Positions 1-64,000 of a stretch of DNA of 64,000 nucleotides are shown one piece after another. A program made the position numbers and the translations under genes. The notes below the pieces were generated by a model that was not told the DNA's origin, did not search any database, and was given only the letters and a program-made list of their open reading frames with translations. How positions within the stretch are numbered: the first letter of the stretch is position 1; the number at the start of each line of letters is the position of its first letter. The DNA is from a virus. The stretch lies in the IMG/VR virus record IMGVR_UViG_3300045988_136451; one strand, 5' to 3'.

Positions 1-966
1 CCCTATGTTGTCGAGAACCACGCCGTTGCCGACGTAGATTCCCACATGGCCGTACACGCATCCGGGGTTGCCGGAGTTGTCCCAGCCGTAGCCGAACACG
101 GCTGCTCCGACCTTGACCTTGCTCCAATCCGTCGATGCGCCCCACGCCCGCGCCGCCTCGCGCGCCGAAGACTTGCGGGGTATCTTGATTCCGGCAGCGT
201 CGAACACGTCGTCAACCCACTTCTGGCAGAAGCCGCCCTGCGTGGTTATGCCGTACCTCTCGGAGTTCTTCGCGACCTCGACGATCTTCTTCTGCGCCTC
301 GGTCACGTCGCCGTCGAACACGTCCCCGCCGAGGCCCCCGATGTCCCCCGTCGCCTCCGTGAAGGTAGGCCCCGACACCTGCAACATCGAGTAGATTTGA
401 TTCACCATGTCGGCTCCCTGCGTGTCGGCCAGCCTCGCATCGTACATCGACAGCGCCCACTCGATGACCTCGGTCGGTATCTGGCCCACGCTGATGCGCT
501 CGGCGGGCCAACCGGCGACGCTCATCAGGACGTTGGCTGCGGCGCGCCAGTAGCCGCCGTCCTGATCGGAGCTTTCGGCGCTCTGGAAAGTGACAAGCTC
601 GCGAGACGCGAGAAGGCCGCTGTCCCAGTAAAGGGCCTGCAAGCGCCATAGAACGTCCTTGCCCGTTATGGTGACGGGCTGCGAGTTCAGCATGAACATG
701 GGAACCTTCGTGACGTAGCCCGCTAGGACTTGGTAGCGGTTCGCCTTGGAGAGGTATATGGCTATCGCGTCCATGGGCTTGAACGCCCCGTCGTACTTGC
801 CGCCGACGTTCTGAAGCGTGAGCGAGAACGTGGAGCAGCCGTCGGTGTTCAGCGTCACGGAGAAGTCGGTGATGTCGTCGGTGAGGTCGTAGTACTTGTA
901 GCCGTTCGCCGTCTGCGCCCTCACCTGCGCGCTCACCATCGGCGTGTAGGCGAGTATGGCCGTCAT
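1..966 (-). CDS. Tail-associated protein with C-terminal NlpC/P60-like cysteine peptidase domain (partial, 3' end beyond window start)
   Basis: Open minus-strand frame from ATG at 966..964 to the window edge, absent from the ORF track because no stop lies inside the window. My own translation begins MTAILAYTPMVSAQ. It carries a GGFCQKWV Cys motif and ends GYGWDNSGNPGCVYGHVGIYVGNG, typical of an NlpC/P60 catalytic Cys/His region. The start overlaps the stop of the upstream gene. Confidence 0.55.
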   Translation of the reverse strand, partial: MTAILAYTPMVSAQVRAQTANGYKYYDLTDDITDFSVTLNTDGCSTFSLTLQNVGGKYDGAFKPMDAIAIYLSKANRYQVLAGYVTKVPMFMLNSQPVTITGKDVLWRLQALYWDSGLLASRELVTFQSAESSDQDGGYWRAAANVLMSVAGWPAERISVGQIPTEVIEWALSMYDARLADTQGADMVNQIYSMLQVSGPTFTEATGDIGGLGGDVFDGDVTEAQKKIVEVAKNSERYGITTQGGFCQKWVDDVFDAAGIKIPRKSSAREAARAWGASTDWSKVKVGAAVFGYGWDNSGNPGCVYGHVGIYVGNGVVLDNIG

Positions 967-1475
967 GCCCCGGTCGCCTCCCCACGGAACGCAGCGTCGC
1001 CCTGCGCCTTGATATCGTCCTGCTCAACCTTGTCGGCGGGGATGTCGCCAACGCCTCCGGTGTTCTCGCTCTCGTTGCCCTCCTCGCCCGTCTCGTCCTT
1101 GACGATGACGCACTGGTAGGAGTTCTGATAGACGGAATCGCCGAACTTCACGTCAACCGGGAAGCTGGTGAACGCGATGGAGTAGGACTTCTTTATGACG
1201 GGGATGGACAGCACCATGTGGCTCGGCTTGGTCATCGAGGTGAGGTACATGTGGTACTCGGCTATCCAGCGCGAGAACTCCAAGTACTCCTCCCGGCTCC
1301 TGAACGCGAGGCCGAGCGTTATGTCGCTCTTGCGCCAGTTGCGGGGGTACGCCGTCTGCCCCTGCCGCGCGTACGACGTTGCCGTGAGGCCGAGCGACAT
1401 GCCGAAGGCGAAGTCCTCGACTATGACATCCTTGCTCCTGCCGTTGTACGTCAGCGTCCCGTTGAACGTTCCCAT
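963..1475 (-). CDS. Hypothetical tail/baseplate protein (170 aa)
   Basis: Track ORF, tightly packed in the tail module downstream of the tape measure gene. No recognisable motif. Confidence 0.4.
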   Translation of the reverse strand: MGTFNGTLTYNGRSKDVIVEDFAFGMSLGLTATSYARQGQTAYPRNWRKSDITLGLAFRSREEYLEFSRWIAEYHMYLTSMTKPSHMVLSIPVIKKSYSIAFTSFPVDVKFGDSVYQNSYQCVIVKDETGEEGNESENTGGVGDIPADKVEQDDIKAQGDAAFRGEATGA

Positions 1476-1476
1476 G

Positions 1477-2190
1477 TCAGCTCACCCTGTTGTAGGAGCC
1501 GTCTTCGTTCCACACGTAGCGAACCATCTCCGACGTGCCGCCCGACACTTCGAGGCGCACCACGCCGTCGTCGGTCGTGACCTCTCCCTCGTCGTTCTGC
1601 CTGATCTTCTCGTACTGCTCGTAGAGGCTCGCGCCGTAAGCATCGTAGCTCCCGCTGTTCTCCACGACCTGCTTCAGCGCCTTCAGCATGTCTTCCCAGT
1701 TGTTCGTGTCGGGCGTGTTGTACACGCTGCGCGTCCACCCAACGCCGTCGGGGATGGCGTTGAGCGCGTCGGTCGCCACGATCTCCTTGATGGTGTCGAA
1801 GCCGGTATCGACGAAGAACGTGAGCTGGTAGCTTATGGCCGCGACCTTCGGGCTGTAGCTGAACTTCGACACGTCCTTCAGGAACACCTTCCCGTTCCAT
1901 CCGAGCACCGGGAAGTAGAACGTGACCGGGTTGCCGGTGTCCACGTGGTACTGCATGATGTCGGCCATCTTCTGCTGGAACTCCTCCATGCGCTGGTAGC
2001 GGTTCTCGTTCGTGAGGCCGCGCGCCGAGAGGTAGCCGGTGATGGTGAGGTCGCTGATGTTGCGCGCGATGATCTGGACGACGGTGCCGCCCTTCGTCTG
2101 AATCTTGTTCGTCTTCAGCTCGTAGCCCCATTTCGCCGTGCTGGGGTCGATGCCGAACGCGTAGTTGCCGAGCCTCGCCGTAGCCATCAC
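1477..2190 (-). CDS. Hypothetical distal tail protein (237 aa)
   Basis: Track ORF directly downstream of the tape measure gene with a 4-nt overlap. This position is typical for distal tail or baseplate hub proteins. Confidence 0.4.
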   Translation of the reverse strand: MMATARLGNYAFGIDPSTAKWGYELKTNKIQTKGGTVVQIIARNISDLTITGYLSARGLTNENRYQRMEEFQQKMADIMQYHVDTGNPVTFYFPVLGWNGKVFLKDVSKFSYSPKVAAISYQLTFFVDTGFDTIKEIVATDALNAIPDGVGWTRSVYNTPDTNNWEDMLKALKQVVENSGSYDAYGASLYEQYEKIRQNDEGEVTTDDGVVRLEVSGGTSEMVRYVWNEDGSYNRVS

Positions 2191-4397
2191 ATGCCCCCGT
2201 TGTCCGACTGCATCTGCTCGCGCCCGTTCTCGACCATGATGGCGAGCACCTTTTCAGCGTCGTCCTGCCACCTCACGGTCAGCGCCACGGGCGTTTCTCC
2301 CGTGTCGGAATCGGAGTAGCCGTACCACGCGCCCTTGTCCTGCCAGTCGAACTTGCCCGACAGGAACGACGCAGCGCCCGTCTGGTTGCCGAGCCAGTCC
2401 TTGCCGTACTCGCCGTAAGACCACGCGGTGTCGCTGAACATGCGGGCCATGCCCTCGTCGGTCATCCCGGCCATGTCCTCTGCGGTCACTTCGCCGGAAA
2501 GCTCCATGGCCTGCATGAAGATGGCCTTCTCGTCGTCCGACAGGCTCGCGTAGTCCTTCGACAGGATGTCCTTCAGAACCGCGTCGCCCTTCTTGTCGCC
2601 CATGCTAAGGCCGCTCACGTAGTTGGACATCCCGCTGACCTCGATGATGCCCGCCTCGGAGTACGTGTTGATGCTCGATGCCTCGGTGCTTCCGCCAAGC
2701 TCCTTCGCACGTTCGAGCATGGAGTTCACGCCGTCGCCGCCCACCGATTCCTGCTGGGCGCGGTTCGCGCCGCCCACGAGAACGTCGGACAGCATGTCGA
2801 ACACCCCGTCGGGGTCTTCTATGAGGCTCATTGGAAGCTGCTTCATGCCGAACAGGGACGCGAGCTGCTGCTGCACGCTTATCTGCTTCGCCATGCCGTC
2901 GATGCCGAGGCCGCTTGCGCTCTTCAGCTCGCCCACCACGCTGTTGAACTTGTCCCGGTCGCCGCTCATGACCGCGCCGATGAGCGCTTCCACGTCGCCG
3001 CCCTTCGTCTGCGCGGCGTACCCGACCGTCTGCTGTATGGCGGCTGCGTACGCCTGACCGGTGTCCATGCCCTGCGCGATGTTCTGCGACACGTTGTTCT
3101 GGAACATGGGGTTGCTCCCGTACGCGCTTATGAAGCCGTTGGCGGCGCTGTAGGTGTTGCCGCTCGCGTCGCCGAAGAAGCGGGTGAGGTCAACGCCGAC
3201 CTCCTGCGCCTCGACCGACGAGCCGGTAAGCCCCTCCATGGTCTTCGCGAAGCCCTCCTGCTGCTCCTGTATGGACGACAGGGACGCGCCCGTGCTCTCC
3301 GCCACCTGCGCGAGCGTGTCGAACTTCTCGTTCAGGTAATCGACGCTCTTGCCGCCCTTCACGACGGCCTTCACGTACTCGTCGGTCGCCTTCGAGGCGG
3401 ACAGGCCGCGCTCCTGCGTCGCGTTCACGACCCAATCGTATCCCTGTCCGTACGTCTCGCTGCCGTAGGTCGCGCCGCCCGACATGAGGCCCTGCTGAAT
3501 CGTCTGCACGTCCTTGTCCGAGAGGTTGGTCGTGAACTCCGTGAGCTTCGACTGGATGCCCTGCTCCACGCCGACGTTGAGGTTGCCGGTGCCGCCGGTC
3601 GCCTCCAACGAGGCGTTCTTCAGACCTTGGAACTGGTCGATGCCGCTCTCCACGAGGTTGAGACCCGCAACGGCGGTGCCGAGCACCGCGCCCACGGGGC
3701 CGAGGAACTTCAGCACGCCGCCCGCCTTTGAAAGGACGTTGGCGATGGTGCCCATGCCGCGCGTGCCGCCAGCCCCCAGAGCGCCTATGACGGACGTAGC
3801 GCCCTGCGCGACCTCCGCTGCGGTTCCCGCGCCCTGCATGACGCGATCTGCCGTGCTAGGCCCTTCATAGCTCTCCACAAGCCTATCGAAGGAGCTTTGC
3901 TGCGCAGACGCGCTGCCCTGACGCACGACGTTCGAGTACAGCTTGTCCATGAACTCGTCGTCGCGCGCCCGCATGTCCTCCGCCATCTGTCGGCGGTCGT
4001 CGTCGAGGGCGCGTATGAACTCATCGACCTTCTTGGTTCGCTCCGCCTGCTCCTTGTCGATCTTCTCCTGAAGACTGGCGAACGTCTCCCTCGTCTCGCG
4101 AGCGGCATCCGTCTGCTCCTCAACCGCCTTGGTGAGTTCGGGGGTTTCGAGAACCATGGCCGCGCCGGTGCCGTTGCCGTCGATGCCGACGCTGCCGCCT
4201 AGGTCGCGTATCTCCTCGATGTAGTCTTGGAACACCCCTATCTGCTTGGTCATCTTATCGACCTCGGAGACGAGGGAGGTTGCCGCCTCCTCGACAACGC
4301 TCTTCGACGCGTCGGCGCGCTGCACCAGCTCGCCCATGCGCTGCGCAACGTCCGTGGAGGACGTTACGGGCCTGCGTACCACGTTGTCTTCGGCCAT
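2187..4397 (-). CDS. Tail tape measure protein (736 aa)
   Basis: Long Gly/Ala/Ser-rich protein with coiled-coil-like segments (EEQTDAARETRETFASLQEKIDKEQAERTKK). It follows the G/GT chaperone pair and precedes the distal tail genes, the canonical tape-measure position. Confidence 0.7.
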   Translation of the reverse strand: MAEDNVVRRPVTSSTDVAQRMGELVQRADASKSVVEEAATSLVSEVDKMTKQIGVFQDYIEEIRDLGGSVGIDGNGTGAAMVLETPELTKAVEEQTDAARETRETFASLQEKIDKEQAERTKKVDEFIRALDDDRRQMAEDMRARDDEFMDKLYSNVVRQGSASAQQSSFDRLVESYEGPSTADRVMQGAGTAAEVAQGATSVIGALGAGGTRGMGTIANVLSKAGGVLKFLGPVGAVLGTAVAGLNLVESGIDQFQGLKNASLEATGGTGNLNVGVEQGIQSKLTEFTTNLSDKDVQTIQQGLMSGGATYGSETYGQGYDWVVNATQERGLSASKATDEYVKAVVKGGKSVDYLNEKFDTLAQVAESTGASLSSIQEQQEGFAKTMEGLTGSSVEAQEVGVDLTRFFGDASGNTYSAANGFISAYGSNPMFQNNVSQNIAQGMDTGQAYAAAIQQTVGYAAQTKGGDVEALIGAVMSGDRDKFNSVVGELKSASGLGIDGMAKQISVQQQLASLFGMKQLPMSLIEDPDGVFDMLSDVLVGGANRAQQESVGGDGVNSMLERAKELGGSTEASSINTYSEAGIIEVSGMSNYVSGLSMGDKKGDAVLKDILSKDYASLSDDEKAIFMQAMELSGEVTAEDMAGMTDEGMARMFSDTAWSYGEYGKDWLGNQTGAASFLSGKFDWQDKGAWYGYSDSDTGETPVALTVRWQDDAEKVLAIMVENGREQMQSDNGGM

Positions 4398-4398
4398 G

Positions 4399-5135
4399 CT
4401 ACACTCCCTGCTGCTCCATCATCCGCATAAGGCCCTCCATGGTGTCGGACGTGATGCACACGTCGTCCGCCTCCTGCGACTTGCGCCATTGGCGCATCTC
4501 AATCGACTTCTGGTAGCTGTCCGGGTGCTCGTAGGAAAGCCAGAAGTCCTTGTCCTCCCTATTATCGAGGAGTTCGCGCGCCCGTTCAAGACGCTTGGCG
4601 ATGTCGAGCGCCGTGATCTGCACGACGTTCAGGTCTCCTTCGAGCATCCGCCGATGATAGGCCTGCTGGCACTGCGAGAAGGCGAGCGCGACACCTCGCG
4701 GCAGCTCGTCCTCGCTGCCAGTCAGGCCGATTATTTTTTTAGCGCGCCCGCCACCTCGGCGCACGACCTGCTCATGGCCTTGTACTCGTCGTAAAGGAAC
4801 TCGACGACCGTGGCGTACCAGTTCTTCATCTGCTCCGCCTTGGTCGCGATGGGGTCTACCTCCGGCTGTATGCCGCCGAGCATCGACTGGCCGTCAACGC
4901 TCTGCACCGCCGCCGCGACGGTGTAGAGCTTCAGAGCGCTTATCTCGTTGCGGCAACCCACGTACTCGCGCGTGAGCTGCCCCACGCGCAGCTCCTCGCC
5001 CTGCGTGAGCGTCTTCAGCGCGATCTTGTGCCCCGCGTACTCAACGGTCTTCGTCATGGCCCCGACGTAAAGCAGCCCTAGGAAGGGCTGCTTGTATTCT
5101 TCGGGGAAGACCTCGCCGATAGCTTTCTCGGCCAT
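4399..5135 (-). CDS. Tail assembly chaperone G-T fusion produced by programmed -1 frameshift at A7 (slip site 4734..4740)
   Basis: The G frame ends CTA AAA AAA TAA. The -1 frame reads GCT AAA AAA ATA ATC and continues as the 121-aa track ORF 4399..4764 (RAKKIIGLTGSEDE...). This overlap is the conserved dsDNA-phage G/GT arrangement. Confidence 0.5.
4731..5135 (-). CDS. Tail assembly chaperone (G-like, 134 aa)
   Basis: Start adjusted to MAEKAIGEV at 5135, preceded by a GGGAGGA ribosome-binding site. The listed upstream extension is Arg/His-rich shadow sequence. The gene lies between tail tube and tape measure genes and ends in an A7 slippery run. Confidence 0.55.
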   Translation of the reverse strand: MAEKAIGEVFPEEYKQPFLGLLYVGAMTKTVEYAGHKIALKTLTQGEELRVGQLTREYVGCRNEISALKLYTVAAAVQSVDGQSMLGGIQPEVDPIATKAEQMKNWYATVVEFLYDEYKAMSRSCAEVAGALKK

Positions 5136-5155
5136 TGTTCGTCCTCCCTGTCGCG

Positions 5156-5731
5156 TTAGTATGTGATGCCGCCTGCGGTGTCGCGCTCGGCGACGGTGAG
5201 CGTCTGCACGAGGCGGCGGGTGTACTTGATCTCGATGTCCACGGTCATCTCCATGGTGCGGCTCTCGAACGTCTCCGGCTGGATGCAGTTCGTGATGACC
5301 GCGCCTTCGTAGGTGATGACCCTCCAAAGGTTGTCGCTCGCGCCGCTACCGGCCCGCTCGAACTTCTTCACGAGGATGCGGTTGCCCGCCTTGCGCTGCG
5401 CCTCGAACACCTCGTAGATGTTCACGAGGCGGTTGGCCTCCGTGGGGCCGCCGAGCACGTTGGTGTTCTCCAACGCCGTCGCGATGCCCTCCTTTCCCCA
5501 GAGCTGCCATACGCGGCAGCGGATGGTGCCGGAGCCTTGCACGACGGGCGGAACGATCTCGACGGGGCAGAACGAGCCTACCGGGATGATGTCAACGGCG
5601 CTCGTGACGGCGGTGCCGGGGGTGTCGGTCGCCTGCGCCATGAAGCGCATGGGCTTGGTGGAACCCCCTTCGTCGCCGATGGCGATGAACGTGTTGCCGC
5701 CGCCTGCGACGCGTACTTGGGAATCAGGCAT
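5156..5731 (-). CDS. Tail tube protein (191 aa)
   Basis: Sits immediately downstream of the sheath-like gene and upstream of the chaperones. Its size fits a tube protein. Confidence 0.5.
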   Translation of the reverse strand: MPDSQVRVAGGGNTFIAIGDEGGSTKPMRFMAQATDTPGTAVTSAVDIIPVGSFCPVEIVPPVVQGSGTIRCRVWQLWGKEGIATALENTNVLGGPTEANRLVNIYEVFEAQRKAGNRILVKKFERAGSGASDNLWRVITYEGAVITNCIQPETFESRTMEMTVDIEIKYTRRLVQTLTVAERDTAGGITY

Positions 5732-5744
5732 TTCTCACTCCTTC

Positions 5745-7676
5745 CTAGACTGCGGTGGTGCCGTTGATGGAGAACTTGATGTAGATGCGGTTGATGCCGT
5801 AGGTCGGCGTGTACCCCAAGCTGATGTTCACCTGCGTGGGGTCGGTCGCATCCTGCTCCACCGACGGGTCGGTGTACTCGGTCAGGTACCCGTCGGTCTG
5901 CATGCGCGACAGGAGCGCGGCGGTGCTGGACTTGATGTCGAGGAGCACCTGCGCGGTGGCGACAGAGCCGATGAAGCCCGACGCGAACGCGCGGCGCAGC
6001 GACTTCACGATGTAGAGCTTGCACATCTGGATGTTCAGCTCGCGCTTGACGACGGACGCGGTGGACGTGGTGATTCCTTGGATGACCGTCATGGCCGCGT
6101 TGATGTAGTCGATGAACAGAAGGCCGTTGTTCACTTGGTTCGTCTTGACCGTGGTGGTGAACGTCTCGTTCGGGCCGTACAGCCCGAGCACCTTCTTGTG
6201 CGTGAGCGGGTTGTACTGCGCCATGGATGACGCGAGACCGGCGACCGCCGCCGCGCCGTAGAAACCGGCGATTGCCTCGACCACGTTGGTCTGGCGGTTG
6301 CGGAACTGGAACGTCGCGGGCGAGACCAGCACGCAGTCCTCGCTCGCGATGGACTTCGCGTAGGCGATCATCTGGTCGGAGGTCACGGCCTCCTCGGTTC
6401 CGTCAGCGCCCATGAACGCTATGCGCTCGTCCGCGTTCTCCTTCATGGTGCGGATGTGCGCCTGCGCGGCGTTCCACACCTCCGGTGAGCCGGACACGGG
6501 GACAACGATGTCGATTCCCGAGACCTTGGTAAGCTGCTCGAACGCGTCCTCGAACGACTGGACGGTGTAGGTCGCGGCGCTGCCGCCCTGCGTGGCCGGG
6601 TTGCACGCAGCCGCGTAGAAGCCCGACAGGCCGCACAGCGACGCGATGTAGATCGCGAGGGACAGCGGGGACTGCACGTTGCCCGCAGCGTCCCACGGCA
6701 CGCCGTACACGTCGATGCACTCGTTGTAGGACGCGAAGTACTGCGGTGCGGTGTAAGCGTCCCCCTTGTAGTTGTACGAAACGACAACGCGGTCGCCGCT
6801 GCGGATGCCGCAATAGGCGTACGCGGCGTACATGTAGTTGCCCTTCGATTCGTCGAACGTCGGGATGCGGCTCGACGGCGTGCGCGATATGCGCCCCGTC
6901 TGGTAGTCCACAACGAAGTCGATGCCCTCGACGTATCCGCCCTCGACCTGACCGCTGCCGTTGCCGTCCGGAGTGTCGCCGTAGGCGTTGCCGTCGGTCG
7001 CGCTGGACACGATGACCACGGTGCTCTCGCCCGATTCGTCCTTCGACACGTAGGGATGGGAGAGCGTGTAGGCCGCCTCGCCGTTGAGCTGGACAGGCTC
7101 CGCCGTCGCCCAGTCGAACGATATGGACAGCTTGGTGTTGTTCGCCAGCGCCCCGCCGATCTTGGACGAGAACGTGCCCGTCTGGTAGTTGATGATGTAG
7201 TCGGTTCCCTCCACGTAGTTCTTCGACTTGTCGTCCTTGACCACGACCGTACCGGCGATGACGAAGCCCTCGATGGGGTTGTTCTCGCCGTCGAAGAGGA
7301 TGGAGAAGCTGGGCTGCGCGGAGAAATAGGTGTACTGCTTCTCCGTCACGGTATTCTTCGTGGTTGTGCTGCGCAGCAGCTTTCGCGCGATTGTCGCCTT
7401 CTGGTCTGCGCCCTGCACGACGGTGTAGTCCTGCTCGTTCACGAACTGAACGCCGCTGGACGCACTTGTGACGGTGTAGCTGTCGGCTATAACGCCCGCG
7501 TTGTTCAGCGGCACAGCGGTCACGCCTTCGAGCGTGATCTGCTGCGTGGCCGTGCGGAAGCCGATTGCGGGGCCGACGAAAGCGACCACGGCGTTCCCAC
7601 CCACTGTGGTATTCAGACGGGGGCCTTCTACTTCCTCCGTGTAGATACCCGGCAGCGAGTTGTTCAAATCAGCCAT
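5745..7676 (-). CDS. Tail sheath protein (about 643 aa)
   Basis: Start adjusted to MADLNNSLPGIYTEEV at 7676, with a GGAGAG ribosome-binding site. A large protein directly upstream of the tube gene implies a contractile tail. Confidence 0.55.
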   Translation of the reverse strand: MADLNNSLPGIYTEEVEGPRLNTTVGGNAVVAFVGPAIGFRTATQQITLEGVTAVPLNNAGVIADSYTVTSASSGVQFVNEQDYTVVQGADQKATIARKLLRSTTTKNTVTEKQYTYFSAQPSFSILFDGENNPIEGFVIAGTVVVKDDKSKNYVEGTDYIINYQTGTFSSKIGGALANNTKLSISFDWATAEPVQLNGEAAYTLSHPYVSKDESGESTVVIVSSATDGNAYGDTPDGNGSGQVEGGYVEGIDFVVDYQTGRISRTPSSRIPTFDESKGNYMYAAYAYCGIRSGDRVVVSYNYKGDAYTAPQYFASYNECIDVYGVPWDAAGNVQSPLSLAIYIASLCGLSGFYAAACNPATQGGSAATYTVQSFEDAFEQLTKVSGIDIVVPVSGSPEVWNAAQAHIRTMKENADERIAFMGADGTEEAVTSDQMIAYAKSIASEDCVLVSPATFQFRNRQTNVVEAIAGFYGAAAVAGLASSMAQYNPLTHKKVLGLYGPNETFTTTVKTNQVNNGLLFIDYINAAMTVIQGITTSTASVVKRELNIQMCKLYIVKSLRRAFASGFIGSVATAQVLLDIKSSTAALLSRMQTDGYLTEYTDPSVEQDATDPTQVNISLGYTPTYGINRIYIKFSINGTTAV

Positions 7677-7750
7677 GGGTACTCTCCTTCGATTGCTCGA
7701 CATTGACAATGACCCCATTTTAGACGAGAAAGATGCCCTCCGCCATGCCC

Positions 7751-8440
7751 TTAGATCGCAGGCTCGACGAACATGCCCTCCTCCGCCTGCTTCTCGCCCG
7801 TGATTATCACGTCAAGCTCGTCGGCGTCTATCATGAGATGCAGCTTGATCTTCTCGATGAACGTGGGGTTCACGCGGTCGATGTAGTAGAACTCGCCGCG
7901 CACCTTGAACGAGAACTGCTTGAACACCGTCACCAAGTCGTCGTCCCACGGAGTGCCCTTGCTGTCGTTGTTCGTCGTGTTCGATAGCGTCGCCATGTTA
8001 GGCTCTATGTTCACGTACGGGTTGTCCCGCAGGCACTGGCGGTACTTCGGGTCGATTCCGATTCCGCTCACGATGCAGTCGGCGAGGATGGCACCCTCGA
8101 CGGGGGAGTTCGCGTACACGTCGATGGTCACCCTGCCGCTGAAAACGTAGGCCGCAACGTCAACCCTGCCGCCGGTGCTCTTGTCGGTCACCATGACCCA
8201 CTCGTTCGGGGCGGCTGGCTGGAAGTCCTCGTTCACGTATCCCACGCGGACGTAGGGCCACGCCTCGGCCACGATGGGGTAGTCCGATTCGACCTTCAGG
8301 TCTTTGTAGCCGTGGACGGCGACCATCTCGGGAGATTGCAGGAACTTCCTGATGCTGTCGGTCGCAGCCGTAAGGCAGCTGTAGAAGTACCCCACGTGCT
8401 TCGGCTCGTGCCATACCATGTGCCCGTCGTTACTCATCAA
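7751..8440 (-). CDS. Hypothetical neck/tail-completion protein (229 aa)
   Basis: Track ORF between neck genes and the sheath gene. Confidence 0.3.
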   Translation of the reverse strand: MMSNDGHMVWHEPKHVGYFYSCLTAATDSIRKFLQSPEMVAVHGYKDLKVESDYPIVAEAWPYVRVGYVNEDFQPAAPNEWVMVTDKSTGGRVDVAAYVFSGRVTIDVYANSPVEGAILADCIVSGIGIDPKYRQCLRDNPYVNIEPNMATLSNTTNNDSKGTPWDDDLVTVFKQFSFKVRGEFYYIDRVNPTFIEKIKLHLMIDADELDVIITGEKQAEEGMFVEPAI

Positions 8441-10049
8441 TCCACTCCATCATCCCGCCGACGAAGGCGTAGTCTATGTCCTCGCTGTGCATCGCTATCG
8501 CGTCGTCTATCGCGTCGGCGATGAACTGCACGGGGCCGTGGCCCGGATGCACCCAGCTCCTCGATTGGCGCGTCTCCGGCATAAGCTCGCCGTCCTGACC
8601 GCGCACCCAGTACGTCTTCTCGCCCTTGCGCCACTGGTTGATGTTCGTCACCTTGCGGAACACGAGCTGGCCGCCGATCACCATGGGGACGGTGTTGTGC
8701 GTGACTATGTAATCGTTCGTGACGTACAACCCGTCCGCACTATCGACGAGGATGCAACGGCACTCCTCGCGTCCGGAAAAGGAAACGCTCTTGAATCTCC
8801 TGCACCAACACTTTGCGCTCTGATGCGCAACGTTGTCAAGATAGCGCTTCAGCTTCTTTTCGTAAGGGGCGAGGAACGGCACAACGCCGTTGTCGAACCT
8901 CATCTCGACGATGTACGCCACACCGTTTCGATATTTGCCGCTGCGCCTGTCCTCGTGAATATACGCATGGCCTCCGAGCGAAAGCGCTAGGCTCCGCACC
9001 TGCACCGCGAGGTCGCGGCACACCGTGGTGTACTGGCATATCGCACCGCGAGCGGCGCACGAGCCGTCCGTGTCCATGAGGCCCTGCAATAGAAGGACGC
9101 GATCTTCGACGCACGAAAGCATGTACTCTTCTGGGATGGTCTTGCCGTATGCGTCATGCCCCCATAGTCCGAGCGACCTGAACGCATCTATGAGCGGCGA
9201 TGTCGAATTGCCGCCGCGCCCCCAACGCGACGGCGCGGCATTGTAGCCGGGAGCGCCGCACGCCAACGCTATTCTAGCTCCATCTTCAGCGACCGCATGG
9301 GGGGTGACGCACTCCGGCACGAACCTCATGAACGTGTCGATGCCAGCCCCGTCATAACAGCAGAAGTACGGATACGGCCCCCGGAGGCATCCATCGCCTA
9401 TCATCGCTCCGACAAAATATGGATGCAATGGAAGATCGCGCTTGTCGAACATGATCTTCGGGGCAAGACGGATGCGCCAGCTATCGCCGTGCGTCCTCCC
9501 TATCCTTCCCATGAAGTCTTCTAACGGCATCACCCGATCATCGACCCATGCCCCGTTGCGCCTGACAGACCATAAGTGCTCTTTCGTGCATCTTGTATGG
9601 CCGCCGTCCGTGAACTCGACATCGTAAACGTCGCACATGCCCTGATCGTAAACATCGATCACCTTCACAGGCGCTCCGTCCGAGCCGATGACCAAGCATC
9701 CCGGCTCTATCTCCCCCATCGGCTTGAAGCCGTCGGGCGTGAGCACCGGCTCCGAGAGCGGCTGCGCCTTCCCGTACAGGCTCTTCATCGGGAACGTCTG
9801 GAAGCCGTTCTCTTGGTAGATGAGGTAGTGGTGCTCCGGCACGATGCCGACACCCGCGTAGCCAGCCGCGTAGTCGGGCGACGGGTAGAACGCCATCCTG
9901 CCGCCCTTGAACGTGGCGAATATGCCGCTTCCGTACTCCGCCGCGAGGTCGCATGCGGTCTCCGAAACCATGTCGAGCACGCGGTTCGCCAGACTTGTCC
10001 CGGTTAGGGGCATGTCGGCGTAAACGTCCTCGATCACTCGCTCGTCCAC
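8430..10049 (-). CDS. Neck/head-tail joining protein (about 204 aa of flanking host sequence) interrupted by an intein
   Basis: The flanking host sequence is 117 aa before and 87 aa after the intein. Block A at the intein N-terminus reads CLVIGSDGAPVKVIDV. LAGLIDADG motifs FVGAMIGDGCL and LLQGLMDTDGSC are present. The C-terminal junction is VTHN followed by T. Confidence 0.5.
   Translation of the reverse strand: MDERVIEDVYADMPLTGTSLANRVLDMVSETACDLAAEYGSGIFATFKGGRMAFYPSPDYAAGYAGVGIVPEHHYLIYQENGFQTFPMKSLYGKAQPLSEPVLTPDGFKPMGEIEPGCLVIGSDGAPVKVIDVYDQGMCDVYDVEFTDGGHTRCTKEHLWSVRRNGAWVDDRVMPLEDFMGRIGRTHGDSWRIRLAPKIMFDKRDLPLHPYFVGAMIGDGCLRGPYPYFCCYDGAGIDTFMRFVPECVTPHAVAEDGARIALACGAPGYNAAPSRWGRGGNSTSPLIDAFRSLGLWGHDAYGKTIPEEYMLSCVEDRVLLLQGLMDTDGSCAARGAICQYTTVCRDLAVQVRSLALSLGGHAYIHEDRRSGKYRNGVAYIVEMRFDNGVVPFLAPYEKKLKRYLDNVAHQSAKCWCRRFKSVSFSGREECRCILVDSADGLYVTNDYIVTHNTVPMVIGGQLVFRKVTNINQWRKGEKTYWVRGQDGELMPETRQSRSWVHPGHGPVQFIADAIDDAIAMHSEDIDYAFVGGMMEWIDE
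8694..9698 (-). mobile_element. Intein with LAGLIDADG homing endonuclease (about 335 aa) in the neck protein gene
   Basis: Hint N-terminal block, two LAGLIDADG motifs, and a C-terminal HN followed by Thr at the +1 position. Boundaries were placed by residue counting and are approximate. Confidence 0.5.
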
Positions 10050-10059
10050 GGGGAGCCTC

Positions 10060-10773
10060 CTACGGCCAAGACGGCTCGGACTGCCACTTGCCGCCGCTCT
10101 GGTTGTCGGAGTTCATGAGCTGCGGCGGGTCGCATACGTGGTCGCGCGACACCGTGAGCGAGTGCGGAGCGCCGCCCCACAGCTCGTCGGAATAGCGGAA
10201 GTCGGTAGGGAGCAGCAGCTTCGCCGTCCCGCTCTGCGACACGAGCATGCGCTGCAAGTTGGTCGTCATCTCGGTGTTGTTCGACGACACAACGCCCTGA
10301 ATCGTCTGGTACTTCACGGGGCCGTCCAGCTGGAAGATGCGACCGCGAAGCGTCACGAGCGTGCCGGTCATCTCCAACACCTCGCACAGCAGGTCGCCGT
10401 CGTGGTAGATCGGCTCGACCGCCATCTTCACCGTAACGTCGAACTTCTCGCGCGTGCCGTGGTTGTCGTACTCGGTGTTGTCGCTGCCGTTCTCGTTCAC
10501 CACCATGCGGCGCATCTCCAAAGGGCGGTAGCCTCCGTCGAACGTCGTGCCGTAGCAGTTCGGGCAGTCGTTCGGTCGCTTCGACTGGTGGTTCACCTCG
10601 TCCCAGCAGACCGGGCAGCGCTTCACGAGGCCGTCCGCGAGGTCTTGCAGCGTCCACATGCGGCGCACGAGCCACGTTGAGCCGCACAGCCTCATGCCGT
10701 CCTCGACGGCCTTCCTCGTGTAGAGGACTTCGCGGGAGACGTGCCCCGCGTCCCAGTAGGCGACCCGTCCCAT
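10060..10773 (-). CDS. Hypothetical protein with zinc-ribbon motif (237 aa)
   Basis: Track ORF containing CPVCWDEVNHQSKRPNDCPNCYG. Confidence 0.3.
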   Translation of the reverse strand: MGRVAYWDAGHVSREVLYTRKAVEDGMRLCGSTWLVRRMWTLQDLADGLVKRCPVCWDEVNHQSKRPNDCPNCYGTTFDGGYRPLEMRRMVVNENGSDNTEYDNHGTREKFDVTVKMAVEPIYHDGDLLCEVLEMTGTLVTLRGRIFQLDGPVKYQTIQGVVSSNNTEMTTNLQRMLVSQSGTAKLLLPTDFRYSDELWGGAPHSLTVSRDHVCDPPQLMNSDNQSGGKWQSEPSWP

Positions 10774-10774
10774 C

Positions 10775-11347
10775 CTAGCGCCCCCACCAAGGCAGGGCCT
10801 TCTCGTAGGAGCGGAAGAAGGGCCATCCCAGAGAGGCGTAGGGGGTGGATGCCCAGTCGATGAGCGCGATGGTGTTGTGCGCCGCGCTCATGTCCTGAAG
10901 GACGGTGGACAGCTTCTTGCCCGCCTCCTTCAGCTGGTTCTGGTAGTCGGTCAGCACGGACTGCCAGCGGTTGAGGTAGTCGCGGCGCACCACGTCCGGC
11001 GCGCCGACGCGGGACGTGTCCGGTATCTCGACGTAGCCGATTATGTACTGGCGTATTATCTCGATCTTCAAGGCGACCTCGAACGCCGCCGACAGGAATG
11101 GAACCGCCCACGGGAACGACTGCATGTCCCAGTTCGCGCTGGGGTGCATGCAGTACGTCATGAGGGTGCCGAGCGCCGCCGGGACGAGGGCAGCGTCAGC
11201 GTCGATGCTGTACGGCGTTACCTCTTCCAGAAACGGCCCCCAGTCGTTGTTGTCGAACTGCATGGTGAAGTAGGCGGCGACGTTGCGCACCGCCGACTGC
11301 GCGCCCTCCGGCAGGTCTGCGAACTTTATGCTTCCCTCTATCTCCAT
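10775..11347 (-). CDS. Hypothetical head-tail connector region protein (190 aa)
   Basis: Track ORF; position only. Confidence 0.3.
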   Translation of the reverse strand: MEIEGSIKFADLPEGAQSAVRNVAAYFTMQFDNNDWGPFLEEVTPYSIDADAALVPAALGTLMTYCMHPSANWDMQSFPWAVPFLSAAFEVALKIEIIRQYIIGYVEIPDTSRVGAPDVVRRDYLNRWQSVLTDYQNQLKEAGKKLSTVLQDMSAAHNTIALIDWASTPYASLGWPFFRSYEKALPWWGR

Positions 11348-11377
11348 GGTGCAGGCTCCTTCCCGCCGCGCCCAGAA

Positions 11378-11959
11378 CTACTCGTTGTCGAACACGGGAC
11401 GCGCGTCTGCGGGCGCGAGGGGCGACGTGGCGGCCTCTGCGGGCTTGGAAGCGTCCGAACCCTCTCCTTCTGCGTTCCCCGCCTCTGCGGGCTTCACAGG
11501 TGCCTCTGCGGGCTTCTTGGCGGCCTTCTCGTCGGCCTTCTTCGCCGCCGCGCCGGTCTTCGTCCACTTCCCGTCGATCAGCTCGTAGTCGTCGGGATTC
11601 TCGTCCTTGTGGCGACCGCAGAAGCGCGGAGCGTCCTCGTACCTCTCGCCCTCCGCGAGCTGCACGACGGCGTTGCACGGGTTGCCGTTCTTGAACACTC
11701 CGGGGCAGTGCACGGTGGTAAGAACCTCGGTGTCGCCCGCGTCGATGAGGTCGGCGACGGTCTCCTGCTCCTTCGCGGCCTTCGGCTTCTCGCCGTCCAC
11801 GATCTCGACGTAGCCGAGCGACACGAGCGTTCTGATCGCAGTGTCGTCCTCCTTCGCGTCGATCAGCGCCACGGTCTCGCCGGGTGCGATCTGGCGCTGG
11901 CGCTTGCCGTCGTTGTAGGCGAAGTTCTGGAATGTCTTGGACACGTTCTTCAAAAACAT
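11378..11959 (-). CDS. Hypothetical protein (about 193 aa)
   Basis: Start adjusted to MFLKNVSKTFQNF, preceded by an AAGGAGA ribosome-binding site. Has a Lys/Ala/Glu-rich C-terminal tail. Confidence 0.35.
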   Translation of the reverse strand: MFLKNVSKTFQNFAYNDGKRQRQIAPGETVALIDAKEDDTAIRTLVSLGYVEIVDGEKPKAAKEQETVADLIDAGDTEVLTTVHCPGVFKNGNPCNAVVQLAEGERYEDAPRFCGRHKDENPDDYELIDGKWTKTGAAAKKADEKAAKKPAEAPVKPAEAGNAEGEGSDASKPAEAATSPLAPADARPVFDNE

Positions 11960-12041
11960 GGCTTTCTCCTTACTTGCGGGTTGACTTTCCCTTGGTTGCA
12001 AAGTCTACCTCAAAACGGGAAGACGTGCGACATGCGCGGTG

Positions 12042-12057
12042 TCGATTAAATAATCGA
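12042..12057. repeat. AT-rich 16-bp palindrome TCGATTAAATAATCGA (site 1)
   Basis: Perfect 7-2-7 palindrome in a GC-rich intergenic region, 5 bp upstream of a TTGACA -35 box. Confidence 0.8.
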
Positions 12058-12062
12058 GGCCC

Positions 12063-12090
12063 TTGACAGGCCGTGCCCCCCCCCATAACG
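12063..12090 (+). promoter_or_regulatory. Orphan poly-C promoter-like element (TTGACA, 7 nt, C9 tract 12076..12084)
   Basis: Same TTGAC(A/T)-N7-C9 architecture as the four array promoters at 50.5-52.1 kb. No plus-strand ORF follows, and the shared terminator lies about 55 nt downstream. Confidence 0.45.
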
Positions 12091-12139
12091 GTTCCTTCGG
12101 GCGGCCAGATCAACATAGTCAGGCTCCCGACACCGGCGT

Positions 12140-12170
12140 AAAAAAAAGAACCCCTCTCGCGAGGGGTTCT
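12140..12170 (-). terminator. Rho-independent terminator downstream of the major capsid gene
   Basis: Hairpin GAACCCCTCTCGCGAGGGGTTC followed on the minus strand by T8. A 33-nt identical copy lies downstream of the endolysin gene at 52715..52746. Confidence 0.7.
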
Positions 12171-12183
12171 TCTCTTGCTGCGG

Positions 12184-13137
12184 TTAAGCTACATTCAAGT
12201 CCATGCGGACGACACCGTAGGAGTTGGCGATGATCTCGTTGATGAGTTCGCTGTACACCCAGCCGATGGTGAAGTTCTCGGCCTTGGGGTTGTCCACGCC
12301 GTCGAGCTGCTTCAGAATCGGCATCCAGCCAAGATACTCCGGCTCCGGAACGAGGTAAATCTTGTTCATCGGGCAGATGATCGAGGTCATGATGGAGAAG
12401 CGGCCCATCTTGGTGATCGGCTTGCCGTCCATCACGTCGTCGAGGAACTTAACGCCCGTGGTGTCGAGCTTCCACTTGTACAGGTCGTTCGCCGTCGCCG
12501 GGTTCATGATGACGCGGTTGGACTGCAAGCGGTTCTGGATGGCGATCTTCTCGGCATCGTAGAACGCGCCGGGGTTGATCTCGCCGGTGACCGTGGTCAC
12601 ATGCGAGGTGAGGCCCGCCCAGTCCGGGTTTTCGGAGGTGATCTTGGACACGGCAGCGTCGAGCGAGGAGAACAGGTAGCCGTCCTCCTGCTCCATGATG
12701 CGCTGCTCGGCCTCGCCCTTGGCGTAGTCCACCATGTTGATGGCGAGCTTGTAGATGTCCTCCTCGGCGATCTGGGGGAACGCCGCGATGCGGATGACCT
12801 CGTAGCGTACGCGGTTGCCCTCGTACTGCGCGATCTTCACTTCGTTGTCGTGCGGTTGCAGCTTGTAGGCCGCGCCGAACTCGGTGGTGATGTCGTAGAA
12901 CAGGCCAGCGCCCTGCGGCAGCGGGTCTTCCATCAGAACGGAGCGCACGATGCCCTCGTAGCGGAGACGCATGATGATCGGGCCTACCACGCCCTGCGCG
13001 ACCTTGGTGGACGCGAGACGCATGTCGTGGCGGTTGTCCGTCAGAATCTTGTTGAGCGCCGCCTGACGCTTCGCGGGGGACGACGGTTTCGCACCCATCT
13101 CCGCGACGATCTCGGCGGAAGTCTTAGGCATTGCCAT
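12184..13137 (-). CDS. Major capsid protein (317 aa)
   Basis: Follows the scaffold-like and decoration-like genes and is followed by a strong terminator. Its size and position match a major capsid protein. Family not identified. Confidence 0.5.
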   Translation of the reverse strand: MAMPKTSAEIVAEMGAKPSSPAKRQAALNKILTDNRHDMRLASTKVAQGVVGPIIMRLRYEGIVRSVLMEDPLPQGAGLFYDITTEFGAAYKLQPHDNEVKIAQYEGNRVRYEVIRIAAFPQIAEEDIYKLAINMVDYAKGEAEQRIMEQEDGYLFSSLDAAVSKITSENPDWAGLTSHVTTVTGEINPGAFYDAEKIAIQNRLQSNRVIMNPATANDLYKWKLDTTGVKFLDDVMDGKPITKMGRFSIMTSIICPMNKIYLVPEPEYLGWMPILKQLDGVDNPKAENFTIGWVYSELINEIIANSYGVVRMDLNVA

Positions 13138-13161
13138 TTCTCTGCACCTTCCCTTCTTATC

Positions 13162-13671
13162 TTAGCGGGCGAACGTGACGATGAGGGTGGAACCCTCCAT
13201 GCCGAGCAGTTCGCAGATGGTGTTCTCGGTCTTGGTCTGCGGCGCGGTTTCGAGCGTCAGCAGGCCCTTGGCGTTGGACTTCAGGTAGACGTTCTTGCCA
13301 GCCTTCAGGTTGGCGATCTCCGCCGTCCAACCGGCGCCCGTGTCGTACGCCGGGGGATAGATGGCGAACTGGCTGTCTTCGCCGCCGACCCACACGCCCA
13401 TCAGGTTGAGGCCGTTTTCGCGCACCTCGTCGATGTTCATGCCGGGAGCGCAGAAGCTGTCTGCGAGGCCGTAAGGGGCCTTCGTGCCGTCGCACAGGGT
13501 CACAACGCCGTTGCCGAGATAGGACATGACGCAGCCGGGGAGGATGTCTCCGGATGCGGCGGTGAACGTCGGGTCGAGCGTCATGGACTGGTTGGTGGCT
13601 TGGGTCTTCGCGTACAGCGGCTTGATGGTGCGGTGCTGCAAGGGGTTGTTGGCAGGAACCATGAGTGCCAT
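13162..13671 (-). CDS. Head decoration-like protein (about 169 aa)
   Basis: Start adjusted to MALMVPANNPLQHRTIKPLYAKTQAT, with an AAAGGAG ribosome-binding site. Its N-terminus is paralogous to the product of 19626..20537 (TLKPLFTKTQAT). Confidence 0.4.
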   Translation of the reverse strand: MALMVPANNPLQHRTIKPLYAKTQATNQSMTLDPTFTAASGDILPGCVMSYLGNGVVTLCDGTKAPYGLADSFCAPGMNIDEVRENGLNLMGVWVGGEDSQFAIYPPAYDTGAGWTAEIANLKAGKNVYLKSNAKGLLTLETAPQTKTENTICELLGMEGSTLIVTFAR

Positions 13672-13694
13672 AGTAACCACTCCTTTCTTTCGTC

Positions 13695-14642
13695 TTAGTA
13701 GAGCGCACCGAGTTCGGTGCGGGTTGCGGATACGGCCTTGCTCGCGGTCTTCGCCGCGACGTGCCGGGCCGGTGCGACACCGGCGACGCGCTGGGCGCTG
13801 CCCACGGCGCGCAGCTTCTCGGTCGCCAGCTTCATGGCCTCGACGGAGTAGCGGTTGGCGTACTCCTCGCACACGGCGGCATCGCGCACCGTCGGGGCGA
13901 GGACACCTGCGGCCTTCTCGACCTTCACGAGGTCGAGCGCGGCGCAGAACGTCGCCTTGGCGGCCTCCACGGACGCGGGCGGCTTAACGCCCTCGCCGTT
14001 GTCCTTGGTGGTGCCGTCGGGGGCGATGGACTTCTCTTCGAGGTCGTCGGAAACGGCGACCTCGGTTGCCGTGTCCTTCTGCGGAAGATCGGGGGCCTCT
14101 GCGGTGTCCTTCACGAGGTCGTCGGAGATTTCGCCGTCGGCGGTCTCCGCCTTCTTGCCGCGAGAGGCCACGCGCGCCCTGCGCGCCAGCTTCTTCTTCG
14201 ACGCGCTGCGCTTGACAGCCGCTTCCACGGCATCCTCCACAGCGTCCTCGATGATCTCGGCCAGCTCCTCCTCCGGCAGCGCTGCGGCTTCCGGTATCGC
14301 ATCGACGATGGCCTGCACGGCCTCGTCGGAAACGGCATCGGCAACGTCGTCTGCCACGTCCTCCTCCTCGTCATCCACGATGCGCTCGATCTCCTCGGCG
14401 TGCTCGTCCTGCGCGATCTTGTAGGCACGGCGCTTCAGCTTGCGGGCGAAACGCTTTGCCTCCTTGTCGTCGTCGGTCACGTCCTTGGTCTCGGTCTCCG
14501 TGACTTCCTTGGTCTCGTCGTAATCCTCTTGGGAAGTCTTGGCCGTGGGGCGAGCGGACTTGGGCATGGCGGATGCGTTCTTGCGCTTGGCAGCGATGGA
14601 GGCCAGCATAGACCTGCGCTGCTCTGCATTGAGCTTACCCAT
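13695..14642 (-). CDS. Scaffolding-like protein (about 315 aa)
   Basis: Start adjusted to MGKLNAEQRRSML, with an AAAGGAG ribosome-binding site. Highly charged Glu/Asp/Lys/Ala-rich protein upstream of the capsid gene. Confidence 0.45.
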   Translation of the reverse strand: MGKLNAEQRRSMLASIAAKRKNASAMPKSARPTAKTSQEDYDETKEVTETETKDVTDDDKEAKRFARKLKRRAYKIAQDEHAEEIERIVDDEEEDVADDVADAVSDEAVQAIVDAIPEAAALPEEELAEIIEDAVEDAVEAAVKRSASKKKLARRARVASRGKKAETADGEISDDLVKDTAEAPDLPQKDTATEVAVSDDLEEKSIAPDGTTKDNGEGVKPPASVEAAKATFCAALDLVKVEKAAGVLAPTVRDAAVCEEYANRYSVEAMKLATEKLRAVGSAQRVAGVAPARHVAAKTASKAVSATRTELGALY

Positions 14643-14822
14643 GTAACGCTCCTTTCGTGAAACTAGTGTCTCCTGAACGTGCACGCATGGTGCACGGCTC
14701 CATTTTGACACATACAGAAAATCGCGCAACATAGAAAGCGCCCCTCCGAAGAGGGGCGCTGCCGGTCTACCACTGGCCGTTCGGCTTATCAGGCTCGTTT
14801 CAACCCACGCCCTCGCGGGCGA

Positions 14823-15092
14823 CTAATCGTAGAAGTACAGTATGCTGCTGTCGTCGGTCACCATCGACGGGCTTACGCCGCCCCTATCGACGAACGGGTC
14901 GAGCACGGGCGTTGTGAACACCGCGTCGCCCTTCACGAAGTAATGCTCGCCGTCGGCGTAGAACGTGTCGTCCCACCTCGTCGATTCGAGCGCGCGGACG
15001 AACGCGTTGTCCGCCGGGGTGCTCCTGTCCCAAGCCTCGCGCAGGAAGTTGTAAAGTTCGAGGTCTGTCATCGCAAGCCCCTTCCTACGCAC
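14823..15092 (-). CDS. Hypothetical protein (89 aa)
   Basis: Track ORF. Confidence 0.3.
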   Translation of the reverse strand: MRRKGLAMTDLELYNFLREAWDRSTPADNAFVRALESTRWDDTFYADGEHYFVKGDAVFTTPVLDPFVDRGGVSPSMVTDDSSILYFYD

Positions 15093-17931
15093 CCAATGCC
15101 GCCTTGGAGCCGGTGCGCCTGCCGACCTCCTCGGTGACGGCGCTCTTCGCGCCCTCCAACGTGTCCTCGTCGCCCTCGGCCATCTTCTCGCCGGACGCGC
15201 CGCCGCTCGTCATGTCGATCAGCTCCCAGTGGTACTTTCCGGGCGTGGAGTAGTCGTAATCGACCTCCATCTCGTACGGGTGCTCGAACTTGGCCCACAC
15301 GCCGTCCTGCTCCTCCCAGCCGTCGTCGGCGGTCTTCGCGGAGGCGGTGCGGCCCAGAGCGTCGTCGATGGCGGCCTGCGCGCTCGGGAAGTACCCTTGG
15401 CGCGGATAGCCCTTCACTCCCACGTCTTCGGTGACCCAGTACCAGTTGTAGGTTCCGTCGGCCTCGACTTCGGCGTTCACGATCTTGCCGTCGCCCGTGA
15501 AGCGCCACGGGCTTCCGAGAGCGCCGCCGCCCATGGTCTCGAACTTCGTCCAGCCGTCGGGCGCGGGCGTTGAGCGCCCGGTGTCGTGCCCGTCGCTCGC
15601 CGCCGTCTTGGCGGGGAGGCGCTGGGCGTTCTGCGCCAGCCACTCGTCCGCGAGCCTCGCGCAGTACTCCATGGCAGGCTCGATCATGCAGAAGCCGTCC
15701 TCCGGGTTGTCGTACTTCGCCAGCAGCTGGTCGTACGGCATGCTTTCGACCTCGGCGTAGGGCAGGCCGTCGATTGAGACGGTCTTGACGCGGGCGATCT
15801 CCAAGCTCGGCTCGTACGCGCCGTCCAGCGTTCCGTCGTAATAGGCGTAGCAGCCCTTCGCGTCGTAGTAGAGGTTTCCGGGAAGGTTCGTCCAGCCAGC
15901 CCACGACACGTTGACGGTGGAGCCATCGCTTCCGACGTACTTGTACCAGTAGTCTTCGCCCGCATGCTCCCATCCGCCCATCTGCGCGGTCTTTCCGCCG
16001 ACGAGATGCAATCCTTCCGCCCTGTCGGAAAGCCAGTCGTGGGCATCGTACGTGGTGTCGAAGTACTCGACATCTTCGCCATCGGAGGCTTGCCAGCAAT
16101 CGTACTGGTCGTTCCACTCTATGGCATATCCGTCATAAGTGTACTTGGTGGTGCCGTCAGGCCCCGCGCCCGTCTGCCATGAATCGAGCGACGGAAGCGA
16201 TGCGGTCTTCGATGCCGTGGTGACGCGCACGGTCTTGGGAGGCGCTGCGGAAACGACCTCGTTGTACGTCATCTTCTCGAACCGCTCCGCCTGACGCAGG
16301 GCGTAGTCCATGTTCGGCATCATGCCGAACTCGTGCACCTGACCCTTGTCGGAGATGACGGTGAGCTGCGGCTTGGAGCCGATCTGCTGCTGGACGACAC
16401 CGATGGTCGCCCTCTTGTCCTTCGTCTGCCCTTCGTAGAAGGCGTAGAACGGCAGCTCCTCGTCATGGTAGCTAATCTCCGGGGCGAGGCCGCCGCTGGC
16501 CGTCTTGCGCGGCGCACGCCTCGCCTCCCTCATTATCCTCTCGATCTCGCTTTTCGCATCTTCCTCATAATCGTCCTCGCCCTCTGCGAGAACGTATCCA
16601 TAGGCATCCTCGACGAACCAAACCCCGTCTTCCGACAGAACCGCGCGGGTTCCGTTGTCGCCGGTCGCCTTCCACCCGTTATATCCGTTGTCCTTCCACA
16701 CGACATCAGCCGTCTTGCCGCGCGACGCGCGTTTTGCAGCGCCGACGAAAGACCGGACGGAAACGTCGATGTCCTTCCCGTCGTTGTATTCCTTCTCGAA
16801 GGAAACCGTGTATTCGTCCCAAACGGAGAAGTCGTCGAAAGGCGCTTCCCTGCCGGAGACCATCTGGGATATTTTGCGCGTCATCTCGCCGTCCAGCTCA
16901 ACGTCGCTCCGCATGTGCACGTTGATGCCGTCAAACACCTGCCCGTAATTGAACTCGGACGACACCTTCCTCGATGCCGTGCGGCGCGCGGAGCGCTTGC
17001 GCCCTGCGGAGCGGGCCGCCCTGTTCTCCGCGCTCTTCTTCTCCATGTCGTCGTCCTTTCCATCGGTCTCCCGCTCGACCTCTCCGATGCCTTCGTTGAA
17101 CTCGTCCTCCTCGGACGGGTCGAGGTCGATGAGCAGCTTGTGAAGCTCTCCGGCGTGCTCCTTCTCCTCGTCGCGTATGTCCTCCAAGCCCTTGCGCACG
17201 GGGTCGCCCTCGGGCAGGAGGTCGATGTAGGCGCTGTACATCAGGATAGCGTCGTTCTCCGCCTTCATGTTGTCGCGGATGGCGCGCTTCTTCAGCTCCT
17301 CCTCCGAAAGCTCCTCGGGGTCAACCGGCATCTGCTGCGCGGTCTTCCCCTCCTTCCATTCGCCCTCGATGCCGTCGGCTTCGAGCTTCGCCACGACGGC
17401 ATCGTACAGCTCGCCGCCGAGCGCGTCTTGGACGATCTGCCAGTAGCGGTTGTCGTGCTCCTCCATGGCGGTGCCGTGGTCGTATCCGGCCAAGTCCCCC
17501 GCCACGAGCCAGTCAACGACGGCCTGAACCGTGCGGTCGTCCGGCATGGACGCGCTCTTGGGCATCCTGCCGCTCCCTGACACCTCTTCTGTGTCCCTGC
17601 CGTACTCCGGCAGCGTTTTGAACTCGACGCGCCCCACATCGGCTCCTGTTCCCTCGGAGGCGGCGTTGCGCCCCATGCACAGGGGCAGCTTCCCGCTGCC
17701 CTCGATCAATTTGCAGAACTCGCGCGCCTCGTCCTCGTCCGCGCACACCTTGAACCGCGCCGCCTCGTTCGGCTTGTCCTTCTCGAAGACACCGGCCCAC
17801 ACGGTGTCGCCGGTCTTGTCTATCGAGTAGTTGAACGCCTCGCCGCACGATGTCAGGACGCGGGGCATCTCCTCTTTCCATCGCAGGGCCGTCTTCGCGC
17901 CCCGCTCGATTATTTTATCGGGCTTGCCCAT
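15085..17931 (-). CDS. Large virion-associated hypothetical protein (948 aa)
   Basis: Track ORF with acidic stretches and Trp/Tyr-rich C-terminal repeats. A TCGATTATTTTATCG variant of the palindrome overlaps codons 3-7, encoding DKIIE. Confidence 0.4.
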   Translation of the reverse strand: MGKPDKIIERGAKTALRWKEEMPRVLTSCGEAFNYSIDKTGDTVWAGVFEKDKPNEAARFKVCADEDEAREFCKLIEGSGKLPLCMGRNAASEGTGADVGRVEFKTLPEYGRDTEEVSGSGRMPKSASMPDDRTVQAVVDWLVAGDLAGYDHGTAMEEHDNRYWQIVQDALGGELYDAVVAKLEADGIEGEWKEGKTAQQMPVDPEELSEEELKKRAIRDNMKAENDAILMYSAYIDLLPEGDPVRKGLEDIRDEEKEHAGELHKLLIDLDPSEEDEFNEGIGEVERETDGKDDDMEKKSAENRAARSAGRKRSARRTASRKVSSEFNYGQVFDGINVHMRSDVELDGEMTRKISQMVSGREAPFDDFSVWDEYTVSFEKEYNDGKDIDVSVRSFVGAAKRASRGKTADVVWKDNGYNGWKATGDNGTRAVLSEDGVWFVEDAYGYVLAEGEDDYEEDAKSEIERIMREARRAPRKTASGGLAPEISYHDEELPFYAFYEGQTKDKRATIGVVQQQIGSKPQLTVISDKGQVHEFGMMPNMDYALRQAERFEKMTYNEVVSAAPPKTVRVTTASKTASLPSLDSWQTGAGPDGTTKYTYDGYAIEWNDQYDCWQASDGEDVEYFDTTYDAHDWLSDRAEGLHLVGGKTAQMGGWEHAGEDYWYKYVGSDGSTVNVSWAGWTNLPGNLYYDAKGCYAYYDGTLDGAYEPSLEIARVKTVSIDGLPYAEVESMPYDQLLAKYDNPEDGFCMIEPAMEYCARLADEWLAQNAQRLPAKTAASDGHDTGRSTPAPDGWTKFETMGGGALGSPWRFTGDGKIVNAEVEADGTYNWYWVTEDVGVKGYPRQGYFPSAQAAIDDALGRTASAKTADDGWEEQDGVWAKFEHPYEMEVDYDYSTPGKYHWELIDMTSGGASGEKMAEGDEDTLEGAKSAVTEEVGRRTGSKAALGA

Positions 17932-17989
17932 GCTCGCTCCTTCAAAAGTCCGAAGGGGAGGGGCCTCGCCCTCCCCTGAAAGCTGTCTC

Positions 17990-19615
17990 CTACCGGTTCC
18001 ACGCCGGGTCGTACGCGAACGGAACCTCGTACCACGGTTTGCCGTCGATCTCGTCGATGAACGTGCTCACTTGGTTCTTGAACTCGTATCCGTCGATGAT
18101 CGCGGTCGTCTCCGGGGTCACGCGCAGGTACAGATCGCTGTTCCAATGGCTGATGTCGCTGTCGGGAACGCCGCTGCGCTCGATCTCCTCGAACAGGCTT
18201 GCGGTCTTCTTGGTCATGGATGCGGCCTTCCTCTTGGTTTTCCTCGCTGCCGCCATCTTACCACAAGTCTTAACTTTTGTCTTAACTTTTTCTCCGACTT
18301 TTTCCCTTACGTTCTTCTCCGCCAAAGCGACCAGCATGCGCGCGTGGATGTCGTTGCCGAGCGCGGTGCGGGAGGCGACGCGGAACGCGAAGCCGTTGTC
18401 GATGGTGTAGCCGTCGTTGATAACGATGTCGCGCCCGAAGCCCTCGTAGTCGAAGTACATCTCCTTCTCGTCGTCGCTGATGCCGTCGAAGCCAAACTCA
18501 TCGACGATGCGGTACCCCAAGTCGCGCTCGTCGTACACGTCGCTCCAATAGTCAACGTCGTCGATGTGCTCGGCGACGTATTCAAGGCTTTCGTAGTCGA
18601 GCAGCGCGTCGAGCAGATCGTCGTCGAGGTCTGCGTCCTCTATGGCCTCCACCCACTCGTTCACGCTGTATATGTCGTCGTACTCGCCGACGCTGCTGCC
18701 AAGCCCGTCGGTGTCGGAGATCATGACCTCCTCGTAGAACTCGCCGTCGGGGCCGGTCTGCGCGCGCTCGATGGCCTCCTCGATCTCGCTCTCGGAGGCT
18801 GGCAGCTTCAACCAGTCGCCGTTGGTGGGGTTGGACACCGCGCCGATGAATATCTCGCAGTCGCCGCCGAACGCCACCTTGCGCGCGGCCCATGCCCTGT
18901 AGCGCGCCTCCTTCGTCGCGAGGCGCGGCTTGCGGGACGCGTGCTTCGGCATCTTCTCGACCTCGGCCTTGTACTCCGCATAGGCCTCCTTGTCGGTCAG
19001 CTTCGCGCAGGCGACCATGCCCACGGCGCAGCCCATGCCCGCGAGGTGGTGCAGCACCTCGTCGTTGACCTTCCTCGCCATGCGGCGCTCCGCCATGCGG
19101 GACGCAACCCATTCCGCCTTGGCGATCTCCCCTGCGGGCACGCCGTCGGGGTCTCCGTCCATGAGGTCGTCAGCCGCGTCGGTAAGCTCGTCGATGTCCT
19201 GCGCGACCCTGAACGCGGCGCTCTCCTTCTCGTGCGCCTTCAGGTGCTCTTCCAAAGCGTCGTCGGCATCGTTCTTGGCATCCTCGATGCTGTCGGAATG
19301 CCCGCTGTCCACGGTGCGGTCGTCGGTGTCCAGCACGTCCCAGCGGTAGCGCTTCTCGCCGCCGTCGTCCCACTTGACGGTCGCCTGATAGCCGCCGTCG
19401 TGCTTGCGCCACGTGGTGTCCTTCTCGTCCGGGTTCCCCTCGTTGTCTGCCTTCCATTCAGCGGCCATCTTGCGGCCTCCTTCCATGCGCTTCAGGCGCT
19501 TCAGCTCGTCTCGCTGGTGGTCTGTCTCGTCGTAGTCGTAAGGCAGCGCGAAGTCCGTCACGCAGTCGCCGTCGCCCTCGCGAGCCTTGCGGCTCATACC
19601 CTTAACAAGCTCCAT
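17990..19615 (-). CDS. Hypothetical protein (about 541 aa), possibly two fused genes
   Basis: Start adjusted to MELVKGMSRKA, with an AAGGAGA ribosome-binding site. An in-frame AT-rich element at 18243..18300 precedes an internal start MAAARKTKRK. Confidence 0.35.
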   Translation of the reverse strand: MELVKGMSRKAREGDGDCVTDFALPYDYDETDHQRDELKRLKRMEGGRKMAAEWKADNEGNPDEKDTTWRKHDGGYQATVKWDDGGEKRYRWDVLDTDDRTVDSGHSDSIEDAKNDADDALEEHLKAHEKESAAFRVAQDIDELTDAADDLMDGDPDGVPAGEIAKAEWVASRMAERRMARKVNDEVLHHLAGMGCAVGMVACAKLTDKEAYAEYKAEVEKMPKHASRKPRLATKEARYRAWAARKVAFGGDCEIFIGAVSNPTNGDWLKLPASESEIEEAIERAQTGPDGEFYEEVMISDTDGLGSSVGEYDDIYSVNEWVEAIEDADLDDDLLDALLDYESLEYVAEHIDDVDYWSDVYDERDLGYRIVDEFGFDGISDDEKEMYFDYEGFGRDIVINDGYTIDNGFAFRVASRTALGNDIHARMLVALAEKNVREKVGEKVKTKVKTCGKMAAARKTKRKAASMTKKTASLFEEIERSGVPDSDISHWNSDLYLRVTPETTAIIDGYEFKNQVSTFIDEIDGKPWYEVPFAYDPAWNR

Positions 19616-19625
19616 CTTTCTCTCC

Positions 19626-20537
19626 TTACTCGCCGAAGACGCAGGCGGTAAAATCGAACGTGTATTCCGTGCCGTCCGTCTTGCTCTCGGCATCCTCGGC
19701 GCTCGCGTACAGCGTCGCCGTGAACTCCTTCACATCCTTCTGAATGGCGGCGACGAGGTTGATGGCTCCCGGCCCGTCGCCCGTCTGGCCGAACACAAGC
19801 GTCTTCTCGCCGCTGCCGAGCGTCTGGCGGACGAACGCGGAGCCGTCAGCCGCCTTCATCTCGAACGCGGCGTAGTAGCCCGTTCTGTCCTCCTCTGCGG
19901 CGAAGAACTCCGTCCAGTCGGGAACGTGGTTGACGGTTCCACCGAAGACGACGTTCGTGCCTTCGACTCTCGCGGTGAGGCCGCTCGTCAGCTCGCCTAG
20001 GTTCTTACCGGCGAAGTTCGTTCCGGCGAAGTCCGTCTTCCCTATCGTCAGCGCCGCTGGCTGCGGCGGCTCCGCGACGAGGGCTTCCGGCGCTTCTGAA
20101 ACGGTTATCTTCGCCTGACCGACCGACATCAGCATGCACACCGGGTTCCCGTCGCCGACCGTCAAGCGACCGTTGGCATCCGATTCGAGCAGCACGCGGC
20201 CTCCCGACTTCAACGTCGCCTCCGCCGCCTCCCAGTCAGCATCCTTGTCGATGACGGAGCGCGACACGTCCGCCATCGCCCCGCCTCCGAAGACGAGAAC
20301 GCCAGCGCTGGGAACCTCCCAGACATTGTGCGTCCTGTACGTCGAGAACAGCCCCAAGGGGCGCTCCGCCCCGGTTGACGGCCTCACCCCGTCAGGCCCC
20401 ATGCAGGCGACCATGCCCGGCATGATGTCGTGCCTCGAAGGGTCAACGGGCCAATCTTGGAACGTCGCCTGCGTCTTCGTGAACAATGGTTTCAGGGTTC
20501 GATGCTCCTGCGTTGCGAAATTTGACACTATAGCCAT
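19626..20537 (-). CDS. Head decoration-like paralog with C-terminal extension (303 aa)
   Basis: Its N-terminus MAIVSNFATQEHRTLKPLFTKTQATFQ is paralogous to the product of 13162..13671. Confidence 0.4.
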   Translation of the reverse strand: MAIVSNFATQEHRTLKPLFTKTQATFQDWPVDPSRHDIMPGMVACMGPDGVRPSTGAERPLGLFSTYRTHNVWEVPSAGVLVFGGGAMADVSRSVIDKDADWEAAEATLKSGGRVLLESDANGRLTVGDGNPVCMLMSVGQAKITVSEAPEALVAEPPQPAALTIGKTDFAGTNFAGKNLGELTSGLTARVEGTNVVFGGTVNHVPDWTEFFAAEEDRTGYYAAFEMKAADGSAFVRQTLGSGEKTLVFGQTGDGPGAINLVAAIQKDVKEFTATLYASAEDAESKTDGTEYTFDFTACVFGE

Positions 20538-23500
20538 CTGCTTTCCTTTCCGATAACTCCGCCGCGCATCAATTCGTCAAGCGATGCGGAGTAAGAGGCG
20601 ATCTTACCTCCGCTCGCAAGATCGTAGTCTATGCCCTCTGCGTACCCGGCATCGGCGAGCGCCGCGAGCACGGTGCCCTGATCGTCCGGAACGTCGAACA
20701 GGCGGGCCGCGATGCGGGCATCGTCGGTGTCCTCCGCGTACTCCTCCTCGGCATCTTCGGTCACCTCCGCGTCAGGCTCCTCCGCATCGTCCAAGTCCTT
20801 GCGCAGCTCCTTGTTCTCCTGCGCCTCCTCCGTGTCGATGTCGCCGAAGCCCTCGGCGTACTCGACGTACTCGCACACGTCGCAGTAGATGCCGTCGAAG
20901 TCGGGGCTTCCGCATATCGGGCACACGCGGTCGGAGTTCTGCATGTCCACCTCTTCGGGGATGCGCAGCTTGTTCACCATGTTGTCGGCCAGCTTGTAGT
21001 GACCGGCGATCTCTTGGAGGGCATCGGCGTAGAACTCCTCGTCGGCATCGGCGGCCTCCTCGACGGCGCTCCACACCTCTGCGGCAAGCTCGTCGTAGCT
21101 GTCGAAGGACAGGCCGAGGCTGTCGTACTCCTCGATGAAGTCGTTGGCGAAGCCGCTTGCGTCGTCTGCGGAGCCTTCCTTGCCCTCGCCGAACGGCTCG
21201 ATGCCGAACCTCCTGCACGCGGCGTTCACCTTGTCGATGACGGCCTGCCTGTCATCGGACGGTATCTCGACCTTGTTCCCGCGATAGCCCTTGCCGAGCG
21301 CGGCCTTCGCCGCAGCGGCATGGTCTTTGTCCGAGATGTCCAGCTTCCAATCGCTCGGATTGTCGGTCGGAGTGTACGCATAGTCCGACTTGCTCTTCTC
21401 CGCCGCCGTCACCCGAAGCAGCGTCCGCGCCTCGTCGTATACTTCATCGTTCATGTCGGTGTGCCTCCATTGCATCGTCCCGAACATATGGTCGGCAAGC
21501 GTCCCGTCTGCTCCGCTGCCCACGTAGCTCTCCACCACGTCGTTCACTTTCTTGTCGAAGATGCAGTCGTAGTTCTCCGTGTTCTCGAAGTCAGACCACC
21601 TCGCATAGCCGTACAGCTCGCCGCCGTACATCTGCCTGTTGATGCCGTCGAGGTACCAGTTGCACCCGCCAACGCCGTAGCCCCAATGGTCGGAGCCGCG
21701 AACAACGCCGTCAGGGAAGTACCAGTACTCGGAGCCTGATTCGCTCGTGTAGTCGGGAGCGCCCTGCGGCCTGTCCTCCACCTCCGCGAAGTCCGCCTCG
21801 GTCTCTATGTAGAAGTTGTCGGGGCCGAACTCCCTTTCCTTCGCGGCGACCTTGGCGGTCTTCGCCTCGGCCTCCAACGCCTGCACGGTGGCCGTCGGGT
21901 CTGCCGGGTCGTACACCCAGCTCTCCTCGAAGAACGCTATGCCGTTGCATATCTCGAACGCGAGAACGCCGTCGAACTCGCGCCCCTTCTGCTTGATGTG
22001 GTTGCAGAACTGGGCGGGCTGCTCTGCCACGTTCCCGCACACCGAGCACGTCGTGGTCTCGCAATTATGAACGGCATACCCCTCGGCAATATAACTATGA
22101 TCTTCCTCAACTTCAAAGTTATACACCATCCCCGTGTACGGAAGAACCCTTATGCGGTCTATGCGCCTCCAAGTGCCTTGTTCGTCAACATAGCACATCA
22201 TCATTTTCTTCTGTTCTTCGGAGCGATCTCCATAAGAGACGTAACGTGTGTGTTTGGCAATATCGGATATTCTCTCGGAAGACCTAGCGATTGGTTTGGA
22301 CATCTTGATGCCAAGTTGAGTGCATATTGAAAATATCTGATATGCAAGGTCTTTTGAAACGGTGGAATATGCGACCCTGCGATCATCAATGTAATGTCCG
22401 TCTCCATTAAGATACGCTTCGACAAGATCGCCAAGACACTCATCATCCCAGCGCATTGCTTCGTCGCTTATTCTTTTCCCATGGGAATACTTCCCACCAT
22501 GCTCTAACATCATATTTGCAAGTTCCGGTGAATTGCACCTTATCGTAGCAGCTCCACGCTTGATATACGGCCCAACCGCCTTATATCCGAGTTCAGAGCA
22601 AAGCGCCATGACTTCATCGTGATAATCAGTCTCGCTATCGCAAAACGTCCACTCGACAAACGCTGGTGCGCCAACACCAATGTTCAGCTTTTTGTCATAT
22701 CCGAAGTTTCCCTCTGCGAGATAGTATCCAAGGAGCCTTGCGAACGCGCGATTCCCGCCACGCGATGTGCGAACGGGCTTCGGGTCGAGAACGTAATCTC
22801 CAACCTCCAAGTCACTCGCAATGACCCATCCTTCAAAATCGGGCTGGTATCCATGGCCGTCAACGCCGTTCTTCGCGGCCTCGCGCACATGCGCCGCAAG
22901 GCTTCTATGGCTCTTGAACGAGCGCCCGCAAATGCAAGAATGCTCTGCATTGTCGCCATCATGAGCTATCCTGCTTTCACGTATGGTTCGCATCGCGTCG
23001 TTCTTCATTCGACGCACCCAGACGGGATGCTCGTCGGTAAGAACCATCGGACGTTTGCTTCCATAAGATCGCACCTCATACACGATTCCGGAATGCAAGC
23101 TCGCCATCGTGTCGGCAACCCTTCGCACGTTCCCAAGATGCGTTATAACCTCATCGCCGACCGCAACGTCTTCGATGTTTTTGACGGTGCCGTTTGACAT
23201 AGTTATATGCGTTCCGGGAACAAAGCAGTTGAGGCCCATGGAAACGGTGTCGATGTCGCCGCTGCGGATGAGCGCGCACAGCCTCGGGAACGTAACCTCG
23301 TCCATCTCCATCAGAATCTCTATCCAACGGTCTTCCGGGTCTTCGTCGTGGTACACCGCGTCGATGATGTAGCCGCGCGCCCTGTCGAGGTTCGTGTTCG
23401 AGTGGTTCACGTACACCGGCTTGCCGACGAACGTGCGGTACGCGGTCTTCAGCTCCTCGTGCGGCAGCATGTCGAAGTTCAGGTTCGGAACGTCTGCGGT

Positions 23501-23641
23501 GCATGCGCGGACGGAGACGTACAGGAACCCGTCGCCGCGATCATCGTACTCGAACGAGCCGAGGGCCTTGCGCGCGGCGACGCGCCCGGTCGTCCCGAAG
23601 CTCGTTCCGATTATGGAGCAGTTGGAGAACTTAACGAACAT
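20528..23641 (-). CDS. Head morphogenesis protein (protease/scaffold-like, about 649 aa outside the intein) interrupted by an intein
   Basis: A 138-aa N-terminal segment precedes the intein. After it comes a long, very acidic C-terminal segment. The position is between the portal-proximal genes and the head genes. The functional name rests on position and composition only. Confidence 0.4.
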   Translation of the reverse strand: MFVKFSNCSIIGTSFGTTGRVAARKALGSFEYDDRGDGFLYVSVRACTADVPNLNFDMLPHEELKTAYRTFVGKPVYVNHSNTNLDRARGYIIDAVYHDEDPEDRWIEILMEMDEVTFPRLCALIRSGDIDTVSMGLNCFVPGTHITMSNGTVKNIEDVAVGDEVITHLGNVRRVADTMASLHSGIVYEVRSYGSKRPMVLTDEHPVWVRRMKNDAMRTIRESRIAHDGDNAEHSCICGRSFKSHRSLAAHVREAAKNGVDGHGYQPDFEGWVIASDLEVGDYVLDPKPVRTSRGGNRAFARLLGYYLAEGNFGYDKKLNIGVGAPAFVEWTFCDSETDYHDEVMALCSELGYKAVGPYIKRGAATIRCNSPELANMMLEHGGKYSHGKRISDEAMRWDDECLGDLVEAYLNGDGHYIDDRRVAYSTVSKDLAYQIFSICTQLGIKMSKPIARSSERISDIAKHTRYVSYGDRSEEQKKMMMCYVDEQGTWRRIDRIRVLPYTGMVYNFEVEEDHSYIAEGYAVHNCETTTCSVCGNVAEQPAQFCNHIKQKGREFDGVLAFEICNGIAFFEESWVYDPADPTATVQALEAEAKTAKVAAKEREFGPDNFYIETEADFAEVEDRPQGAPDYTSESGSEYWYFPDGVVRGSDHWGYGVGGCNWYLDGINRQMYGGELYGYARWSDFENTENYDCIFDKKVNDVVESYVGSGADGTLADHMFGTMQWRHTDMNDEVYDEARTLLRVTAAEKSKSDYAYTPTDNPSDWKLDISDKDHAAAAKAALGKGYRGNKVEIPSDDRQAVIDKVNAACRRFGIEPFGEGKEGSADDASGFANDFIEEYDSLGLSFDSYDELAAEVWSAVEEAADADEEFYADALQEIAGHYKLADNMVNKLRIPEEVDMQNSDRVCPICGSPDFDGIYCDVCEYVEYAEGFGDIDTEEAQENKELRKDLDDAEEPDAEVTEDAEEEYAEDTDDARIAARLFDVPDDQGTVLAALADAGYAEGIDYDLASGGKIASYSASLDELMRGGVIGKESRWL
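22064..23227 (-). mobile_element. Intein with LAGLIDADG homing endonuclease (about 388 aa)
   Basis: Begins CFVPGTHITMSNGTVKNIEDVAVGDEVITH. Motifs LLGYYLAEGNF and LEAYLNGDGHY are present. Ends AVHN followed by C. Confidence 0.6.
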
Positions 23642-24227
23642 GCTTGCCCTTCTTCCTCGCCTTATACGCCATGTAGCAGTTCACGATCAAAGCGGCCTCC
23701 ATGAGCGCCACCAGAGCCATTTTGACGACGAGAAGCGCGTTCGGGCCCGGCAGGCCTATGAACGCGCTGTCGGCCAGCGTCACGACCGCGAGAACGCCCA
23801 TTATGAGCGCTATGAGCATCTTGTCGTTCGCATAGTAGCGGATTGCCATGACGGCGAAGCCCGCGAAGACGACGAACGCCGACGGCATGACGACCGAGTG
23901 CGGCGCTCGCGTGAAGAAGCCGCCGATGACCGACGACATGAAGACGAACACGACGAGCAGCAGCATGTCTATCGAACGCCAGCTCTTGTCGGTCGCCCCC
24001 GCGAACATGAAGACACCCGCCATGCCGTAGGCTGCGAGCGAGAAGAAGCGGGCGAACATGTCGTGCTCGCCCGCCGATGCGATGATCGAGGCGGAGAGCG
24101 CCATCGAGGCGAGCGCTGCGGCCATGTAGGGCATGCTCTTGTCCCCGCACGTCCTGACGCTCAACGCGGACGCGATGACGAATATCGGAAAAGTCGCTCC
24201 GAAGATCGAGAGGACAGCGGCGTTCAT
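23631..24227 (-). CDS. Polytopic membrane protein (about 198 aa)
   Basis: Start adjusted to MNAAVLSIFGATFPIF. Five to six hydrophobic segments. Start overlaps the upstream stop (ATGA). Confidence 0.4.
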   Translation of the reverse strand: MNAAVLSIFGATFPIFVIASALSVRTCGDKSMPYMAAALASMALSASIIASAGEHDMFARFFSLAAYGMAGVFMFAGATDKSWRSIDMLLLVVFVFMSSVIGGFFTRAPHSVVMPSAFVVFAGFAVMAIRYYANDKMLIALIMGVLAVVTLADSAFIGLPGPNALLVVKMALVALMEAALIVNCYMAYKARKKGKHVR

Positions 24228-24592
24228 CGCTTTTCGCCTCCCTTCGAGGAGCTTGCTTCGTCCTTCGAGCCTCCGAACTTCGATTCGAGCGAGTTTATGA
24301 TCTGCTCCAATATCATGGGGGCTATGATGGCCGAAGAGAAGGCCGTCCAGATCGACTGATCGACTATCACGCCGACCGCGCCGCCCATTATCAGCGACGC
24401 TACGAAGCCGAGATGGACGTACACGCCTCCGTCGTCCTTGCGCTCGATGCGCAGCGGAAGCTCCAAGCAGCCGTCGTTCACGCAGATGTCGCGGACGAAC
24501 GCACCGCAAGCACCGGCGAGGAACAGGAACAAAGCCTGCTCGAAGCTGGTTATCTCGCTCATGTGCACGAGCGATGCGAAAAGTTCGTCCAC
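24224..24592 (-). CDS. Small membrane protein (122 aa)
   Basis: Track ORF with two to three hydrophobic segments. Confidence 0.35.
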   Translation of the reverse strand: MDELFASLVHMSEITSFEQALFLFLAGACGAFVRDICVNDGCLELPLRIERKDDGGVYVHLGFVASLIMGGAVGVIVDQSIWTAFSSAIIAPMILEQIINSLESKFGGSKDEASSSKGGEKR

Positions 24593-24607
24593 GCTACGCT
24601 CCCTTCT

Positions 24608-25591
24608 TTAGTAAAGGGAGGCATCTTCTCCCTTGTAGCGGTCTCTGTTGCGAGCCAACTGGCCGGTGCTCTCCTCTTGGAGTTCCTTCTGCTCCTGCTG
24701 GCTGAATATCCTTGTGGCGCTTTTATTGTATCCGCTGTTGCTTTTCGCCGCCACTGGCAACGCGACGCGCCGAGCGCCCGCAGACACGCACATGACACCG
24801 CCGTACTCGTGGACGCGCATCGCCTCGCGGATGCCGCGCTGCATCGTCTCGGGGGCCGATTCGTCGAGGAACGCGACGGCCTCGCGCCTCTCGCCCTCGT
24901 TGGTCGAGTACAGGCGCGCGACCATGGCGTTGAACACCTCGTCCTCGAAGCAGTCGGGGCACAGTTCGTGCAGCCCATCGCGCTCGCCGTATTTCCCGCA
25001 GTGCGAGCAGAAGCCCGTCTCGTTGTAAACCATGCTTGCCGTCCTATCTCCGAAGAACTCTTTCCTCGCCCTCGCGTTGCTCACCATGAGCGTCGCGAGC
25101 GCGTGGCTGCACATCCTGCCGCCCCAGCCGCTCCTGCTGCTGTGGCCCGGAGCGCCGTCGTAGTAGCTGCCCCACTTGCAATCGCACAGGTAGCCCTGAA
25201 CCCATCCGCCGTAGTTAGGCGACTTGTTCCATCCCTTGCGCGCGAGTATCACGCCGTAGGGGCCTCCGCGATAGACGGGGAAGCGCCCCGCCACCTGCGC
25301 GCTCGTGACGACGGCATCGACCTCCTCGCTGTCGTCGCGGGTGATGACAACGCCGCCCGTGGCGGCTATGGCCTCGGCCTTCGCCTTCACGTCCGCCCAT
25401 GCCGCGCGCTTCTCCAACATCGACGTTTTCCGCATGTCGTCTGCCACCGCGAGCGGGCAGTGCAGCAGGCGCTCGTCGGAGCGTTCGTAGGAGCATGCGC
25501 CAAGCTCGACGCTCGCCGTCCTCTCCGACACGTCAACCCTCTGCACGCACCGCCCGCAGTCCCAGAACATGCAGTCGCATCCGCTACTCAT
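24608..25591 (-). CDS. SWIM zinc-finger domain protein (about 327 aa)
   Basis: Start adjusted to MSSGCDCMFW, overlapping the portal stop (ATGAGTAG). A CxCxnCxH motif (CDCKWGSYY...CSHALA) follows the portal gene, the usual place for a head morphogenesis protein. Confidence 0.4.
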   Translation of the reverse strand: MSSGCDCMFWDCGRCVQRVDVSERTASVELGACSYERSDERLLHCPLAVADDMRKTSMLEKRAAWADVKAKAEAIAATGGVVITRDDSEEVDAVVTSAQVAGRFPVYRGGPYGVILARKGWNKSPNYGGWVQGYLCDCKWGSYYDGAPGHSSRSGWGGRMCSHALATLMVSNARARKEFFGDRTASMVYNETGFCSHCGKYGERDGLHELCPDCFEDEVFNAMVARLYSTNEGERREAVAFLDESAPETMQRGIREAMRVHEYGGVMCVSAGARRVALPVAAKSNSGYNKSATRIFSQQEQKELQEESTGQLARNRDRYKGEDASLY

Positions 25592-28500
25592 CGCCGCCGT
25601 CCTCCGCGACCAACGGCACGCCCTGCTCCACCAGAGATGCCGTTCGCTTGCTGCGGACGCTTGCGCGGTGGTTGGCGACCACGGAGCGCTTCGTGCTCCC
25701 AACGTCCTTCATGGCGCTTCTGGCGGCCTCGTGCGGGATGTCTCCGCCCTTCGCCGCGAACGTGCCCGGAGCGTCCATGTCCTCGCGCCTCTCGTCCGAC
25801 ACGTCGGGTCTTGCGCCGTCTCCGGGGGCGTACTCCTCCTCGTCCACCACGTCGGTCACCGCTTCGAGCTGCGATACCGCCTCCTCTTCGGGCGACTTCC
25901 CGAACGGGCCGTCCTTGCCGTCGTCCTCCTTCGGGGCTATCTTCTTCAGAAGCTCCTGCTCTTCCAACGGCGCTATGCCGTCCTTCATGAACTTCACCGT
26001 GTCGGGAGGAACGGGAACGCCCTTCTCGACGCACGCGCGGAAGATCGCGGCGTGCTCCTCCGCGCGCTGCACGGCATCGTGTATGGCATCCTGCGATGCC
26101 TGCTCCGCCGTCGCACGGTAGTCGATGTCGGTTCCCATGAAGAACGCCTGACGGGCGATTGGCACGCCCTGCTTCTGCAACTGCATGAGGAAGTCGCGCG
26201 TCTTCTCCGTCGTGTTGAAGTTGATCGTCTCCATGCGCAGCTCCGGATAGAGCAGCTTGGGAACCTCCTTGATGACGTAGCCGCCCTCTCCGTCGTTGAC
26301 CGATTCGTCCCACACCTCGCGCCACTCGGTCTTGTCGATCTTGACCCCGCCTATGATGTCGTAGTCGTAGATGCCGTTCGCCTCGGCGACGAACGCCGCG
26401 CGGCGGTTGTACAGCTCGCACAGGCACTTCTGGTAGCTGCGGAGCATCTGGCTCGCCAGCTCGAACTCCATGGCCGACGTTGCGTACGGGCCGCTCGCAG
26501 GCTTCAAGATCGACGATGAGAGGCCCCACGCCATGAACAGGCGGTCGTCGTACATGTCGATGTCGTTCTTGAAGTTCGCCATCTTGTCGCCGCGTATGAC
26601 CTCCTGCACGTTCACAAACTGGTTTGTGACCAAGGCTCGGAAGTCGGACGAAAGCGCCTCGTCGAGACGCGTTCGGAAGGTAGCTATGGCGTTCGGAGAC
26701 GGGATGTAGGGGCTTCCGTCGGCAAGGTTGCCTCCGAGCGAGAACAAGAGGAGCGGCGCGTACATGCGGTCTGCCGTCGCGAGCATGGCCGACTGAAGGC
26801 GCTCCTCCAACCGCAGGGTGTTCCAAGCGCGCAGGGCGACCGGCGTTCCGTGAAGGTCTCGCACGCTGTCCTTGTTCGCGAGGTGGACGCATCGGTCTGG
26901 CGATATGAGGATGTCCTTTCCGGTCTTCACCAGCTCGGCGAACTCCGGGTTCTCCTCCTCGAAGATGCGCCCTGCAACGTCCATGCTGTTGACGATGCGC
27001 TTCATGTCCTCGTCGGGAACGAACTTCAAGATGTTCTCCGATGAGAACGGCACCCTTATTATCTCCATCTGGCGCGGGTCTAAAAGCTCCTCGCCCGTCC
27101 ATATGCCCAAGCTGTCGTCCCACACGCCGTTGGCGAACACCTCTCCGTACTGCCAGTACTCGCGGCCAACGTCGATCAGGAAGTTCTCGTAGTCCAAGTC
27201 CTCGAAGAAAATCTGCTCGAAGAAGTCTTTCACGTCCTTGTTCTTGCATTCGAGGTGCGCGCCTGCGGTGGGGTACCTCGCGTACACCTCCAAGCAGTTG
27301 TGAGACGCGAAGCCGTCGGCTAGATAGCTATGGTCTTCATCGACCTCCAAGTTGTACACGGCCCCCTCGAACCTCTCGACGGACACCGACTTCACCGCGA
27401 AGTGCATGTAGTCGCCGCTTAGGAAGCCGAGGGAGACGCGCGAGTACGGGCGCTTCTCGCGCTCGTGCCGTATACCATTGTCGTCGCGAAAAGAGCATGC
27501 CGATGCCCCGCTGTACCTCACAGCGCCGAGCGACGTTTGCACGATGGACGCTTTCTCATTGTCCGCGACGAACCTCTCGAACATGCAGTTCCGAGGCCAT
27601 TTCACGCACACCTCGTAACCGCACCTGATCGAAATAGCGGCAAGGCCGTTCACAAGATCGCGGGAGACGCTGTTCATCACGATCTCGTTCTTCCCGTTGC
27701 AGCCGTCTCCACGGAAGAACCCGACAAGCAGCTGACGCTGCTTCTCGATTGGAAGCTCCTGAACCCATAGCGGTATGCGCTTCGAGTGAGCGCCGCACAA
27801 AAACTCATCGCGCAGCCATTGGGCGAGCGGCGCGGAGTTCACATCGACGACCCACATGTTCCTGCGCCCGTCTCTGCGAGCCTTCGCCTCGATGCCGAGG
27901 CATTCGCGGCATATCCTCTTAACGTCATCAACGTACTCGACCTCATGCGCGCCGAAGCAGATGCTCGTCCTGTTGCCCGATGCCGCTCCGTCAGAGAGAT
28001 GGTATCCCACGAACCTGAAGAAGTCTGCATTCGCCTTGATCTCCAACCGCATCGAACGCTTCGACTTCGTTGGGGGGACGACCTTGCCCGTCTTCGTCTT
28101 GTACGAACCCTGAACCCATTCGACATCGCGCTTCGCGACGATACGCTCGACATCCTCGACGCTTTTGCCGACCGGCATCACAAGATAGTCTCCGATGCGA
28201 ACCTCGCTCGCCGAAACCCACTTGTACTCGCCCTCCGGCAGCGCTCCGTCAAGGTACGTCGTGCCGCCCGTGCGTCTGAACACGTACAGGTTGTGGTCTT
28301 CGGTGCAGCGCAGCTCCGAATCGCTCTGATGCACCTTGAACGAATACATGTCCCCGTCATACCCGAACGCCATTGTTTCGAGAACCTTGCGGTAGCGCCC
28401 AGCATGCGTCTTTACCTCGTCTCCGACCGCCACGTCCTCGATGGGCACGAGAGACCCTTCGACATCGACGAGCGTCCCGGCGGGGTGGCACGCGCGCATG

Positions 28501-28805
28501 ACGGGGTTGGTCTTCATGATGACCTCAACGCCGTCGAGGAGGTTCTTCCTCGCCTCCTCGTTGTGGTCGATGTCCATGTAGTTGTTGTAGCCGTAGCCTC
28601 TAAGGCCGATGCGCTTCTGGCGCGCCGGGTCGAATATGCGCGGTATGGCGAACTCCGCCCCCGGCTCCCCGAACGCCGCCGTGTGCTCGAACTTCGAGCT
28701 TGCCGGTGCCGCCTGCTCAACGAGCACGCGAAGATGGGACGCGTCGTGCGCCTGCACCTGACGGGTGGGGAGGTTGACTATCGCCTTCTTGCCTTTAGAT
28801 TCCAT
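25584..28805 (-). CDS. Portal protein (about 675 aa outside the intein) interrupted by an intein
   Basis: Large protein downstream of the terminase region with an acidic C-terminus. The intein is inserted after residue 105. Confidence 0.5.
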   Translation of the reverse strand: MESKGKKAIVNLPTRQVQAHDASHLRVLVEQAAPASSKFEHTAAFGEPGAEFAIPRIFDPARQKRIGLRGYGYNNYMDIDHNEEARKNLLDGVEVIMKTNPVMRACHPAGTLVDVEGSLVPIEDVAVGDEVKTHAGRYRKVLETMAFGYDGDMYSFKVHQSDSELRCTEDHNLYVFRRTGGTTYLDGALPEGEYKWVSASEVRIGDYLVMPVGKSVEDVERIVAKRDVEWVQGSYKTKTGKVVPPTKSKRSMRLEIKANADFFRFVGYHLSDGAASGNRTSICFGAHEVEYVDDVKRICRECLGIEAKARRDGRRNMWVVDVNSAPLAQWLRDEFLCGAHSKRIPLWVQELPIEKQRQLLVGFFRGDGCNGKNEIVMNSVSRDLVNGLAAISIRCGYEVCVKWPRNCMFERFVADNEKASIVQTSLGAVRYSGASACSFRDDNGIRHEREKRPYSRVSLGFLSGDYMHFAVKSVSVERFEGAVYNLEVDEDHSYLADGFASHNCLEVYARYPTAGAHLECKNKDVKDFFEQIFFEDLDYENFLIDVGREYWQYGEVFANGVWDDSLGIWTGEELLDPRQMEIIRVPFSSENILKFVPDEDMKRIVNSMDVAGRIFEEENPEFAELVKTGKDILISPDRCVHLANKDSVRDLHGTPVALRAWNTLRLEERLQSAMLATADRMYAPLLLFSLGGNLADGSPYIPSPNAIATFRTRLDEALSSDFRALVTNQFVNVQEVIRGDKMANFKNDIDMYDDRLFMAWGLSSSILKPASGPYATSAMEFELASQMLRSYQKCLCELYNRRAAFVAEANGIYDYDIIGGVKIDKTEWREVWDESVNDGEGGYVIKEVPKLLYPELRMETINFNTTEKTRDFLMQLQKQGVPIARQAFFMGTDIDYRATAEQASQDAIHDAVQRAEEHAAIFRACVEKGVPVPPDTVKFMKDGIAPLEEQELLKKIAPKEDDGKDGPFGKSPEEEAVSQLEAVTDVVDEEEYAPGDGARPDVSDERREDMDAPGTFAAKGGDIPHEAARSAMKDVGSTKRSVVANHRASVRSKRTASLVEQGVPLVAEDGGDE
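27297..28490 (-). mobile_element. Intein with LAGLIDADG homing endonuclease (about 398 aa) in the portal gene
   Basis: Begins CHPAGTLVDVEGSLVPIEDVAVGDEVKTH. Motifs FVGYHLSDGAA and LLVGFFRGDGC are present. Ends ASHN followed by C. Confidence 0.6.
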
Positions 28806-31155
28806 GGACTTCGCATCCTATCTCCTTGTAGCTGCTGCCGTCGCTTAGTATGTACGGCTTCACGCTGTACTCGACCTCGCTGTTCATCAGCGTGGCGCTC
28901 GACTGCTCCAACCGCAGCGCGTTCTTTCCGCTAATTATACAGTCTTCAACGGTGAACCCGTCGCAATCGTAGAGGTACACGCCGGTGTCCACCGCCCGGT
29001 AAGAGTAGTAGACGGTGTTGGAAAGCTCGGAGACGGTGCCCTGCTTGTCTATCGCCCCTATGCGGAACGCGTTGTCCTTCGAGGAAAGGGCGGTCTCCAT
29101 GAACACGACGGTGCCGTAGCTCGCCTTGCCCTTGCGCCAATCCGTCGCCGCCAGACCGTTCACGTAGATTCGGTACTTGTAGTACGTTCCGTCGTCCGTC
29201 CACGGCGCGCCCTCGCTCGCCGGGTTGAAGGCGAGTATCGCCTTCGAGCTGTCGGTTGACGAGCGCGTGACCGTGAGCAGCACCGGCGGCTTCACGTGCG
29301 GCGGGTTGTACTGGTACTCCACGCGCCCCGGCACGCTGGCCCAGTCGTTGTACGCCGTGACCGTGAAGGTCGTCAGCTCGACCTCGAACCAATCGACGGC
29401 CAGCGTGTAGTCGGTCTGCCCGCTCACGTATTGGACGGTGAACGAGCGCGAGTTCACGTTGTTGGTTATCACGAACCGCGTGGGGGCAACGTCGATGATC
29501 GCGGAGAACGACAGCACCAGCTTCGTTATCTCCCGATCTTCGTAGTTGTTGTCCTGACGCGCGCGCACCCAGTTGAAGCCCATGGGAGGGCTTTTCAGCG
29601 TGAGGGTGGCGCTGTAGGGCGAGTATCGACCGGACACGGAGCTGTAGACGCGCGCCCTCACGTAATAGGTGAGGTACTGCGTCGTGAGCGAGCCGTTGAA
29701 CGATGTCCACGTGCTGTTGTTCGTCGAGTATTCGAGCTGCACGACCGAGCTGTAGGTGTTTCCAGCGTCGTTCTTCGACGATGCGGACAGCGACGTGCCG
29801 GAGCGCGAGCCTGTCGGGGTCGCCGGGGCGTAGAGGGTGCCGTACCCCGTGACGCTGCCGGAGTTCGCCGTGCCGCCCGTGCCGTACGCCTGCACGTACA
29901 CGCTGCCGGTCTTGCCCTTGATCGAGGAGGGCCAGCTGATCGAATAAGATGCGCCGGAAACCGCGCCCGAAGCGCTCGCCACCGTCTTGACCAGCGAGCC
30001 GCCAGCGTAGATTCTGAACCCCGTTCGCGGCTTCGACGCGGTTGGCGCGTTCGCCGAGAACGTGACGGTCGCCGTCGTGTCGGTGACCGACGAGAGCGAA
30101 AGGCCGTAGGGAGCGTCGGGCGCTACCGCGCCGTTCGCCAGCGAGACCGTCGATATGCTTCCCGCGAAGCCGTCGAGGTGCGCGTACGTCGCGTAGCTCG
30201 CTTTGTCGGAGCGCTTCCAAGCGGCGTAGCTCGACACCTGCACGAGGCTGAACTTCTTCGTCTCGTAGCCGCCCGTGGTGCTCCAAATGCTCGCGTTGCT
30301 GTAGGTCGCAACGCCGGGTTCCAGCTTCGCAAGCAGCTTCGCGCTGCCAGCGTTCAGCTTGCCGTTCGAGGAGACGGACACCGTTCCCTCGTAGATGTAG
30401 GTGTAGTAATCGGTGAGCGACTGGGTGTTCTTCCACGTGAACGTAGCCCCGAACGTGGTGTTCGCCTTGACCGAGAAGCCGGTGGGGGCGCTCGGCCTCG
30501 TCAGGAGCGCAACGGTCTGCGACAGCTTCCAAGAGCCTGTCTTGCCGTACGTCGCTATCCTTCGAGAGCTGACGTTGCCGTTCGCGCTCACGCTGTTCGT
30601 CCACGGGTTGGCGCTGATCTGCGAGCCAGACCATCCCGGAGATGCCGCGTCGCTGCCGAACACGGCAACGTCAACGTTCGTCTGCGTGGCGGGTGCCTGC
30701 GCGGTCGAATGCGTGTCGTACGCAAGGCTCTCGCTCGTGCCGTTCGACGACGTGTACGACGTGATCGTCGGGGTCGCCTGCGTCGCCCAAGTAGCGTCGA
30801 AGTAAGTCCTGAAGTCGGGAATATCGACGGAGCCTGTCACGTTCGACGAGCCGGAAACGCCGCCGTCGCAGAACGTCGTGTAGTAGTCGGCATCGTAGCC
30901 GGGGTACAGCGTCACGCTCCACGTCTGGCTCCCGCTGCCAGCCTCGGTGTTGCTCCACGAGAACCGATGGGAGTTCCCGCCGATGGTGACGTTCACGTAC
31001 CTCTCGTCGGAGTAGAGCCACGCGTTGTAGGTCTCGTAGTAGGCCGTGACCCTGAACGTGACTGCGGTGCCGGAGCGGGACGTGACCGACGTATCGACGT
31101 AGAAGCGAACGCCCCATCCTCCCTTGTTGTACGCAGACCAGCCGGAGTTAGCCAT
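28795..31155 (-). CDS. Ser/Thr-rich repeat protein with fibronectin-III-like modules (786 aa), possible fibre or depolymerase body
   Basis: Track ORF whose ATG overlaps the stop of the upstream beta-helix fragment (ATGGCTAA). Confidence 0.4.
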   Translation of the reverse strand: MANSGWSAYNKGGWGVRFYVDTSVTSRSGTAVTFRVTAYYETYNAWLYSDERYVNVTIGGNSHRFSWSNTEAGSGSQTWSVTLYPGYDADYYTTFCDGGVSGSSNVTGSVDIPDFRTYFDATWATQATPTITSYTSSNGTSESLAYDTHSTAQAPATQTNVDVAVFGSDAASPGWSGSQISANPWTNSVSANGNVSSRRIATYGKTGSWKLSQTVALLTRPSAPTGFSVKANTTFGATFTWKNTQSLTDYYTYIYEGTVSVSSNGKLNAGSAKLLAKLEPGVATYSNASIWSTTGGYETKKFSLVQVSSYAAWKRSDKASYATYAHLDGFAGSISTVSLANGAVAPDAPYGLSLSSVTDTTATVTFSANAPTASKPRTGFRIYAGGSLVKTVASASGAVSGASYSISWPSSIKGKTGSVYVQAYGTGGTANSGSVTGYGTLYAPATPTGSRSGTSLSASSKNDAGNTYSSVVQLEYSTNNSTWTSFNGSLTTQYLTYYVRARVYSSVSGRYSPYSATLTLKSPPMGFNWVRARQDNNYEDREITKLVLSFSAIIDVAPTRFVITNNVNSRSFTVQYVSGQTDYTLAVDWFEVELTTFTVTAYNDWASVPGRVEYQYNPPHVKPPVLLTVTRSSTDSSKAILAFNPASEGAPWTDDGTYYKYRIYVNGLAATDWRKGKASYGTVVFMETALSSKDNAFRIGAIDKQGTVSELSNTVYYSYRAVDTGVYLYDCDGFTVEDCIISGKNALRLEQSSATLMNSEVEYSVKPYILSDGSSYKEIGCEVHGI

Positions 31156-31615
31156 GGTTTCCCCTCAACGTCATGCGGTATATGCCGGAGCGCGAGCCGC
31201 TTACCGACAGTATGGCGGAATCTTCCCCGGCCTTCTGCTTCAGAACGGTGTGCTCCTTGCTCTGACCTTCGAGCGACACGTTCCCGCTCACGACGATGCG
31301 CGTCACGACGTACACGCCGATGGAGAACTCGACTATCCCGCCGCCGAATCCCTCAACGTAGTCGATGGCCGACTGTATCGCCAGCGTGTCGTCGGCTATG
31401 CCGTCGCCCTTCGCGCCGAAGTCGGCGACGGACGCGTGGCGAAGCCCCGATTCGTACGCCGAAACGCTTATGGGGAGGGCGGACAGGTCGTTGCCCATCG
31501 CTATCGACAGGTAGTCGTCGTACGGCATCGACACCGAGGCGTTCGGGGCTATCGACTTGTCCCCGACCTGAATGCGGTAGTTCGCCAAGTTGCGTATTTC
31601 CATGAAACGAAGCAC
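31148..31615 (-). CDS. Pectate-lyase-like beta-helix N-terminal fragment (155 aa)
   Basis: Carries FGAKGDGIADDTLAIQSAIDY, a hallmark of the pectate lyase and tailspike superfamily. It is too short to form a complete beta-helix and continues in another frame as 28795..31155. Confidence 0.4.
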   Translation of the reverse strand: MLRFMEIRNLANYRIQVGDKSIAPNASVSMPYDDYLSIAMGNDLSALPISVSAYESGLRHASVADFGAKGDGIADDTLAIQSAIDYVEGFGGGIVEFSIGVYVVTRIVVSGNVSLEGQSKEHTVLKQKAGEDSAILSVSGSRSGIYRMTLRGNHG

Positions 31616-31700
31616 TGGCCGCCCTTTGCCCTTCTCTCGCTTTTACCCGATAATTGTACTCAAAACAAGGTCGCTCGGATAGCGGCCCGGAAGGAGCGCC

Positions 31701-32048
31701 ATGAAGTACAGGGTTGACGATATATTCGCAACGCCGAGCGAGCAGGCGCGCGGCCTCATGTTCAGGGAGGACTATCCGGAGGACGCTTGCGCCGCGTTCC
31801 TCTACCACGACGAGCCGCGCGTGCTGTCGTTCCACGGGCGCAACTGCCTGTTCCCGATCATCGCGGCGTTCTTCAGGAAGGACTTGACGCTCGACTGCTG
31901 GCACGTCCTCGAACCCGACGGGGAACCGGCCTCGTCGGTCGGCGAATGCTCCCTCGTCGTCGAGGTCAAGGCGACCGAGCGCAACATCGCGGTCGTCTCG
32001 CAGTGCGTGAGGGCCGCAATCGACAAGAACTGCATATCCCTCCTGTAA
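31701..32048 (+). CDS. Small plus-strand moron, DUF192-like (115 aa)
   Basis: The only plus-strand gene in the 0-50 kb block. Motifs GLMFRE and NCLFPIIAAFF are present, and the gene has its own terminator. Confidence 0.3.
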   Translation: MKYRVDDIFATPSEQARGLMFREDYPEDACAAFLYHDEPRVLSFHGRNCLFPIIAAFFRKDLTLDCWHVLEPDGEPASSVGECSLVVEVKATERNIAVVSQCVRAAIDKNCISLL

Positions 32049-32054
32049 AACGAA

Positions 32055-32074
32055 AGAGGCCCCTCACGGGGCCT
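32055..32074. terminator. Bidirectional hairpin terminator GAGGCCCCTCACGGGGCCTC
   Basis: Lies between the convergent genes 31701..32048 (plus) and 32092..32469 (minus). A T-rich tract follows the hairpin on the minus strand. Confidence 0.5.
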
Positions 32075-32091
32075 CTCGCTGCCTCTTACGG

Positions 32092-32469
32092 CTATTCTTT
32101 CTTCGCGTGCTTCGCCTCGCCAACGTCCTCGGCCTCGCCGCCGATGGGCAGCTCCGCCTTGTCGTCGCTTGTGAAGTGAAAGAACTTGTCGAGCCATTCG
32201 TCTGTAACGCCAATCGCCTTGAACAGGTTGTAAGCCGCCTGAACTCCGCCCACCACGGCGGCCACCCAGAGCACGAACGTCTCCGGTGTCGGCGCTCCGC
32301 TGATGAAGGCGGTGAAAACGCCAGCGGCCAGCGATATGACCACGGCTATCGTCCAGTTGACCTTCTTAGACCAACCGCCGCGCTTGACGAGCTGAACGAC
32401 ATAGGGCAGGAAAAGCGAGAAGAACACGGCAGCGATAGCCGGAACCCACGCCTCGAAACCCTCGAACAT
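32092..32469 (-). CDS. Small membrane protein, holin-like (125 aa)
   Basis: Three hydrophobic segments and a charged C-terminus. Confidence 0.3.
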   Translation of the reverse strand: MFEGFEAWVPAIAAVFFSLFLPYVVQLVKRGGWSKKVNWTIAVVISLAAGVFTAFISGAPTPETFVLWVAAVVGGVQAAYNLFKAIGVTDEWLDKFFHFTSDDKAELPIGGEAEDVGEAKHAKKE

Positions 32470-32539
32470 AGCGTCTCCTCTCTTCGGGGTCTTTCCGCCC
32501 CGCCTCGCGGGGCCTTCGGGACATTATACGCCGAAGCCG

Positions 32540-35527
32540 CTACAGGCCGCCACACCACGGCCTCCCGGCCCATCCGTCGGTGAGGCCCATCTGCCTCTCG
32601 AACTCCATGGAGCGCTCGAAGTAGAACTGCTCCTTCGCAAGGTTCTCCCTCATGCCGACCTCCGGCATGTAGCCGCCCTGCGCCGCGCCGGTGATGCGCA
32701 GCAGGGTTCCCTCTCCAAGCGCCTCGACCTGATCTGACAGGAGGTTCACGCACACCGTCGAAACGCAGTCCGCCATGTCGTTGTGACAGTTTCCGGAAAT
32801 GAGAATCTTGCCGTTCCTGCGCGTGACAAGCGTTCCATTTTGAACCTCGAAGCAATACACCATGCCGTCGTATCGGCTTATATCGACCTTACTTCTCTCA
32901 ACCGCCGATTCTTTGCGACCGAGAAGGCATATTTCGTGAAATTCCCCGCCCGACGGCGTTTTGCAATCATAGTATGACGTTGCGGTTCCGTTTGTCATAA
33001 ATACGGCCTGCATCGCATCGGCAACGCCCTTGTCCTTTATCCCCGCTCTGATGTAAGCGTTCTTGTCCTTGCTAAAGGTGCCGTCTCCATGCAGGAAGCC
33101 ATCTATGAAGCAGTCCTGCTCCTTCTTGCCCCATTCCACGAAAATCTCCGAAGGTATTGCAAGGTCACCAGCTCCATCGAAAAACCTTTCCAGCGTCCAG
33201 TCTGCAAGCCATTTGCTATACACCTTGTATTCGTATAGCACTTTCCTCTGATATCCGCTTTTCTTGCACTCTCGTTTAGACCACTCGAAGCCAGACCCAT
33301 CAAGAGCCGCCTCGATATACACGATTCCATCTTCCTTCGACTGCGAGATTATAAAAACTCCATCACGCCGAAGCGCAATCTTTCCGCCATCCGCCAACCA
33401 GAAACCGACGATCCTTGCAAAGCAGCCGAAATCAACTCCGCTCGGAAGATCGACCAAAGCACCTGCATTCCCGTTTTCACCACACCTTGGGATGAAGAAC
33501 TTAGACCGATTGGCCAAGATGCCATCAATAGGGGACTTCATAAGCTCAGTCATCTTCCCGTGGTTGCACAGCCTGTACAGCATCCTATGATTCGGTGTCA
33601 CCTTGAAATCGACAAGACGGTTCGAGTATCCGTACATTTCGCCATGGTACTCGTATGCGATTTTCCTGATCGGCTGCTGCCACTCGATCTTGCCGTCCTT
33701 TGAATACGTTGCGACGCGTCTGCCCATGACGGCATCTTTGAACAGAACCCATCCATCCTCCGTCAAAACCTCCGTTGCGGCATCGTGACATACGTCGCCC
33801 GTCTCCGGGTGGTCTACCTTCTTGCCGTTCTTCAGGATGAGGAACTTCAGCTCCTTCTCCAACATGCACACCTCGCCGAGACCCAGTATGTCGTCTATCA
33901 CGAACGGGGCGTGAACCCATCCTTGGTAGAGGGCCTGCTTGAACCGCTCCCAGCGCTTCATGTTCTTCTTCTCGGTGGCGGTGTCCTCCTCGATGACGAC
34001 CGAGCCGTTGAGGAACGTCCCCATCGTCCTCTCCAAGTTCAGCGTGTCGATGAGCGACGCGCTCTGGTACTGGTCGAACGTGCAGCGGACGATGTTGAAC
34101 AGCTTCAGGTACTCGATGATCTGCTTCTGCACGACCGTGTAGTTGATGCGCCGAACGCCGTGCTCGTCGGGAGGGAAGTCCTTCGCTTGGAAAATCTTCT
34201 GCACGTCGATGAAGGCGTGGAAGAAGCCGTCCTCGCACAGCTCCTTGTGGCCGATTGCTATGCAGAAGTTGTCGTTCACGCGCCCAGCGTCGCAGTGCAT
34301 GACGTACTGGCGGTCGATGCGCCCGTGCCTAGCCGGGACGTTCGCGTTGCCCTGAAGGTCTGGGTACGCGTTGAACATCTTCTCAACCATGTCGGGGTTC
34401 AGGTACGCGTCCTGCGACTTGGCGAACTGCGCGCGGTACTCAACCCTGAACTTCTCCGGGTCGCGCTCCTCCTCCATGGCGAACGATTCGTCCTGCTCCG
34501 GAGGAAGCAGCAGGGGCTTGCCTATCGCCGGTACGTACTGGCCGTCCGTGAACAGCTCCCACGACGGCGCTTGCATGCAGAACATGTCGGGGTGCTTCGA
34601 GCTGCCGTCCTCGTCGCGCTCGAAGGCGTTCTTGAACAGCTTGTAGAACATGCCCACCTCCGACACGGGGGTGGACGGGACGACTATCATGGCCTCCTTG
34701 CCGACCTGACGCAGCGACGGCGTTAGGGCCTTCCAGATCGCCTCCGACGATGCCTTCAGGCCGTCGTCGCGACCGTAGGCGAACTCGTCGTACGCCTGTA
34801 TGATCGAGGCGTTGCCTCGCGCGGAATCGGGGTTGGCGGCCTTCGGCTCGACGAGAAGCGATGCCCTGCGCCTTATGTTCTTCCTGATGCCCGATTCGAT
34901 CTGCCGCATCTCCTCGCGCTCGTTGAACACCTTGTCCGCAGCCGTTTCCAGCTTTATCGCGGTCTCGGACAGCGAGCTAGTCCACGGGTCGAACCACGAG
35001 CACTCTATGATGGTGTTCAGGATGTCGAGGTACAGCGCGGACTTCGCTTGGCTGAACGTCGTCGCCATGACATCGACGTGCATCTCCTTGCCGTCCGGCA
35101 GGTGGAGGACGCGCTGGGGGTTGCCGAGCGAGAGCATCTGGGCCAGCTTGTAGTCGATGAGGTGCGACACGGTGAAGCCCTTTGAGCCGCGTCGCCCGAG
35201 GCAGAAGATGTTCTCGCGGAAGTGCTTGTATCCGCGCTTCTTCAGCCACTCGATGCGGTCGAAGATGTCGAGCGGAATCTTCACCGGGCCGCCGTTGCGC
35301 GTGCTCTCGCGCCACCCTTCTATCACTTGGAAGTCGTACCGGTTCATCTGGTCGATCTCCAAGAAGATGATCTTCATGAGCGTCTTCTGGCGGGGGTACA
35401 GCGGTGTCCATTGCAGGGACGGCGTGTACATGTCGTAGAAGTCGCAGATCGGCGGGAGCCGTTCGAGCGCCAGCTTCGGGGCCGCCAGCGACGAGAAGAC
35501 ATCTATGCCGTGCTTGATCTCGCCCAT
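32540..35527 (-). CDS. terL: Terminase large subunit (about 661 aa outside the intein) interrupted by an intein
   Basis: Walker A-like motif GRRGSKG and Walker B-like motif IIQAYDEF. The intein is inserted in the C-terminal nuclease domain. Confidence 0.65.
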   Translation of the reverse strand: MGEIKHGIDVFSSLAAPKLALERLPPICDFYDMYTPSLQWTPLYPRQKTLMKIIFLEIDQMNRYDFQVIEGWRESTRNGGPVKIPLDIFDRIEWLKKRGYKHFRENIFCLGRRGSKGFTVSHLIDYKLAQMLSLGNPQRVLHLPDGKEMHVDVMATTFSQAKSALYLDILNTIIECSWFDPWTSSLSETAIKLETAADKVFNEREEMRQIESGIRKNIRRRASLLVEPKAANPDSARGNASIIQAYDEFAYGRDDGLKASSEAIWKALTPSLRQVGKEAMIVVPSTPVSEVGMFYKLFKNAFERDEDGSSKHPDMFCMQAPSWELFTDGQYVPAIGKPLLLPPEQDESFAMEEERDPEKFRVEYRAQFAKSQDAYLNPDMVEKMFNAYPDLQGNANVPARHGRIDRQYVMHCDAGRVNDNFCIAIGHKELCEDGFFHAFIDVQKIFQAKDFPPDEHGVRRINYTVVQKQIIEYLKLFNIVRCTFDQYQSASLIDTLNLERTMGTFLNGSVVIEEDTATEKKNMKRWERFKQALYQGWVHAPFVIDDILGLGEVCMLEKELKFLILKNGKKVDHPETGDVCHDAATEVLTEDGWVLFKDAVMGRRVATYSKDGKIEWQQPIRKIAYEYHGEMYGYSNRLVDFKVTPNHRMLYRLCNHGKMTELMKSPIDGILANRSKFFIPRCGENGNAGALVDLPSGVDFGCFARIVGFWLADGGKIALRRDGVFIISQSKEDGIVYIEAALDGSGFEWSKRECKKSGYQRKVLYEYKVYSKWLADWTLERFFDGAGDLAIPSEIFVEWGKKEQDCFIDGFLHGDGTFSKDKNAYIRAGIKDKGVADAMQAVFMTNGTATSYYDCKTPSGGEFHEICLLGRKESAVERSKVDISRYDGMVYCFEVQNGTLVTRRNGKILISGNCHNDMADCVSTVCVNLLSDQVEALGEGTLLRITGAAQGGYMPEVGMRENLAKEQFYFERSMEFERQMGLTDGWAGRPWCGGL
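32789..33790 (-). mobile_element. Intein with LAGLIDADG homing endonuclease (about 334 aa) in terL
   Basis: Begins CHDAATEVLTEDGWVLFKD. Motifs FARIVGFWLADGG and FIDGFLHGDGTF are present. Ends ISGN followed by C. Confidence 0.55.
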
Positions 35528-35528
35528 G

Positions 35529-35948
35529 CTACTGAAGCAGGTTGGTGTCCCAACCCATGTCCTTCATCTGCTTCGAGCTGTAGCGCTGCGCGTCGTACGC
35601 CTTGCGCTCGATGTCCACGCCCTCGTCGAGGTACGCCTGCTGGCGCTTGTCGAGGCGGCCCGTGACCGTCACGACCGGGTAGAAGGTCTCGGTCTCCCTG
35701 CCGGGGACGATGAGGCCGGCGACGGCCACCGGCTCCTTCTTCGATTCTATCCCTATGTAGCCGTCGAGGCCGAGCCTGTCGTGGAGGTAGGCGAGCGACC
35801 ACTTCAGCATGTCGGCAACCAAGTCGATCTTCTGCTTGCGGTCGTCGCAGGTGCGGCCTTCGTACCGCGCGGAGAAGTCCCGCTTGAACTGCTCTATGCG
35901 CCTCTGGTCGTCGGAGTTGATTCCCACGTTCGCCATTCTGTCCTCCAA
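35529..35948 (-). CDS. Putative terminase small subunit (139 aa)
   Basis: Called only from its position immediately upstream of terL. Confidence 0.25.
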   Translation of the reverse strand: MEDRMANVGINSDDQRRIEQFKRDFSARYEGRTCDDRKQKIDLVADMLKWSLAYLHDRLGLDGYIGIESKKEPVAVAGLIVPGRETETFYPVVTVTGRLDKRQQAYLDEGVDIERKAYDAQRYSSKQMKDMGWDTNLLQ

Positions 35949-35982
35949 AAGTGAAACGGCGCTCCCGCGCCAAGTCGATTCC

Positions 35983-36207
35983 CTATGACGGGCCGTTGCC
36001 CATGTACCGCTCCGTCCAGTCGCCTATCTCGTCGTCGCGGTTGGCGTAGCCCCCGCAGTTGCCGGAGTTCGGTTCGACGATCAGCTCCGGAACGTCGGCA
36101 TCGCAGGCGCAGCCGAAGAAGCAGACGGCGAAGTTGTTCACGCCGTCTATCCTCCTCCCGTGGAAGCACGAGAAGCACGACTGTTTCCTGTTGCCCGCCT
36201 TTTTCAA
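35983..36207 (-). CDS. Small Cys-rich protein (74 aa)
   Basis: Track ORF. Confidence 0.25.
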   Translation of the reverse strand: MKKAGNRKQSCFSCFHGRRIDGVNNFAVCFFGCACDADVPELIVEPNSGNCGGYANRDDEIGDWTERYMGNGPS

Positions 36208-36275
36208 ACCGCTCCTTCAAGAAAGCCCCGGCACGGATGCCGGGGCATAGTATCGCACAGAACAGCGCGCCGCCG

Positions 36276-37367
36276 CTACACCTCGTCTATCAGGATGGCG
36301 TCGCAGTTGTTGCATCGGTGCTCCTTGTGAGACTTCACCACGACGTAACCGGCGAGGCGCTGTAGCTTGCGCACGCTGTTGGGCTTGATCTCGGCGATGA
36401 AGCAGCTCGACGTGATGAGGTCGATAAGCTCGCCGGTCGTCCCGTGCTCGCCCGCCGACGTGCCGAGGCGGTATTCGTCGAAGCACGTGAGCGACGTTGC
36501 GCGCACGCGGGCGGGCAGTCCGTGCTCGGAGTACATGTGCATGATGCGCTTGCGCATGCGCGGTATCTCCTCGCCGTAGACCTCCCTCATGGTGTACGCG
36601 AGGCCTTCCAAGCTGTCAACGGCGTTCTCGACCTTCTCGCCGATGACGCGGAGGATGTCGTCGTACGATAGGTCGCGGATGTTGATCGGGTCTAGGTAGT
36701 CGTCGCACTCGATGATGCCGCAGCTCGCCTCGTTGAGGAAGATCGGGGACACCTCCGGCGCTTGGAACTTGCGCTTGTGTACGAAGCGGATGCCAGCCAT
36801 GTAGGTCTCCCCCACGTCGTAGCGCTTGTCGGGGATGAGGATGTCGATCTGGGTGTGCCCCAGCGAGCTGTCGGTTCGGATGATCTGGGCGCTTCCGCCG
36901 ACCTTCTCGTAGAGCACCTTCAGGCAGTCCACGAAGTCGATGTTCTGGCGCTTCGCCTCGCCGAACTCGACGAGGTTGGGGGTCGTCTCGTCGCCGGAGC
37001 GGCGCGTTCCGAGCGCGAACTTCCTGTCGCCCTCCTTCTTCAGCCAGTAGTTGATGTTGTCGGCCCGCATGTCAGGCCCCAAGCGCACGAGGTACGGCAC
37101 GGGAATCTTCAGCAGCGCGCCGATCTTGTCGTAGCACGCGATGTGCCCGACCAGATCAAGCTTCTCCTCGCCCATGGCGTTCTTGCCCACGAGGTACATG
37201 TCCTCGTTCTTCACGCGCATCTCGCTCCCGAGCGCTTCGGAGCGCTCGACCGCATCGTAGGCCTTCTTGGCGCGCTCGTAGGCCTGCCTGACCGTGATGA
37301 TCTCCTTGCCAGCCTCGTTCACGTACTCCTCTATCGTCTTGCCGAGGTCTGTGTATGCGTCTGCCAT
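36276..37367 (-). CDS. Hypothetical protein (363 aa)
   Basis: Track ORF. Confidence 0.35.
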   Translation of the reverse strand: MADAYTDLGKTIEEYVNEAGKEIITVRQAYERAKKAYDAVERSEALGSEMRVKNEDMYLVGKNAMGEEKLDLVGHIACYDKIGALLKIPVPYLVRLGPDMRADNINYWLKKEGDRKFALGTRRSGDETTPNLVEFGEAKRQNIDFVDCLKVLYEKVGGSAQIIRTDSSLGHTQIDILIPDKRYDVGETYMAGIRFVHKRKFQAPEVSPIFLNEASCGIIECDDYLDPINIRDLSYDDILRVIGEKVENAVDSLEGLAYTMREVYGEEIPRMRKRIMHMYSEHGLPARVRATSLTCFDEYRLGTSAGEHGTTGELIDLITSSCFIAEIKPNSVRKLQRLAGYVVVKSHKEHRCNNCDAILIDEV

Positions 37368-37371
37368 CTCC

Positions 37372-37806
37372 CTAGCCTTCCTTCGATTGTCTCTCTATGG
37401 TCTCGACGGCGACAGCCGCCTTCCTCGCGGAGTTCATCATGTCGGCGTAAAGCCCTCCGCGCGAAACGCCCATGCTCTCCGGCGTGAGCTGCGCCACCAC
37501 GTTGACCGTCCCGACGGGGACGAGCAGGCAGCTAACGCCAGCGCCCACCATCGCGTCGCTTATCGCGCCGACGGCCTCTTGGCCGATGTCCGCGCTCACC
37601 TCGACGACGTAGGTGGGCCTGCCTATGTCGTTCTGAAGCTCCATGACGCGCTCGACGTACTCCGCCGCCGCCCCGACGGCATCGAACCCGGCCTTGTCGG
37701 CGACGTACTCCGCAAGCGCCGCCCTGTCCCACACGACGCATCCGCCCTGCGGCTCCCGCCGTGGTGCCTCGTCGCGCTCCTCGCGCCTCCTACGGAACAA
37801 GCCCAT
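37372..37806 (-). CDS. Hypothetical protein (144 aa)
   Basis: Track ORF. Confidence 0.3.
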   Translation of the reverse strand: MGLFRRRREERDEAPRREPQGGCVVWDRAALAEYVADKAGFDAVGAAAEYVERVMELQNDIGRPTYVVEVSADIGQEAVGAISDAMVGAGVSCLLVPVGTVNVVAQLTPESMGVSRGGLYADMMNSARKAAVAVETIERQSKEG

Positions 37807-38113
37807 GCGGCACCTCGCCTTCTATCTCCTTGAACATGTCGAGCGCCATGGAGAGCGCCTTGCGCGACGGGTTGCCGAACTCGTCGCCGTCGGGAACCGC
37901 CCAAGCTGGCGCGGACATGTCGATAGGCTCGCACCGCCTCTTGCACGGGTACCACTTCCGGTCGATGCGGACGCTGAAGGTGAACTCCCATTCGGCCCCC
38001 AAGTCATCGTAGCCGATCAGGATGCCGTCCGCGCCGTCCGTCTTGACGCAGTTGCGCCACCCGTTCACCAGAGAGCGCTCGACGAGCGCGGAAAACCTCT
38101 CGAAGTCGTTCAT
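37790..38113 (-). CDS. Hypothetical protein (107 aa)
   Basis: Track ORF. Confidence 0.3.
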   Translation of the reverse strand: MNDFERFSALVERSLVNGWRNCVKTDGADGILIGYDDLGAEWEFTFSVRIDRKWYPCKRRCEPIDMSAPAWAVPDGDEFGNPSRKALSMALDMFKEIEGEVPHGLVP

Positions 38114-38436
38114 GCGAACACCTCCTCGTCCGCCATGCCGCCGCTGGCGACGTGAACGCCCATGATTCCCTTCACGTTGTCGGAGACTATGGCGTTGATC
38201 TCATCGACGGCCTGCGGGTCGTCGGCGTGCGAGGATGCCATCGACCGGAACTTCTCCCTAGCCGCCTCCTCGCGGTTGGCAGCGTCGGCGGACTTGACTT
38301 CGAGCGCCCGAATCGTCTCCGCGAGCGACGCTATCCTGCCCTCGCACTCCGAGCACTCGTCGAACGCCTCGCGCCATTCCTGCATGACCTTGGTGATCGC
38401 GCTCCGCGAAGCGCCGTCAAGACCGGGCATCGTCAC
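38110..38436 (-). CDS. Hypothetical protein (108 aa)
   Basis: Track ORF. Confidence 0.3.
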   Translation of the reverse strand: MTMPGLDGASRSAITKVMQEWREAFDECSECEGRIASLAETIRALEVKSADAANREEAAREKFRSMASSHADDPQAVDEINAIVSDNVKGIMGVHVASGGMADEEVFA

Positions 38437-39074
38437 ACCGCCGGTGTCGTAGTCGAGAAGTCGTACACGGAGGCGAGCGATGGTTCTATCAGCGTCTCGG
38501 CACCGTCGTCTTCGAGGGTCGCCGCGACCGCTCCGGGCTTCGCCTGCTCCTGCTTCCGGTTCTGCTGCGCCGCGCGCTTCAGCGGCTTAGGCCCGGAAGA
38601 TGCCCTCTGCGGGGCGCTGACGGCCTTCTGGGGGGCGCTGGGCTGCTTTTCGGGTTCGGGTGCCGCCTCGTCCGCTTCGGGGGCGCAGAACAGCTTTGAG
38701 GGCTTCACGGCTATCTCCGCCGCCGCCTCGCTCCTTCCCCTGCTCTCCGCAGCCACCTCCTCGATGCCGCCGGGAATCTTCACCTCGCGCTTGCGGGAGG
38801 GCTTCTGCCCCTCCGCCGGTGCGGCCTTCTTGGCCGGTGCGGCCTTCTCGGAGTTCGCTGCGCCGCCCTGCGAGAGGAAGCCCTTCACGACCGCCTCGAA
38901 CTGCTCGCGGTGCCTCGCGCACACGTCGTCGAGGAGCATGTACCTCTCGCCGTCGATAAGAACCTCGATTGCGGCGGGCTTGTCCTCGCCGTACTCTTCC
39001 AGAATCGCCTCGGTCTCCTCCGGGGATATGACATCCCCGCAACCGGGCACGTCGCACACCAACGCTATGCCCAT
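38433..39074 (-). CDS. Lsr2-like nucleoid-associated protein candidate (213 aa)
   Basis: The N-terminus (GIALVCDVPGCGDVISPEETEAILEEYGEDKPAAIEVLIDGERYMLLDD) resembles the Lsr2 dimerisation domain. The C-terminus is Lys/Pro/Ala-rich with an SRGRS motif. The operator-like palindrome at 39098..39113 lies in its promoter region. Confidence 0.3.
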   Translation of the reverse strand: MGIALVCDVPGCGDVISPEETEAILEEYGEDKPAAIEVLIDGERYMLLDDVCARHREQFEAVVKGFLSQGGAANSEKAAPAKKAAPAEGQKPSRKREVKIPGGIEEVAAESRGRSEAAAEIAVKPSKLFCAPEADEAAPEPEKQPSAPQKAVSAPQRASSGPKPLKRAAQQNRKQEQAKPGAVAATLEDDGAETLIEPSLASVYDFSTTTPAV

Positions 39075-39097
39075 GAGCTTCCATCTCCTTTGAACGC

Positions 39098-39113
39098 TCG
39101 ATTATTTAATCGA
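39098..39113. repeat. AT-rich palindrome TCGATTATTTAATCGA (site 2)
   Basis: Lies between an upstream TACAAT and the ribosome-binding site of gene 38433..39074. Confidence 0.8.
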
Positions 39114-39120
39114 CATTGTA

Positions 39121-39942
39121 TCACAGCCACTTGCCCTCGGTTGAGAATCTTTGCCAGTCGCCGGAGGCGAGCACGTTGCCGAGCGTCGGGCACCAGTCGC
39201 CGCGCCTGTTGTCCATGAGCCACTTCCGGAAGTCGGGGTTGCGAAGCGCCCGCAGAACGTCCTCCCTCCAACGCCCAACGCCGTCGCCCGCAGCCTCTGC
39301 CGCCTCGGCCACGATCTCCCGCTCGCGCTCCAAGAAGCTCTCGTTCTGGTACCGCAGCGGAACGTCCGGGTACGCCTCCCTGAAGTCCCGATGCGCAGCG
39401 TCGATTAAATAATCGAGTTCTGCGGTGCCCTGCCCTTGGGTGTCTGCGGAGATTTTCCGCGCGCGCGCGCGTTCATTCGTTCCTCCCTCATGTCCATCTC
39501 TGTCAGGAGTGGTTTGGTTGTTACAGGTGGGGCTTTGGTTGATGTTACTTTGGTTGATATTACTTTGTGTCGTGTTATCCGACGACGGGTTATCCGATGA
39601 CGGGTTTTCCGTCATCGGGGCTGAACTGGTGTTTTCCGTGTACGGCCTGATAAAGTATCTTACGCCGCTGAACGTGCCGTCATTCTCGCTTTTAACGGTT
39701 TCTCGTCGGACGTATCCAAGCTCTTCGAGTTCCTTGACGGCGCTGCGCACGGCATCGCGCCCGTCGGCCATGCACTTCGATATGCCGTTGATCGAATAGT
39801 CCCACTCTTCGGAGCAGGAGAGCATGAAGGCGAGAACCCCCATCGCTTTGGCGCTCAACCTCTTGTCTCGTAGAAAGTCGATCTTGACGACCATGAAGCC
39901 GTCTGCGCCGGTGTCCACCATGCATTGCTTGTCTGCTCTCAT
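39121..39942 (-). CDS. Replication initiator or organiser-like protein with winged-helix N-terminus (about 274 aa)
   Basis: Start uncertain (MRADKQCMVDTGADGFMVVKIDF...). Carries KAMGVLAFML and SKCMADGRDAVRSAVKELEELGYVRRE motifs typical of DnaD or replisome-organiser wHTH domains. Has a Ser/Asn/Gln-rich linker. Confidence 0.35.
   Translation of the reverse strand: MRADKQCMVDTGADGFMVVKIDFLRDKRLSAKAMGVLAFMLSCSEEWDYSINGISKCMADGRDAVRSAVKELEELGYVRRETVKSENDGTFSGVRYFIRPYTENTSSAPMTENPSSDNPSSDNTTQSNINQSNINQSPTCNNQTTPDRDGHEGGTNERARARKISADTQGQGTAELDYLIDAAHRDFREAYPDVPLRYQNESFLEREREIVAEAAEAAGDGVGRWREDVLRALRNPDFRKWLMDNRRGDWCPTLGNVLASGDWQRFSTEGKWL
39401..39416. repeat. AT-rich palindrome TCGATTAAATAATCGA (site 3)
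   Basis: Perfect copy inside the 39121..39942 coding region. Confidence 0.8.
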
Positions 39943-40092
39943 TGCACACCCCATAACAAAAAAAAAGAACCCGTTGCATGTCTTCGCGTAGGGGTGCACG
40001 ATAGAATACAATGGGTCTAACCGAAATTGTATCCTATCACGCACCCCTACGCAAGACCCCATTGTATACCCAAGCGCCCAGAGATTACAAGA

Positions 40093-40407
40093 TCATAACG
40101 CGTCGGACGGCATCCATTCGATTCTGTCCATCACGGCGCGCTCGGTTCTCCCGTCAATCGCGTCGCCCTCGAACCGAAGCTCGATGCCCGTCTTCCCTCC
40201 AAGGCCGCGCTCGATGTACGCTTCGAGCACCTTCTGCGCCTCGCTGTCGATGACCGATGCCCTGTGCATCTGCTCGACGGTCAGGCCGCAGCCGGTGAGC
40301 ATGTCTATCCACTCCTTGGTGGCGACGGTCGAGTATGCTATGGGGCGCTTCAGCCCCGGAGCGTGCCACTCCACGTCGTGGCAGTCCCAATCGCTCTTCC
40401 TCGTCAT
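40093..40407 (-). CDS. Hypothetical protein (about 104 aa)
   Basis: Start adjusted to MTRKSDWDCHD, overlapping the upstream stop. Confidence 0.3.
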   Translation of the reverse strand: MTRKSDWDCHDVEWHAPGLKRPIAYSTVATKEWIDMLTGCGLTVEQMHRASVIDSEAQKVLEAYIERGLGGKTGIELRFEGDAIDGRTERAVMDRIEWMPSDAL

Positions 40408-40721
40408 CGCGGCAGCCTCGCTCCCGGCGCGTAGCGGCAACGGCAGCGGTTGCGGTCGTACACGTCGCGCCCCGCCTGCTCCATGGACGCTCCGTAGCGC
40501 TCCAAGAGCCTCTTGCCCTGCTCCACGGCGTGGTCGATGTCCATGAACTCCTCGACGAGCCGCACGTGGTCTGCGTGGTCGCCGGTCTTGGCGAACTCCT
40601 CGAACGCCTCGCGCGCCTCGGCCAGCTCCTCGGCGACCTTGCGCAGCTGCGTGTCGATGTCGGCGTACTCGCAGCCCGTGAAAAGCCCCGGCATCTCCGG
40701 GTAGTTGTAGCGGTGGCGCAT
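40404..40721 (-). CDS. MazG-like nucleotide pyrophosphohydrolase (about 105 aa)
   Basis: Start adjusted to MRHRYNYPEMPGLF. Acidic EE..E...EE.GD helix pattern (VAEELAEAREAFEEFAKTGDHADHVRLVEEFMDIDHA). Confidence 0.4.
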   Translation of the reverse strand: MRHRYNYPEMPGLFTGCEYADIDTQLRKVAEELAEAREAFEEFAKTGDHADHVRLVEEFMDIDHAVEQGKRLLERYGASMEQAGRDVYDRNRCRCRYAPGARLPR

Positions 40722-40802
40722 GCCAGATTCCTCCTTACTCGGAACGTGAAAAGGGCACCCTCTCGGGTGCCCTTCGATGTTACATCCCATAGGCGCTCGG
40801 CG

Positions 40803-41927
40803 CTAGATGGCGACGTAGCCCTTTTCGTCGATCATGGCGTAGAACTCCTGCACCGGGAGCCACTTGGCGGCACCCTCGTTGAACATGGAGGCAGCGCTGG
40901 CGGTGTCTGCGTACTGCACCATGCCCTCGCCCTTCGCCATGACCTCTATCACGTTGCCGTCGTCGCCTTGGTACTGGCTCCCCTCGACGGCAACGTCGGC
41001 GTACACGTCGTGGCGGGCGCTCCTGATGATGTCGCCGCGCTCGATCTGCCCGACGAGGGCGGCTGCGGTCGCGGTGAACAGCGCGCCGCTGTCGAGCTGC
41101 ACGCCGCTCACGGAGTTGCCGGAGACGGACGCTATGCGCATCTTGGAACCGGTGTGGGCCGACGCGTACACGTCGCCCTCGGCGATGCCTATGTAGCGGT
41201 CGTACCACGTCTGGCAGTGGTCTAGCGCCTCCGCGTACCCCTGCGCCGAACCGCTCGACACCTCGATGCCCTCCAACGTCACGCACCACGACACCCCGTC
41301 AGGCCCGAACGAGATGTGCGATTCTATGCCGGGGCTGAACTCCATCGTGTCGGTCACCGGCTCGACGGCCATCGTGCCCATCGAATGGTCTACCGAGAAG
41401 GACGTTCCGCACTCGTTGCACATGAAGGTGTCTGCGGGAGCGTCCTCGTACACCATGGTGGTGTTGGCGGAGGAGCACATGGGGCAGCACGTCGGGTCTT
41501 GCGGCCCCATGAGGTATTCGATGCTGCCGATGTCCCCTGCGGTGACGTAGCGCCCCGCCACGTCCATCTGGGAGGCGTAGAGCCTAGATGCGAGCGTGGA
41601 CGGGCGCTTCGCGAGCGCGCTGAACCGGTACTTCCTGCCGTCCTTCAGGGCGTAGCGCTCGTCCGCCTCCTCGAACACAGCGTCGAGGTCGGCGAAGTCC
41701 TCCTCCGTCGCCTGAACGATCTCCAAGTCGTCGTCGAAGACGACCTCCGGCTCCGTGAACGGTGCCACAAGCTCCTCGATCTCGTCGCGGCACAGAAGCC
41801 GTTCGTACTCCACGATGGCATCGGATATGGCCTCGCGGGCCTCGGCCTCGGCCTCGTCCATCGTGTACACGTCCTCCACGCCTTCGGCGACCTGCGCGAG
41901 AACGTCTTGCCTGTGTCCCATAATCAC
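40803..41927 (-). CDS. Hypothetical protein with zinc-ribbon (374 aa)
   Basis: Track ORF with CCPMCSS...CNECG. Palindrome site 4 and a TAAAAT box lie about 100 nt upstream. Confidence 0.35.
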   Translation of the reverse strand: MIMGHRQDVLAQVAEGVEDVYTMDEAEAEAREAISDAIVEYERLLCRDEIEELVAPFTEPEVVFDDDLEIVQATEEDFADLDAVFEEADERYALKDGRKYRFSALAKRPSTLASRLYASQMDVAGRYVTAGDIGSIEYLMGPQDPTCCPMCSSANTTMVYEDAPADTFMCNECGTSFSVDHSMGTMAVEPVTDTMEFSPGIESHISFGPDGVSWCVTLEGIEVSSGSAQGYAEALDHCQTWYDRYIGIAEGDVYASAHTGSKMRIASVSGNSVSGVQLDSGALFTATAAALVGQIERGDIIRSARHDVYADVAVEGSQYQGDDGNVIEVMAKGEGMVQYADTASAASMFNEGAAKWLPVQEFYAMIDEKGYVAI

Positions 41928-42001
41928 TGCTCCTTCATGCGCATGCGGGTTCTGCTTGAGATTTTAGCAGCAAAAGAAAAGCGGCGCACCCCAGTAGGCC
42001 C

Positions 42002-42017
42002 TCGATTAAATAATCGA
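42002..42017. repeat. AT-rich palindrome TCGATTAAATAATCGA (site 4)
   Basis: Intergenic, upstream of gene 40803..41927. Confidence 0.8.
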
Positions 42018-42049
42018 GCCTGCGGGGCGCGCCGCCTCGTTCCTCGGAA

Positions 42050-42352
42050 TCAGTCCAAGTAGCGCAGGTCTGAAAGCGCCTGCCGCACGTCCATGTCCGG
42101 GCACGCCTTCAGTATCGCGAGAACGCCGGGCACCTCGCGCTCCTCCATCCTCACCAATTCGAGCTGCCCGTGCGAATGCTGCTTCCACTCGTGGAACGCG
42201 ATATCGACGATGGCCTGCGCGGTCATCTCGCGCGGCCTCGTCGGCTTGACGAGGATGACGGTTCTCCCCGTCCTGTCCAGCTCCTCCGCCTTGGCCTTGC
42301 GCTCCTCCTTCGACATGCCGTCGAACTGCGTTATGTCTATGAGCCTGCCCAT
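42050..42352 (-). CDS. Hypothetical protein (100 aa)
   Basis: Track ORF. Confidence 0.3.
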   Translation of the reverse strand: MGRLIDITQFDGMSKEERKAKAEELDRTGRTVILVKPTRPREMTAQAIVDIAFHEWKQHSHGQLELVRMEEREVPGVLAILKACPDMDVRQALSDLRYLD

Positions 42353-42377
42353 GTCTCCATCTCCTTTCAGCTCAACG

Positions 42378-42908
42378 TCACATGTAGTCGTTGAGGTTTA
42401 TGCCGGTGCCGTTCGAGAAGTCCCAAATCTCCTCCTCGAAGCGCGAAAGGCCGACTTCTACGGCCTCCTGCTCGTCGGAGAAGATGTTCGACACGTCGAA
42501 CACGATCTGGCCCCTGTCGTTCTTCCAGAAGCCAACGACCACCTCGCCGTCGGACATCAGGCGGCGCGCCTCCTCGTCCATAAGCTCGACGACGGCGCGC
42601 AGGTCTTGCGGGTCTTCGATGTCGTCGGCGGACACGGCGAACTCCTCGGCGCGCCGGAAGCCCCCTTCGTAGCCTCCGACGGCGTAGCCGCGCACGGCGC
42701 GCTGCCCGTCGAGGTAGTAGGAGCCTCCCGGCTCCCCGCGCTCGATGTCCTCGAATATGTTCTCCATGAGCGCGTCGGCGAACGCCGTCTTGCGCGACGA
42801 CGCGCTCCTGCGCATCGCGGCGACCTCGCGCCTGCCGACCTCGCGCACGACGGACGCACCGGCCTCGACGCGGCGCTGCCTGTAGTTCGCGTACTCAATC
42901 CAACCCAT
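42378..42908 (-). CDS. Hypothetical protein (176 aa)
   Basis: Track ORF. Confidence 0.3.
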   Translation of the reverse strand: MGWIEYANYRQRRVEAGASVVREVGRREVAAMRRSASSRKTAFADALMENIFEDIERGEPGGSYYLDGQRAVRGYAVGGYEGGFRRAEEFAVSADDIEDPQDLRAVVELMDEEARRLMSDGEVVVGFWKNDRGQIVFDVSNIFSDEQEAVEVGLSRFEEEIWDFSNGTGINLNDYM

Positions 42909-42922
42909 CGCTTCGTTCCTTT

Positions 42923-43153
42923 CTACGGCTGCATGTCCTCGAACGCCCGCTGCACGACCGCGTGAGCGTCGGCGTAGCCTTCGAGGTATCCCATCATATA
43001 CGCCCTGTCGTCCACGGAGAACGATTCTAAGGTGCGCTTTAGCTGCTCCTCGACATCCGCATCGACGGAGCCTAGAACTAGGTCTAAGATCGTCTCCTTG
43101 TCATCTCGGCTGACGCTCACCGCTTGTTCCACCTTCTCTCCGCAACGGCCCAA
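42923..43153 (-). CDS. Hypothetical protein (76 aa)
   Basis: Track ORF. Confidence 0.25.
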   Translation of the reverse strand: MGRCGEKVEQAVSVSRDDKETILDLVLGSVDADVEEQLKRTLESFSVDDRAYMMGYLEGYADAHAVVQRAFEDMQP

Positions 43154-44004
43154 TGGTATCCTCCTGCCGACTGCCTGCGTCCTTTGAGGCAGTCGCCTAT
43201 GTTGTGCGGTTTCTTGATTCCCTTCGCCTTCGCTGCATCCGATATGCAGGGAAAGCTCTCACCCGTTTCGACGCATACGACGGGCACGCCCTGCTTGCAG
43301 TTCGCCTTGCGCGTCGAGAGAACCCTTTCGCGATACTCCGGGTCTTCCCATCTTGCGATAAGACGCTCCGATGCAAGCCTGCGCTCTTCCTCGCGCTGGA
43401 AGCGCTTATGATTGCCCTCGGATATTGCCGCGCTTATTGCCGCCTTTTCCTCTGGCGTTCTGTTCGAGGCGCGACGTTTCGCTGATGCTGATATTTTCTT
43501 CCTTACATCGTCAGGACGTTTCTTGCCGATATGAGTAGCAAGAAGCGCAGCGCGCGTGTTCGGGTGCATCGGCATACTGTGCTTGCCACGGCTCTTCATG
43601 CCGATCTTCGCGTAGCGGTCGGGAGAACTCATGGCGTGCCCGCGCTTCGATGCGGCGCTCAACTTCGCCCTAGTCTCCTCCGACACGACGTATTCCCTCT
43701 CTTGGCTCGCCACTAGGTTGTAGCCGTTCGGGGACAAGGTGCCGTACTCGATGATCTTCTCCGTTTCCAACGCGCAAAGCTCTTCGACGGGAACGCCCTC
43801 GGCAATCGTCTCGACGGTGAACGAATCTGCGCCGTACTTCGCTATGGCGCGGTCTATGGCGCTGTTGTTCGTGATTCCGTGCAGGGCGCAGTAGCAGTGA
43901 TCGTACCAGCGCTCCTTCACCGTCCTGATCGTCTGGCCTACGTACTGCTTGCCGTTGGCATTGTTCGTCGCCAAGTATATGCTTCCTACCTTTTCAGCCA
44001 TCGT
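43117..44004 (-). mobile_element. Free-standing GIY-YIG homing endonuclease gene (about 295 aa)
   Basis: Start adjusted to MAEKVGSIYLATNNANGKQYVGQT, the GIY-YIG motif. Followed by NUMOD-like repeats (SEETRAKLSAASKRGH, TPEEKAAISAAISEG) and a C-terminal DNA-binding module. Confidence 0.55.
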
Positions 44005-44540
44005 CTCTCCATGTAAGGCAGAAATAAAATTTTCCTTCCCTCCGACCCCCAAGAAGCGCTCTGGCGCGGCTGGTAGTACGTGTAGGTGTCCACGACGTAG
44101 CGCACGATCTCCTCGCCCGTCGAAGGCTCGTTGAAGTAGAGCCACAGCTTCAGCGTGAACTTCAGGCTCTGGTTGTACTGAACCTGCGTCCCACGGTAGC
44201 CCGCGTCCCAGTCGGTCGCCGCCTCCTGCTTCTCGTGGTAAGCGTCCTGCCAGTACGGGTAGACCAGCGCGCTCGGGTACATCCAGAACTCGACCGCAGC
44301 GCCCGCCTCTTCCGGCTTCGCCGGGTCGTAGTCCTTAACGTCGTTGCGCCATATCTGCGCCATGCCGAACTTGGGCGCTCCGCACCGGTCGAGGACTTCC
44401 TGCGCGTCACCGGCGACGGGGACAGGCTCGTCCCACACCAGCTTGCACATGGTCGTCTGCTCGATCTGCTGCACGGCCATGCCAGCGCTGAAGTCGCCGA
44501 GCGATCGCTTGTCGAACATCGTCACACCTGCCTTACGCAT
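43986..44540 (-). CDS. Hypothetical protein (about 184 aa)
   Basis: Start adjusted to MRKAGVTMFDKRS; the coordinate is approximate. Confidence 0.3.
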   Translation of the reverse strand: MRKAGVTMFDKRSLGDFSAGMAVQQIEQTTMCKLVWDEPVPVAGDAQEVLDRCGAPKFGMAQIWRNDVKDYDPAKPEEAGAAVEFWMYPSALVYPYWQDAYHEKQEAATDWDAGYRGTQVQYNQSLKFTLKLWLYFNEPSTGEEIVRYVVDTYTYYQPRQSASWGSEGRKILFLPYMERRWLKR

Positions 44541-44850
44541 TCCATGGTCAAATCTCCGGGCCTGCTGTCGCGAAGGTACGCCGCCGTCCCGCACAGGGGG
44601 TAGTCGTCGCAGGCTAGGCAGCATTGTCTCACGTCTTGCTCGCCGAAGATATTCACTTTGCCGTCGCCGCACTCGCGCATGACCGACCAGCACGATTCGC
44701 ACCACGTCATGCTCCTGCGCTCGCCGAACTCCGACACGTGCCTGCGGTGTATGTCGGAGCCTTTCGGCAGGAGCCTTCCGCATCCGTCGCACAGTCGCTC
44801 CTTGCGCAGCCTCGTCAGCTTCGGGTTCCCGGTGTCGATCATCGCGCACA
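44522..44850 (-). CDS. Small Cys-rich protein (about 108 aa)
   Basis: Start near MCAMIDTGNPKLTRL. Contains multiple CxxC pairs. The Arg-rich N-terminal extension in the track is shadow sequence. Confidence 0.3.
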
Positions 44851-45014
44851 TTCCGCCGCCCCGTTCTCCGGGCATTCCGCGCAGTCGCGCCAAGGCGACA
44901 CGTGGCCGCCCTTCAGCGCGCAGGTGTAGCTGACCGTCTCGACCGCCCTGCCGGGCCGATGGCCGTGCTCGGCGTAGTGCTCGCACTCCACCTCGACCCT
45001 CTCGAACGAGGAGC

Positions 45015-46238
45015 CTATTTCTTCCACGGCGGCACCGCCTCCTCCTCCGCCTTGAAGTTGTACACCGGTCGCATGACCTGCACAACGTCCACCGTGTCGG
45101 CCACGCTCTCGATTATTTTATCGGCATCCTTGTACGCGCCGGGTGCCTCGTCGAGCGTCGAGGAGCCTATGCACGAAGACCAAACGCCGTCCATCTGCTC
45201 GCGGTAGTCCTTGACGCGGAGGCTCCGCTTCGCCTTCGCGCGGGACATCTTGCGCCCGGCCCCGTGCGGGGCAGACCAGTTGTAGTCCTCGTTGCCCTTC
45301 CCGATGCCGATGACGCAGCCCTTCGCCATGTTGAGCGGGATGATGACCTTCTGGCCCTCGTACGCCGCTATAGCGCCCTTGCGGATGATGCGGTTCGCCG
45401 TATCGACGTAGTTGTGCGTCGAGGAGACCATATCGTCCCAGCCGCCCCATCCCATGCCGGAAAATATCTCGCGCGCCATCGTCTCGCGGTTGGCCGACGC
45501 GTACATCTGGCAGAAGTCGCAGTCGTGAAGGTACTCTTCGAGCAGCCTGCCTTCGGCCCATGCCAGCTCCTTGCCGACCGAATGCTCGCGCTGTATGCCG
45601 TTCATCGTTTGCAGCACGTAGCCGATAAGCTCCTGCTTGCCGTCGGCCTTCAGGCGCTCTATGAAGCCCTCCTTCAGGTACCCGGTCGATTGGATGCCGA
45701 CGCGGGAAAGCTCCTCGTGCGCCGCCTTCTGGTACACGCCGCACACCTGCGAGCCGAGGTTGCGCGAGCCGGAATGGATGACCAGCCACAGGTTGCCGTC
45801 CATGTCCTCGTCGATCTCGATGAAGTGGTTGCCGCCTCCGAGCGTCCCCACCGACCTCTTGATTCGGTCGAGGTCGTGCAGGCGGTCGATGCAGGCGAGG
45901 TCGTCCCATCCGAACCAGAAGTCCTGCTGCTCGTTTTCGCGCCAGCTCATGCCGGACGGTATGCGCTCGCGCACCACGTCGTCGAGCGTCTGGAAGTCCA
46001 CGCGCCTCTTGCCCACGAGGTAGGCGTTCACGCCGCACGATATGTCAACGCCGACGACGTTGGGTATGACGGCATCGCCGAACGTTGACGTGAGGCCCAC
46101 CACGCATCCGATGCCAGCGTGGGCATCGGGCATGACGCGTATGCGCTGCCCCTTGAACGGTCGGAGCGCCGCAAGCTCCTCGACCTGCCTGCGCGCCTCG
46201 TCCTCGATCTCCTCCGCGTAGATTTTAACGTCTTCCAT
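45015..46238 (-). CDS. rtcB: RtcB family 3'-phosphate RNA ligase (407 aa)
   Basis: Carries the RtcB signature motifs MPDAHAGIG, GGGNHFIEIDED, IHSGSRNLG and NWSAPHGAGR. Confidence 0.75.
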   Translation of the reverse strand: MEDVKIYAEEIEDEARRQVEELAALRPFKGQRIRVMPDAHAGIGCVVGLTSTFGDAVIPNVVGVDISCGVNAYLVGKRRVDFQTLDDVVRERIPSGMSWRENEQQDFWFGWDDLACIDRLHDLDRIKRSVGTLGGGNHFIEIDEDMDGNLWLVIHSGSRNLGSQVCGVYQKAAHEELSRVGIQSTGYLKEGFIERLKADGKQELIGYVLQTMNGIQREHSVGKELAWAEGRLLEEYLHDCDFCQMYASANRETMAREIFSGMGWGGWDDMVSSTHNYVDTANRIIRKGAIAAYEGQKVIIPLNMAKGCVIGIGKGNEDYNWSAPHGAGRKMSRAKAKRSLRVKDYREQMDGVWSSCIGSSTLDEAPGAYKDADKIIESVADTVDVVQVMRPVYNFKAEEEAVPPWKK

Positions 46239-46240
46239 CT

Positions 46241-46621
46241 TCAGCCTTCCTCATCGCAGTAATAGCGCCAGCGCTCCTCGATGCACTCGACGCTGACGAC
46301 CTTCGGCGACAGGCGGTAGTCCTCCATGTCCTCCATGTAGGCGACGGCGAGCGGCCTCCTGCCGAAAAGCTCCTTCGACATGACCGCCGTCAGCATGAGG
46401 CCGTACGGCACCCCGCCCTCCTTGCCGACGGCGTGCGAGCCGAACGCGTCGAGCAGCCGTTCAACGTCCCTCTTGAAGAACGTCGCCTCCTCCATGGGCA
46501 GCGACATGCCGAACATCGGGGAGTACCCGGCTCCGGGCCTCGCCTCGACGCAGTACATGAACGCGAGGTCTCCCGTCTCCGTCGCCTGAAGCTCTACGCA
46601 CGCGCGCAGCCTCCGCTCCAT
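46241..46621 (-). CDS. Hypothetical protein adjacent to rtcB (126 aa)
   Basis: Track ORF with no recognisable archease motif. Confidence 0.3.
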   Translation of the reverse strand: MERRLRACVELQATETGDLAFMYCVEARPGAGYSPMFGMSLPMEEATFFKRDVERLLDAFGSHAVGKEGGVPYGLMLTAVMSKELFGRRPLAVAYMEDMEDYRLSPKVVSVECIEERWRYYCDEEG

Positions 46622-46697
46622 AAAGCCTCCTTCCAGAACCTTTGACGACAGTCTACCATGTAAGAGAAGAAATTAAAAGAAGAATTAAGAATAAAAC

Positions 46698-46725
46698 GGG
46701 AACCCCCGCCGAAGCGGGGGTTCCG
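46698..46725 (-). terminator. Hairpin terminator downstream of the tail fibre gene
   Basis: Hairpin GGGAACCCCCGCCGAAGCGGGGGTTCC, followed on the minus strand by a T-rich tract. Confidence 0.5.
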
Positions 46726-46732
46726 GGAGGCC

Positions 46733-49700
46733 CTACGGCTCGATTATGAGAACCGCGTTCGCCGGTGCCGACGACGCGGCACCCACGTATATCTCCTTGG
46801 CCGTCGATGCCAAGGTGGTCGCCGTCACGGCGGTGACGTTGATCGAGATGTTGCCCGACAGGTCTCCGGCTCCGGAGCCTGCCGCGTTGCCGGTGAGCGA
46901 GAACGTCCGGGAAGCCGACAGCTTGCCAGCGCTCGTGGCGCTCGTGGCGGTGGTCGCGTTGCCCGACAGCGCGCCGTAGAACGTCGTGGCGTACATCGCC
47001 AAGAACTTGTTCGCGCTCGTGCCGACGGTCTTGGTGTTCGTGGCGGACGACAGGATGTTCCCAACGCCCGACATGTCGCCGGAGACGGCGGCGCTGCCGT
47101 CGAAGCTCTGCCCCCATAGGCCGCGCGCCGTGGCGAGCTTCGTTGCCGTCCCGGCGTTGCCGCTCACGGTCTTCTGCACGGGGTGCACGTGGTCTTCCCT
47201 CGCCCACTTCGTCGCCGTGCCGACCGCCGCCGTGGCCGCGACCTTCGGCGCTGCGGTTCCAGCGTAGGGAACGCCGACCGTCGTCCACGCCTCCGCGACC
47301 GTCGTGCCGCCGAAGCCGCCCTTCGACACCGCCACCGGGCTGATGAAGTCGGTTCCGCCGTTGGGCTGAACGTCTCCGACCACCACGAACTGCGTGCCGT
47401 CGTACATGACGAGGTACGGCACGGAGAGCCTGAAGTAGCCAGCCGTCGGGACGGCCACCGGCGTGCCGGTCTGGGTGAAGCGGCGTATGTTCTTCGCGCC
47501 GAGCGAGTTGATGTTGAGCGTCACGTCAACGCTCGCCGACGTGACCGACGGGACGATCACCAGCAAGCGCCCCTTCAGGCCCGCGAGCGTCGTTGCCCAC
47601 GGAGGCCCGGAGAGCGTGCCCGTGTACGCCGACGACGTTCCGGCGAGCGTGACGACGGGCGCGGACATGCGACCGTCAACCGTGTTGAGCGATATGAGGC
47701 CGTTCACGCTCGCGGACGCGACCGGTATCGCGGCAACCGTGTCCGAGACGATCTGGCGCTGGTCTGCGTCAGTCCAGTAGTCAACGCCGCGCACGGGCGT
47801 GTCGCCCTTCGGGATGCCGAACTCCAACTGCGCCGCGTTCGACGTTCCGGCGTTCACGACGGTCGCTTGGCTCCCCGGCGAGAGGGTCGTGGTTGACTTG
47901 ACGACGACGGTTGCGGCAGCGCCGTCAGCGCCCTTAGCGCCGGTCGCGCCCCTGTCGCCCTGCTCGCCCTTGTCGCCCTTCGCGCCGGTCTGGCCGACGG
48001 GGATGCCGAAGTCGAAGATCGCGTTCGACGACGTTCCGGCGTTCGTGACCGTGGGCGTGCTCCCCGGCGCGAGCTGCCGCACCGTTCCGACGGCGACGGT
48101 CGCCGCCAAGCCCGTGTCGCCCTTCGCCCCGGGGTCGCCCTTCTCGCCCTTAGCGCCGGTCGCGCCCTGCGGTATGCCGAAGTTGAACTGCGCCGCCGAT
48201 GCCGTTCCGACGTTCGCGACCGTGGCGCTGCTTCCCGGAGGCAGGGTCGTGACCGTGCCGACGGCGACGGTCGCGGCGGTTCCCGGTATGCCTTGGTCGC
48301 CCTTTGCTCCCGTGTCGCCCTTCGGCCCCTTCTCGCCGGTGTCGCCCTTGTCTCCCTTCGCGCCAGTGCCCCCCTTCGGGATGCCGAAGTCGAAGCGCGC
48401 TGCGGTCGCCGTGCCGACGTTGGACACCGTGGGCTGCGAGCCTGCGGGGAGGCTCGTCACGGTGCCGACCGTTATGGTCGCGGCGGTGCCGGGAACGCCC
48501 TGCGCGCCCTGCGGTATGGCGAAGTCGAGGATTGCCGCGTTCTCGGTGCCCTTGTTCACGACGGATGCGGGAGACCCGGCAGCGCCGGTCGTGACCGTGC
48601 CCACGTCTATCGTGGCCGCTTGGCCCTGCGCGCCCTGCGGGCCGCGCTCTCCCTGCGGGCCGGGGTCGCCCTTCTCGCCTTGCACGCCCTGCCCCCCTTG
48701 CGGGCCGCGCTCTCCCTGCTTGCCCTCGACCAAGCCGAAGTCGAGCACCGCCGCGCTCGCCGTGCCCTTGTTCTCGACAGTCGGCGAGCTTCCCGGAGGC
48801 AGCGACGTGACCTTGCCCACCGACACCGTTGCAGCGTCTCCCTTGTCGCCCTTCGCCCCCGTGTCGCCCTTGGCACCGGTGTCGCCCTTGTCGCCCTTGG
48901 GGATGGTGAAGTCGAGCACGGCGGAAGAGGACGTTCCGGAGTTGACGATCTGGGCCTCGCTCCCGGCAGCGCCGGTGGTGACCGTGCCGACCGACACCGT
49001 TGCAGCCTGTCCCGGTATTCCTTGGTCGCCCTGCGGGCCTTGGTCGCCCTGCTGGCCTTGGATTGGGCCGACGTTCTGCCAGTCGTTCGTGCTCCCGGCG
49101 ACCCACACCCACAAGTCGCCCTTGATCGTGTAAGCGTCGCCGACCTCGCCCGTGGGATGGGCCGCCTTCAGCTCCTCGTAGGAGCCGTACGTTCCTTTGA
49201 TGACGACGCTCGTGCCGTCGGCACCCTTGTCGCCCGGGTCGCCCTTGTCCCCCTTGGGGCCTTGGGGTATGCCGAAGTTGAACAGCGCCGCGTTCGGCGT
49301 GCCCGCGTTGTCAACGGTCGCTTTGCTTCCAGCAGGGAGCGTCGTCGTGGTTCCAACGGTGATCGTGGCCGCTTGGCCCTGCTGCCCTTGCGGCCCCGTG
49401 TCCCCCTTCGCGCCCGTCTCGCCCTTCTCGCCCTGAACCAAGCCGAAGTCGAGCACGGCGGAAAGCGACGAGCCGGAGTTCACGACAGTCGGCGAGCTTC
49501 CCGGAGGCAGCGACGTGACCGTGCCGACCGTTACGGTCGCGGCCTGTCCGGGCGCGCCGGTGTCGCCCTTGTCGCCCTTCGCGCCGTCTTGGCCCGCAAG
49601 ACCCTGCGGCCCTCTCTCGCCCTGCATGCCCTGTATGCCCTGCGGGCCTTGGGGTATCGTGAAGTTGAACACCGCGTTCGTGGTGTCGCCGGAGTTCGTG

Positions 49701-50485
49701 ACCTGCGCTGCCGTGCCGGGGTCTCCGGTCGTGACCGTGCCCACCGCGATGGTGGCGGCTATGCCGGGGTCTCCCTTGTCGCCCTGCTCGCCCTGCAAGC
49801 CGCGCGGCCCAGTCGCTCCCGTGTCGCCCTTCGGGCCTTGCTCGCCCCTCTCCCCTTGCTCGCCCTTCGGGCCTTGCTCTCCCTGCGGCCCCCTCTCGCC
49901 CTGTATGCCCTGCGGCCCCTGCTCGCCCTGCTCGCCCTTGTCGCCCTTCGCGCCCTTGGGCAGGAAGAAGTTCAGAACGGGGTTCTGCACCGTGCCGGTG
50001 ATCGTCACCTGCGGGGTGTCCGACGTTGCGACGGTTCCGATGGTGAAGTGCGGTATCAGCTCGCCGCTGTCGAGGCGGTCGTTTATCTCCTTGATCTGCG
50101 CGTATATCTGGGCGAGAATCTTGTTGAACTCGTCCTGCGTCTGGTTCACCTCGTAAAGGTGGGCGCGCATGATGCGGCGGGCGAACGCGATGTAGGCCAC
50201 GCGGTAGAACTTCGTGTTGTAGTCGTAGGCGAGGAAGTCGCCCATGATGTCGGTTATGGTCTCGTCGGCTGGGTTGACCACGTAGTGGTCGCTGATCTCG
50301 TTCGCCTTGATGTCAACCTGCTGCTTCTGGTCTGGGTCGAAAATCTCGTCGATCTTCGCGCACAGCGCCGCGAGGTCGGTCACTTCCAAGACCTCGTACA
50401 AAGCGCCCGTGAGGGTGTTCGTAATCCAGTCGCCGAGATTGACGGCTGTTCCGTTCTTGTCTACCAGCATCTCGCGCTCCTTCAA
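46733..50485 (-). CDS. Collagen-like modular tail fibre protein (1250 aa)
   Basis: The N-terminal region is globular. After it come about 12 tandem units of G-X-Y collagen triplets followed by a roughly 35-aa module [38 protein letters not shown]. The C-terminal region is Ala/Thr/Ser/Gly-rich. Confidence 0.7.
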
Positions 50486-50545
50486 TCCGATGTTGCCTCC
50501 ATTGTATGAAAAAGGCGGGGTTCGCGCTATGGAGCTGGCGCGCCC

Positions 50546-50576
50546 TTGACATACGTTGCCCCCCCCCAGTTACGAT
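50546..50576 (+). promoter_or_regulatory. Array promoter 1: TTGACA, 19-bp spacer containing C9 (50559..50567), TACGAT
   Basis: Consensus -35 and a TAnnnT -10, but a non-optimal 19-bp spacing because of the C9 tract. Sits 36 nt upstream of ATG 50612. Confidence 0.55.
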
Positions 50577-50611
50577 AGTCCCGAAACGGAGGCTGATGCG
50601 GAGGAGCGGCA

Positions 50612-51052
50612 ATGGCGGTGTTGAAGTATCGAGGTTCGGGCGGAACTATCCAGACCCTCTTGGACGTGACCGGCACGCTGGCGCGCATCGGCGCGTTGGA
50701 GACGAAGACGAACAACCTCCAAACGACCGTCAACGCCCTCAACGCCTCCTCCGGCTGGAAAAGGCTGTCGAAGAACTGCTGGTACAAGAAGGTCGGCCTG
50801 TGGTGCACAGTCCAATGCGACTACATAAGCCTGTCGGCGAGCACGTGGAAGACCCTCGGAACCCTCCCTGCCGGTTACAGGCCGGTGGTCACGGGGCTGA
50901 CCGACGAGGGCAAAGTCGTGTCGGGCGCGGCGTTCCATCGCGGCGAGAACAACATAGGCCTAATCGAGATTAACGGCTCCGGCGTGGTGAGCATGTACGC
51001 GACCGTCGCGAGCGATTATTGGTCTGCGAACATCGTGTTCCCCTGCGCTTGA
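50612..51052 (+). CDS. Array paralog 1 (146 aa): conserved N-terminal helix and variable C-terminal beta-rich domain
   Basis: Starts MAVLKYRGSGGTIQTLLDVTGTLARIGALETK, shared with paralogs 3 and 4. The C-terminal domain is unique and Trp/Cys-rich. Confidence 0.6.
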   Translation: MAVLKYRGSGGTIQTLLDVTGTLARIGALETKTNNLQTTVNALNASSGWKRLSKNCWYKKVGLWCTVQCDYISLSASTWKTLGTLPAGYRPVVTGLTDEGKVVSGAAFHRGENNIGLIEINGSGVVSMYATVASDYWSANIVFPCA

Positions 51053-51079
51053 CAACGCTTGCCCCCCCCCAGTTACCAT
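51049..51079 (+). promoter_or_regulatory. Array promoter 2: TTGACA, 19-bp spacer containing C9 (51062..51070), TACCAT
   Basis: Same architecture as promoter 1. Confidence 0.55.
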
Positions 51080-51106
51080 TGCCGGGTAAACGGACGGAGG
51101 GCTGCA

Positions 51107-51607
51107 ATGGCGAAGTTGAAGTACCGCAAAGGCTCTGACATATTCGAGATTTTCGACACGGACGACATCAAGGCGCTCCAAACGAAGGTGGACGAGGTGC
51201 CGAGGCTCCCGACGTTCGGCTCGACCTCCGGCAACTGGCCCTTCGGAGTGGTCTACTGGAACGTCAGCGCCGACAAGAAGCGCCTGTCGCTCCATGGGAA
51301 CATCTACTTCGACAGCTGCGGCGACGCGTGGAGCGCCATGAAGGCGATACCGGGCGGAGCGTCGAACGAGTGGGGCTTGCAGGTCGCAACTCCGCTCGGA
51401 GCGCAATCCAAAGCCCTCTGGATACCTGCCGTCGGCTTCTCCACCACGAACTCCACCATATCGGCCCAGAACTTCGGTCGCCTTACCATGAAGATAGGCA
51501 CCGACGGCTACTGCTACGTATTCCCGACGACGACAAAGCCGGAGGGCGACGGCCCGTTCTCGTGCTTCATAGATTGCTGGTACATGAGCATAGCGGACTA
51601 CGCTTGA
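51107..51607 (+). CDS. Array paralog 2 (166 aa)
   Basis: ATG at 51107 (MAKLKYRKGSDIFEIFDTDDIKALQTKVDEV). The track ORF 51059..51607 includes an upstream extension. Confidence 0.55.
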   Translation: MAKLKYRKGSDIFEIFDTDDIKALQTKVDEVPRLPTFGSTSGNWPFGVVYWNVSADKKRLSLHGNIYFDSCGDAWSAMKAIPGGASNEWGLQVATPLGAQSKALWIPAVGFSTTNSTISAQNFGRLTMKIGTDGYCYVFPTTTKPEGDGPFSCFIDCWYMSIADYA

Positions 51608-51634
51608 CATTTTCTGCCCCCCCCCTGTTACGAT
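51604..51634 (+). promoter_or_regulatory. Array promoter 3: TTGACA, 19-bp spacer containing C9 (51617..51625), TACGAT
   Basis: Same architecture as promoter 1. Confidence 0.55.
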
Positions 51635-51659
51635 CTTCGCCGATGAAAGGAAGGGTCGA

Positions 51660-52103
51660 ATGGCAATCATCAAGTACAGGGGCAGCGGCGGCGTTGTCGA
51701 ACTGCTCGACGTGGGGGCGCTGCTGGGCCGGGTGAGCGCCTTGGAAACGAAGGTCGCGTCGTTCGACCGGGCGACATCGGGGATATGGAAATACGAGAAG
51801 CGCTCCGACGGCACCTGCGTCTGCGAGGGCCAGCAGACGCGCACGGTCAACATAGAGAACATATATTCGGGGAACATCTACTACGGCGACTTCGCCGCCG
51901 TCTCGTTCCCCAGCGGGCTGTTCACCGCAGTGCCGGACGTTCGCGCGACGATTCAATCGGCACCAGCGACCGTGTGGGTCGCGACGGCCTCGAACTCGAA
52001 GCCGTCAACGTCGTCAACGCAGACGGTGCGCCTGCTGTCGGGCGGCCCGGAGACGAGCATATCCGTCACGGTCTCCTACCGCGCGGTCGGTCGCTGGAAG
52101 TAG
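51660..52103 (+). CDS. Array paralog 3 (147 aa)
   Basis: Starts MAIIKYRGSGGVVELLDVGALLGRVSALETKVASFDRA and then has a unique C-terminal domain. Confidence 0.6.
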   Translation: MAIIKYRGSGGVVELLDVGALLGRVSALETKVASFDRATSGIWKYEKRSDGTCVCEGQQTRTVNIENIYSGNIYYGDFAAVSFPSGLFTAVPDVRATIQSAPATVWVATASNSKPSTSSTQTVRLLSGGPETSISVTVSYRAVGRWK

Positions 52104-52104
52104 C

Positions 52105-52135
52105 CTTGACTTTCCGTGCCCCCCCCCTGTTACGC
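52105..52135 (+). promoter_or_regulatory. Array promoter 4: TTGACT, 19-bp spacer containing C9 (52118..52126), TACGCT
   Basis: Same architecture as promoter 1. Confidence 0.5.
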
Positions 52136-52164
52136 TTTCCCGAAACACTCGGAAGGGAGAGGGA

Positions 52165-52638
52165 ATGGCGAAGCTGAAGTACAGGGGCACGGGCGGCGTG
52201 GTCGAGCTTCTTGACATCTCGAACGTTCTCAACCGCCTGTCGTCGCTCGAAGCCAAGATGACGGCGGTCGAGACAAAGCTGACGGTCAAGTCCGACGGTT
52301 TATGGCGTTATCTCGTCCTCGGCTCCTTCGTCATCGGATGGCGCACCGACCGTTTCGTCGTGCCGCAATGGAACTCGTGGGGCAATCTCTGGGAAAGCTC
52401 CGCAAAGCTCTCTTCGGTCATCTATCCGGGCGGCTATCAGGGGAAGTTCTCGCAAGTCGCCCTGTTCTGCAACGCCAAGAACGTCGGAGAGGTCACATCG
52501 TGCGGCGTGGAGTTCGAGGACAGCTCGACCCCGGACGTTCTCAACAAGTTTCCCAACGTGTACCTGCTGCGCCCGAACAACGCGGGCACGAACGTGACGT
52601 ACGACGTGTACCGCATGTTCATAGGTCAGCTCAAATGA
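52165..52638 (+). CDS. Array paralog 4 (157 aa)
   Basis: Starts MAKLKYRGTGGVVELLDISNVLNRLSSLEAKMTAVETKL and then has a unique C-terminal domain. Confidence 0.6.
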   Translation: MAKLKYRGTGGVVELLDISNVLNRLSSLEAKMTAVETKLTVKSDGLWRYLVLGSFVIGWRTDRFVVPQWNSWGNLWESSAKLSSVIYPGGYQGKFSQVALFCNAKNVGEVTSCGVEFEDSSTPDVLNKFPNVYLLRPNNAGTNVTYDVYRMFIGQLK

Positions 52639-52714
52639 CGGCTTGACAACCTCCGCCCCAGCTGAACAGAACGTCGTACGCGACCGAAGTGCCCGTCAAC
52701 TTGATTGGCGGCGT

Positions 52715-52746
52715 AAAAAAAAGAACCCCTCTCGCGAGGGGTTCTT
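52715..52746. terminator. Bidirectional terminator shared by the paralog array and the endolysin gene
   Basis: AAAAAAAAGAACCCCTCTCGCGAGGGGTTCTTC, identical over 33 nt to the terminator at 12140..12170. Confidence 0.65.
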
Positions 52747-52760
52747 CATTCGCTGCGGCT

Positions 52761-53930
52761 TTACAGGTAGATGACCTGACCGGGGTAGATCACGTTCGGG
52801 TCGGAGATGCCGTTCTTCGCGGCGAGGCCCATGTAGTTGGAACCCCAGCCGTTGCTCGCGGCGATTGCGGAAAGGTTGTCGCCCTCCCGAACCGTGTAGG
52901 TTCCGCCTCCGCCGACCTCCGCCGCCGCGCCGCCGTTGGTCAGGGCGATGTTGCCGATGTCGATTGCTGCGGTCACCTGACCGTCTCGACCGATCACCGC
53001 GCGGCGACCGTCAAGCTCCATCACGACGTAGGTGCCGTGGACGGCGAGCGGGGTGCCGTTCTCGTCAACGGGCGTGACGACCTTGACAAGCGAGCCGACC
53101 GAGATTGTCGGGGAGCCGCCGGAGCCGCCGCCGACCTTCGCGAGGTTGGAAGCGTCGATGGCCGCAGTGACCTGACCGCCGCGACCGATCACTATGCGGT
53201 TGCCGGACACCTCCATCACCTCGTATGTGCCGGAGGTCGCGAGCGACGTGCCGTTCACATCGACGGGGTTGGTCACGGTCACGATGTCGCCGACGCTGAA
53301 GGAGGCCGACGGCGCTGGCTCCGGGGAAGGCTCCGGCGGGACGTAGCTGCCGCCGTGAATCTCCTGCGGGAAGTCCCTGTAGCACTCGTTCGCGTCCAGA
53401 GGGCCGATGCCGCCGATGTAGGCGGTCGAGGTGTACTGCCAGATGTCCGCCGTGCCGTTGTAGGACAGGTCGGCACCGTACTCGGCGACCCAAGCGGTGT
53501 AGGGCAGGATGCGCATGTCCTGCGCGTTCGCGTTGTAGCGCCCGGTGTACCAGCCGAACCAGTACCCGGCGGCCTCGATCTGCGGGCCGACGACCTCGCA
53601 CGCGCGACGGTAGAACCATTCCAGACCCGGCTCCTCAACGTCGAGGTAGGCGGGGAAGCCCATCTCGGACGGGTCGGGGAGCAGGCGCAGCATGTGGGCC
53701 GCCTCGCTGTTCGCCATGGAATCGTTCGACGCGTAAGAGTACAGGTACACGCCGAAGGGGATGCCGAGGCGCTTGCACTCGGACATGTTGCGATGGTACT
53801 GCCGGTCGTCTTGGTTCGCGTAGTCGCTGCCGTAGCCGCAGGACAGGATTGCCCCGTCGATTCGGCCCACGAGGGCATCCCAGTTGATGGTGCCCTGATG
53901 GTGCGATACGTCGATGAGCGTCATTGTCAT
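52761..53930 (-). CDS. Endolysin: GH25 muramidase, two roughly 55-aa binding repeats and a C-terminal LysM (389 aa)
   Basis: N-terminus LIDVSHHQGTINWDALVGRIDGAILSCGYG. Two tandem repeats xSVGxxVxVxxPVDxNGTxLAxxGTYxVMExxGxRxVIGRxGQVTAAID. C-terminal LysM (TYTVREGDNLSAIA...GISDPNVIYPGQVIYL). Confidence 0.75.
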   Translation of the reverse strand: MTMTLIDVSHHQGTINWDALVGRIDGAILSCGYGSDYANQDDRQYHRNMSECKRLGIPFGVYLYSYASNDSMANSEAAHMLRLLPDPSEMGFPAYLDVEEPGLEWFYRRACEVVGPQIEAAGYWFGWYTGRYNANAQDMRILPYTAWVAEYGADLSYNGTADIWQYTSTAYIGGIGPLDANECYRDFPQEIHGGSYVPPEPSPEPAPSASFSVGDIVTVTNPVDVNGTSLATSGTYEVMEVSGNRIVIGRGGQVTAAIDASNLAKVGGGSGGSPTISVGSLVKVVTPVDENGTPLAVHGTYVVMELDGRRAVIGRDGQVTAAIDIGNIALTNGGAAAEVGGGGTYTVREGDNLSAIAASNGWGSNYMGLAAKNGISDPNVIYPGQVIYL

Positions 53931-53994
53931 GGTGTTTCTCTCCTTTCGCTCGATGGGGACATTCTACCACCGAGGAGGGAGGAGGGACACGCGG

Positions 53995-54177
53995 TCACGA
54001 AACGGGCAGGTAGTCCTTCAGGACTTCCTTCGTGTTCGCGTCGCGCCTGACGATGACGGGCTGCGGGATGCCGTTGACGATCTTCACGCCGAAGACGACC
54101 TCCTGCACGGGGTGCGCGGTGTCGGCGGTCTTGTATCCGCTCGAAGCAACAACGTCGATGGGGTCTGCGGTCGCCAT
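53995..54177 (-). CDS. Hypothetical small protein (60 aa)
   Basis: Track ORF. Confidence 0.25.
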   Translation of the reverse strand: MATADPIDVVASSGYKTADTAHPVQEVVFGVKIVNGIPQPVIVRRDANTKEVLKDYLPVS

Positions 54178-54181
54178 CGCC

Positions 54182-54676
54182 CTACCAAGCGTCGGCGTGG
54201 ACTTCGACGGCCATGCCGTCCACCGTCTTGATTCTAAGGCCGTCCACGGCCTCCCAGCCGCCCGAAGGAACCGTTATGGGGGCGCAGGCCGCCTTGCGGT
54301 AAACCATGGCCTTGGAGACGTTCAGGGAGGCTCTGGCGTATATGCGCGTGCCCGCGTACTCGCCAAGGTATCTCTCCTCGTCGTCGAGAGCGTCCACCGC
54401 CTCGGACATCGCCCTCTCGACATCGGTCTCCCCGAGCGGGTTGTCGCCAACCCCCTCCAAGCCGAGCATCTGGTACATCTGCTCGCGCTCGATCACTTGG
54501 ATGCGGTCGTCGTACTCGTCGCGACCGTGGTAGAGGACGCGGAAGTCGTCGTCTCCCTCTTCGAGGACTTCGAGCGACCGGTACTTGCCTCCGGGAAGGT
54601 AGTAGGGGTTTGCGAAGTCGGAAGGCTCGAACACGGCCCCCGGCTTGATCTCGTCGTACGAAACGGGCGTAGCCAT
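54182..54676 (-). CDS. Hypothetical protein (164 aa)
   Basis: Track ORF. Confidence 0.3.
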   Translation of the reverse strand: MATPVSYDEIKPGAVFEPSDFANPYYLPGGKYRSLEVLEEGDDDFRVLYHGRDEYDDRIQVIEREQMYQMLGLEGVGDNPLGETDVERAMSEAVDALDDEERYLGEYAGTRIYARASLNVSKAMVYRKAACAPITVPSGGWEAVDGLRIKTVDGMAVEVHADAW

Positions 54677-54879
54677 CAGCGCTTCTCCCCTATCAGGAAC
54701 ACGATCACGACGAGGCAGGTGAGCAGGAGCGTAAGGTAGGCCTCCATGATTCCCTGCGAGGCCACGGCCACCGCGATCACGGCGAGCGCTATGTAGGACG
54801 GCAACCGCAGGTCTTTCGTCCGCTTGCCCCCGTTCCCGCGCATAAGCTCGTAACGCTCCTTGGTGGTCATCTCAAACAC
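54676..54879 (-). CDS. Small membrane protein, holin candidate (67 aa)
   Basis: Charged N-terminus followed by two hydrophobic segments. Lies two genes upstream of the endolysin. Confidence 0.35.
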   Translation of the reverse strand: MFEMTTKERYELMRGNGGKRTKDLRLPSYIALAVIAVAVASQGIMEAYLTLLLTCLVVIVFLIGEKR

Positions 54880-54937
54880 CCGCCTTTCTTGTCCCTTTCG
54901 CTAAGGATAGCAGGAAGTCGGCTCGCCGCGCAACGGG

Positions 54938-55261
54938 TTAGCCGCACAGGCGGTCGATGACGAGGGCCTTGTCAATCGCCACCATCTCCGAATCGACGAC
55001 GTACGCCTTGAACTTGTCGAGCATCACGCGGGTGTTGCGGAAGTACAGGCTGAACGGCATGTCCTCCAAGCGCAGCGTGGCGCGCACGAAGCCGTTCTTC
55101 ATGAACTCGACCGTCGCCGGGAACTCCATCCCGCTCTCGATCAGGGCCGCCTCGCCCTGCCCGACGGAGAAGAACGTGTCAACGCCCCGCCACATCAGCG
55201 TAAGCCCGTACTCGCCGTCGCCCACCGCGTACCTGCCGTTCGCCCCGGTGACATGCACCAT
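54938..55261 (-). CDS. Hypothetical protein (107 aa)
   Basis: Track ORF. Confidence 0.3.
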   Translation of the reverse strand: MVHVTGANGRYAVGDGEYGLTLMWRGVDTFFSVGQGEAALIESGMEFPATVEFMKNGFVRATLRLEDMPFSLYFRNTRVMLDKFKAYVVDSEMVAIDKALVIDRLCG

Positions 55262-55273
55262 TGTCGGCCTCCT

Positions 55274-55468
55274 TTAGTCTCGAATCTCCAAGTTGGAGCT
55301 GATGCGCGCCGTCAGGTTGCGCTCGCTGAAGCAATGCTCCTGAACGGTGACGACGTGGCGCTTGCCGAACTTGTCCCTGTAGCGGACGCGCCTGCCCTTC
55401 CGCGACACGACCGTTATCAGGTCGCCGTCGAGCGTCTTGTAGCTCTGCCCGCCTCGAACTTGGTGCAC
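55274..55468 (-). CDS. Hypothetical small protein (64 aa)
   Basis: Track ORF. Confidence 0.25.
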   Translation of the reverse strand: MHQVRGGQSYKTLDGDLITVVSRKGRRVRYRDKFGKRHVVTVQEHCFSERNLTARISSNLEIRD

Positions 55469-55494
55469 ATGCCGCCGCCCTTCATCTCTGGCTC

Positions 55495-56001
55495 CTACTT
55501 CCTGCCATTCTCCTTGTCGGCGGCCTTCTCCGCAAGCCGCTTCTCCGCCTCGGCGCGGCGCGCTTCGTATGCCGCAGCCATCTCGTCGCGGAAGAGGGAC
55601 AGCACATCCACGACGCTCAAATTCTCGGGCAGCATGCAGCCGTCAATCGCATCGCGGCACCACCTGTCGAACGGCTCGACCGCATCGACGCGCCCGCCGT
55701 GATCGAACTCCGTCATGGTCGCCGGTCTGCCGAAGTTCACGGCCCGGCGCGCCGTCTCGATGCCCAAGGCGCGCAGCTTGTCGGACAGGATGTCGGGCCG
55801 CTCCGCGCGGCCTCCCTCCATGGCCGCCGTCAAGCGGTCGGACAGACGGGCGTTCTCCGCCGTCAGCGCGTCGATGGTGCGGTACGCCCGCATGATCTCC
55901 GACACCACCGCCTCCCCGCTCATCGGCGCTGCCGCCTCGTGCGCCCGCGTCTTCTTGATGCTGCCGCCCAGCGTCGGCACGCTCTTGTGCTCCACAGCCA
56001 T
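55495..56001 (-). CDS. Hypothetical protein (168 aa)
   Basis: ATG at 56001, preceded by a GAAGGAG ribosome-binding site and a TCGATTATTTTATCGA palindrome variant. Confidence 0.35.
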   Translation of the reverse strand: MAVEHKSVPTLGGSIKKTRAHEAAAPMSGEAVVSEIMRAYRTIDALTAENARLSDRLTAAMEGGRAERPDILSDKLRALGIETARRAVNFGRPATMTEFDHGGRVDAVEPFDRWCRDAIDGCMLPENLSVVDVLSLFRDEMAAAYEARRAEAEKRLAEKAADKENGRK

Positions 56002-56015
56002 GTCTTTGCTCCTTC

Positions 56016-56031
56016 TCGATTATTTTATCGA
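56016..56031. repeat. AT-rich palindrome variant TCGATTATTTTATCGA (site 8)
   Basis: Sits immediately upstream of the ribosome-binding site of gene 55495..56001. Confidence 0.7.
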
Positions 56032-56053
56032 GCGCGCCAAAGGCGCTCGCTCC

Positions 56054-56392
56054 TTACTGGTATCCGTCGTACGTCTTGCCCTTCGGCTCGTTGAGCGAAA
56101 GGCGGAGCGCGAGGCCGCTGCCGACGCATCCGTCGCGGTCGAACTCCGTTTCCGGCGAGTTGAAGAAGCCGTCCGCGTCGAAGCCGAAGCGGTAGTCGGT
56201 GCCGGTCACCTTGAACCCTCTCGACATCAGGTCGGCGGCGCGCTCGTTGAACCTTTGCAGCGCCTCCCCGAACTGGTGAAGCTCCTCCATCGTCTCCTCC
56301 TCGATGAACGAAGTCTCGACGAAGCAGCCGCCCTCGGCAGGCTCCCACGCGCTGCCGTAGTGCTCGACGTACAGATAGATCGTGTTCAGCAT
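56054..56392 (-). CDS. Hypothetical protein (112 aa)
   Basis: Track ORF. Confidence 0.3.
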   Translation of the reverse strand: MLNTIYLYVEHYGSAWEPAEGGCFVETSFIEEETMEELHQFGEALQRFNERAADLMSRGFKVTGTDYRFGFDADGFFNSPETEFDRDGCVGSGLALRLSLNEPKGKTYDGYQ

Positions 56393-56405
56393 GGCCCTCT
56401 CCTCC

Positions 56406-56618
56406 CTACAGCTCCGGTGCCAGATAGCACTTGCCGCCCAGCGCCTTGTACGCGCCGTATCGCTCGTCGGACATGCCGACGTAGGAGAAGCTGCAACCTT
56501 CCAGCTCCGAACGGAGGTACTGGCGCATCTCCTCCTCGGTGCCGTACACGGCCATGACGCTCTCGAAGCCGTTGGCCATGAGCCTCACGAGCCAGTTCCC
56601 ACGATAGCCGTCCAGCAT
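56406..56618 (-). CDS. Hypothetical small protein (70 aa)
   Basis: Track ORF. Confidence 0.25.
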   Translation of the reverse strand: MLDGYRGNWLVRLMANGFESVMAVYGTEEEMRQYLRSELEGCSFSYVGMSDERYGAYKALGGKCYLAPEL

Positions 56619-56720
56619 GGTGCTCCTCCTAAACGAAACGGGCGGTGCCTTTTGACATCGCCCATTCTACAGGATGTAAAACAAGAAGTAAAGAGAAAAG
56701 TTAAGAAAAGAAATTAAGGC

Positions 56721-56954
56721 TTAACTTGCCAGATTGACGGTTGCATAGAAATGCTCGCCATAATATTCGAGGGTAAAATGAAACCCATTCGGCTTGTCGT
56801 CGAAAATGAACTCGCAGGTGCCGACGATGTTCGGCTTTGGCTCTGCGAACGCACTAAGAAGCGCCTCGTCCGGGGTCTCCCCGGTCACGCTGAAGCGATC
56901 TAGCGTTTCTCTATTCTCCGTCTTGGTCTTTACTTCGACATTGTAAACGTTCAT
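56721..56954 (-). CDS. Hypothetical small protein (77 aa)
   Basis: Track ORF. Confidence 0.25.
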   Translation of the reverse strand: MNVYNVEVKTKTENRETLDRFSVTGETPDEALLSAFAEPKPNIVGTCEFIFDDKPNGFHFTLEYYGEHFYATVNLAS

Positions 56955-57015
56955 CGTTCCATCTCCCTTTGTCGTTGCTTGCCTAAAATCGGCCTTTCAA
57001 AAGGTCAATAGAAAT

Positions 57016-57603
57016 TTACGAATAGCCCTCGATAACGTCCTGTCCGAGCGCGTCGAACAACGCGTCCCAAGCGTCGGCCCATTCGCCGACCCACGCCGAA
57101 GGCTCGCCGCCGATCTTGGCGCAGCGCTCGCACGTCTGGCGCTCGCACTTGATGTCGCGGGCGATGACGTACCTCGCCCGGTCGTCGAGCGATTCCACGT
57201 GCCTCTCGATGAAGCGCGCGCAATCGACCGACACGTGGTTGCCGCGTCCGATGGCGTAGCGCTCGGCGTTGATGCACATGTCGGAGAACTCGTTCGCTTT
57301 CAGCTCGACGGTCTTTGGGTCGTCCGCGCGCGCGGCCTGCGCCTCCTTCGTGTCAATCCAGACCAAGCACGGCTCGCCGCCGTCGTCGCTCTTCGGAGAA
57401 TGGAACGCGCCCGTCATGTCGCAGTGCCCGAAGAAGCCCCAATCGGACACGACGTGCTCCGCATGGGAGCGGTACGCGTCCTTGACGCGCATGGGCTTCC
57501 CGTCGATCTTCACCCTGCGCTTGTCGTCGTCCGTGAGCGCCAGCAGCGCGCCCACCGTGATCTCGCATTCTCCGTCCCATAGGTGCTGGTCTTTGATCTT
57601 CAT
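57016..57603 (-). CDS. Hypothetical protein (about 195 aa)
   Basis: Start near MGMKIKDQHLWDGECE. Cys/His-rich. Confidence 0.3.
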   Translation of the reverse strand: MKIKDQHLWDGECEITVGALLALTDDDKRRVKIDGKPMRVKDAYRSHAEHVVSDWGFFGHCDMTGAFHSPKSDDGGEPCLVWIDTKEAQAARADDPKTVELKANEFSDMCINAERYAIGRGNHVSVDCARFIERHVESLDDRARYVIARDIKCERQTCERCAKIGGEPSAWVGEWADAWDALFDALGQDVIEGYS

Positions 57604-58432
57604 GCCCATGCCCTGAACCTTGCCCTTTCCTCGCGCCGATACGCCAGCAGCTCCCTGTGCTGCCAGCATTCCTGATACTCGACCCGCCTCCCGTAGGAGC
57701 GCAGAAGCCGCTCGTGCTCCTTCAGGTCGTCCGGGCAGATGTGTCGCCGCTGCGGCCCTCCGGAATCATGACCTTGCAATGGCCCTCGTACGCCATTTCC
57801 CCCTCCTTACGCCGACAGCAGCACGGCCATGACGAACCCGCCGAGCAGGAACGCGACGGCGCACGGCACGACGAACGGCTCGACCTCCCGCTGCCACGCC
57901 TCGCGCCACTCCTGCTCGGTCATGCGCCCCCTGCCGTCCCCGAACTTCCTTGGAACGCGCCTCTGGCGGCTTCTGACGGCCCTGTGGGCCGAGTTGTCGG
58001 TATACATGGTGTCTTCCTTCCTACGCCCGTCTATAGGGCGTTACGCGAAGCCCTGCGGCTTCATTCTACACGATGTAAGATAAGAAGTAAAGAGAATAAA
58101 TTAAGAAAAGAAATTAAGATGGGCGCGGGCATGCTGCGTGTCCGAGGAGGGAAAGGCCAATGGATGCCCGTAGGCTGGGTTCGCCCGCGCCCGCACCGAT
58201 TGTCTCACGTCCGGGCTGCGGGCGAAAGCACCGTTTCACCGCTCGGACAAATCGAGGCGGGGAAGAATGTCGGCTGTCAGCTGGAACCCCTTCATGCATC
58301 CGAACCTGTCGGCTCCGAGCCGGTACGAGCCGAACGCGCACCCGGCGCACCCATCGTCGCCCATTTGCGGACGCATTCGCCGACGCTCGCGCATCCGCGC
58401 GCCATCCTGCACGCGTCCTCCTGTCGTCGTTC

Positions 58433-58474
58433 AAAAAAAACGGGCGGCGGCAACCATCCATCGAACCGCCGCCC
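58433..58474 (-). terminator. Rho-independent terminator with embedded GGTTCGATGG
   Basis: Hairpin GGGCGGCGG...CCGCCGCCC followed by T8 on the minus strand. It ends the long non-coding minus transcript that includes tRNA-Arg. Confidence 0.55.
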
Positions 58475-59066
58475 TTGGGAGCCGCATTGAGCGCGCGCTG
58501 GCTCCCTTCCACTTCCGGCAAAGGCTTCTAAGGTCAAGCAGCCCTACTCCCGTTCGGGAACCCAGCCGGTCGCGGCATCCGCGCTCATGATCGCCTCCGC
58601 CGCGTGCTTTGCGCCCAGCCGCACCTCGATTCAGTGGCGTAGGACTGTGCCTGTCCACCATGCACGAATAGTGCCGCCCGCCCCTATGCCGGGTCTTTCG
58701 CATAGGGTTCGATGGGCGCTCCGCCCCTCCGAACAGAGCGCGCATCGAACCTCATGCCGAAGGGAAGAGCGCGGGACGGCGGAGGAATCGAACCGCCTGA
58801 TCGCCGACCACCTCAATCAAGGCGAACCCGCCCGACGACGCTTCCCGCCCTCAACGTATCGCCCTGCCGTCGCAAGGGGTATCCAGTGGGCATCCAACGC
58901 CGCATGCGAGCCGTCCCGCTCCCCGCAGGACGCGTTTTCGGGCTTAGGTGACTCACCCTACTTGCATCCCGCTGACAGTGCCGTTCCGGCTATTCACAGC
59001 CTTGCAGTGAGTGGTCGGCCTGTATGCCGCATCTCAACCGACTTGACCGCAAGGCGACTGCTCGTC

Positions 59067-59143
59067 TGGCACCCCCGGTAGGAATCGAACCTACGACCTG
59101 ATTCTTAGGAGGAATCTGCCCTTCCGCTGGGCTACGGGGGTGC
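59067..59143 (-). tRNA. tRNA-Arg (anticodon CCU)
   Basis: Acceptor stem GCACCCC/GGGGTGC. Anticodon stem GATTC/GAATC with loop CTCCTAA. T-arm GTAGG-TTCGATT-CCTAC. CCA is encoded. The D-arm region is 1-2 nt longer than canonical. Confidence 0.6.
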
Positions 59144-59462
59144 GTTTTCAACGTTTCGTCCGGGAGGGTGTACGGCCCTCCCGGCTCCGGGCATCCCCGT
59201 CGCGCTTGACCGCTCTCCTCCCTCCACGGGAGGTGCGGACATGGGCGCTCCGAACGCCGTTGGGCGGGCATTGCCCCGCCGCCGCAACGGTACGCGTACC
59301 TCGCTCCGGCGCGCTCGTCCTTCGTGCGCGCCGCCGAGCGTCTTATCTCGCCGGTGCGTCGCCCATGTTACCACACTTCTTAACTCTTGTCTTAACCTTT
59401 TCTTTCTTTTTTTTATCTTACAAAAGAAAGGCCCGCGATTGCGGGCCGTGGCTTCAGTCCGG

Positions 59463-59545
59463 GAGGGCGGGAATCGAACCCGCACATGCTGTACCTGTTA
59501 TGGCGCGCCCAGTGCTCTGCCGTTGAGCTACCTCCCGATGCATGG
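59463..59545 (-). ncRNA. tRNA-like element with an atypical anticodon region (possible pseudo-tRNA)
   Basis: Has an acceptor half CGGGAGG/CCTCCCG, a canonical D-arm GCTCAACGGCAGAGC and a T-arm GCGGG-TTCGATT-CCCGC. The central 29 nt contain the palindrome GGCGCGCC and cannot be folded into an anticodon arm. Confidence 0.35.
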
Positions 59546-59964
59546 GAAGCGCCGGAGGAAGGTGCAATGCGCACCGTTCGGGCGCTTCCCAAGTTCGCTG
59601 CGGGTGCCCTCGCCGTCCGCAGTCAGGATGCCCACCGATGATGACTTTCGGCATCCTCCCTCGCCCCTCTGCGCGGCCCGTTCGCAGCGGCCCGTGCTCG
59701 GAACCCGCGTTCGGGAAACTACCGGATAACGGCGTCCTCCCACCGCGTACCCCGCTCGCCTCCTCTGCGAAAGTCGGCCACGGGGGTGCCTTCGTGGATG
59801 CGCGCGAGCGTCACGTCCGATTCGTCCATAGCCCTAGCCATCGAAGGCCTAGCGCCGCATCCCAAGGCATCAGCTTCGTCGCTGACGGAAAGTCGAGGGC
59901 GGGGAGCTGCGGGCCGACGATGCGACGGCGCGCCCCTCATCCTTTCGGGCAGAACGGCGCGACC

Positions 59965-59980
59965 TCGATTAAATAATCGA
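59965..59980. repeat. AT-rich palindrome TCGATTAAATAATCGA (site 5)
   Basis: Perfect copy in the non-coding tRNA region. Confidence 0.8.
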
Positions 59981-60048
59981 CATGTCGCATCAACCGCCCT
60001 CGGCCTTCCGTCAGCGGGCACCTTTCGATGCCGCGCTGTTTGTCCGTA

Positions 60049-60123
60049 TGGTACGGGGTGCAGGTGTCGAACCTGCGGCCAAGGAATTATGAGTTCCCTG
60101 CTCTACCGTTGAGCTAACCCCGC
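60049..60123 (-). tRNA. tRNA-Met (anticodon CAU)
   Basis: Acceptor stem GCGGGGT/ACCCCGT with a G1-U72 wobble. D-arm GCTCAACGGTAGAGC. Anticodon stem GGGAA/TTCCT with loop CTCATAA. T-arm GCAGG-TTCGACA-CCTGC. CCA is encoded. Could instead be a lysidine-modified Ile tRNA. Confidence 0.65.
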
Positions 60124-60287
60124 ATGGATGTCAAAGAGCGTTCAAACGACGCTTCGATGCGTTCTTCGTTGCCTTACCGCACCTATTGTGTCCAAGCATA
60201 CGCCATATCGTTTGGAAAGCGCCGTATACGGTTCGGCGCTTTCCCTTATATGCCGCACATCGTCGTTTGTCAGCTTGCGTCTTCCGC

Positions 60288-60701
60288 TCAACTTCCTGCC
60301 AAGCACATCGCGAGCGTGCAAGATGTTCTCTCTCGACCGGTGCACCATTCAAGGTTCTCGACAGCGTTGTTGGCCTTGTCGCCGTCGATGTGGTTCACTT
60401 GCGGCTTGCCATCGTCGTTCGGTATGAACGCCTCTGCGACAAGCCTGTGGATGCACTTTGTTTCCGTTGCGCCCATGTTGCTCAACAGAACAAGATGGTA
60501 TCCGTATGTGTTCACCCGGTCGGCAAGAATCTTTTCCGATTGCATGCGATGGAGGCTTCCATCCGCCCTGTAAATAGGGCGTTCGAGGCTTTTGACGCGA
60601 CCGCAACTGGATACTTGATAGCATCCTTCGCAGCCTGCTATGCCGCGCCATTCCTCCATCGCATGCACCTTCTCCACCTTGCGCTGCCTCGCAACGGGCA
60701 T
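60288..60701 (-). mobile_element. HNH homing endonuclease (137 aa; the true start may be MEEWRGIAG at about 60659)
   Basis: Motifs CEGCYQVSSCGRVKS, CIHRLVAEAF and VNHIDGDKANNAVENLEW. Confidence 0.6.
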
Positions 60702-60862
60702 CCTATCACGTGTTAAGAAAAGAAGTCAAGTGAAAAGTGGGAAATATGAAGGGTATATGTAAAACAAGAATGTAAGAGAATAATTTAAGAAAAGAAGTTG
60801 AGATTAAAACCGATAGCGTGCAACATGGACGGCATCGGAGCGAACGAAGCGAAGGAGCGACC

Positions 60863-61143
60863 ATGAAGACGAACGAGACCGAGGCGCGCGAGATGGCCGA
60901 CGAGGGGATGCCGGTCGAGACGCGAAGATCGTGTCGAGCGACCTGCTGCCCGGCTGCTGGGACGTGGTGCTGAACGGCGAGAGGAAGGGCACCATCGGCA
61001 TCGACCGCCAAGGCGAGTTCAACGTGTCCATGAAGGACGGCATCGAAACCTACGGCGAGGGATACCGCCTCGATTCTCTGCGCAAGGCGAGCGAATGGGC
61101 GATAACCCATCTCGCGCACGAGGAGATAGGGAAGGGGTGGTAG
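60863..61143 (+). CDS. Small ORF(s): ATG 60863 with a strong ribosome-binding site (36 aa), overlapping a GTG-start 70-aa ORF at 60931..61143
   Basis: GAAGGAG precedes the ATG by 6 nt. The two frames are related by a -1 shift and may form one roughly 93-aa product. Confidence 0.3.
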
Positions 61144-61145
61144 CC

Positions 61146-61607
61146 ATGGAGTGGTACGGGAGCGTCGAGAACCGCATGGACGAGGGCAAGCAGGTCGGCG
61201 CGCTGCGCGTGGGCATGGGCGCGACGGAGATGATGTACTCCGACCGCGAGCCGTACACGGTGCAGAAGGTCGTCAGCCCCTCCCGCGTGATCGTGACCAA
61301 GGACAAGTGGACGCGCGTCGATTCCAACGGGCGAAGCGAGTGCCAAGAGTACGCTTGCGAGAGCGTTCCGCTGACCGTCGGCGAGAAGAAGCGGCGCTGC
61401 ACGCACATGCTCTTCATGCAGATCGGAACCGACAGATGCGACGACAGGGGCGAGACGGACGGCTGCGGCGGCTGCAAGTGGCTCAGGGAGACCGCGCCAA
61501 CCAACGGCGTGACGCTCGTCAAGACCAAGCGGGGGTGGAAGGCGCTCGGGCAAGACCGACGGTTCGCGCTGGGCATCCGCGAGAAGTGCGAAGACCCGAC
61601 GTTCTAG
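61146..61607 (+). CDS. Hypothetical Cys-rich protein (about 153 aa)
   Basis: ATG at 61146 (MEWYGSVENRMDEGKQ), preceded by a GGAAGGGG ribosome-binding site. Confidence 0.4.
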   Translation: MEWYGSVENRMDEGKQVGALRVGMGATEMMYSDREPYTVQKVVSPSRVIVTKDKWTRVDSNGRSECQEYACESVPLTVGEKKRRCTHMLFMQIGTDRCDDRGETDGCGGCKWLRETAPTNGVTLVKTKRGWKALGQDRRFALGIREKCEDPTF

Positions 61608-61621
61608 GAAGGAGCAGGGAG

Positions 61622-61915
61622 ATGATCTGCCAGTTGGAGGCCATGCACGACGCGAGGAAGTCGTTCTACGGGAAGGCGCTCGTGGAATCGGGGGGGGGCA
61701 CCCTGACGCTGTACGGCTACGGCGCTAAGGTGGCCGAGACGCAGGGGCAGGGCCGCATCGCGCTCTACCCGGACGCGGACTACAGCCCGACCACGCGCAG
61801 GCACGTGAAGGAGTTCGCCAAGCAGCAGGCCGGGAAGTCCATATCGACCGAGGAGCTGCGCGCCGTCGTCGATGGGCGCATGCGCTTCGAGGACGCGGGC
61901 AAGCCGCTCGCGTAA
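61622..61915 (+). CDS. Hypothetical protein (97 aa) with an in-frame G9 homopolymer at 61690..61698
   Basis: ATG at 61622 preceded by GGAAGGAG. The G9 run encodes SGGG. Confidence 0.4.
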   Translation: MICQLEAMHDARKSFYGKALVESGGGTLTLYGYGAKVAETQGQGRIALYPDADYSPTTRRHVKEFAKQQAGKSISTEELRAVVDGRMRFEDAGKPLA

Positions 61916-61916
61916 C

Positions 61917-61939
61917 GGGGGGGGGCTTCGGCCCCCCCT
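61917..61939. terminator. Bidirectional hairpin G9-CTTCGG-C8
   Basis: Lies between the convergent genes 61622..61915 (plus) and 61939..62691 (minus). Confidence 0.5.
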
Positions 61940-62691
61940 TACGCGTCGAGGATGCCGTTCAGCTCCTCCTCGTCCGTCATAACGCCAGCGGCCACAAGCT
62001 CCTCGCGCGTCCGGGCGCGACCGAGCCTGTCGTAGTCGTCGGCGATAACGTCGTAGTCTATCTCCGTCACGGACTGCGCGGCCTGAACGGGGATGGCCGT
62101 GAAGTCCATCTTCATGCCGATGGCCTGCGAGCGGGCGATGATCGAGGCGAGCTGTTCGGGCGTTACCACGCTCTTGACCGCCTCGCCGATTGCCGCCAAG
62201 GCCATGTAGAAGCCCTGACGGTCGCCGTCGGCCATGAAGTCCCTCTCCTCCTGCGCCTTCTGCAAGCGTTCCATCGCCTCCATGATCTGCAACATCTCGC
62301 CGACGTTGCGCGGCCTTATCTTGCCCTCCGCAACGTCGCGCGCTCCCTGTATGAACATCGTCTGAAGCATGGACTGCGCCGTGATTCGCGGGGTCTCGCC
62401 GTCCTCGTTCACGATGCCCTTCATGATGATGCCCGCCTCCAAGGCGGTCTCTTCGAGATGGTGGTTCGCCATGTGGTTCTGAAGCGTGCGCGCTCGGAAG
62501 TCGGTGCCGTACGCCTTGTTGACGACGGACGCAAGCTCCGTCCACGACAGCGCCGCGCCGGTGACGCACGTCATCTCGATTGCCGCGCGGTCTGGGTGCG
62601 AGCACACCTTGCACTTCGCGGGCCTTCCCTTGCGTATGTTCTTCTGTGCGGTCATGTCGGCAATTCTACGACAAACCACCCATGAAAGCAA
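61939..62691 (-). CDS. DNA-binding protein with N-terminal basic/zinc motif, terminase-small-subunit-like (250 aa)
   Basis: N-terminus MTAQKNIRKGRPAKCKVCSHPDRAAIE; the rest is helical. Confidence 0.3.
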   Translation of the reverse strand: MLSWVVCRRIADMTAQKNIRKGRPAKCKVCSHPDRAAIEMTCVTGAALSWTELASVVNKAYGTDFRARTLQNHMANHHLEETALEAGIIMKGIVNEDGETPRITAQSMLQTMFIQGARDVAEGKIRPRNVGEMLQIMEAMERLQKAQEERDFMADGDRQGFYMALAAIGEAVKSVVTPEQLASIIARSQAIGMKMDFTAIPVQAAQSVTEIDYDVIADDYDRLGRARTREELVAAGVMTDEEELNGILDA

Positions 62692-62737
62692 AAGACCCCG
62701 CCTTACGCGGGGTCTCCGTGGCTCCTATGGGCGTTCG

Positions 62738-63211
62738 CTAGGGTTGCAGCCTGCTCGCCATGACCGTCTCCACGAGGGAGCGCGCCGCGATCTCGCAGTT
62801 GCCCTTGACGACCGACAGCGGGTCTTCCCCGTCGAGCGCGCCAGCGTCGAACGTGACGGAGGTCGTCAGCTCGAAGAGCTGGCCCCCGAACGAGAGGCCG
62901 ACGAGGATGCCCGACGCGAGGCGGTCGCCGTCGATTCCCTCGTTGGCCGGTACGGTGTACACGAGGTTTCCGTGCAGGTTGCGCGCGACCAGAGCGCCGC
63001 TGACGGCCAGCGCCAGCTCGCGGCGCACTGCGCCCGTCCAGCGCTTGCAGCCGCTTCCAACGCCCTCGCCCGACGCGGCGGGCAGCTTGGCGACGGCGTT
63101 GCCGTTGTAGGCGCACACGATCTCGCGCCCGTCCACGCGCGCGGCGTACGGGCTTCCATCGCCGCCAAGAACGGCCTCCGTGACCTTCTCGGCCTTACCC
63201 TTGCTCGCCAT
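62738..63211 (-). CDS. Hypothetical protein (157 aa)
   Basis: Track ORF. Confidence 0.3.
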   Translation of the reverse strand: MASKGKAEKVTEAVLGGDGSPYAARVDGREIVCAYNGNAVAKLPAASGEGVGSGCKRWTGAVRRELALAVSGALVARNLHGNLVYTVPANEGIDGDRLASGILVGLSFGGQLFELTTSVTFDAGALDGEDPLSVVKGNCEIAARSLVETVMASRLQP

Positions 63212-63998
63212 CTCGCACCGCCCTCTCGCATACCTTGCGGTAGCCTTCCAGCTTACACAGCTCGTCCTCTATGCGCTCCTTGCAAATCTCAACGCCAAGA
63301 TCGTGGTCGTAGTTGTCCGGGTCGATGCACGCGCTCTGCTCGGTGATCGTCCAGCCGTTGGGCAGCTTGGCCGTGACCACCGTGGTGTTGCCGTAGAGCT
63401 TGCAGTCGGAGAACTCGGCGGCCTCCATGAGCGCGTCGATCTCCTCGCCCGTCACGCGGTTGTCGGTCTGGCCGGTCTCCAGCGGCTTCGGCTCGAAGTC
63501 CGGGCAACCCTCGCAGCGCTGCGAGCCGACCAGCTCCCTGATGAGGTCGATGCTCTCCACGCGGTCTTTCAGCGCGTCGAGGGCGGCGTTGCGCTCGCCG
63601 CAGAAGCCGCCGTGCACCTCCTTGCGGTAGAATTTGGCGATGTGCTTGACGAGCCTGCGCGCCTTGCGCTCGATCTCCTCGTCGTCGGGCCAGCCGTTGA
63701 ACGCCATCTCGTACTGGAACGACATGGTGTACTTGCCCTCGGAAGGGTCGAAGTCGCACTCGGTCTTCTTCAGCACCTCGAACGCCTCGTCGATCTTGCG
63801 CCCGGCGATCTCGGCGGTCGCGCGGTACGTGATGCCGCCTTTCCAGAAGTCGGTCACGACGAGCTGCGCGTCCACGACGCAGCACCCGTCCTCCTCAATG
63901 CGCAGCTGCGGCATGCCGTGTAGCCTGTCAGCGACCAGCTCTGCGACGTTCGCGGGCGACAGCGCGCACGGCAGCTTCGCCGTCTTCGTCTTTCCCAT
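63195..63998 (-). CDS. Hypothetical protein (267 aa), start at the window edge
   Basis: Track ORF. Multiple Cys pairs (CEGCPDF, CGERN). Confidence 0.3.
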   Translation of the reverse strand: MGKTKTAKLPCALSPANVAELVADRLHGMPQLRIEEDGCCVVDAQLVVTDFWKGGITYRATAEIAGRKIDEAFEVLKKTECDFDPSEGKYTMSFQYEMAFNGWPDDEEIERKARRLVKHIAKFYRKEVHGGFCGERNAALDALKDRVESIDLIRELVGSQRCEGCPDFEPKPLETGQTDNRVTGEEIDALMEAAEFSDCKLYGNTTVVTAKLPNGWTITEQSACIDPDNYDHDLGVEICKERIEDELCKLEGYRKVCERAVRDGEQG

Positions 63999-64000
63999 GA

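Follow-up and report, generated by a model that had tools for sequence, protein, structure and literature searches.

Inteins are a familiar burden of actinobacteriophage genomes, in which surveys have documented up to seven per genome (Cane17; bioRxiv 10.1101/2025.01.02.630785). The 19 extein types listed in the 2025 survey include neither a head protease nor a neck protein, and class 3 inteins were found there in just four actinophage extein types. Class 3 inteins, defined by Ala1, a Trp-Cys-Thr triplet and Thr+1, have been described from helicase-like ATPases, where they mostly occupy P-loops (PMC2807308), and a penultimate Gly is known in phage inteins, in which it supports splicing (PMC5050341). 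We have analysed a 64,000-nucleotide stretch of viral DNA (IMG/VR record IMGVR_UViG_3300045988_136451; 'the window') which is very probably that of a lytic Eggerthella lenta myovirus, of the same species as Eggerthella phage LE2-3, with four of its virion-morphogenesis genes interrupted by inteins. It is a solid conclusion that this is a further, hitherto unannotated case of a known phenomenon and not a new type of element.

The phage and its four interrupted virion genes

The window is ~99.4% identical (99.1–99.6%) to LE2-3 (MW679026.1) over positions 1..58414 by megablast. The genes for the large terminase subunit (TerL), the portal, a head-maturation-protease-like protein (hereafter the protease) and a neck-module protein all lie on the minus strand, and each carries a full-size in-frame insert with Hint and LAGLIDADG regions, as the initial annotation had proposed; the limits that it gave for the TerL, portal and protease inserts were exact to the base, and its naming of these three host proteins, the last as protease/scaffold-like, is also supported. 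LE2-3 has three of these inteins (portal, protease and neck) and lacks the one in TerL, and a fifth intein, of class 3, is present in its DnaB gene, which falls outside the window. None of the four LE2-3 inteins is annotated in GenBank, where the neck-module protein is misnamed 'PhoH family protein' and the putative head protease 'tRNA synthetase', and papers on E. lenta phages mention neither LE2-3 nor inteins. No further intein was found in the window when all six-frame ORFs were searched with five inteins by phmmer and ten other large ORFs were compared with Pfam. The LE2-3 phosphoesterase gene was considered as a further intein site and rejected, its absence from the window being a plain 582-nt deletion. 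As any intein at all occurs within 10 kb at only 2 of 79 portal-related IMG/VR loci, the load of four, described at the outset as unusual, is indeed so locally; against the seven documented elsewhere it is notable but has precedent.

Comparison with intein-less homologues revealed clean insertion points in all four host proteins, between 14 and about 320 homologues per protein aligning straight across the junction, and the inteins themselves belong to families of hundreds to thousands of relatives each. All splice-junction residues are present, the inserts ending in HN/T (neck), HN/C (protease and portal) or GN/C (TerL), where a slash marks a junction or, in intein-less sequences, the insertion point; this is the HN or GN followed by Cys or Thr noted previously. 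Each insert likewise has the two LAGLIDADG motifs ascribed to it, and the acidic residue is kept in all eight (D125 and D234 in the neck intein, by intein numbering; E310/D414 in the protease, D272/D367 in the portal and D713/D815 in the TerL product, by precursor numbering). Profile searches were less uniform. Pfam LAGLIDADG_3 exceeded its cut-off of 22.5 bits for the neck (29.9 bits) and portal (28.2 bits) inteins and fell below it for the other two, NCBIfam intein_Cterm exceeded its cut-off of 15.6 bits for the portal (31.6 bits) and protease (26.6 bits) inteins, and the TerL insert matched no curated intein profile. Support for the Hint domain came from an AlphaFold2 (AF2) model and Foldseek for TerL, from intein_Cterm and alignment to PI-PkoII for the protease and portal, and from alignment to the solved structures 6BS8 and 6RIX for the neck intein. 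The class 1 signature of Cys1 with a block B Thr-x-x-His is found in the protease (TDEH), portal (TEDH) and TerL (TPNH) inteins and not in that of the neck gene.

The terminase, portal and putative head protease inteins

The TerL precursor (32540..35527, minus strand) is of 995 aa, comprising a 661-aa extein, matching PHROGs 2, 9 and 17415 (all terminase large subunit), and a 334-aa intein. The intein (32789..33790) is of class 1, with Cys1, TPNH, a block-F Cys (VYCFEV), a terminal Gly-Asn and Cys+1, and its LAGLIDADG motifs are at 33383..33418 and 33077..33112. Exactly these 1002 nt are missing from LE2-3, the TerL orthologue of which is 661 aa long and annotated as terminase, and from IMGVR_UViG_3300045988_116257 (hereafter UViG 116257). 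The identical 995-aa precursor is encoded on eight metagenome contigs. In LE2-3 the protein reads ETGDV-THNDMADC across the site (DNA GGCGACGTT/ACCCACAACGAC); in the window ETGDV is followed by the intein, from its initial Cys to its final GN, and then by CHNDMADC, so that the predicted spliced junction is TGDV-CHNDM. The exteins of the two phages differ at 7 of 1986 nt, four of these differences lying at the junction (GTT ACC to GTA TGT, changing Thr to Cys at +1). Relative to UViG 116257, the window and LE2-3 group as sisters, which favours a single gain of the intein, by all appearances a recent one. The GC content of the intein is 0.506 and that of its extein 0.613.

In an alignment of the TerL intein family, C1, T65, H68, C313 and N334 are invariant and the penultimate residue is Gly in 16 of the 18 aligned relatives; this Gly and the block-F Cys are thus apparent family traits. 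The penultimate Gly is a tolerated variation among phage inteins and does not exclude membership of class 1. The AF2 model of the intein (pLDDT 83) matched the TliVMA intein (7QSU; E=7e-15), and also PI-SceI, in Foldseek. The insertion point is at residue 579 of 661, in the conserved C-terminal-domain motif VDHPxxGxV/xHNDxxDC, which, judged by its conservation, by the names of the PHROGs matched and by what is generally known of such enzymes, is a putative nuclease motif; searches with the intein-less TerL and with a five-sequence profile of its C-terminal domain yielded nothing meaningful in PDB or Pfam. No insert occurs at this site in any of 240 related phage terminases. A search for the donor among 5.8 billion proteins returned one close match, a fragment of the same allele, all others being at most 29% identical, and relatives in the phage collection are at most 27% identical and reside in other host proteins.

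The portal precursor (25584..28805, minus strand; 1073 aa) consists of a 675-aa extein, matching PHROG 2833 (portal; E=1e-78) across the junction, and a 398-aa class 1 intein (27297..28490) with Cys1, TEDH, a terminal His-Asn, Cys+1 and LAGLIDADG motifs at 27984..28019 and 27699..27734. It interrupts a conserved N-terminal motif of the portal, and the predicted spliced junction, PVMRA-CLEVY, is crossed without a gap by 227 phage portals, the extein aligning ungapped to intein-less portals of mycobacteriophages and of Bacillus phage G. The intein scores 33.4 bits with Pfam Intein_splicing and aligns with PI-PkoII (2CW7; E=4e-7) over both LAGLIDADG motifs.

The protease precursor (20528..23641, minus strand; 1037 aa) has a 388-aa intein within a 649-aa extein, the C-terminal half of which is acidic. 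When spliced in silico, the extein has matches spanning the junction to PHROG 18299 (head maturation protease; E=2e-25) and PHROG 2774 (E=5e-49), and contains conserved VNH and SMG motifs with invariant His80 and Ser134, which on the same grounds as for the TerL motif are putative catalytic residues; its N-terminal domain had no sequence match in PDB and none in Pfam. The intein (22064..23227; LAGLIDADG motifs at 22706..22741 and 22394..22429) is of class 1, with Cys1, TDEH, a terminal His-Asn and Cys+1, and all three of Pfam Intein_splicing, Hom_end_hint and Hint_2 match it below their cut-offs. Its insertion point, SMGLN/C, is five residues past the putative catalytic Ser, giving a predicted spliced junction of SMGLN-CETTT. 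There are some 320 intein-less phage homologues of the protease, and the extein aligns ungapped to intein-less mycobacteriophage proteins. The closest relatives of the intein (44–57% identity) are found in homologous proteases two residues upstream, at SMG/C, the position occupied in 70 of 127 full-length relatives; SMGLN/C is shared with one other only. As with the TerL intein, GC content is lower in the intein (0.498) than in the extein (0.625). With 26% identity (E=3e-24), the inteins of protease and portal are paralogous to each other, both with a penultimate His (block G:6) where the TerL intein has Gly, and the block A string IEDVAVGDEV, which had been attributed to every insert, is confined to these two.

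A class 3 intein in a neck-module protein

The neck-module gene (8430..10049, minus strand) encodes a 539-aa precursor made up of a 181-aa extein and a 358-aa intein; an identical precursor is found on a 115.7-kb contig. The gene lies two places ahead of the tail sheath gene (5745..7718; Pfam Phage_sheath_1C), the position that gp40 of Rhodococcus phage Finch has relative to its own sheath gene, and it is this gene order that makes a head–tail joining ('neck') function, as given in the initial annotation, probable. Neither profile nor fold searches pointed to a function: the sole PHROG match of the extein, 2819, is to a family of unknown function, and an AF2 model of the intein-free allele (13 sequences) was poor, with a pLDDT of 64, and for this model Foldseek found nothing significant in PDB and uncharacterised phage proteins in BFVD.

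Intein-less homologues set the limits of the neck intein at 8694..9767. In 14 of these (Finch gp40 and P0021–P0033) SLYGK is joined directly to TVPM, so that the intein starts at precursor Ala95 (AQPLSEPVLTPDG) and Thr+1 is precursor Thr453. The 3′ limit of 8694 had been placed correctly; the 5′ limit is at 9767 and not 9698, that is, 69 nt earlier, and the first residue is an Ala 23 residues before the Cys chosen originally on the premise that every insert begins with Cys. Ala1 (9765..9767), Trp66 in block B (TKEHLW; 9570..9572), block-F Cys338 (8754..8756), Thr356-His357-Asn358 (8694..8702) and Thr+1 (8691..8693) were then located, together with LAGLIDADG motifs at 9387..9422 and 9060..9095. 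On its sequence this is a class 3 intein, since Ala1, the triplet of Trp (B:12), Cys (F:4) and Thr (G:5), and Thr+1 match the definition of that class. Among solved structures, those closest to it are of the class 3 DnaB inteins 6BS8 and 6RIX (E about 2e-5), with the Trp, Cys and Thr-His-Asn residues aligned. Within its own family these features are well conserved (A1 in 88, W in 94, and C and T each in all of 95), and the +1 residue is Thr in 83 and Ser in 11 of 96 relatives.

The insertion site is GK/T, within LYGK/T(V/I)PM, in an extein that has no Walker A motif or ATPase signature. In an intein-free allele 98% identical to that of the window, P0021, the site reads GGAAAA/GTCGTCCCAATGCTT, and 9 of the 14 nucleotide differences between the two alleles fall within positions −4 to +23 of the junction. 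The LE2-3 DnaB intein, which is inserted in the Walker A motif, is 33% identical to the neck intein, and in a bootstrapped neighbour-joining tree, built with our own code, the neck inteins formed a separate clade. A recent direct jump between DnaB and the neck gene within this phage was rejected, given this low identity and homing sites that share only GGxAAG/AC (19 of 60 bases).

Predicted splicing and homing, and relation to known inteins

Our working model is that each of the four genes is translated as one precursor from which the intein would then excise itself. In the class 1 inteins (TerL, portal and protease), an N-to-S acyl shift at Cys1 would be followed by movement of the N-extein to Cys+1, cyclization of the terminal Asn and formation of the peptide bond through an S-to-N shift; in the class 3 intein of the neck protein, block-F Cys338 would attack the Lys94–Ala95 bond, Thr+1 would receive the N-extein and Asn358 would cyclize. 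Splicing is predicted here from the residues present, although the three of these inteins carried by LE2-3 must splice if that phage was propagated on E. lenta DSM 2243, as the host strain given in its record suggests. Because every intein sits in a conserved motif, the unspliced precursors would probably be inactive, and all four reactions would be needed for virion assembly. The putative LAGLIDADG endonucleases would cut the intein-free alleles of co-infecting relatives, repair copying in the intein together with a few flanking bases. The population pattern of two of the four inteins, those of TerL and the neck gene, which are polymorphic for presence and absence with allelic differences concentrated at the junction, fits such predicted homing. 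The low GC contents of the TerL and protease inteins likewise point to mobility.

Some of the inteins could instead be decaying remnants that still splice, with dead endonucleases and vertical descent only. In the three related genomes (the window, LE2-3 and UViG 116257), both the portal intein and that of the protease are fixed, no polymorphism was seen for them and no current homing is visible, and the GC contents of the portal and neck inteins (0.596 and 0.593, against ~0.62 for their host genes) are those expected after long residence or of a donor of similar GC. However, all eight LAGLIDADG motifs retain their acidic residue, there is no mini-intein, and the polymorphism of the TerL and neck inteins, with changes confined to the junctions, speaks for mobility, so that we consider decay possible but unlikely.

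A second possibility, which takes up the checkpoint suggested in the initial annotation, is that the inteins make assembly conditional, oxidation or thiol status switching splicing off, such that five Cys-dependent reactions (terminase, portal, protease, neck and, in LE2-3, DnaB) would form a redox-gated checkpoint before any virion could be produced; host oxidative stress or a drop in thiols would then reversibly stall replication and assembly. Redox-sensitive splicing has reportedly been seen in the class 3 Msm DnaB1 intein, the structure of which is 6BS8. Cys nucleophiles are present in all four inteins of the window (Cys1 and Cys+1 in three, the block-F Cys in that of the neck), the TerL family conserves its extra block-F Cys, the locations of the inteins would probably inactivate the precursors, and the listed host of LE2-3 is anaerobic according to the literature. 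Against this, two of the inteins are dispensable in near-identical genomes (that of TerL in LE2-3 and UViG 116257, that of the neck gene in the P0021 allele) and the sister species is empty at the TerL, portal and protease sites, a pattern of selfish homing elements and not of a conserved regulator, and a checkpoint therefore seems to us improbable. Better supported than such a checkpoint is a more modest interpretation, in which a class 3 lineage specific to P-loops has jumped, as the neck intein, into a structural protein that is no ATPase but happens to contain G-K/T. That the inserts are ordinary lineage-specific domains, free-standing endonuclease genes or introns is scarcely credible and is already refuted by the intein-less alleles: curated intein profiles are indeed below cut-off or silent for the TerL insert and the neck Hint domain, but the reading frames are continuous and stop-free, the segments are precisely missing from homologues, intein blocks A, B, F and G stand at the insert ends, relatives of the inserts sit with the same termini in unrelated host proteins, and a Hint and LAGLIDADG fold is seen in the model of the TerL insert.

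These results correct the database entry of LE2-3, a cultured gut phage, in respect of both gene names and unannotated inteins, and extend the catalogue of phage inteins by two hosts, a putative head maturation protease and a neck-module protein, as well as by a new terminase site, in the C-terminal domain of TerL. They also show that a class 3 intein resides in a protein that is not an ATPase. The natural intein-plus/minus pairs, 99.5% (TerL) or 98% (neck) identical, make it possible to measure homing, co-conversion and what splicing costs, and constitute an experimental system in a phage whose host is an anaerobic actinobacterium of the gut.

Among known inteins, PI-PkoII, PI-SceI and the VMA inteins have in common with the inserts described here a two-domain architecture and both LAGLIDADG motifs. 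PI-PkoII matches the portal and protease inteins in sequence, with the LAGLIDADG Asp/Glu kept, and PI-SceI and the VMA inteins match the TerL intein in fold. These archaeal and yeast inteins of solved structure differ from the present ones in host protein and organism, and identity in the fold alignments is just 10–16%. The mycobacteriophage terminase inteins (TerL1-a to -e, TerL6-f and Pham3880-g) likewise interrupt the large terminase and lack a penultimate His, but their seven sites are all in the N-terminal ATPase domain (PMC5050341) and not, as here, in the C-terminal domain. The class 3 DnaB inteins of mycobacteriophage Bethlehem and Mycobacterium smegmatis (DnaB1) are inserted after the Lys of G-K/T and have the same catalytic residues as the neck intein; the solved DnaB structures are, however, of mini-inteins, in contrast to the full-size neck intein with its LAGLIDADG domain, and their host is an ATPase instead of a 181-aa virion-module protein. 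The cluster C1 mycobacteriophages (Cane17, with seven inteins, and Blubba and Colt, with six) have no insert at the three junctions in the portal, protease and TerL homologues sampled. They are nonetheless large actinobacterial myoviruses with homologous portal, protease and TerL proteins and, like the present phage, harbour multiple LAGLIDADG inteins of both class 1 and class 3 in one genome, the host here being a gut anaerobe of the Coriobacteriia.

Junctions of the four inserts

Four minus-strand ORFs of the window (GC content about 63%) carry inserts: those for a neck protein (8430..10049, 539 aa; named from gene order, two genes upstream of the tail sheath gene), a protease (20528..23641, 1037 aa), the portal (25584..28805, 1073 aa) and the large terminase subunit, TerL (32540..35527, 995 aa). 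The insert limits, set from terminal motifs, were 8694..9767, 22064..23227, 27297..28490 and 32789..33790, respectively. The initial annotation had given identical coordinates for the last three; its 3′ limit for the neck intein (8694) was also right, but the real 5′ limit is 9767. Our neck query kept 23 residues that had been given to the extein, and Rhodococcus phage Finch gp40 gaps out exactly these residues. When the four spliced exteins were compared with PHROG families, the insert-free proteins matched straight through the junctions, TerL as terminase large subunit (PHROG 2), the portal as portal (PHROG 2833, E=1e-78), the protease as head maturation protease (PHROG 18299, E=2e-25) and the neck protein as a member of a family of unknown function (PHROG 2819).

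At every junction, homologues without an intein define a clean insertion point, and the segments are therefore excluded as ordinary conserved domains of these proteins. The 661-aa terminase of Eggerthella phage LE2-3 reads ...KVDHPETGDV-THNDMADC where the window has ...ETGDV|CHDAAT...ILISGN|CHNDMADC (bars mark junctions), and the insert is also missing from the IMG/VR relative IMGVR_UViG_3300045988_116257 and from 240 terminases of a phage collection, all aligned over the site. In 13 metagenomic neck homologues (162–198 aa) ...LYGK is joined ungapped to T(V/I)PM.... About 320 phage homologues align over the protease junction (in detail, mycobacteriophages Alice gp90 and Phrappuccino gp53), as do 227 phage portals over the portal junction (in detail, Phrappuccino, ValleyTerrace and Bacillus phage G). 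A five-intein phmmer search of six-frame ORFs, with Pfam on ten other large ORFs, found no further inteins in the window.

LE2-3 (MW679026.1; 111,961 bp; listed host E. lenta DSM 2243; source activated sludge, Cork) was the single phage record matched by megablast. In a whole-record alignment, window 1..63462 and LE2-3 69102..5413 are collinear, with 98.6–99.6% identity and a few indels, and one of these indels is exactly the TerL insert. At 39529..39947 (ORF 39121..40062, minus strand) a cassette is swapped, with 419 nt in the window against 825 nt in LE2-3. An intein was considered and rejected at about 58400..58414, where the difference is a 582-nt in-frame deletion with a 15-nt overlap at its border, by which most of the calcineurin-like phosphoesterase gene (LE23_22) is gone. 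Within the head-gene module, ORF 17990..19693 (minus strand) encodes a 567-aa ArdA antirestriction-domain protein with about 80 N-terminal codons fewer than in LE2-3 (indel of ~240 nt at about 19590). The window's highest-GC stretch (0.70) includes a gene with internal DNA repeats (46733..50485, minus strand) that encodes a tail-fibre-like protein of 1250 aa containing collagen triple-helix repeats (Pfam Collagen, E=3e-37). A tRNA gene at 59457..59538 (minus strand), flanked by ordinary tRNA-Arg(cct) and tRNA-Met genes and annotated in LE2-3 as tRNA-Cys, has an anticodon arm of 18 nt against the 11 expected by the Rfam tRNA model and a four-base ARAGORN anticodon, 'cgcc'; either an enlarged anticodon loop or a short intron could account for this.

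Intein classes and their hosts

The evidence best fits four selfish homing inteins, of which the neck intein belongs to class 3 and the other three to class 1. Those of the protease and the portal are canonical class 1 inteins, each with Cys1, TxxH, HN and Cys+1. They are distant paralogues (26% identity, E=3e-24), both score above the cut-off of NCBIfam intein_Cterm, both align with PI-PkoII through both LAGLIDADG motifs, and both occur in LE2-3 and in the IMG/VR relative. The protease intein has a low GC content, 0.498 versus 0.625 in the extein. Among 1.84 billion cluster representatives searched, 6919 were relatives, the closest of which (44–57% identity) lie in homologous proteases at SMG|C, right after a conserved S-M-G. 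This site is used by 70 of the 127 full-length relatives; the window's intein lies at an unusual site two residues downstream (SMGLN|C), shared with one other relative only, and one relative has its intein at a third site, eight residues after SMG. No other gap interrupts the protease alignment, in which seven residues separate SMG from CSxCG in every sequence, and the difference in site could reflect either an intein-site shift or repeated invasions at adjacent Cys codons. Since homologues without an intein carry Ala or Val at each of the +1 positions, the +1 Cys moves together with the intein. His80 and Ser134, both invariant and 54 residues apart, resemble a prohead protease's catalytic pair. 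Sequence and profile searches of the protease and of the TerL C-terminal domain against solved structures and Pfam gave no meaningful match, and the putative active-site assignments in both rest on conservation.

The neck intein begins with Ala (AQPLSEPVLTPDGFKPMGEI) and ends ...DYIVTHN|T. Class 3 is defined by Trp (B:12), Cys (F:4) and Thr (G:5) together with a non-nucleophilic residue 1 and Thr/Ser at +1 (PMC2807308). The best solved-structure matches are the class 3 DnaB inteins 6BS8 and 6RIX, with HLW aligned to HQW, RCILVD to RCVEVD and THN to THN; by these motifs the neck intein is of class 3. Searching 5.8 billion proteins gave 207 relatives. In the full-length ones, Ala is the first residue in 88 cases, Trp is conserved in 94/95, Cys and Thr each in 95/95, and at +1 Thr occurs 83 times and Ser 11 times. 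The great majority of these inteins are found in P-loop NTPases (PhoH, terminase, DnaB, AAA_30 and Cas4-like nucleases), inserted after the Walker A lysine (...GK|T). The neck protein gave neither a Walker A pattern nor a Pfam hit and is, on this basis, not a P-loop protein, although the intein is inserted at Y-G-K|T. Foldseek searches against PDB and BFVD, with a poor structure model of the intein-free allele, gave no informative match to its function. At this position, related inteins (35–52% identity) also occur in seven other metagenomic homologues, where they are flanked by M[KR]xLxGK|TIPM, and the eight inteins form one clade with moderate support (bootstrap 143/200) in a neighbour-joining tree.

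In LE2-3, LE23_82, LE23_71 and LE23_67 correspond to window 8430..10049, 20528..23641 and 25584..28805, and MW679026.1 has zero inteins annotated. The neck-module gene owes its name 'PhoH family protein' to its intein, whose relatives are mainly found in PhoH and further P-loop proteins; the name 'tRNA synthetase' for the protease gene is probably a similar artefact.

The LE2-3 DnaB helicase gene, outside the window, holds a 348-aa class 3 intein in Walker A (APTGKGK|AQPL...THN|TWFA; MW679026.1 95260..97605, locus L002 31397..33742), a paralogue of the neck intein at 33% identity. The DNA of the two homing sites has only GGxAAG|AC in common, which rejects a recent jump between DnaB and neck genes within this genome; the similarity is so small that the lineage's move into the neck protein is old. 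The move fits the extein switching via nucleotide-binding motifs that has been proposed for actinophage class 3 inteins, and extends its scope to a non-ATPase. The window's own genome probably has the DnaB intein too, in which case it holds five inteins.

The TerL intein and variation in the population

The spliced window TerL gene differs from that of LE2-3 at 7 of 1986 positions, four of them junction bases: GTT ACC in LE2-3 is GTA TGT in the window, changing +1 Thr to Cys. The two genes are mutually closer than either is to that of the intein-less IMG/VR relative. A single gain would be the simplest history, and by these comparisons the TerL intein is a recent gain; its GC content is 0.506 versus 0.613 in the extein. 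Because the exact 995-aa precursor is present on eight assembled contigs from several samples, the intein allele circulates in nature.

No curated intein profile matched the TerL intein, nor did any solved structure by sequence. Despite this divergence it is confirmed as an intein. Its family, a coherent one found in many host proteins, has the termini CHDxxTEVLT...VYCxxVPNxTLVTRRNGKxLISGN|C/S, with C1, T65, H68, C313 and N334 invariant; its penultimate Gly and its block-F Cys are both traits of the family and not damage. A penultimate Gly is known in phage inteins and supports splicing (PMC5050341). The AF2 model (pLDDT 83, pTM 0.84) matches endonuclease-bearing VMA inteins and PI-SceI, with E down to 7e-15.

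For the neck gene, a Logan contig (ERR10101914, locus L008) encodes an intein-free 181-aa allele, 98% identical (versus window 8664..9797). It differs from the spliced window gene at 14 nt, nine of which cluster from -4 to +23 around the junction, the Thr-to-Val change at +1 among them; within 23 nt downstream there are seven changes, mostly silent ones. The cluster would mark a tract of co-conversion or else a site that resists the endonuclease. Because Val replaces Thr at +1, the allele could not support splicing; it resembles an 'immune' allele, resistant to homing and incompatible with splicing. As judged from allele comparisons, two of the four inteins appear to be still mobile in the population.

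Selfish elements or regulators, and comparison with other phages

We infer splicing itself from the LE2-3 record, which lists a host strain and whose genome has three of these inteins plus the DnaB intein. Each intein would have to splice for its own host protein to work. A regulatory, condition-dependent role, as the initial annotation suggested, is possible but unlikely. The inteins are dispensable in near-identical genomes and absent from the sister species, so that parasitism is favoured over function; in the nearest other species (TerL 68%, portal 68% and protease N-domain 76% identical) the TerL, portal and protease genes are uninterrupted.

The claim of an unusual load fails in absolute terms, since a 2025 survey of actinobacteriophages reported 784 inteins in 19 host proteins and up to seven per genome (bioRxiv 10.1101/2025.01.02.630785), but stands locally: of 79 IMG/VR loci (1.28 Mb altogether) surrounding related portals, only two have an intein-like ORF, one of them from the same species. 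The other (locus L080 12760..16935, IMGVR_UViG_3300048594_000019) has a 1392-aa ORF matching the protease intein N-terminus (E=1e-19).

In the 661-aa terminase the intein is inserted at residue 579, with an invariant Asp on either side, within the C-terminal domain (VDHPxxGxV|xHNDxxDC), which we take to be the nuclease domain. The survey's host list includes neither a head protease nor a neck protein, and has class 3 inteins in four host types only (bioRxiv 10.1101/2025.01.02.630785). In mycobacteriophage terminases the seven intein sites are all located in the ATPase domain (PMC5050341), whereas that of the window is in the C-terminal domain; the TerL insertion site is new.

Follow-up and report, generated by a model that had tools for sequence, protein, structure and literature searches.

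The spacer beside the major capsid gene of this viral genome carries a promoter-like element with no gene behind it, which raises the question of whether the site is a working promoter, a slot awaiting a cassette or the remains of a cassette that has been lost. The window, that is, the whole stretch of 64,000 nucleotides analysed here, is 99.4-99.8% identical to Eggerthella phage LE2-3 (MW679026.1), a 112-kb tailed phage that has contractile-tail genes (tail sheath, baseplate) and was isolated on Eggerthella lenta DSM 2243. Our literature search found no paper describing LE2-3; the E. lenta phage of PMC13131767 is a 44-kb siphovirus unrelated to it. We conclude, with a probability of about 0.85, that the region is what remains of a promoter-gene-terminator module: the deletion scar of a tail-fibre-tip cassette, and most likely a relic. 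As part of this explanation, the product of the lost gene was very probably a 160-aa tail-fibre-tip (receptor-binding-type) protein, encoded on the plus strand and convergent with the capsid gene.

The promoter stub in the capsid-side spacer

Nearly all LE2-3 genes lie on one main coding strand, which is the minus strand of the window. Two of these minus-strand genes, the major capsid gene (12184-13137; PHROG 2522, E = 6.5e-61; stop codon 12184-12186) and the next main-strand gene (11378-11960), are separated by a 223-nt spacer that contains the element. On the plus strand of this spacer we found TTGACA (12063-12068), the seven nucleotides GGCCGTG (N7, 12069-12075) and a C9 run (12076-12084) followed by ATAACGG, at the place and with the array-promoter layout given in the preliminary description. 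Four paralogous plus-strand genes at 50612-52638 are each preceded by the same TTGAC[A/T]-7 nt-C9 arrangement. Across the window, TTGAC[A/T] stands exactly 7 nt 5' of five of the seven C9 runs; all five copies (12063, 50546, 51049, 51604 and 52106) are on the plus strand, and repeat grouping placed them in a single family (D11). A chance origin of the layout was rejected on these two counts. Also rejected was a reading of the tract as part of a translation start on the opposite strand (G9, 6 nt, ATG), which holds for only two of the five copies and gives ORFs that overlap real genes out of frame.

The complete form of these promoters is seen in the gene-attached copies of the window, L002/L008 (= LE2-3), L006, L007, L026 and L044-L051. 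All 26 distinct variants in this set consist of TTGACN, 2-7 nt, C8-C12, 2-4 nt and TAnnnT. Their -10 forms (TACGAT, TACCAT, TATCAT, TATGAT, TAGAAT, TACAAT and TACGCT) keep T1, A2 and T6 invariant and vary at the middle positions, the signature expected of a real sigma-70-type -10. The total -35/-10 spacer runs from 15 to 21 bp, with 19 the commonest length, and the same promoter can differ in tract length between closely related contigs (C9 versus C12; C9, C10 or C11), within a range of C8 to C12 in the arrays. A sigma-70 scan with 16-18 bp spacers misses the poly-C promoters, in which a C9 tract gives a spacer of 19 bp; its sole call at the capsid-side site was GCGACA-16-AATAAT, inside the palindrome described below. 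Arrays in relatives hold 1 to 6 cassettes, and the encoded proteins have a common N-terminal signature and divergent C-termini. On the contig of the AT-rich relative L005, queries with the endolysin or the tail-fibre N-terminus found no array. Judged by their sequence, the intact modules have the architecture of transcriptional phase variation, in a phage.

Measured against this set, the capsid-side element (12063..12084, plus strand) is the surviving 5' half of a cassette promoter of the same family. TTGACA provides a -35-like hexamer directly 5' of the tract, and tract length is polymorphic: among seven independent near-identical LE2-3-like assemblies the run is C9 in four and C10 in three (LE2-3, L003 and L011, where the minus strand reads G10), the lengths being read from assemblies, not from sequencing reads. 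TAnnnT occurs within 11 nt of the C-run in 0/5 orphan variants, versus 26/26 gene-attached ones, and the stub thus reproduces the array promoter only in part. No controlled gene follows it in the window; such a gene is found at the slot only in L056, the relative described in the next section. As had been noted from the sequence, the stretch from the element to the terminator contains no ORF preceded by a ribosome-binding site (RBS). Because it has neither a -10 nor cargo, the stub is most likely silent, and probably transcriptionally dead or almost so. Its C-tract still slips between C9 and C10, since homopolymer instability is independent of function.

Immediately before the stub lies the inverted repeat TCGATTA-AA-TAATCGA (12042..12057). 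The preliminary description had reported a perfect palindrome belonging to this site; the repeat is present, but its 7-nt arms surround a central AA and it is not site-specific. The window holds five exact copies and one near-exact copy (14 matches on both strands vs 0.14 expected), and the LE2-3 genome has at least nine. Most copies lie at most 100 nt upstream of main-strand gene starts, in either orientation. The motif is kept at the same position in the AT-rich relatives (40% GC), where it reads CTCAATTATTTTATTGAG, and it is also found there in L030, L034, L035 and L056. This recurrence and positional conservation indicate that it belongs to main-strand gene regulation, presumably as an operator or promoter element of the next gene, 11378-11960.

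The filled allele and the deletion scar

The relative that explains the stub is L056, which was found by searching with the 160-aa cassette protein (match P0038). It shares 98.55% identity with window 7122-12085 over 4,967 nt, and this shared left flank takes in the next gene with its leader, the palindrome, TTGACA and C9. Through the end of the C-run its promoter equals the stub except for two N7 bases (ACCCGTG, as in L011, vs GGCCGTG in the window). After the C-run, L056 continues with AGT and the -10 TAGCAT, a 5'UTR with GAGGAGG, an ATG and a 160-codon ORF that ends ...GGCCAGATCAACATAGTCAAGCTCCCGACACCGGCATAA, then GAACCCCTCTCGCGAGGGGTTCTT, and the same terminator. Absent from the window by comparison are 479 bp, comprising the -10, the 5'UTR and codons 1-148 of the 160. 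The left end of the deletion coincides with the 3' edge of the C-run, and homology to L056 restarts at window position 12102; in place of the 479 bp the window has 18 nt of other sequence (12085-12102). A close relative thus has an intact homologue at this very position, between collinear flanks.

L056 is one short-read metagenomic contig, from sample SRR31841369, that ends within the terminator repeat, and its right neighbour, presumed to be the capsid gene, lies beyond its end. A chimeric join in its assembly is unlikely, since the sequence that it has in common with other promoters falls below the length of a typical k-mer. A scan of IMG/VR by capsid alignment gave no new intermediate relatives, and the metagenome scan gave two close and two distant loci only. 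Exactly the same scar was found in all seven independent LE2-3-like assemblies and therefore arose once, in a single ancestral event.

The evidence comes in three independent and concordant lines, of which L056 is one; the second is the coding remnant that survives beyond the scar, and the third a filler at the junction. A blastn search with the 55 nt 3' of the C-run against all fetched loci matched the 3' end of the 160-aa cassette gene that is last in the arrays of L045, L046 and L047. Window positions 12103-12141 (plus strand) read GGC CAG ATC AAC ATA GTC AGG CTC CCG ACA CCG GCG TAA, that is, GQINIVRLPTPA and a stop: the last 12 codons and TAA of that gene, as the gene ends of L056, L045 and L046 show. 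The match is 37/39 nt to the intact gene end of L056, and 32/37 nt and 11/12 aa to the array-end cassette of L045 and L046, whose intact gene ends ...TGQINIVKLPTPA before its stop. The remnant is in register with its original 3' context, and in the window, L056, L045 and L046 alike the TAA runs into the A-tract of the terminator.

The identity of the lost protein rests on its family. The N-terminal signature of the 160-aa cassette, MA.(I/L)KYR..G...D, is that of the four array proteins. Among the array cassettes, two types align with the C-terminal ends of tail-fibre PHROGs (E = 1.8e-12 and 1.1e-17). No match came from PHROGs for the 160-aa cassette itself, from Pfam for the four array cassettes or from a PDB sequence search for one cassette protein.

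The 18 nt at the junction (12085..12102, plus strand) are filler with a donor in the same genome. Together with flanking microhomologies they form a segment, window 12080-12105 (CCCCCATAACGGTTCCTTCGGGCGGC), that equals the reverse complement of 54257-54282 at 26/26 nt, as found by blastn and then by direct reading. The matching segment is coding sequence of a 164-aa minus-strand gene (54182-54676) and specifies APITVPSGGW; the L051 homologue has APIVASSGGW at this place, which identifies the gene as the donor and the orphan site as the copy. The junction microhomologies are at least five C on the left, shared with the donor and inside the C-run, and GGC on the right. The donor lies 42 kb from the scar and on the opposite strand.

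From these breakpoints we infer the following order of events. The ancestor would have been arranged as L056 still is: palindrome, TTGACA, N7, poly-C, AGT, TAGCAT, RBS, 160-codon ORF, bidirectional terminator and capsid stop. One illegitimate recombination or template-switch event would then have deleted 479 bp, with its left end in the poly-C tract (the microhomology of five or more C) and its right end at GGC, 12 codons before the stop, and would have inserted the 18 nt copied from the coding segment 42 kb off (54257-54282, opposite strand). It would have left behind a -35 and poly-C tract without a -10, the filler, the last 12 codons and stop, the terminator and the palindrome. The terminator would now serve the capsid gene alone, on the minus strand, and the palindrome would still regulate the next main-strand gene. 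Cassette loss has precedents both in the range of array sizes among relatives (1-6) and in a decayed cassette, or ghost, at the end of the window's own array.

Deletion scars with templated filler at microhomology junctions are a known outcome of template switching or microhomology-mediated repair. The present scar resembles these in that its breakpoints lie in short homologies (at least five C; GGC) and that its 18 nt were copied from the same genome. It differs in having a hypermutable tract as its left breakpoint and a donor 42 kb away on the opposite strand, and here the mechanism is deduced from the sequence.

Several claims of the preliminary description are settled by this comparison. 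It had proposed a fifth, orphan copy of the array promoter; that copy has no -10, which was removed by the deletion starting at the 3' edge of the C-run. Its suggestion of a deleted cassette slot was borne out by L056, which carries the intact 160-aa cassette with a complete poly-C promoter, and by the last 12 codons of that gene, which remain in the window, whereas its other suggestion, a slot not yet filled, is wrong because the slot holds coding remnants. It had also proposed comparing related phage genomes for a gene at this position, and L056 supplied one, of 160 aa.

The shared terminator and the array-end locus

On the minus strand, the stretch 12140..12172 forms a 12-bp GC-rich stem, GAAGAACCCCTC-GCGA-GAGGGGTTCTTC, with a GCGA loop and then T8 (a U8 run in the transcript), as in Rho-independent terminators; the predicted fold has -29.7 kcal/mol (z = -5.7). 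On the plus strand the same stem is followed only by the tail UUCUUCUCUU. The window contains exactly two copies of the 33-nt terminator (vs 0 expected), the second of which closes the paralog array, as had been stated; the identical stretch is in fact 39 nt (12134-12172 = 52709-52747), with GCTGCGG shared beyond it. At the capsid side this GCTGCGG lies in the short 3'UTR between stop and hairpin (12173..12183, minus strand), and it is common to the 3'UTR of the endolysin gene (52761-53930, minus strand), which the second segment follows at the end of the cassette array. The twin was likewise called on the minus strand, at 52747-52720, with 12 pairs.

The fold, the twin copy and the position just after the capsid stop suggest that the terminator most likely ends capsid transcription, on the minus strand. 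The preliminary description had paired it with the plus-strand promoter; it is mainly the capsid gene's own. Formerly it may have been bidirectional, standing between the capsid gene and the convergent cassette. Bidirectional terminators of convergent genes similarly consist of one GC-rich hairpin with an A-tract and a T-rich tail, and the element stands between convergent genes in L056, L045 and L026. Unlike them, the window keeps only the minus-strand partner, the capsid gene, and has a weak plus-strand U-tail.

Simple duplication and divergence of the two terminator loci was rejected by direct alignment because the loci share no homology over the 55 nt that separate promoter from terminator. 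The window's array end preserves an older ghost of this cassette type (52643..52708, plus strand), which aligns with the promoter and 5'UTR of L045 and with the array end of L044. It has a decayed TTGACA-ACCTCCG-CCCC, has lost its -10, and keeps a 5'UTR remnant and the final CGGCGTAA of the ORF. Such ghosts are carried by the window, L006, L048 and L044, and have the form TTGAC(A/G), a C-run broken up by substitutions (ACCTCCGCCCC or CCGCCCGCC), a -10 that has been destroyed and an L045-like 5'UTR remnant. The L044 ghost reads TTGACG-GCCCGTG-CCGCCCGCC, with the ORF end ...GACACCGGCATAA, and its N7 matches that of the orphan (GGCCGTG; ACCCGTG in L011 and L056).

In L045, L046, L047 and L058 a cassette of this type, again with the same terminator type, closes the array beside the endolysin gene. 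The presence of this cassette type at the array end of relatives, together with the capsid-side slot, argues that the promoter-gene-terminator module has occupied both loci, and the sequences indicate that both copies are ghosts in LE2-3-like phages. Two earlier proposals, that promoter and terminator form a movable module and that the capsid and endolysin loci have recombined, are upheld by these findings, the second also by the decayed promoter copy at the window's array end. The -35 and C-tract of the capsid-side stub are intact, whereas the tract of the array-end ghost has decayed by substitutions, so the scar could be recent, or selection could be keeping the stub.

The slot from the capsid terminator to the palindrome is a hot spot for insertions. 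It measures only 27 nt in the AT-rich clade of L005 and L036-L043 (capsid identity 87-88%). L030-L033 and L035 (94%) have a 439-508-aa zinc-finger gene there on the main strand, and L034 (75%) has a pair of unrelated genes that run on the opposite strand and so converge with the capsid gene. Pfam and PHROGs searches on the inserted genes of L030, L034 and L035 were uninformative.

Alternative readings and known systems

There is an outside chance that the stub is not inert, either as a tract-length-dependent convergent promoter, whose hairpin RNA would tune capsid read-through into the downstream structural genes, or as a homology arm for re-acquiring tip cassettes outside the main array. The first of these possibilities, stated more narrowly, is a working phase-variable promoter of an ~80-nt plus-strand or antisense RNA acting on capsid read-through or on the 3' end of the capsid mRNA, and we consider it improbable. 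The perfect TTGACA and the uninterrupted C-tract, still varying in length, are consistent with it, and TAACGG stands 3' of the C-run at 17-bp spacing, one substitution short of TAnnnT, which leaves a residual doubt that the stub may keep weak promoter activity. But TAnnnT itself is missing, the -7 T is absent, and the T nearest the would-be -10 is polymorphic among close relatives (ACGGTT or ACGGCT). The fold of the predicted RNA, 12095-12183, shows two hairpins (-41 kcal/mol, z = -5.3), with a filler-plus-remnant hairpin 5' of the terminator (-15.2 kcal/mol, z = -3.2) that gives an sRNA-like shape, and the terminator hairpin may act as a weak plus-strand terminator. Most of this folding energy comes from the capsid terminator, however, and the sequence 3' of the C-run is a mosaic of junction filler and coding remnant, not a conserved RNA gene.

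An Rfam scan of 11800-12400 gave sub-threshold hits only, the best being BSnc120 at 22.6 bits against a gathering score of 114. The marks of a small regulatory RNA gene, namely a complete promoter, conservation and a known family, were not found, the stub-region copies available for comparison all being ~98% identical or more. The small or antisense RNA promoter of the preliminary description thus lacks both a TAnnnT and an Rfam family, and the element should be annotated neither as a promoter nor as an sRNA gene.

It is still less probable that stub, cassette 3' end and terminator are kept as a docking site for re-insertion or swapping of cassettes by homologous recombination with co-infecting relatives, the homology arms being ~30 nt of promoter and ~90 nt of ORF end and terminator. 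Such a role would fit the coexistence of filled and empty alleles at ~98.5% background identity, the occurrence of one cassette type at both loci, accompanied each time by the same type of terminator, and the different insertions in the spacer elsewhere (the zinc-finger gene in L030 and L035, two genes in L034). Simple deletion and ordinary recombination give the same pattern, though; the arms show no sign of selection, the left one is very short, and neither a recombinase nor att-like sites were found. A small protein can be set aside as scarcely credible: a 48-aa minus-strand ORF (11970-12116) does span the G9, with GGGAG 8 nt upstream of its ATG, and a 22-codon GTG-start plus-strand ORF lies at 12073-12141, but the former is frameshifted in the G10 genomes (LE2-3, L003 and L011) and crosses the regulatory palindrome and the junction scar, and the latter has no RBS and is a filler-remnant fusion.

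The deletion scar thus belongs to a system that has parallels in bacteria and phages. The gonococcal fetA (poly-C) and meningococcal porA (poly-G) promoters carry a homopolymer in the -35/-10 spacer that gives transcriptional phase variation, as summarised in PMC5320596 (citing Carson 2000 and van der Ende 1995), and in gonococcal porA such a promoter is found with a coding region that is not intact (PMC5320596). The intact relatives of our element are alike in having a -35, C8-C12 and TAnnnT, in a tract length that varies between near-identical genomes, and in serving several paralogous surface-recognition genes, each with its own tract. They are unlike fetA and porA in lying in a phage genome, before tail-fibre-tip cassettes, and in their commonest spacer of 19 bp, above the classical optimum; the window's orphan has moreover lost its -10 and gene. 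Phase variation through a spacer tract is likewise seen in the Bordetella fim poly-C promoters.

Among phages, the Campylobacter Fletchervirus group has hypermutable poly-G tracts in receptor-binding-protein genes (Sorensen et al. 2021, as cited in PMC12633550). These resemble the present tracts as phage-borne G/C homopolymers of ~8-11 nt associated with host-recognition genes, but they are coding and act by frameshift, whereas the tracts here lie in promoter spacers. In LE2-3 itself, tail genes contain G8-G9 tracts, and in two of these genes the reading frame breaks at the tract. PMC12633550, a survey of phage contingency loci, does not mention promoters. To integron cassette sites there is only a loose likeness, in the idea of an exchangeable array of small genes and an 'empty slot': each cassette here has its own promoter, cassette boundaries are promoters and not attC-like repeats, attC-like sites are absent, and the 142 annotated LE2-3 features include no integrase. 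From its sequence traces, cassette turnover looks like homologous or illegitimate recombination.

The scar itself is an ordinary gene remnant; the variable-promoter cassette system around it is unusual. In LE2-3-like Eggerthella phages, small tail-fibre-tip genes come and go as promoter-gene-terminator modules at two loci, the endolysin-side array and the capsid-side slot. Most of the spacer in these promoters is a C8-C12 tract whose length varies from one near-identical genome to the next, a design known from bacterial surface antigens, and in the literature searched we found no description of such promoters for phage host-recognition genes. The scar further shows that the hypermutable tract can also be the breakpoint of a larger rearrangement. 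E. lenta switches capsule types and thereby escapes phage (PMC13131767). Variable expression and turnover of tip proteins would be a plausible counter-strategy of the phage to this capsule switching.

Homopolymeric G/C tracts across the phage genome

The poly-C tracts found in the promoters of the paralogous tail-fibre-tip genes are part of a larger population of G/C homopolymers. We see evidence of this in the record of Eggerthella phage LE2-3, part of which extends beyond the window, where the lengths of these runs are bimodal: there are 119 runs of 5 and five of 6, length 7 is absent, and lengths 8-10 account for 16. Among the 16 long runs, G lies on the main coding strand in 13 and CA follows directly in 12. 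Taken together, the bimodal lengths, the strand bias towards G and the trailing CA suggest that the long runs are selected hypermutable tracts spread over the whole genome. The window itself carries seven C/G9 runs (12076, 50559, 51062, 51617, 52119, 61690 and 61917), one C7 (61932-61938) and five runs of length 6.

Besides the promoter-type runs, two C9 runs of the window, at 61690-61698 and within 61917-61938, have their C residues on the minus strand. One of the pair is found inside the plus-strand homologue of LE23_16, whose coding strand reads G9 at this point, and the other belongs to a G7/C9 hairpin (GGGGGGGCCGAAGCCCCCCCCC) that separates convergent genes and is probably a terminator.

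Outside the window, five G8-G9 tracts were found within a cluster of small paralogous tail-collar-like or tail-fibre genes of LE2-3 (70381-73957; 20381-23957 of locus L009). As annotated, LE23_93 and LE23_97 lose the frame after the G tract and are missing the conserved PHNNMPPY...W.RT end, and the annotation of this cluster has no locus tags 94 and 95. This arrangement looks like phase variation of tail genes, of the frameshift type. Three further G8-G9 tracts on the main strand of LE2-3 (100874, 105282 and 109872; locus L010), also outside the window, are located 3-6 nt 5' of an ATG, where they occupy the Shine-Dalgarno position of the genes for DNA polymerase III alpha, LE23_127 and LE23_137.

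The cassette array and its neighbouring tail fibre

The plus-strand array of tail-fibre-tip cassettes (window 50546-52638) contains from 1 to 6 genes, the number differing among relatives (L006, L026 and L044-L051), and in all of these arrays every cassette gene has its own poly-C promoter. The tracts of these promoters range from C8 to C12, and the total spacer spans 15-21 bp, most commonly 19. Two cassettes end in a TGA stop codon that is embedded in the TTGACA of the following promoter. Divergent from the array is a minus-strand gene (46733-50485) encoding a 1250-aa tail-fibre protein, in which collagen-like G-x-y stretches alternate with repeat units of ~57-70 aa; the length of its product also differs between relatives (1127, 1250 and 1256 aa).

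Recurrent repeats in intergenic regions

The inverted repeat TCGAT(T/A)A(A/T)(A/T)TAATCGA precedes main-strand genes at window positions 12042, 39098, 39401, 42002, 59965 and 56016, in places only 4-25 nt 5' of the ribosome-binding site, and the copy at 42002 lies at the apex of a long hairpin that resembles a terminator. AT-rich relatives keep TCGAT...ATCGA as TCAAT...ATTGA, and a variant of the palindrome, CCGATTATTTAATCGAG, is found ahead of one of the three start-proximal G tracts in LE2-3. The repeat probably serves either to bind a phage regulator or as an element of late promoters.

In addition, an AT-rich repeat of ~48 nt (ATGTAAGA.AAGAA.TAAAGAGAA.AA.TTAAGAAAAGAA.TTAAGAT) occurs at four window loci (46645-46705, 56674-56721, 58073-58120 and 60757-60817). 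An approximate mapping onto LE2-3 suggests that at least the copy at 60757 lies just 5' of a plus-strand operon, and GTTAAGA repeats resembling this element are located 5' of the opposite-strand genes in L034, a relative with 75% capsid identity. The element may represent a separate promoter class.

Several short-read contigs (L053, L054, L055 and L056) end within or ~40 nt beyond the capsid terminator, which is consistent with de Bruijn assemblies being interrupted by its exact repeat of 39 nt; junctions of metagenomic contigs at this repeat should therefore be treated with care.

A candidate anti-CRISPR gene near the capsid gene

AcrIC5 is an anti-CRISPR acting on type I-C systems. In the clade formed by L030, L031, L032 and L035 (94% capsid identity), a 77-aa gene (1194-1427 in L030) with a precomputed Pfam match to AcrIC5 is located two to three genes 5' of the capsid gene. 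An active type I-C system is described in E. lenta in a preprint (bioRxiv 10.1101/2022.05.20.492479).

Follow-up and report, generated by a model that had tools for sequence, protein, structure and literature searches.

A 16-bp AT-rich palindromic motif is dispersed, on one strand, over the entire genome of a large lytic phage of Eggerthella lenta, where it is genuine and under selection. Its copies are over-represented in non-coding DNA and associated with promoters. We give about an even chance to the reading in which a single transcription regulator, sequence-specific and probably dimeric, recognises the copies as double-stranded DNA; the sites would be operator-like in character and in some cases resemble roadblocks. 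Protein binding at the DNA level and the direction of regulation at the individual sites are inferred, and the putative binder may be encoded by either the phage or the host.

The analysed stretch of 64 kb (the window) is the reverse complement of ~5.4–69.5 kb of a phage that is 98–99% identical to Eggerthella phage LE2-3. The genome of LE2-3 is 112 kb long, 94% coding, and contains a tail-sheath gene. LE2-3 is a distant relative of the Cluster C mycobacteriophages, and the relatives of the phage are lytic-type Cluster C-like myoviruses. The GC content of the window is 62.6%, and not ~65% as given in the original prediction. The motif is read on the minus strand, because nearly all genes of the window are located there (Table 1).

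Table 1 Motif copies in the window and the promoter next to one of them.
Feature	Position	Strand	Location
Motif copy, perfect arms, centre TT, TCGATTATTTAATCGA followed by C	12042–12057	-	Intergenic
Motif copy, variant CCGATAAAATAATCGA followed by G	17906–17921	-	Codons 4–9 (P-D-K-I-I-E) of the 948-aa gene 15085–17931
Motif copy, perfect arms, centre AA, TCGATTAAATAATCGA followed by G	39098–39113	-	Upstream of gene 38433–39074
Extended -10 promoter TGTGATACAAT of gene 38433–39074	39115–39125	-	Abuts the motif copy at 39098; invariant in four lineages
Motif copy, perfect arms, centre TT	39401–39416	-	Within the lambda-O-like replication initiator gene (~39121–39951)
Motif copy, perfect arms, centre TT	42002–42017	-	Intergenic, apex of a long GC-rich hairpin (41981–42036)
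Motif copy, variant CCGATAAAATAATCGA followed by G	45109–45124	-	Within rtcB (45015–46238)
Motif copy, variant TCGATAAAATAATCGA followed by G	56016–56031	-	Intergenic, before gene 55495–56001
Motif copy, perfect arms, centre TT	59965–59980	-	Intergenic, within a tRNA cluster

The motif is a 7-2-7 dyad, a unit of 16–18 bp with the minus-strand consensus yCGATwAwwTAATCGA, usually followed by G. Exact TCGATTAWWTAATCGA was recovered at all five predicted positions of the window, and in none of 100 dinucleotide-preserving shuffles. Allowing up to three mismatches adds only the copies at 17906, 45109, and 56016, and yields 14 strand-matches against 0.14 expected. These three variants are as described originally: on the plus strand, the copy at 56016 reads TCGATTATTTTATCGA, and those at 17906 and 45109 read TCGATTATTTTATCGG, with two mismatches to the 16-mer and one to the 15-mer of the original prediction. 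The motif is the most over-represented AT-rich word of LE2-3, with 16 copies genome-wide, of which 14 are followed by G and six belong to a TAAAAT subtype. All 14 deviations from the perfect dyad in LE2-3 are in the left (upstream) half, and the invariant half of asymmetric copies is always on the transcribed strand. The bias is not absolute, as there are three right-half or reversed exceptions among the relatives. The clustering in the left half is not explained by a simple symmetric dimer.

For each of the eight window sites, at least one diverged lineage keeps the motif in place. Across diverged lineages, the identity is 97% within the motif and 57% in the ungapped ±40-nt flanks, and lineages whose homologs of gene 38433–39074 are only 47–53% identical keep the motif at the same positions. 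Orthologous sites exchange the centres TT and AA, and the subtypes TTAAAT and TAAAAT; therefore, the orientation of the centre is irrelevant, as predicted if a symmetric dimer binds a dyad. The motif is under strong purifying selection at fixed genome positions, and the search of related phages for the 16-mer, proposed with the original prediction, removes lack of conservation as an objection.

In LE2-3, 11 of the 16 copies touch non-coding DNA (7% expected, p = 8e-10), with a strong enrichment in short intergenic gaps. The genome-wide comparison to gene starts places the ends of six copies 10–30 nt before a start codon (p = 1e-6), and six of the 16 are located -20 to +350 nt from a mapped AT-rich promoter (p = 8e-5). 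Ten of the 16 sites are away from recognisable promoters, and their role is therefore conjectural.

At three sites, the motif overlaps a host-type promoter in its -10/+1 region. The motif begins 1 nt past TACAAT at window 39098 and 8 nt past TAGTCT at LE2-3 109207, whereas at LE2-3 97650 its TAAAAT doubles as the -10 box of the promoter TTTACT-17-TAAAAT. This variable register over the promoter cores is typical of a repressor site and not of a promoter element. A protein bound over the -10/+1 region of these sigma-A-like promoters would block initiation. The copy at 39098 is in an operator position, roughly -6 to +10, between the promoter and the ribosome-binding site of gene 38433–39074, as predicted originally, and ends 23 nt before the ATG. 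The promoter, motif, and ribosome-binding site are all conserved in lineages L215, L216, and L220, and the motif subtype differs between L216 (TCGATAAAAT...) and L220 (CCGATTAAAT...). The original label of the gene as Lsr2-like is not supported; its product has no Pfam match at E ≤ 1. Members of the protein family share an N-terminal domain in which Cys/His residues are invariant, and a remote relative (1,956 aa), which repeats residues 36–65, matches a phage zinc-binding domain.

Three other sites, at window 42002, window 12042, and LE2-3 75103, are positioned 34–37 nt upstream of the -10 boxes TGcTAAAAT, TAGACT, and TGgTAGAAT, respectively (p ~0.002 for the two strong boxes). A protein at such a site, centred ~55 bp ahead of a -10 box without a -35 box, may help or hinder RNA polymerase from upstream. 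The hairpin capped by the copy at 42002 folds with -45.4 kcal/mol and is followed by TTTTCTTTT (41972–41980) and the extended -10 box TGCTAAAAT (41961–41969), which is 35 nt from the motif and contains the TAAAAT noticed originally. L215, L216, and L220 retain the motif, stem base, T-tract, and -10 box, whereas the bases between the stem and the motif vary. The copy at 12042 is located 126 nt past the stop of the major capsid gene (12184) and 82 nt ahead of the next start (11959), with the -10-like TAGACT (12002–12007) 34 nt downstream. In the diverged lineage L223, the corresponding copy (12396) reads TCGATTATTTAATTGA, and the same TAGACT is 35 nt away across a diverged spacer. The -35 box previously assigned to this site is a TTGACA on the non-gene strand, with no gene to serve.

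Both arrangements resemble those of early-to-late switch regulators of lytic or lytic-phase phages, such as phi29 p4, or P2 Ogr and P4 delta (sites centred near -55), which repress and activate from dyad sites. In these systems, one dyad-type site family occurs at several promoters, either overlapping early promoters, for repression, or ~-55 upstream of promoters without a -35 box, for activation. They have few sites, all at promoters, and known proteins, whereas most sites of the present motif are off promoters, and activation is suggested by the spacing.

The remaining sites are inside transcription units, several of them a short way downstream of a strong promoter and the first gene behind it. 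A protein bound there could act as a gate or roadblock against read-through; such putative gates often follow directly upon a strong promoter with a small first gene, or occupy the final gap ahead of a ribosome-binding site. The copy at 17906, recognised originally as overlapping the first codons of the 948-aa gene, follows a strong conserved promoter (18255–18289) at a distance of ~334 nt, comes immediately past a terminator-like hairpin and a ribosome-binding site, and is identical in sequence and position in L223 (5022). The copy at 56016 begins 23 nt past the upstream stop, and its end is 2 nt from AGGAG and 14 nt from the ATG, in agreement with its predicted place directly 5' of a ribosome-binding site. 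It is retained with unchanged subtype in L230 and L232, and as TCGATTATTTAATCGA in L231. The copy at 59965, located 68 nt downstream of tRNA-Met (60049–60123), is retained in L230, and in L231 as TCGATTATTTAATCGG.

The coding copies are preserved through rare AT-rich codons. The copy inside rtcB, correctly located by the original prediction, encodes A-D-K-I-I-E in AT-rich codons, with the rtcB stop 91 nt and the next gene start 81 nt further on. It is retained in L216/L232, L220, and L230 and is missing in L215, where RtcB reads ASSIVEG; RtcB thus does not require the peptide. Both in-frame coding copies (17906 and 45109) encode D-K-I-I-E, as claimed, and this is the only open frame of the coding variant, since the other two contain TAA. 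The copy at 39401 is in the variable linker of the initiator, where it encodes D-Y-L-I-D/E, and its 16 bases are untouched inside a ~65-nt patch that is ~50% diverged from LE2-3. The site is retained in L215, L216, and L220, the last with the TAAAAT subtype (DYLIE to DKIIE).

Pfam and PHROGs scans of ~100 proteins found no cognate DNA-binding protein, sigma factor, RNA polymerase, or other regulator, and the O-like replication initiator is the only clear helix-turn-helix protein among those scanned. Among the ~100 genes covered, of 142 annotated, the same scans revealed neither an integrase nor ParA/B nor a Cro/CI-type repressor.

The main rival, to which we assign a low but real probability, is an RNA-level element: a short transcribed AU-rich hairpin, or the invariant UAAUCGAG, recognised in mRNA by a protein or nuclease of the phage or the host. 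Its recognition would control where translation starts, how the mRNA is processed, how stable it is, or, at the 42002 hairpin, termination. A start codon is within ribosome-footprint distance at eight of the 16 sites, the motif ends 2–3 nt before AGGAG at four sites and occupies codons 4–9 at 17906, and longer GC hairpins are capped by it at 42002 and LE2-3 111195. The location of the invariant half on the transcribed strand also speaks for this reading. Only the loop, its closing pair, and the terminal pair vary, and two exceptions in relatives, C14 to T and A16 to G, yield G-U pairs, a pattern that fits an RNA hairpin too. However, the hairpin of the motif is very weak (-2.5 to -3.4 kcal/mol), and its stem is invariant, with no compensatory changes or covariation; pair 6-11 is broken without compensation in the TAAAAT subtype. 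Transcription from the conserved TACAAT promoter at 39098 should begin within the left arm of the motif, which would result in a transcript without the complete hairpin. Half of the sites are distant from any start codon, those 34–37 nt upstream of -10 boxes and the one forming a -10 box fit poorly, and no Rfam family matches the motif.

It is unlikely that the copies serve DNA transactions, as initiator or origin sites, strand-specific nicks of the T5 or phiKMV type, recombination hot-spots, or condensation or partition sites. Their genome-wide occurrence on one strand would suit such roles, as would the two copies 303 bp apart that flank the 3' part of the initiator gene, and the HNH, GIY-YIG, and LAGLIDADG nucleases, RecA, and exonuclease encoded by the phage. 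However, the DNA-binding domain of the initiator is swapped (HTH_36 in the window phage, another N-terminus in LE2-3) while every motif copy is unchanged, and breakpoints between relatives miss the sites, except near 39401. Origins or nicks would not predict the enrichment next to promoters and start codons. The parS-like sites offered in the original prediction are not supported, as the scans of ~100 proteins found no ParB and the sites follow promoters and gene starts.

Even less probably, the motif itself acts as a promoter, read by a phage-modified or phage-encoded RNA polymerase, a directional ~17-bp element ending at the start base G, similar to T7-type or T4-late promoters. The 16 conserved copies, mostly shortly before ribosome-binding sites, have a conserved purine at the expected start, 7 nt past the central TwAwwT, and the TAAAAT subtype is a good -10 hexamer, used as such at LE2-3 97650. 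However, the scans of ~100 proteins detected no RNA polymerase or sigma-like protein, and the flip of the centre from TT to AA between orthologous sites would be intolerable for a promoter. The copy at 17906 is past the start codon of the gene to be served, with the next start 2.8 kb away; 39098 and LE2-3 109207 already have a complete extended -10 promoter 1–8 nt upstream; and at four sites the transcript would start 2–3 nt from the Shine-Dalgarno sequence. A selfish or neutral repeat (the end of a miniature mobile element or a homing-endonuclease target) or a compositional accident is very improbable and already largely refuted: homing endonucleases and inteins are abundant in the phage and the hairpin-loop locations at 42002 and LE2-3 111195 are insertion-like, but the flanks are unrelated (28–30% pairwise identity, 27% expected), so the motif is not part of the larger mobile repeat considered originally, no target duplications were seen, orthologous positions are fixed across lineages despite diverged flanks, and coding copies are kept at the cost of rare codons.

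A regulator-binding site family has precedents in the Cluster A mycobacteriophages, temperate phages whose stoperators (L5 gp71-type) are asymmetric 13-mers that bind a monomeric immunity repressor and are non-functional when inverted (PMC9283540). As in Cluster A, more than 12 copies of one short site are spread across the whole genome of a phage of a GC-rich actinobacterium, some at promoters and most in short intergenic gaps, with a polarity biased relative to transcription (PMC9283540). The present motif is instead a 7-2-7 dyad with a freely flipping centre, in a phage in which no lysogeny genes or repressor were found among the ~100 genes scanned. The original operator or stoperator reading is partly supported: it holds for an element that is selected throughout the genome and positioned as expected of regulatory sites that bind a protein, and is not supported for a lysogenic single helix-turn-helix repressor with stoperators. 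An immunity system is not supported because the scanned genes include no integrase, ParA/B, or Cro/CI-type repressor and the relatives are lytic-type, and stoperator identity is not supported because the motif is a dyad and not an asymmetric 13-mer bound by a monomer (PMC9283540).

Cluster O mycobacteriophages, also not obviously temperate, carry 17-bp dyad repeats, TGTTCGGNNNCCGAACA, for which binding of a dimeric protein was predicted by the authors (PMC4351075). The repeats share with the present motif the 7-bp invariant inverted arms, a short A/T centre (TTT/AAA, in either orientation), and a genome-wide distribution, with many copies intergenic, some at gene 5' ends, and some deep in genes (PMC4351075). 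They differ in GC-rich rather than AT-rich arms, a spacer of 3 bp rather than 2 bp, more than 30 copies rather than 16, and a location mostly off promoters (PMC4351075), whereas six of the 16 copies here are in a fixed relation to -10 boxes. Degeneracy preferentially in the upstream half is a further difference of the present motif. The SAS of Cluster K, an asymmetric 13-mer containing the ribosome-binding site (GGGATAGGAGCCC), and the ESAS are likewise short conserved repeats in one orientation, directly before the start codons of 11–19 genes; the ESAS are imperfect inverted repeats for which a hairpin role was deemed unlikely, as compensation is lacking (PMC3203893). Unlike the SAS, the present motif never includes the Shine-Dalgarno sequence, and over half of its copies are located away from start codons. 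The motif family thus represents a known kind of element that is new for this phage group.

The window is 98-99.5% identical to Eggerthella phage LE2-3 (MW679026.1), recorded as a circular genome of 111,961 bp with the host E. lenta DSM 2243. In reverse complement it corresponds to about 5.4-69.1 kb of LE2-3, so nearly all genes lie on the minus strand of the window. LE2-3 carries a tail-sheath gene, and its capsid protein retrieves, at 38% identity, Cluster C mycobacteriophages of the Bxz1/ScottMcG type (about 155 kb). PhiKL11, a published E. lenta phage, is a 44-kb siphovirus unrelated to LE2-3, and the literature searched contains no mention of LE2-3 or of the repeat described here. Pfam and PHROGs scans of roughly 100 proteins, together with the GenBank annotation, revealed no integrase, partition system or Cro/CI-type repressor.

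The complete LE2-3 genome holds 16 copies of a 16-bp AT-rich palindrome, which reads yCGATwAwwTAATCGA on the gene strand and is followed by G in 14 copies. The original prediction had reported five perfect and three variant copies in the window; the five exact 16-mers, TCGATTAWWTAATCGA, are present, with none in 100 shuffles, and the variants were confirmed at the positions assigned to them. The motif is the most over-represented AT-rich word of LE2-3, and the gene strand has 17 TAATCGA heptamers, of which 16 are within motif copies. It is built as a 7-2-7 dyad, TCGATTA-WW-TAATCGA, with the centre TTATTT in six LE2-3 copies, TTAAAT in four and TAAAAT in six. The TTATTT and TTAAAT forms are one perfect 7-2-7 palindrome in opposite orientations, and the TAAAAT form carries a T6 to A change. 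Copies with perfect arms have the centre both ways (6 TT versus 4 AA), orientation and strand being inseparable in this count with nearly all genes on one strand. All 14 departures from dyad symmetry in LE2-3 fall in the upstream half (two-sided p=1e-4) as T to C at position 1, T to A at position 6 and one TGAATTA, and the downstream half TAATCGA is invariant across the LE2-3 copies. This polarity is a bias with three exceptions in relatives, namely TAATTGA, TAATCGG and one reversed TAAAAT copy. The information content of the flanks is about zero, and pairs of flanks are 28-30% identical, as against 27% for random sequence; therefore, the motif does not form the terminus of a larger mobile repeat.

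The copies are concentrated outside and at the borders of genes. Non-coding DNA is touched by 11 of the 16 copies in a genome that is 94% coding (p=8e-10). Start-proximal copies number 6-7 of 16, and six end 10-30 nt 5' of an annotated start codon (p=1e-6). The gap from the motif end to the Shine-Dalgarno sequence is 2-14 nt, and the Shine-Dalgarno sequence never lies within the motif. Coding copies are confined to one open frame, in which they encode D-K-I-I-E or D-Y-L-I-E with AT-rich codons.

The phage contains about 14 AT-rich promoter islands of the host (sigma-A-like) type, and, relative to a mapped promoter, six of the 16 motif copies fall between -20 and +350 nt (p=8e-5). At three sites the motif overlaps the core promoter, each time in a different register. 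At three others it lies 34-37 nt 5' of a -10 box that lacks a -35 box, which places the motif centre near -55; for two strong -10 boxes this upstream spacing has a p of about 0.002. The -10 hexamer at LE2-3 75103 is only 7 nt from the ATG, which suggests that the message is leaderless. Other copies, for example the three listed below, lie 167-334 nt 3' of a strong promoter, past the first short gene. Generic promoter and terminator scans gave counts not above those in shuffles, terminator-like calls were not enriched, and an Rfam search returned only tRNAs. One GAAAAAGTTAAGACAAnAGTnnAGnnnTGTGGTAAGAT promoter lies directly 5' of the capsid operon and is followed by a terminator-like hairpin and a palindrome copy. 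The T-rich block of one promoter family and the A-rich block in the GAAAAAGTTAAGACAAnAGTnnAGnnnTGTGGTAAGAT family are reverse complements of each other; the block may function in either orientation, as an upstream element or as a site for a further factor.

Positions of promoters, promoter-associated motif copies and other features in the window, LE2-3 and contigs of relatives
Feature	Sequence	Position (strand)	Description
Promoter family			GAAAAAGTTAAGACA...TGTGGTAAGAT
T-rich promoter family	window	56664-56718 (-), 58063-58118 (-), 60700-60729 (-)	T-rich blocks, repeated TCTTAAnTT, then TTTACT/TTTACA, 17 nt, TAGAAT-type -10
T-rich promoter family	LE2-3	11333, 12725, 22754, 90458, 92628, 97594, 98585, 108014, 109124	
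GAAAAAGTTAAGACAAnAGTnnAGnnnTGTGGTAAGAT promoter	LE2-3	1668, 9500, 50838, 111428	strong, conserved, host-type, with A-rich upstream block (n=4)
GAAAAAGTTAAGACAAnAGTnnAGnnnTGTGGTAAGAT promoter	window	18255-18289 (-)	
GAAAAAGTTAAGACAAnAGTnnAGnnnTGTGGTAAGAT promoter, second	window	near 59364-59374 (-)	mapped from LE2-3 9500
Motif over core promoter	LE2-3	97650	motif TAAAAT serves as -10 box in a TTTACT-17-TAAAAT promoter, 5' of primase gene
Motif over core promoter	window	39098	motif begins 1 nt past TGTGATACAAT
Motif over core promoter	LE2-3	109207	motif begins 8 nt past TGTGATAGTCT
Motif upstream of -10 box	window	42002	-10 box TGCTAAAAT
Motif upstream of -10 box	window	12042	-10 box TAGACT
Motif upstream of -10 box	LE2-3	75103	-10 box TGgTAGAAT
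Motif 3' of strong promoter	LE2-3	1893	
Motif 3' of strong promoter	LE2-3	111607	
Motif 3' of strong promoter	window	17906	
Initiator N-terminal part	window	39529-39947	single gene, HTH_36
Initiator N-terminal part	LE2-3	29508-30334	two genes, different winged-helix domain
Terminase insertion	window	32786-33791	roughly 1 kb, low GC, within ORF 32540-35527 (-)
'tRNA synthetase' (LE2-3 name)	window	20528-23641 (-)	1037 aa, intein/Hint domains, GC dip to 0.55
PhoH-family gene	window	8430-10049 (-)	LAGLIDADG domain
tRNA	window	59457-59538 (-)	ARAGORN, four-base anticodon (cgcc)
AcrIC5 match	L223	8194-8427	small gene after 940-aa gene
AcrIC5 match	L224	1358-1591	small gene after 940-aa gene
ORF corresponding to AcrIC5 match	window	about 14824-15072 (-)	no Pfam match at E<=0.01
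IS605-type insertion	L232	15690-17206	Y1 transposase and OrfB/TnpB

The motif is conserved in position as well as in sequence. Every site is kept in the near-identical relatives among IMG/VR and metagenome contigs (97-100% identity). Diverged lineages, with contigs of 52 to 64% GC, were reached via homologues of the capsid protein, of the endolysin and of gene 38433-39074 (47-53% identical), whose promoter carries site 39098. For each of the eight window sites, at least one diverged lineage has a copy at the corresponding position. In 13 comparisons of orthologous sites, identity to the window is 97% for the motif and 57% for the ungapped +-40-nt flanks. In the gene of the lambda-O-like replication initiator, the window and LE2-3 have diverged by about half over a patch of roughly 65 nt, yet the 16 motif bases inside it are intact. 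This copy has a (CG)7 run directly on its 5' side. Subtypes are swapped at orthologous sites (TT/AA centre, TTAAAT/TAAAAT, T1/C1), and the encoded peptide shifts with the swap from DYLIE to DKIIE. The copy inside rtcB is missing in one lineage, whose RtcB reads ASSIVEG. Selection therefore acts on the nucleotides and not on the peptide.

The motif is missing from more distant relatives. Cluster C mycobacteriophage ScottMcG (major capsid protein 38% identical) has no analogous repeated word, and the motif is absent near the capsid gene from contigs with major capsid proteins 47-49% identical and from low-GC contigs with proteins 75-88% identical. One contig (L225) has a single symmetric variant, TCAATAAAATAATTGA, which may be due to chance. 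An IMG/VR-wide motif scan found multiple copies only in near-identical relatives and otherwise single chance matches in AT-rich contigs, a metagenome search with RtcB retrieved only 98-100% relatives, and a motif scan of a genome collection gave no Eggerthella record among the matches listed.

In the best-supported reading, we infer that the motif is bound as double-stranded DNA by one sequence-specific regulator of transcription, probably a dimer. This reading is favored by the dyad symmetry with an orientation-indifferent centre, the invariant stem sequence without covariation, the repressor-like covering of promoter cores at varying register, the fixed distance of about -55 to three other -10 boxes, and the strong selection at fixed positions. 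In addition, the expected transcription start at the conserved 39098 promoter falls within the left arm, so that the transcript should be unable to fold the hairpin. Internal sites would serve as gates on read-through, as proposed for stoperators (PMC9283540).

Recognition of the motif in RNA is the main rival to a DNA-binding regulator. Nearness to ribosome-binding sites, strand polarity and G-U-compatible exceptions would all be accounted for, but the promoter-overlapping and -55 sites fit poorly, as does the stem mismatch of the TAAAAT form, which drops one stem pair uncompensated. The RNA hairpin of the motif is weak (-2.5 to -3.4 kcal/mol) and has no U-tract, so the motif alone was rejected as an intrinsic terminator. 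Only the 42002 copy is surrounded by a true terminator-like hairpin; it forms the tip of a long GC hairpin (fold -45.4 kcal/mol) with TTTTCTTTT on its 3' side. The proposal that the motif is itself a promoter is weakened, since the Pfam and PHROGs scans revealed neither a polymerase nor a sigma factor, site 17906 is past the start codon of the gene to be served, and the centre flips between orthologous sites. As a sigma-70/sigma-A promoter, the motif has a proper -10 hexamer (TAnnnT) only in the TAAAAT subtype, for which TTATTT and TTAAAT substitute at orthologous sites without the hexamer, and a conserved upstream element is not present. Initiator or origin sites are unlikely because the DNA-binding domain of the O-like initiator differs between the window phage, with HTH_36, and LE2-3, while the motif is constant.

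The regulator itself was not found by Pfam and PHROGs scans of roughly 100 proteins. Gene 38433-39074 had been called Lsr2-like, a label that is not upheld, as its product has no Pfam match at E<=1 and no PDB sequence match. It belongs to a small family with invariant Cys7, Cys12, Cys52 and His55 in an N-terminal domain, followed by a basic disordered tail. A remote relative of 1,956 aa that repeats residues 36-65 matches Phage_zn_bind_6, a phage zinc-binding domain. The AlphaFold model of the product (pLDDT 48) is too poor for use. Autoregulation of this gene is possible, because its promoter, motif and ribosome-binding site form the best conserved non-coding block seen. The product is a weak candidate binder, retained only because the motif lies in its own promoter. 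The second candidate, gene 61939-62691, gave no informative match in Pfam or PHROGs. The O-like initiator was rejected as the binder: its N-terminal DNA-binding part is replaced between the window phage and LE2-3 with the motif unchanged, and its C-terminal part is nearly identical. The actinobacterial LexA/SOS box has the consensus TCGAAC-N4-GTTCGA. It was rejected because it shares the TCGA ends and the length with the motif but differs at critical inner positions.

The terminase gene encodes 995 aa in the window and 661 aa in LE2-3. The additional segment has a weak match to LAGLIDADG and is probably an inserted intein or homing-endonuclease element whose presence varies between near-identical phages. 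The 1037-aa gene and the PhoH-family gene likewise contain selfish elements within essential-looking genes. The tRNA with the four-base anticodon, to which no identity was assigned, is annotated as tRNA-Cys in LE2-3 and has an Rfam score of 48.8 bits, below its neighbours. Two contigs of diverged relatives have a precomputed Pfam match to AcrIC5 (anti-CRISPR type I-C), and in a third an IS605-type insertion separates rtcB from the gene of the collagen-like tail fibre.

In kind, the motif lies between the Cluster O dyad repeats and the Cluster A operator/stoperator system. Cluster A stoperators are asymmetric sites for a monomeric immunity repressor in temperate phages (PMC9283540). The motif resembles that system in its genome-wide distribution, short intergenic gaps and link to promoters, but has a dyad with centre swapping at orthologous sites in place of an asymmetric monomer site of roughly 13 bp. 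The stoperator or operator likeness suggested by the original prediction stands for the genome-wide copies and the promoter overlap; an immunity repressor is not supported, because the roughly 100 proteins scanned included no integrase, partition or Cro/CI-type protein. The 17-bp dyad repeats of Cluster O have the same form, with invariant 7-bp inverted arms and a short A/T centre, and, like the motif, they are both intergenic and genic, occur in a non-temperate phage and have no assigned function (PMC4351075). They differ in sequence, spacer (3 versus 2) and copy number (more than 30 versus 16), and the likeness is one of kind, not homology. Start-associated sequences of Cluster K are asymmetric, contain the ribosome-binding site and lie a few bp 5' of the start codon; the motif leaves out the Shine-Dalgarno sequence, and only 6-7 of its 16 copies are close to a start. 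The motif lacks the defining features of a Cluster K-type sequence, a terminator, a promoter or a mobile repeat. It is real and conserved, and it joins the known dispersed regulatory repeats of phages as a member not described before.

We also consider, as an unlikely extension of the regulator-site reading, that one dyad site family runs the entire temporal programme of expression in a strictly lytic phage by repression, activation from -55 and polar roadblocks. Bound at the -10/+1 region, one and the same protein would silence early sigma-A promoters, and from about -55 it would switch on the -35-less promoters of structural genes. Within operons it would form a roadblock whose polarity is set by the invariant downstream half-site. 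If true, these would in effect be stoperators without lysogeny.

E. lenta, a gut bacterium that metabolises drugs and is linked to disease, has very few characterised phages, and one conserved site family at replication, early and structural promoters would offer a direct handle on the phage expression programme. A putative tight operator and strong, compact promoters would be ready-made parts for the sparse genetic toolbox of E. lenta. The motif also provides a well-conserved and positionally stable case for the unexplained dispersed dyad repeats of actinobacteriophages, such as those of Cluster O, and comparisons of orthologous sites could make the function of such repeats testable.
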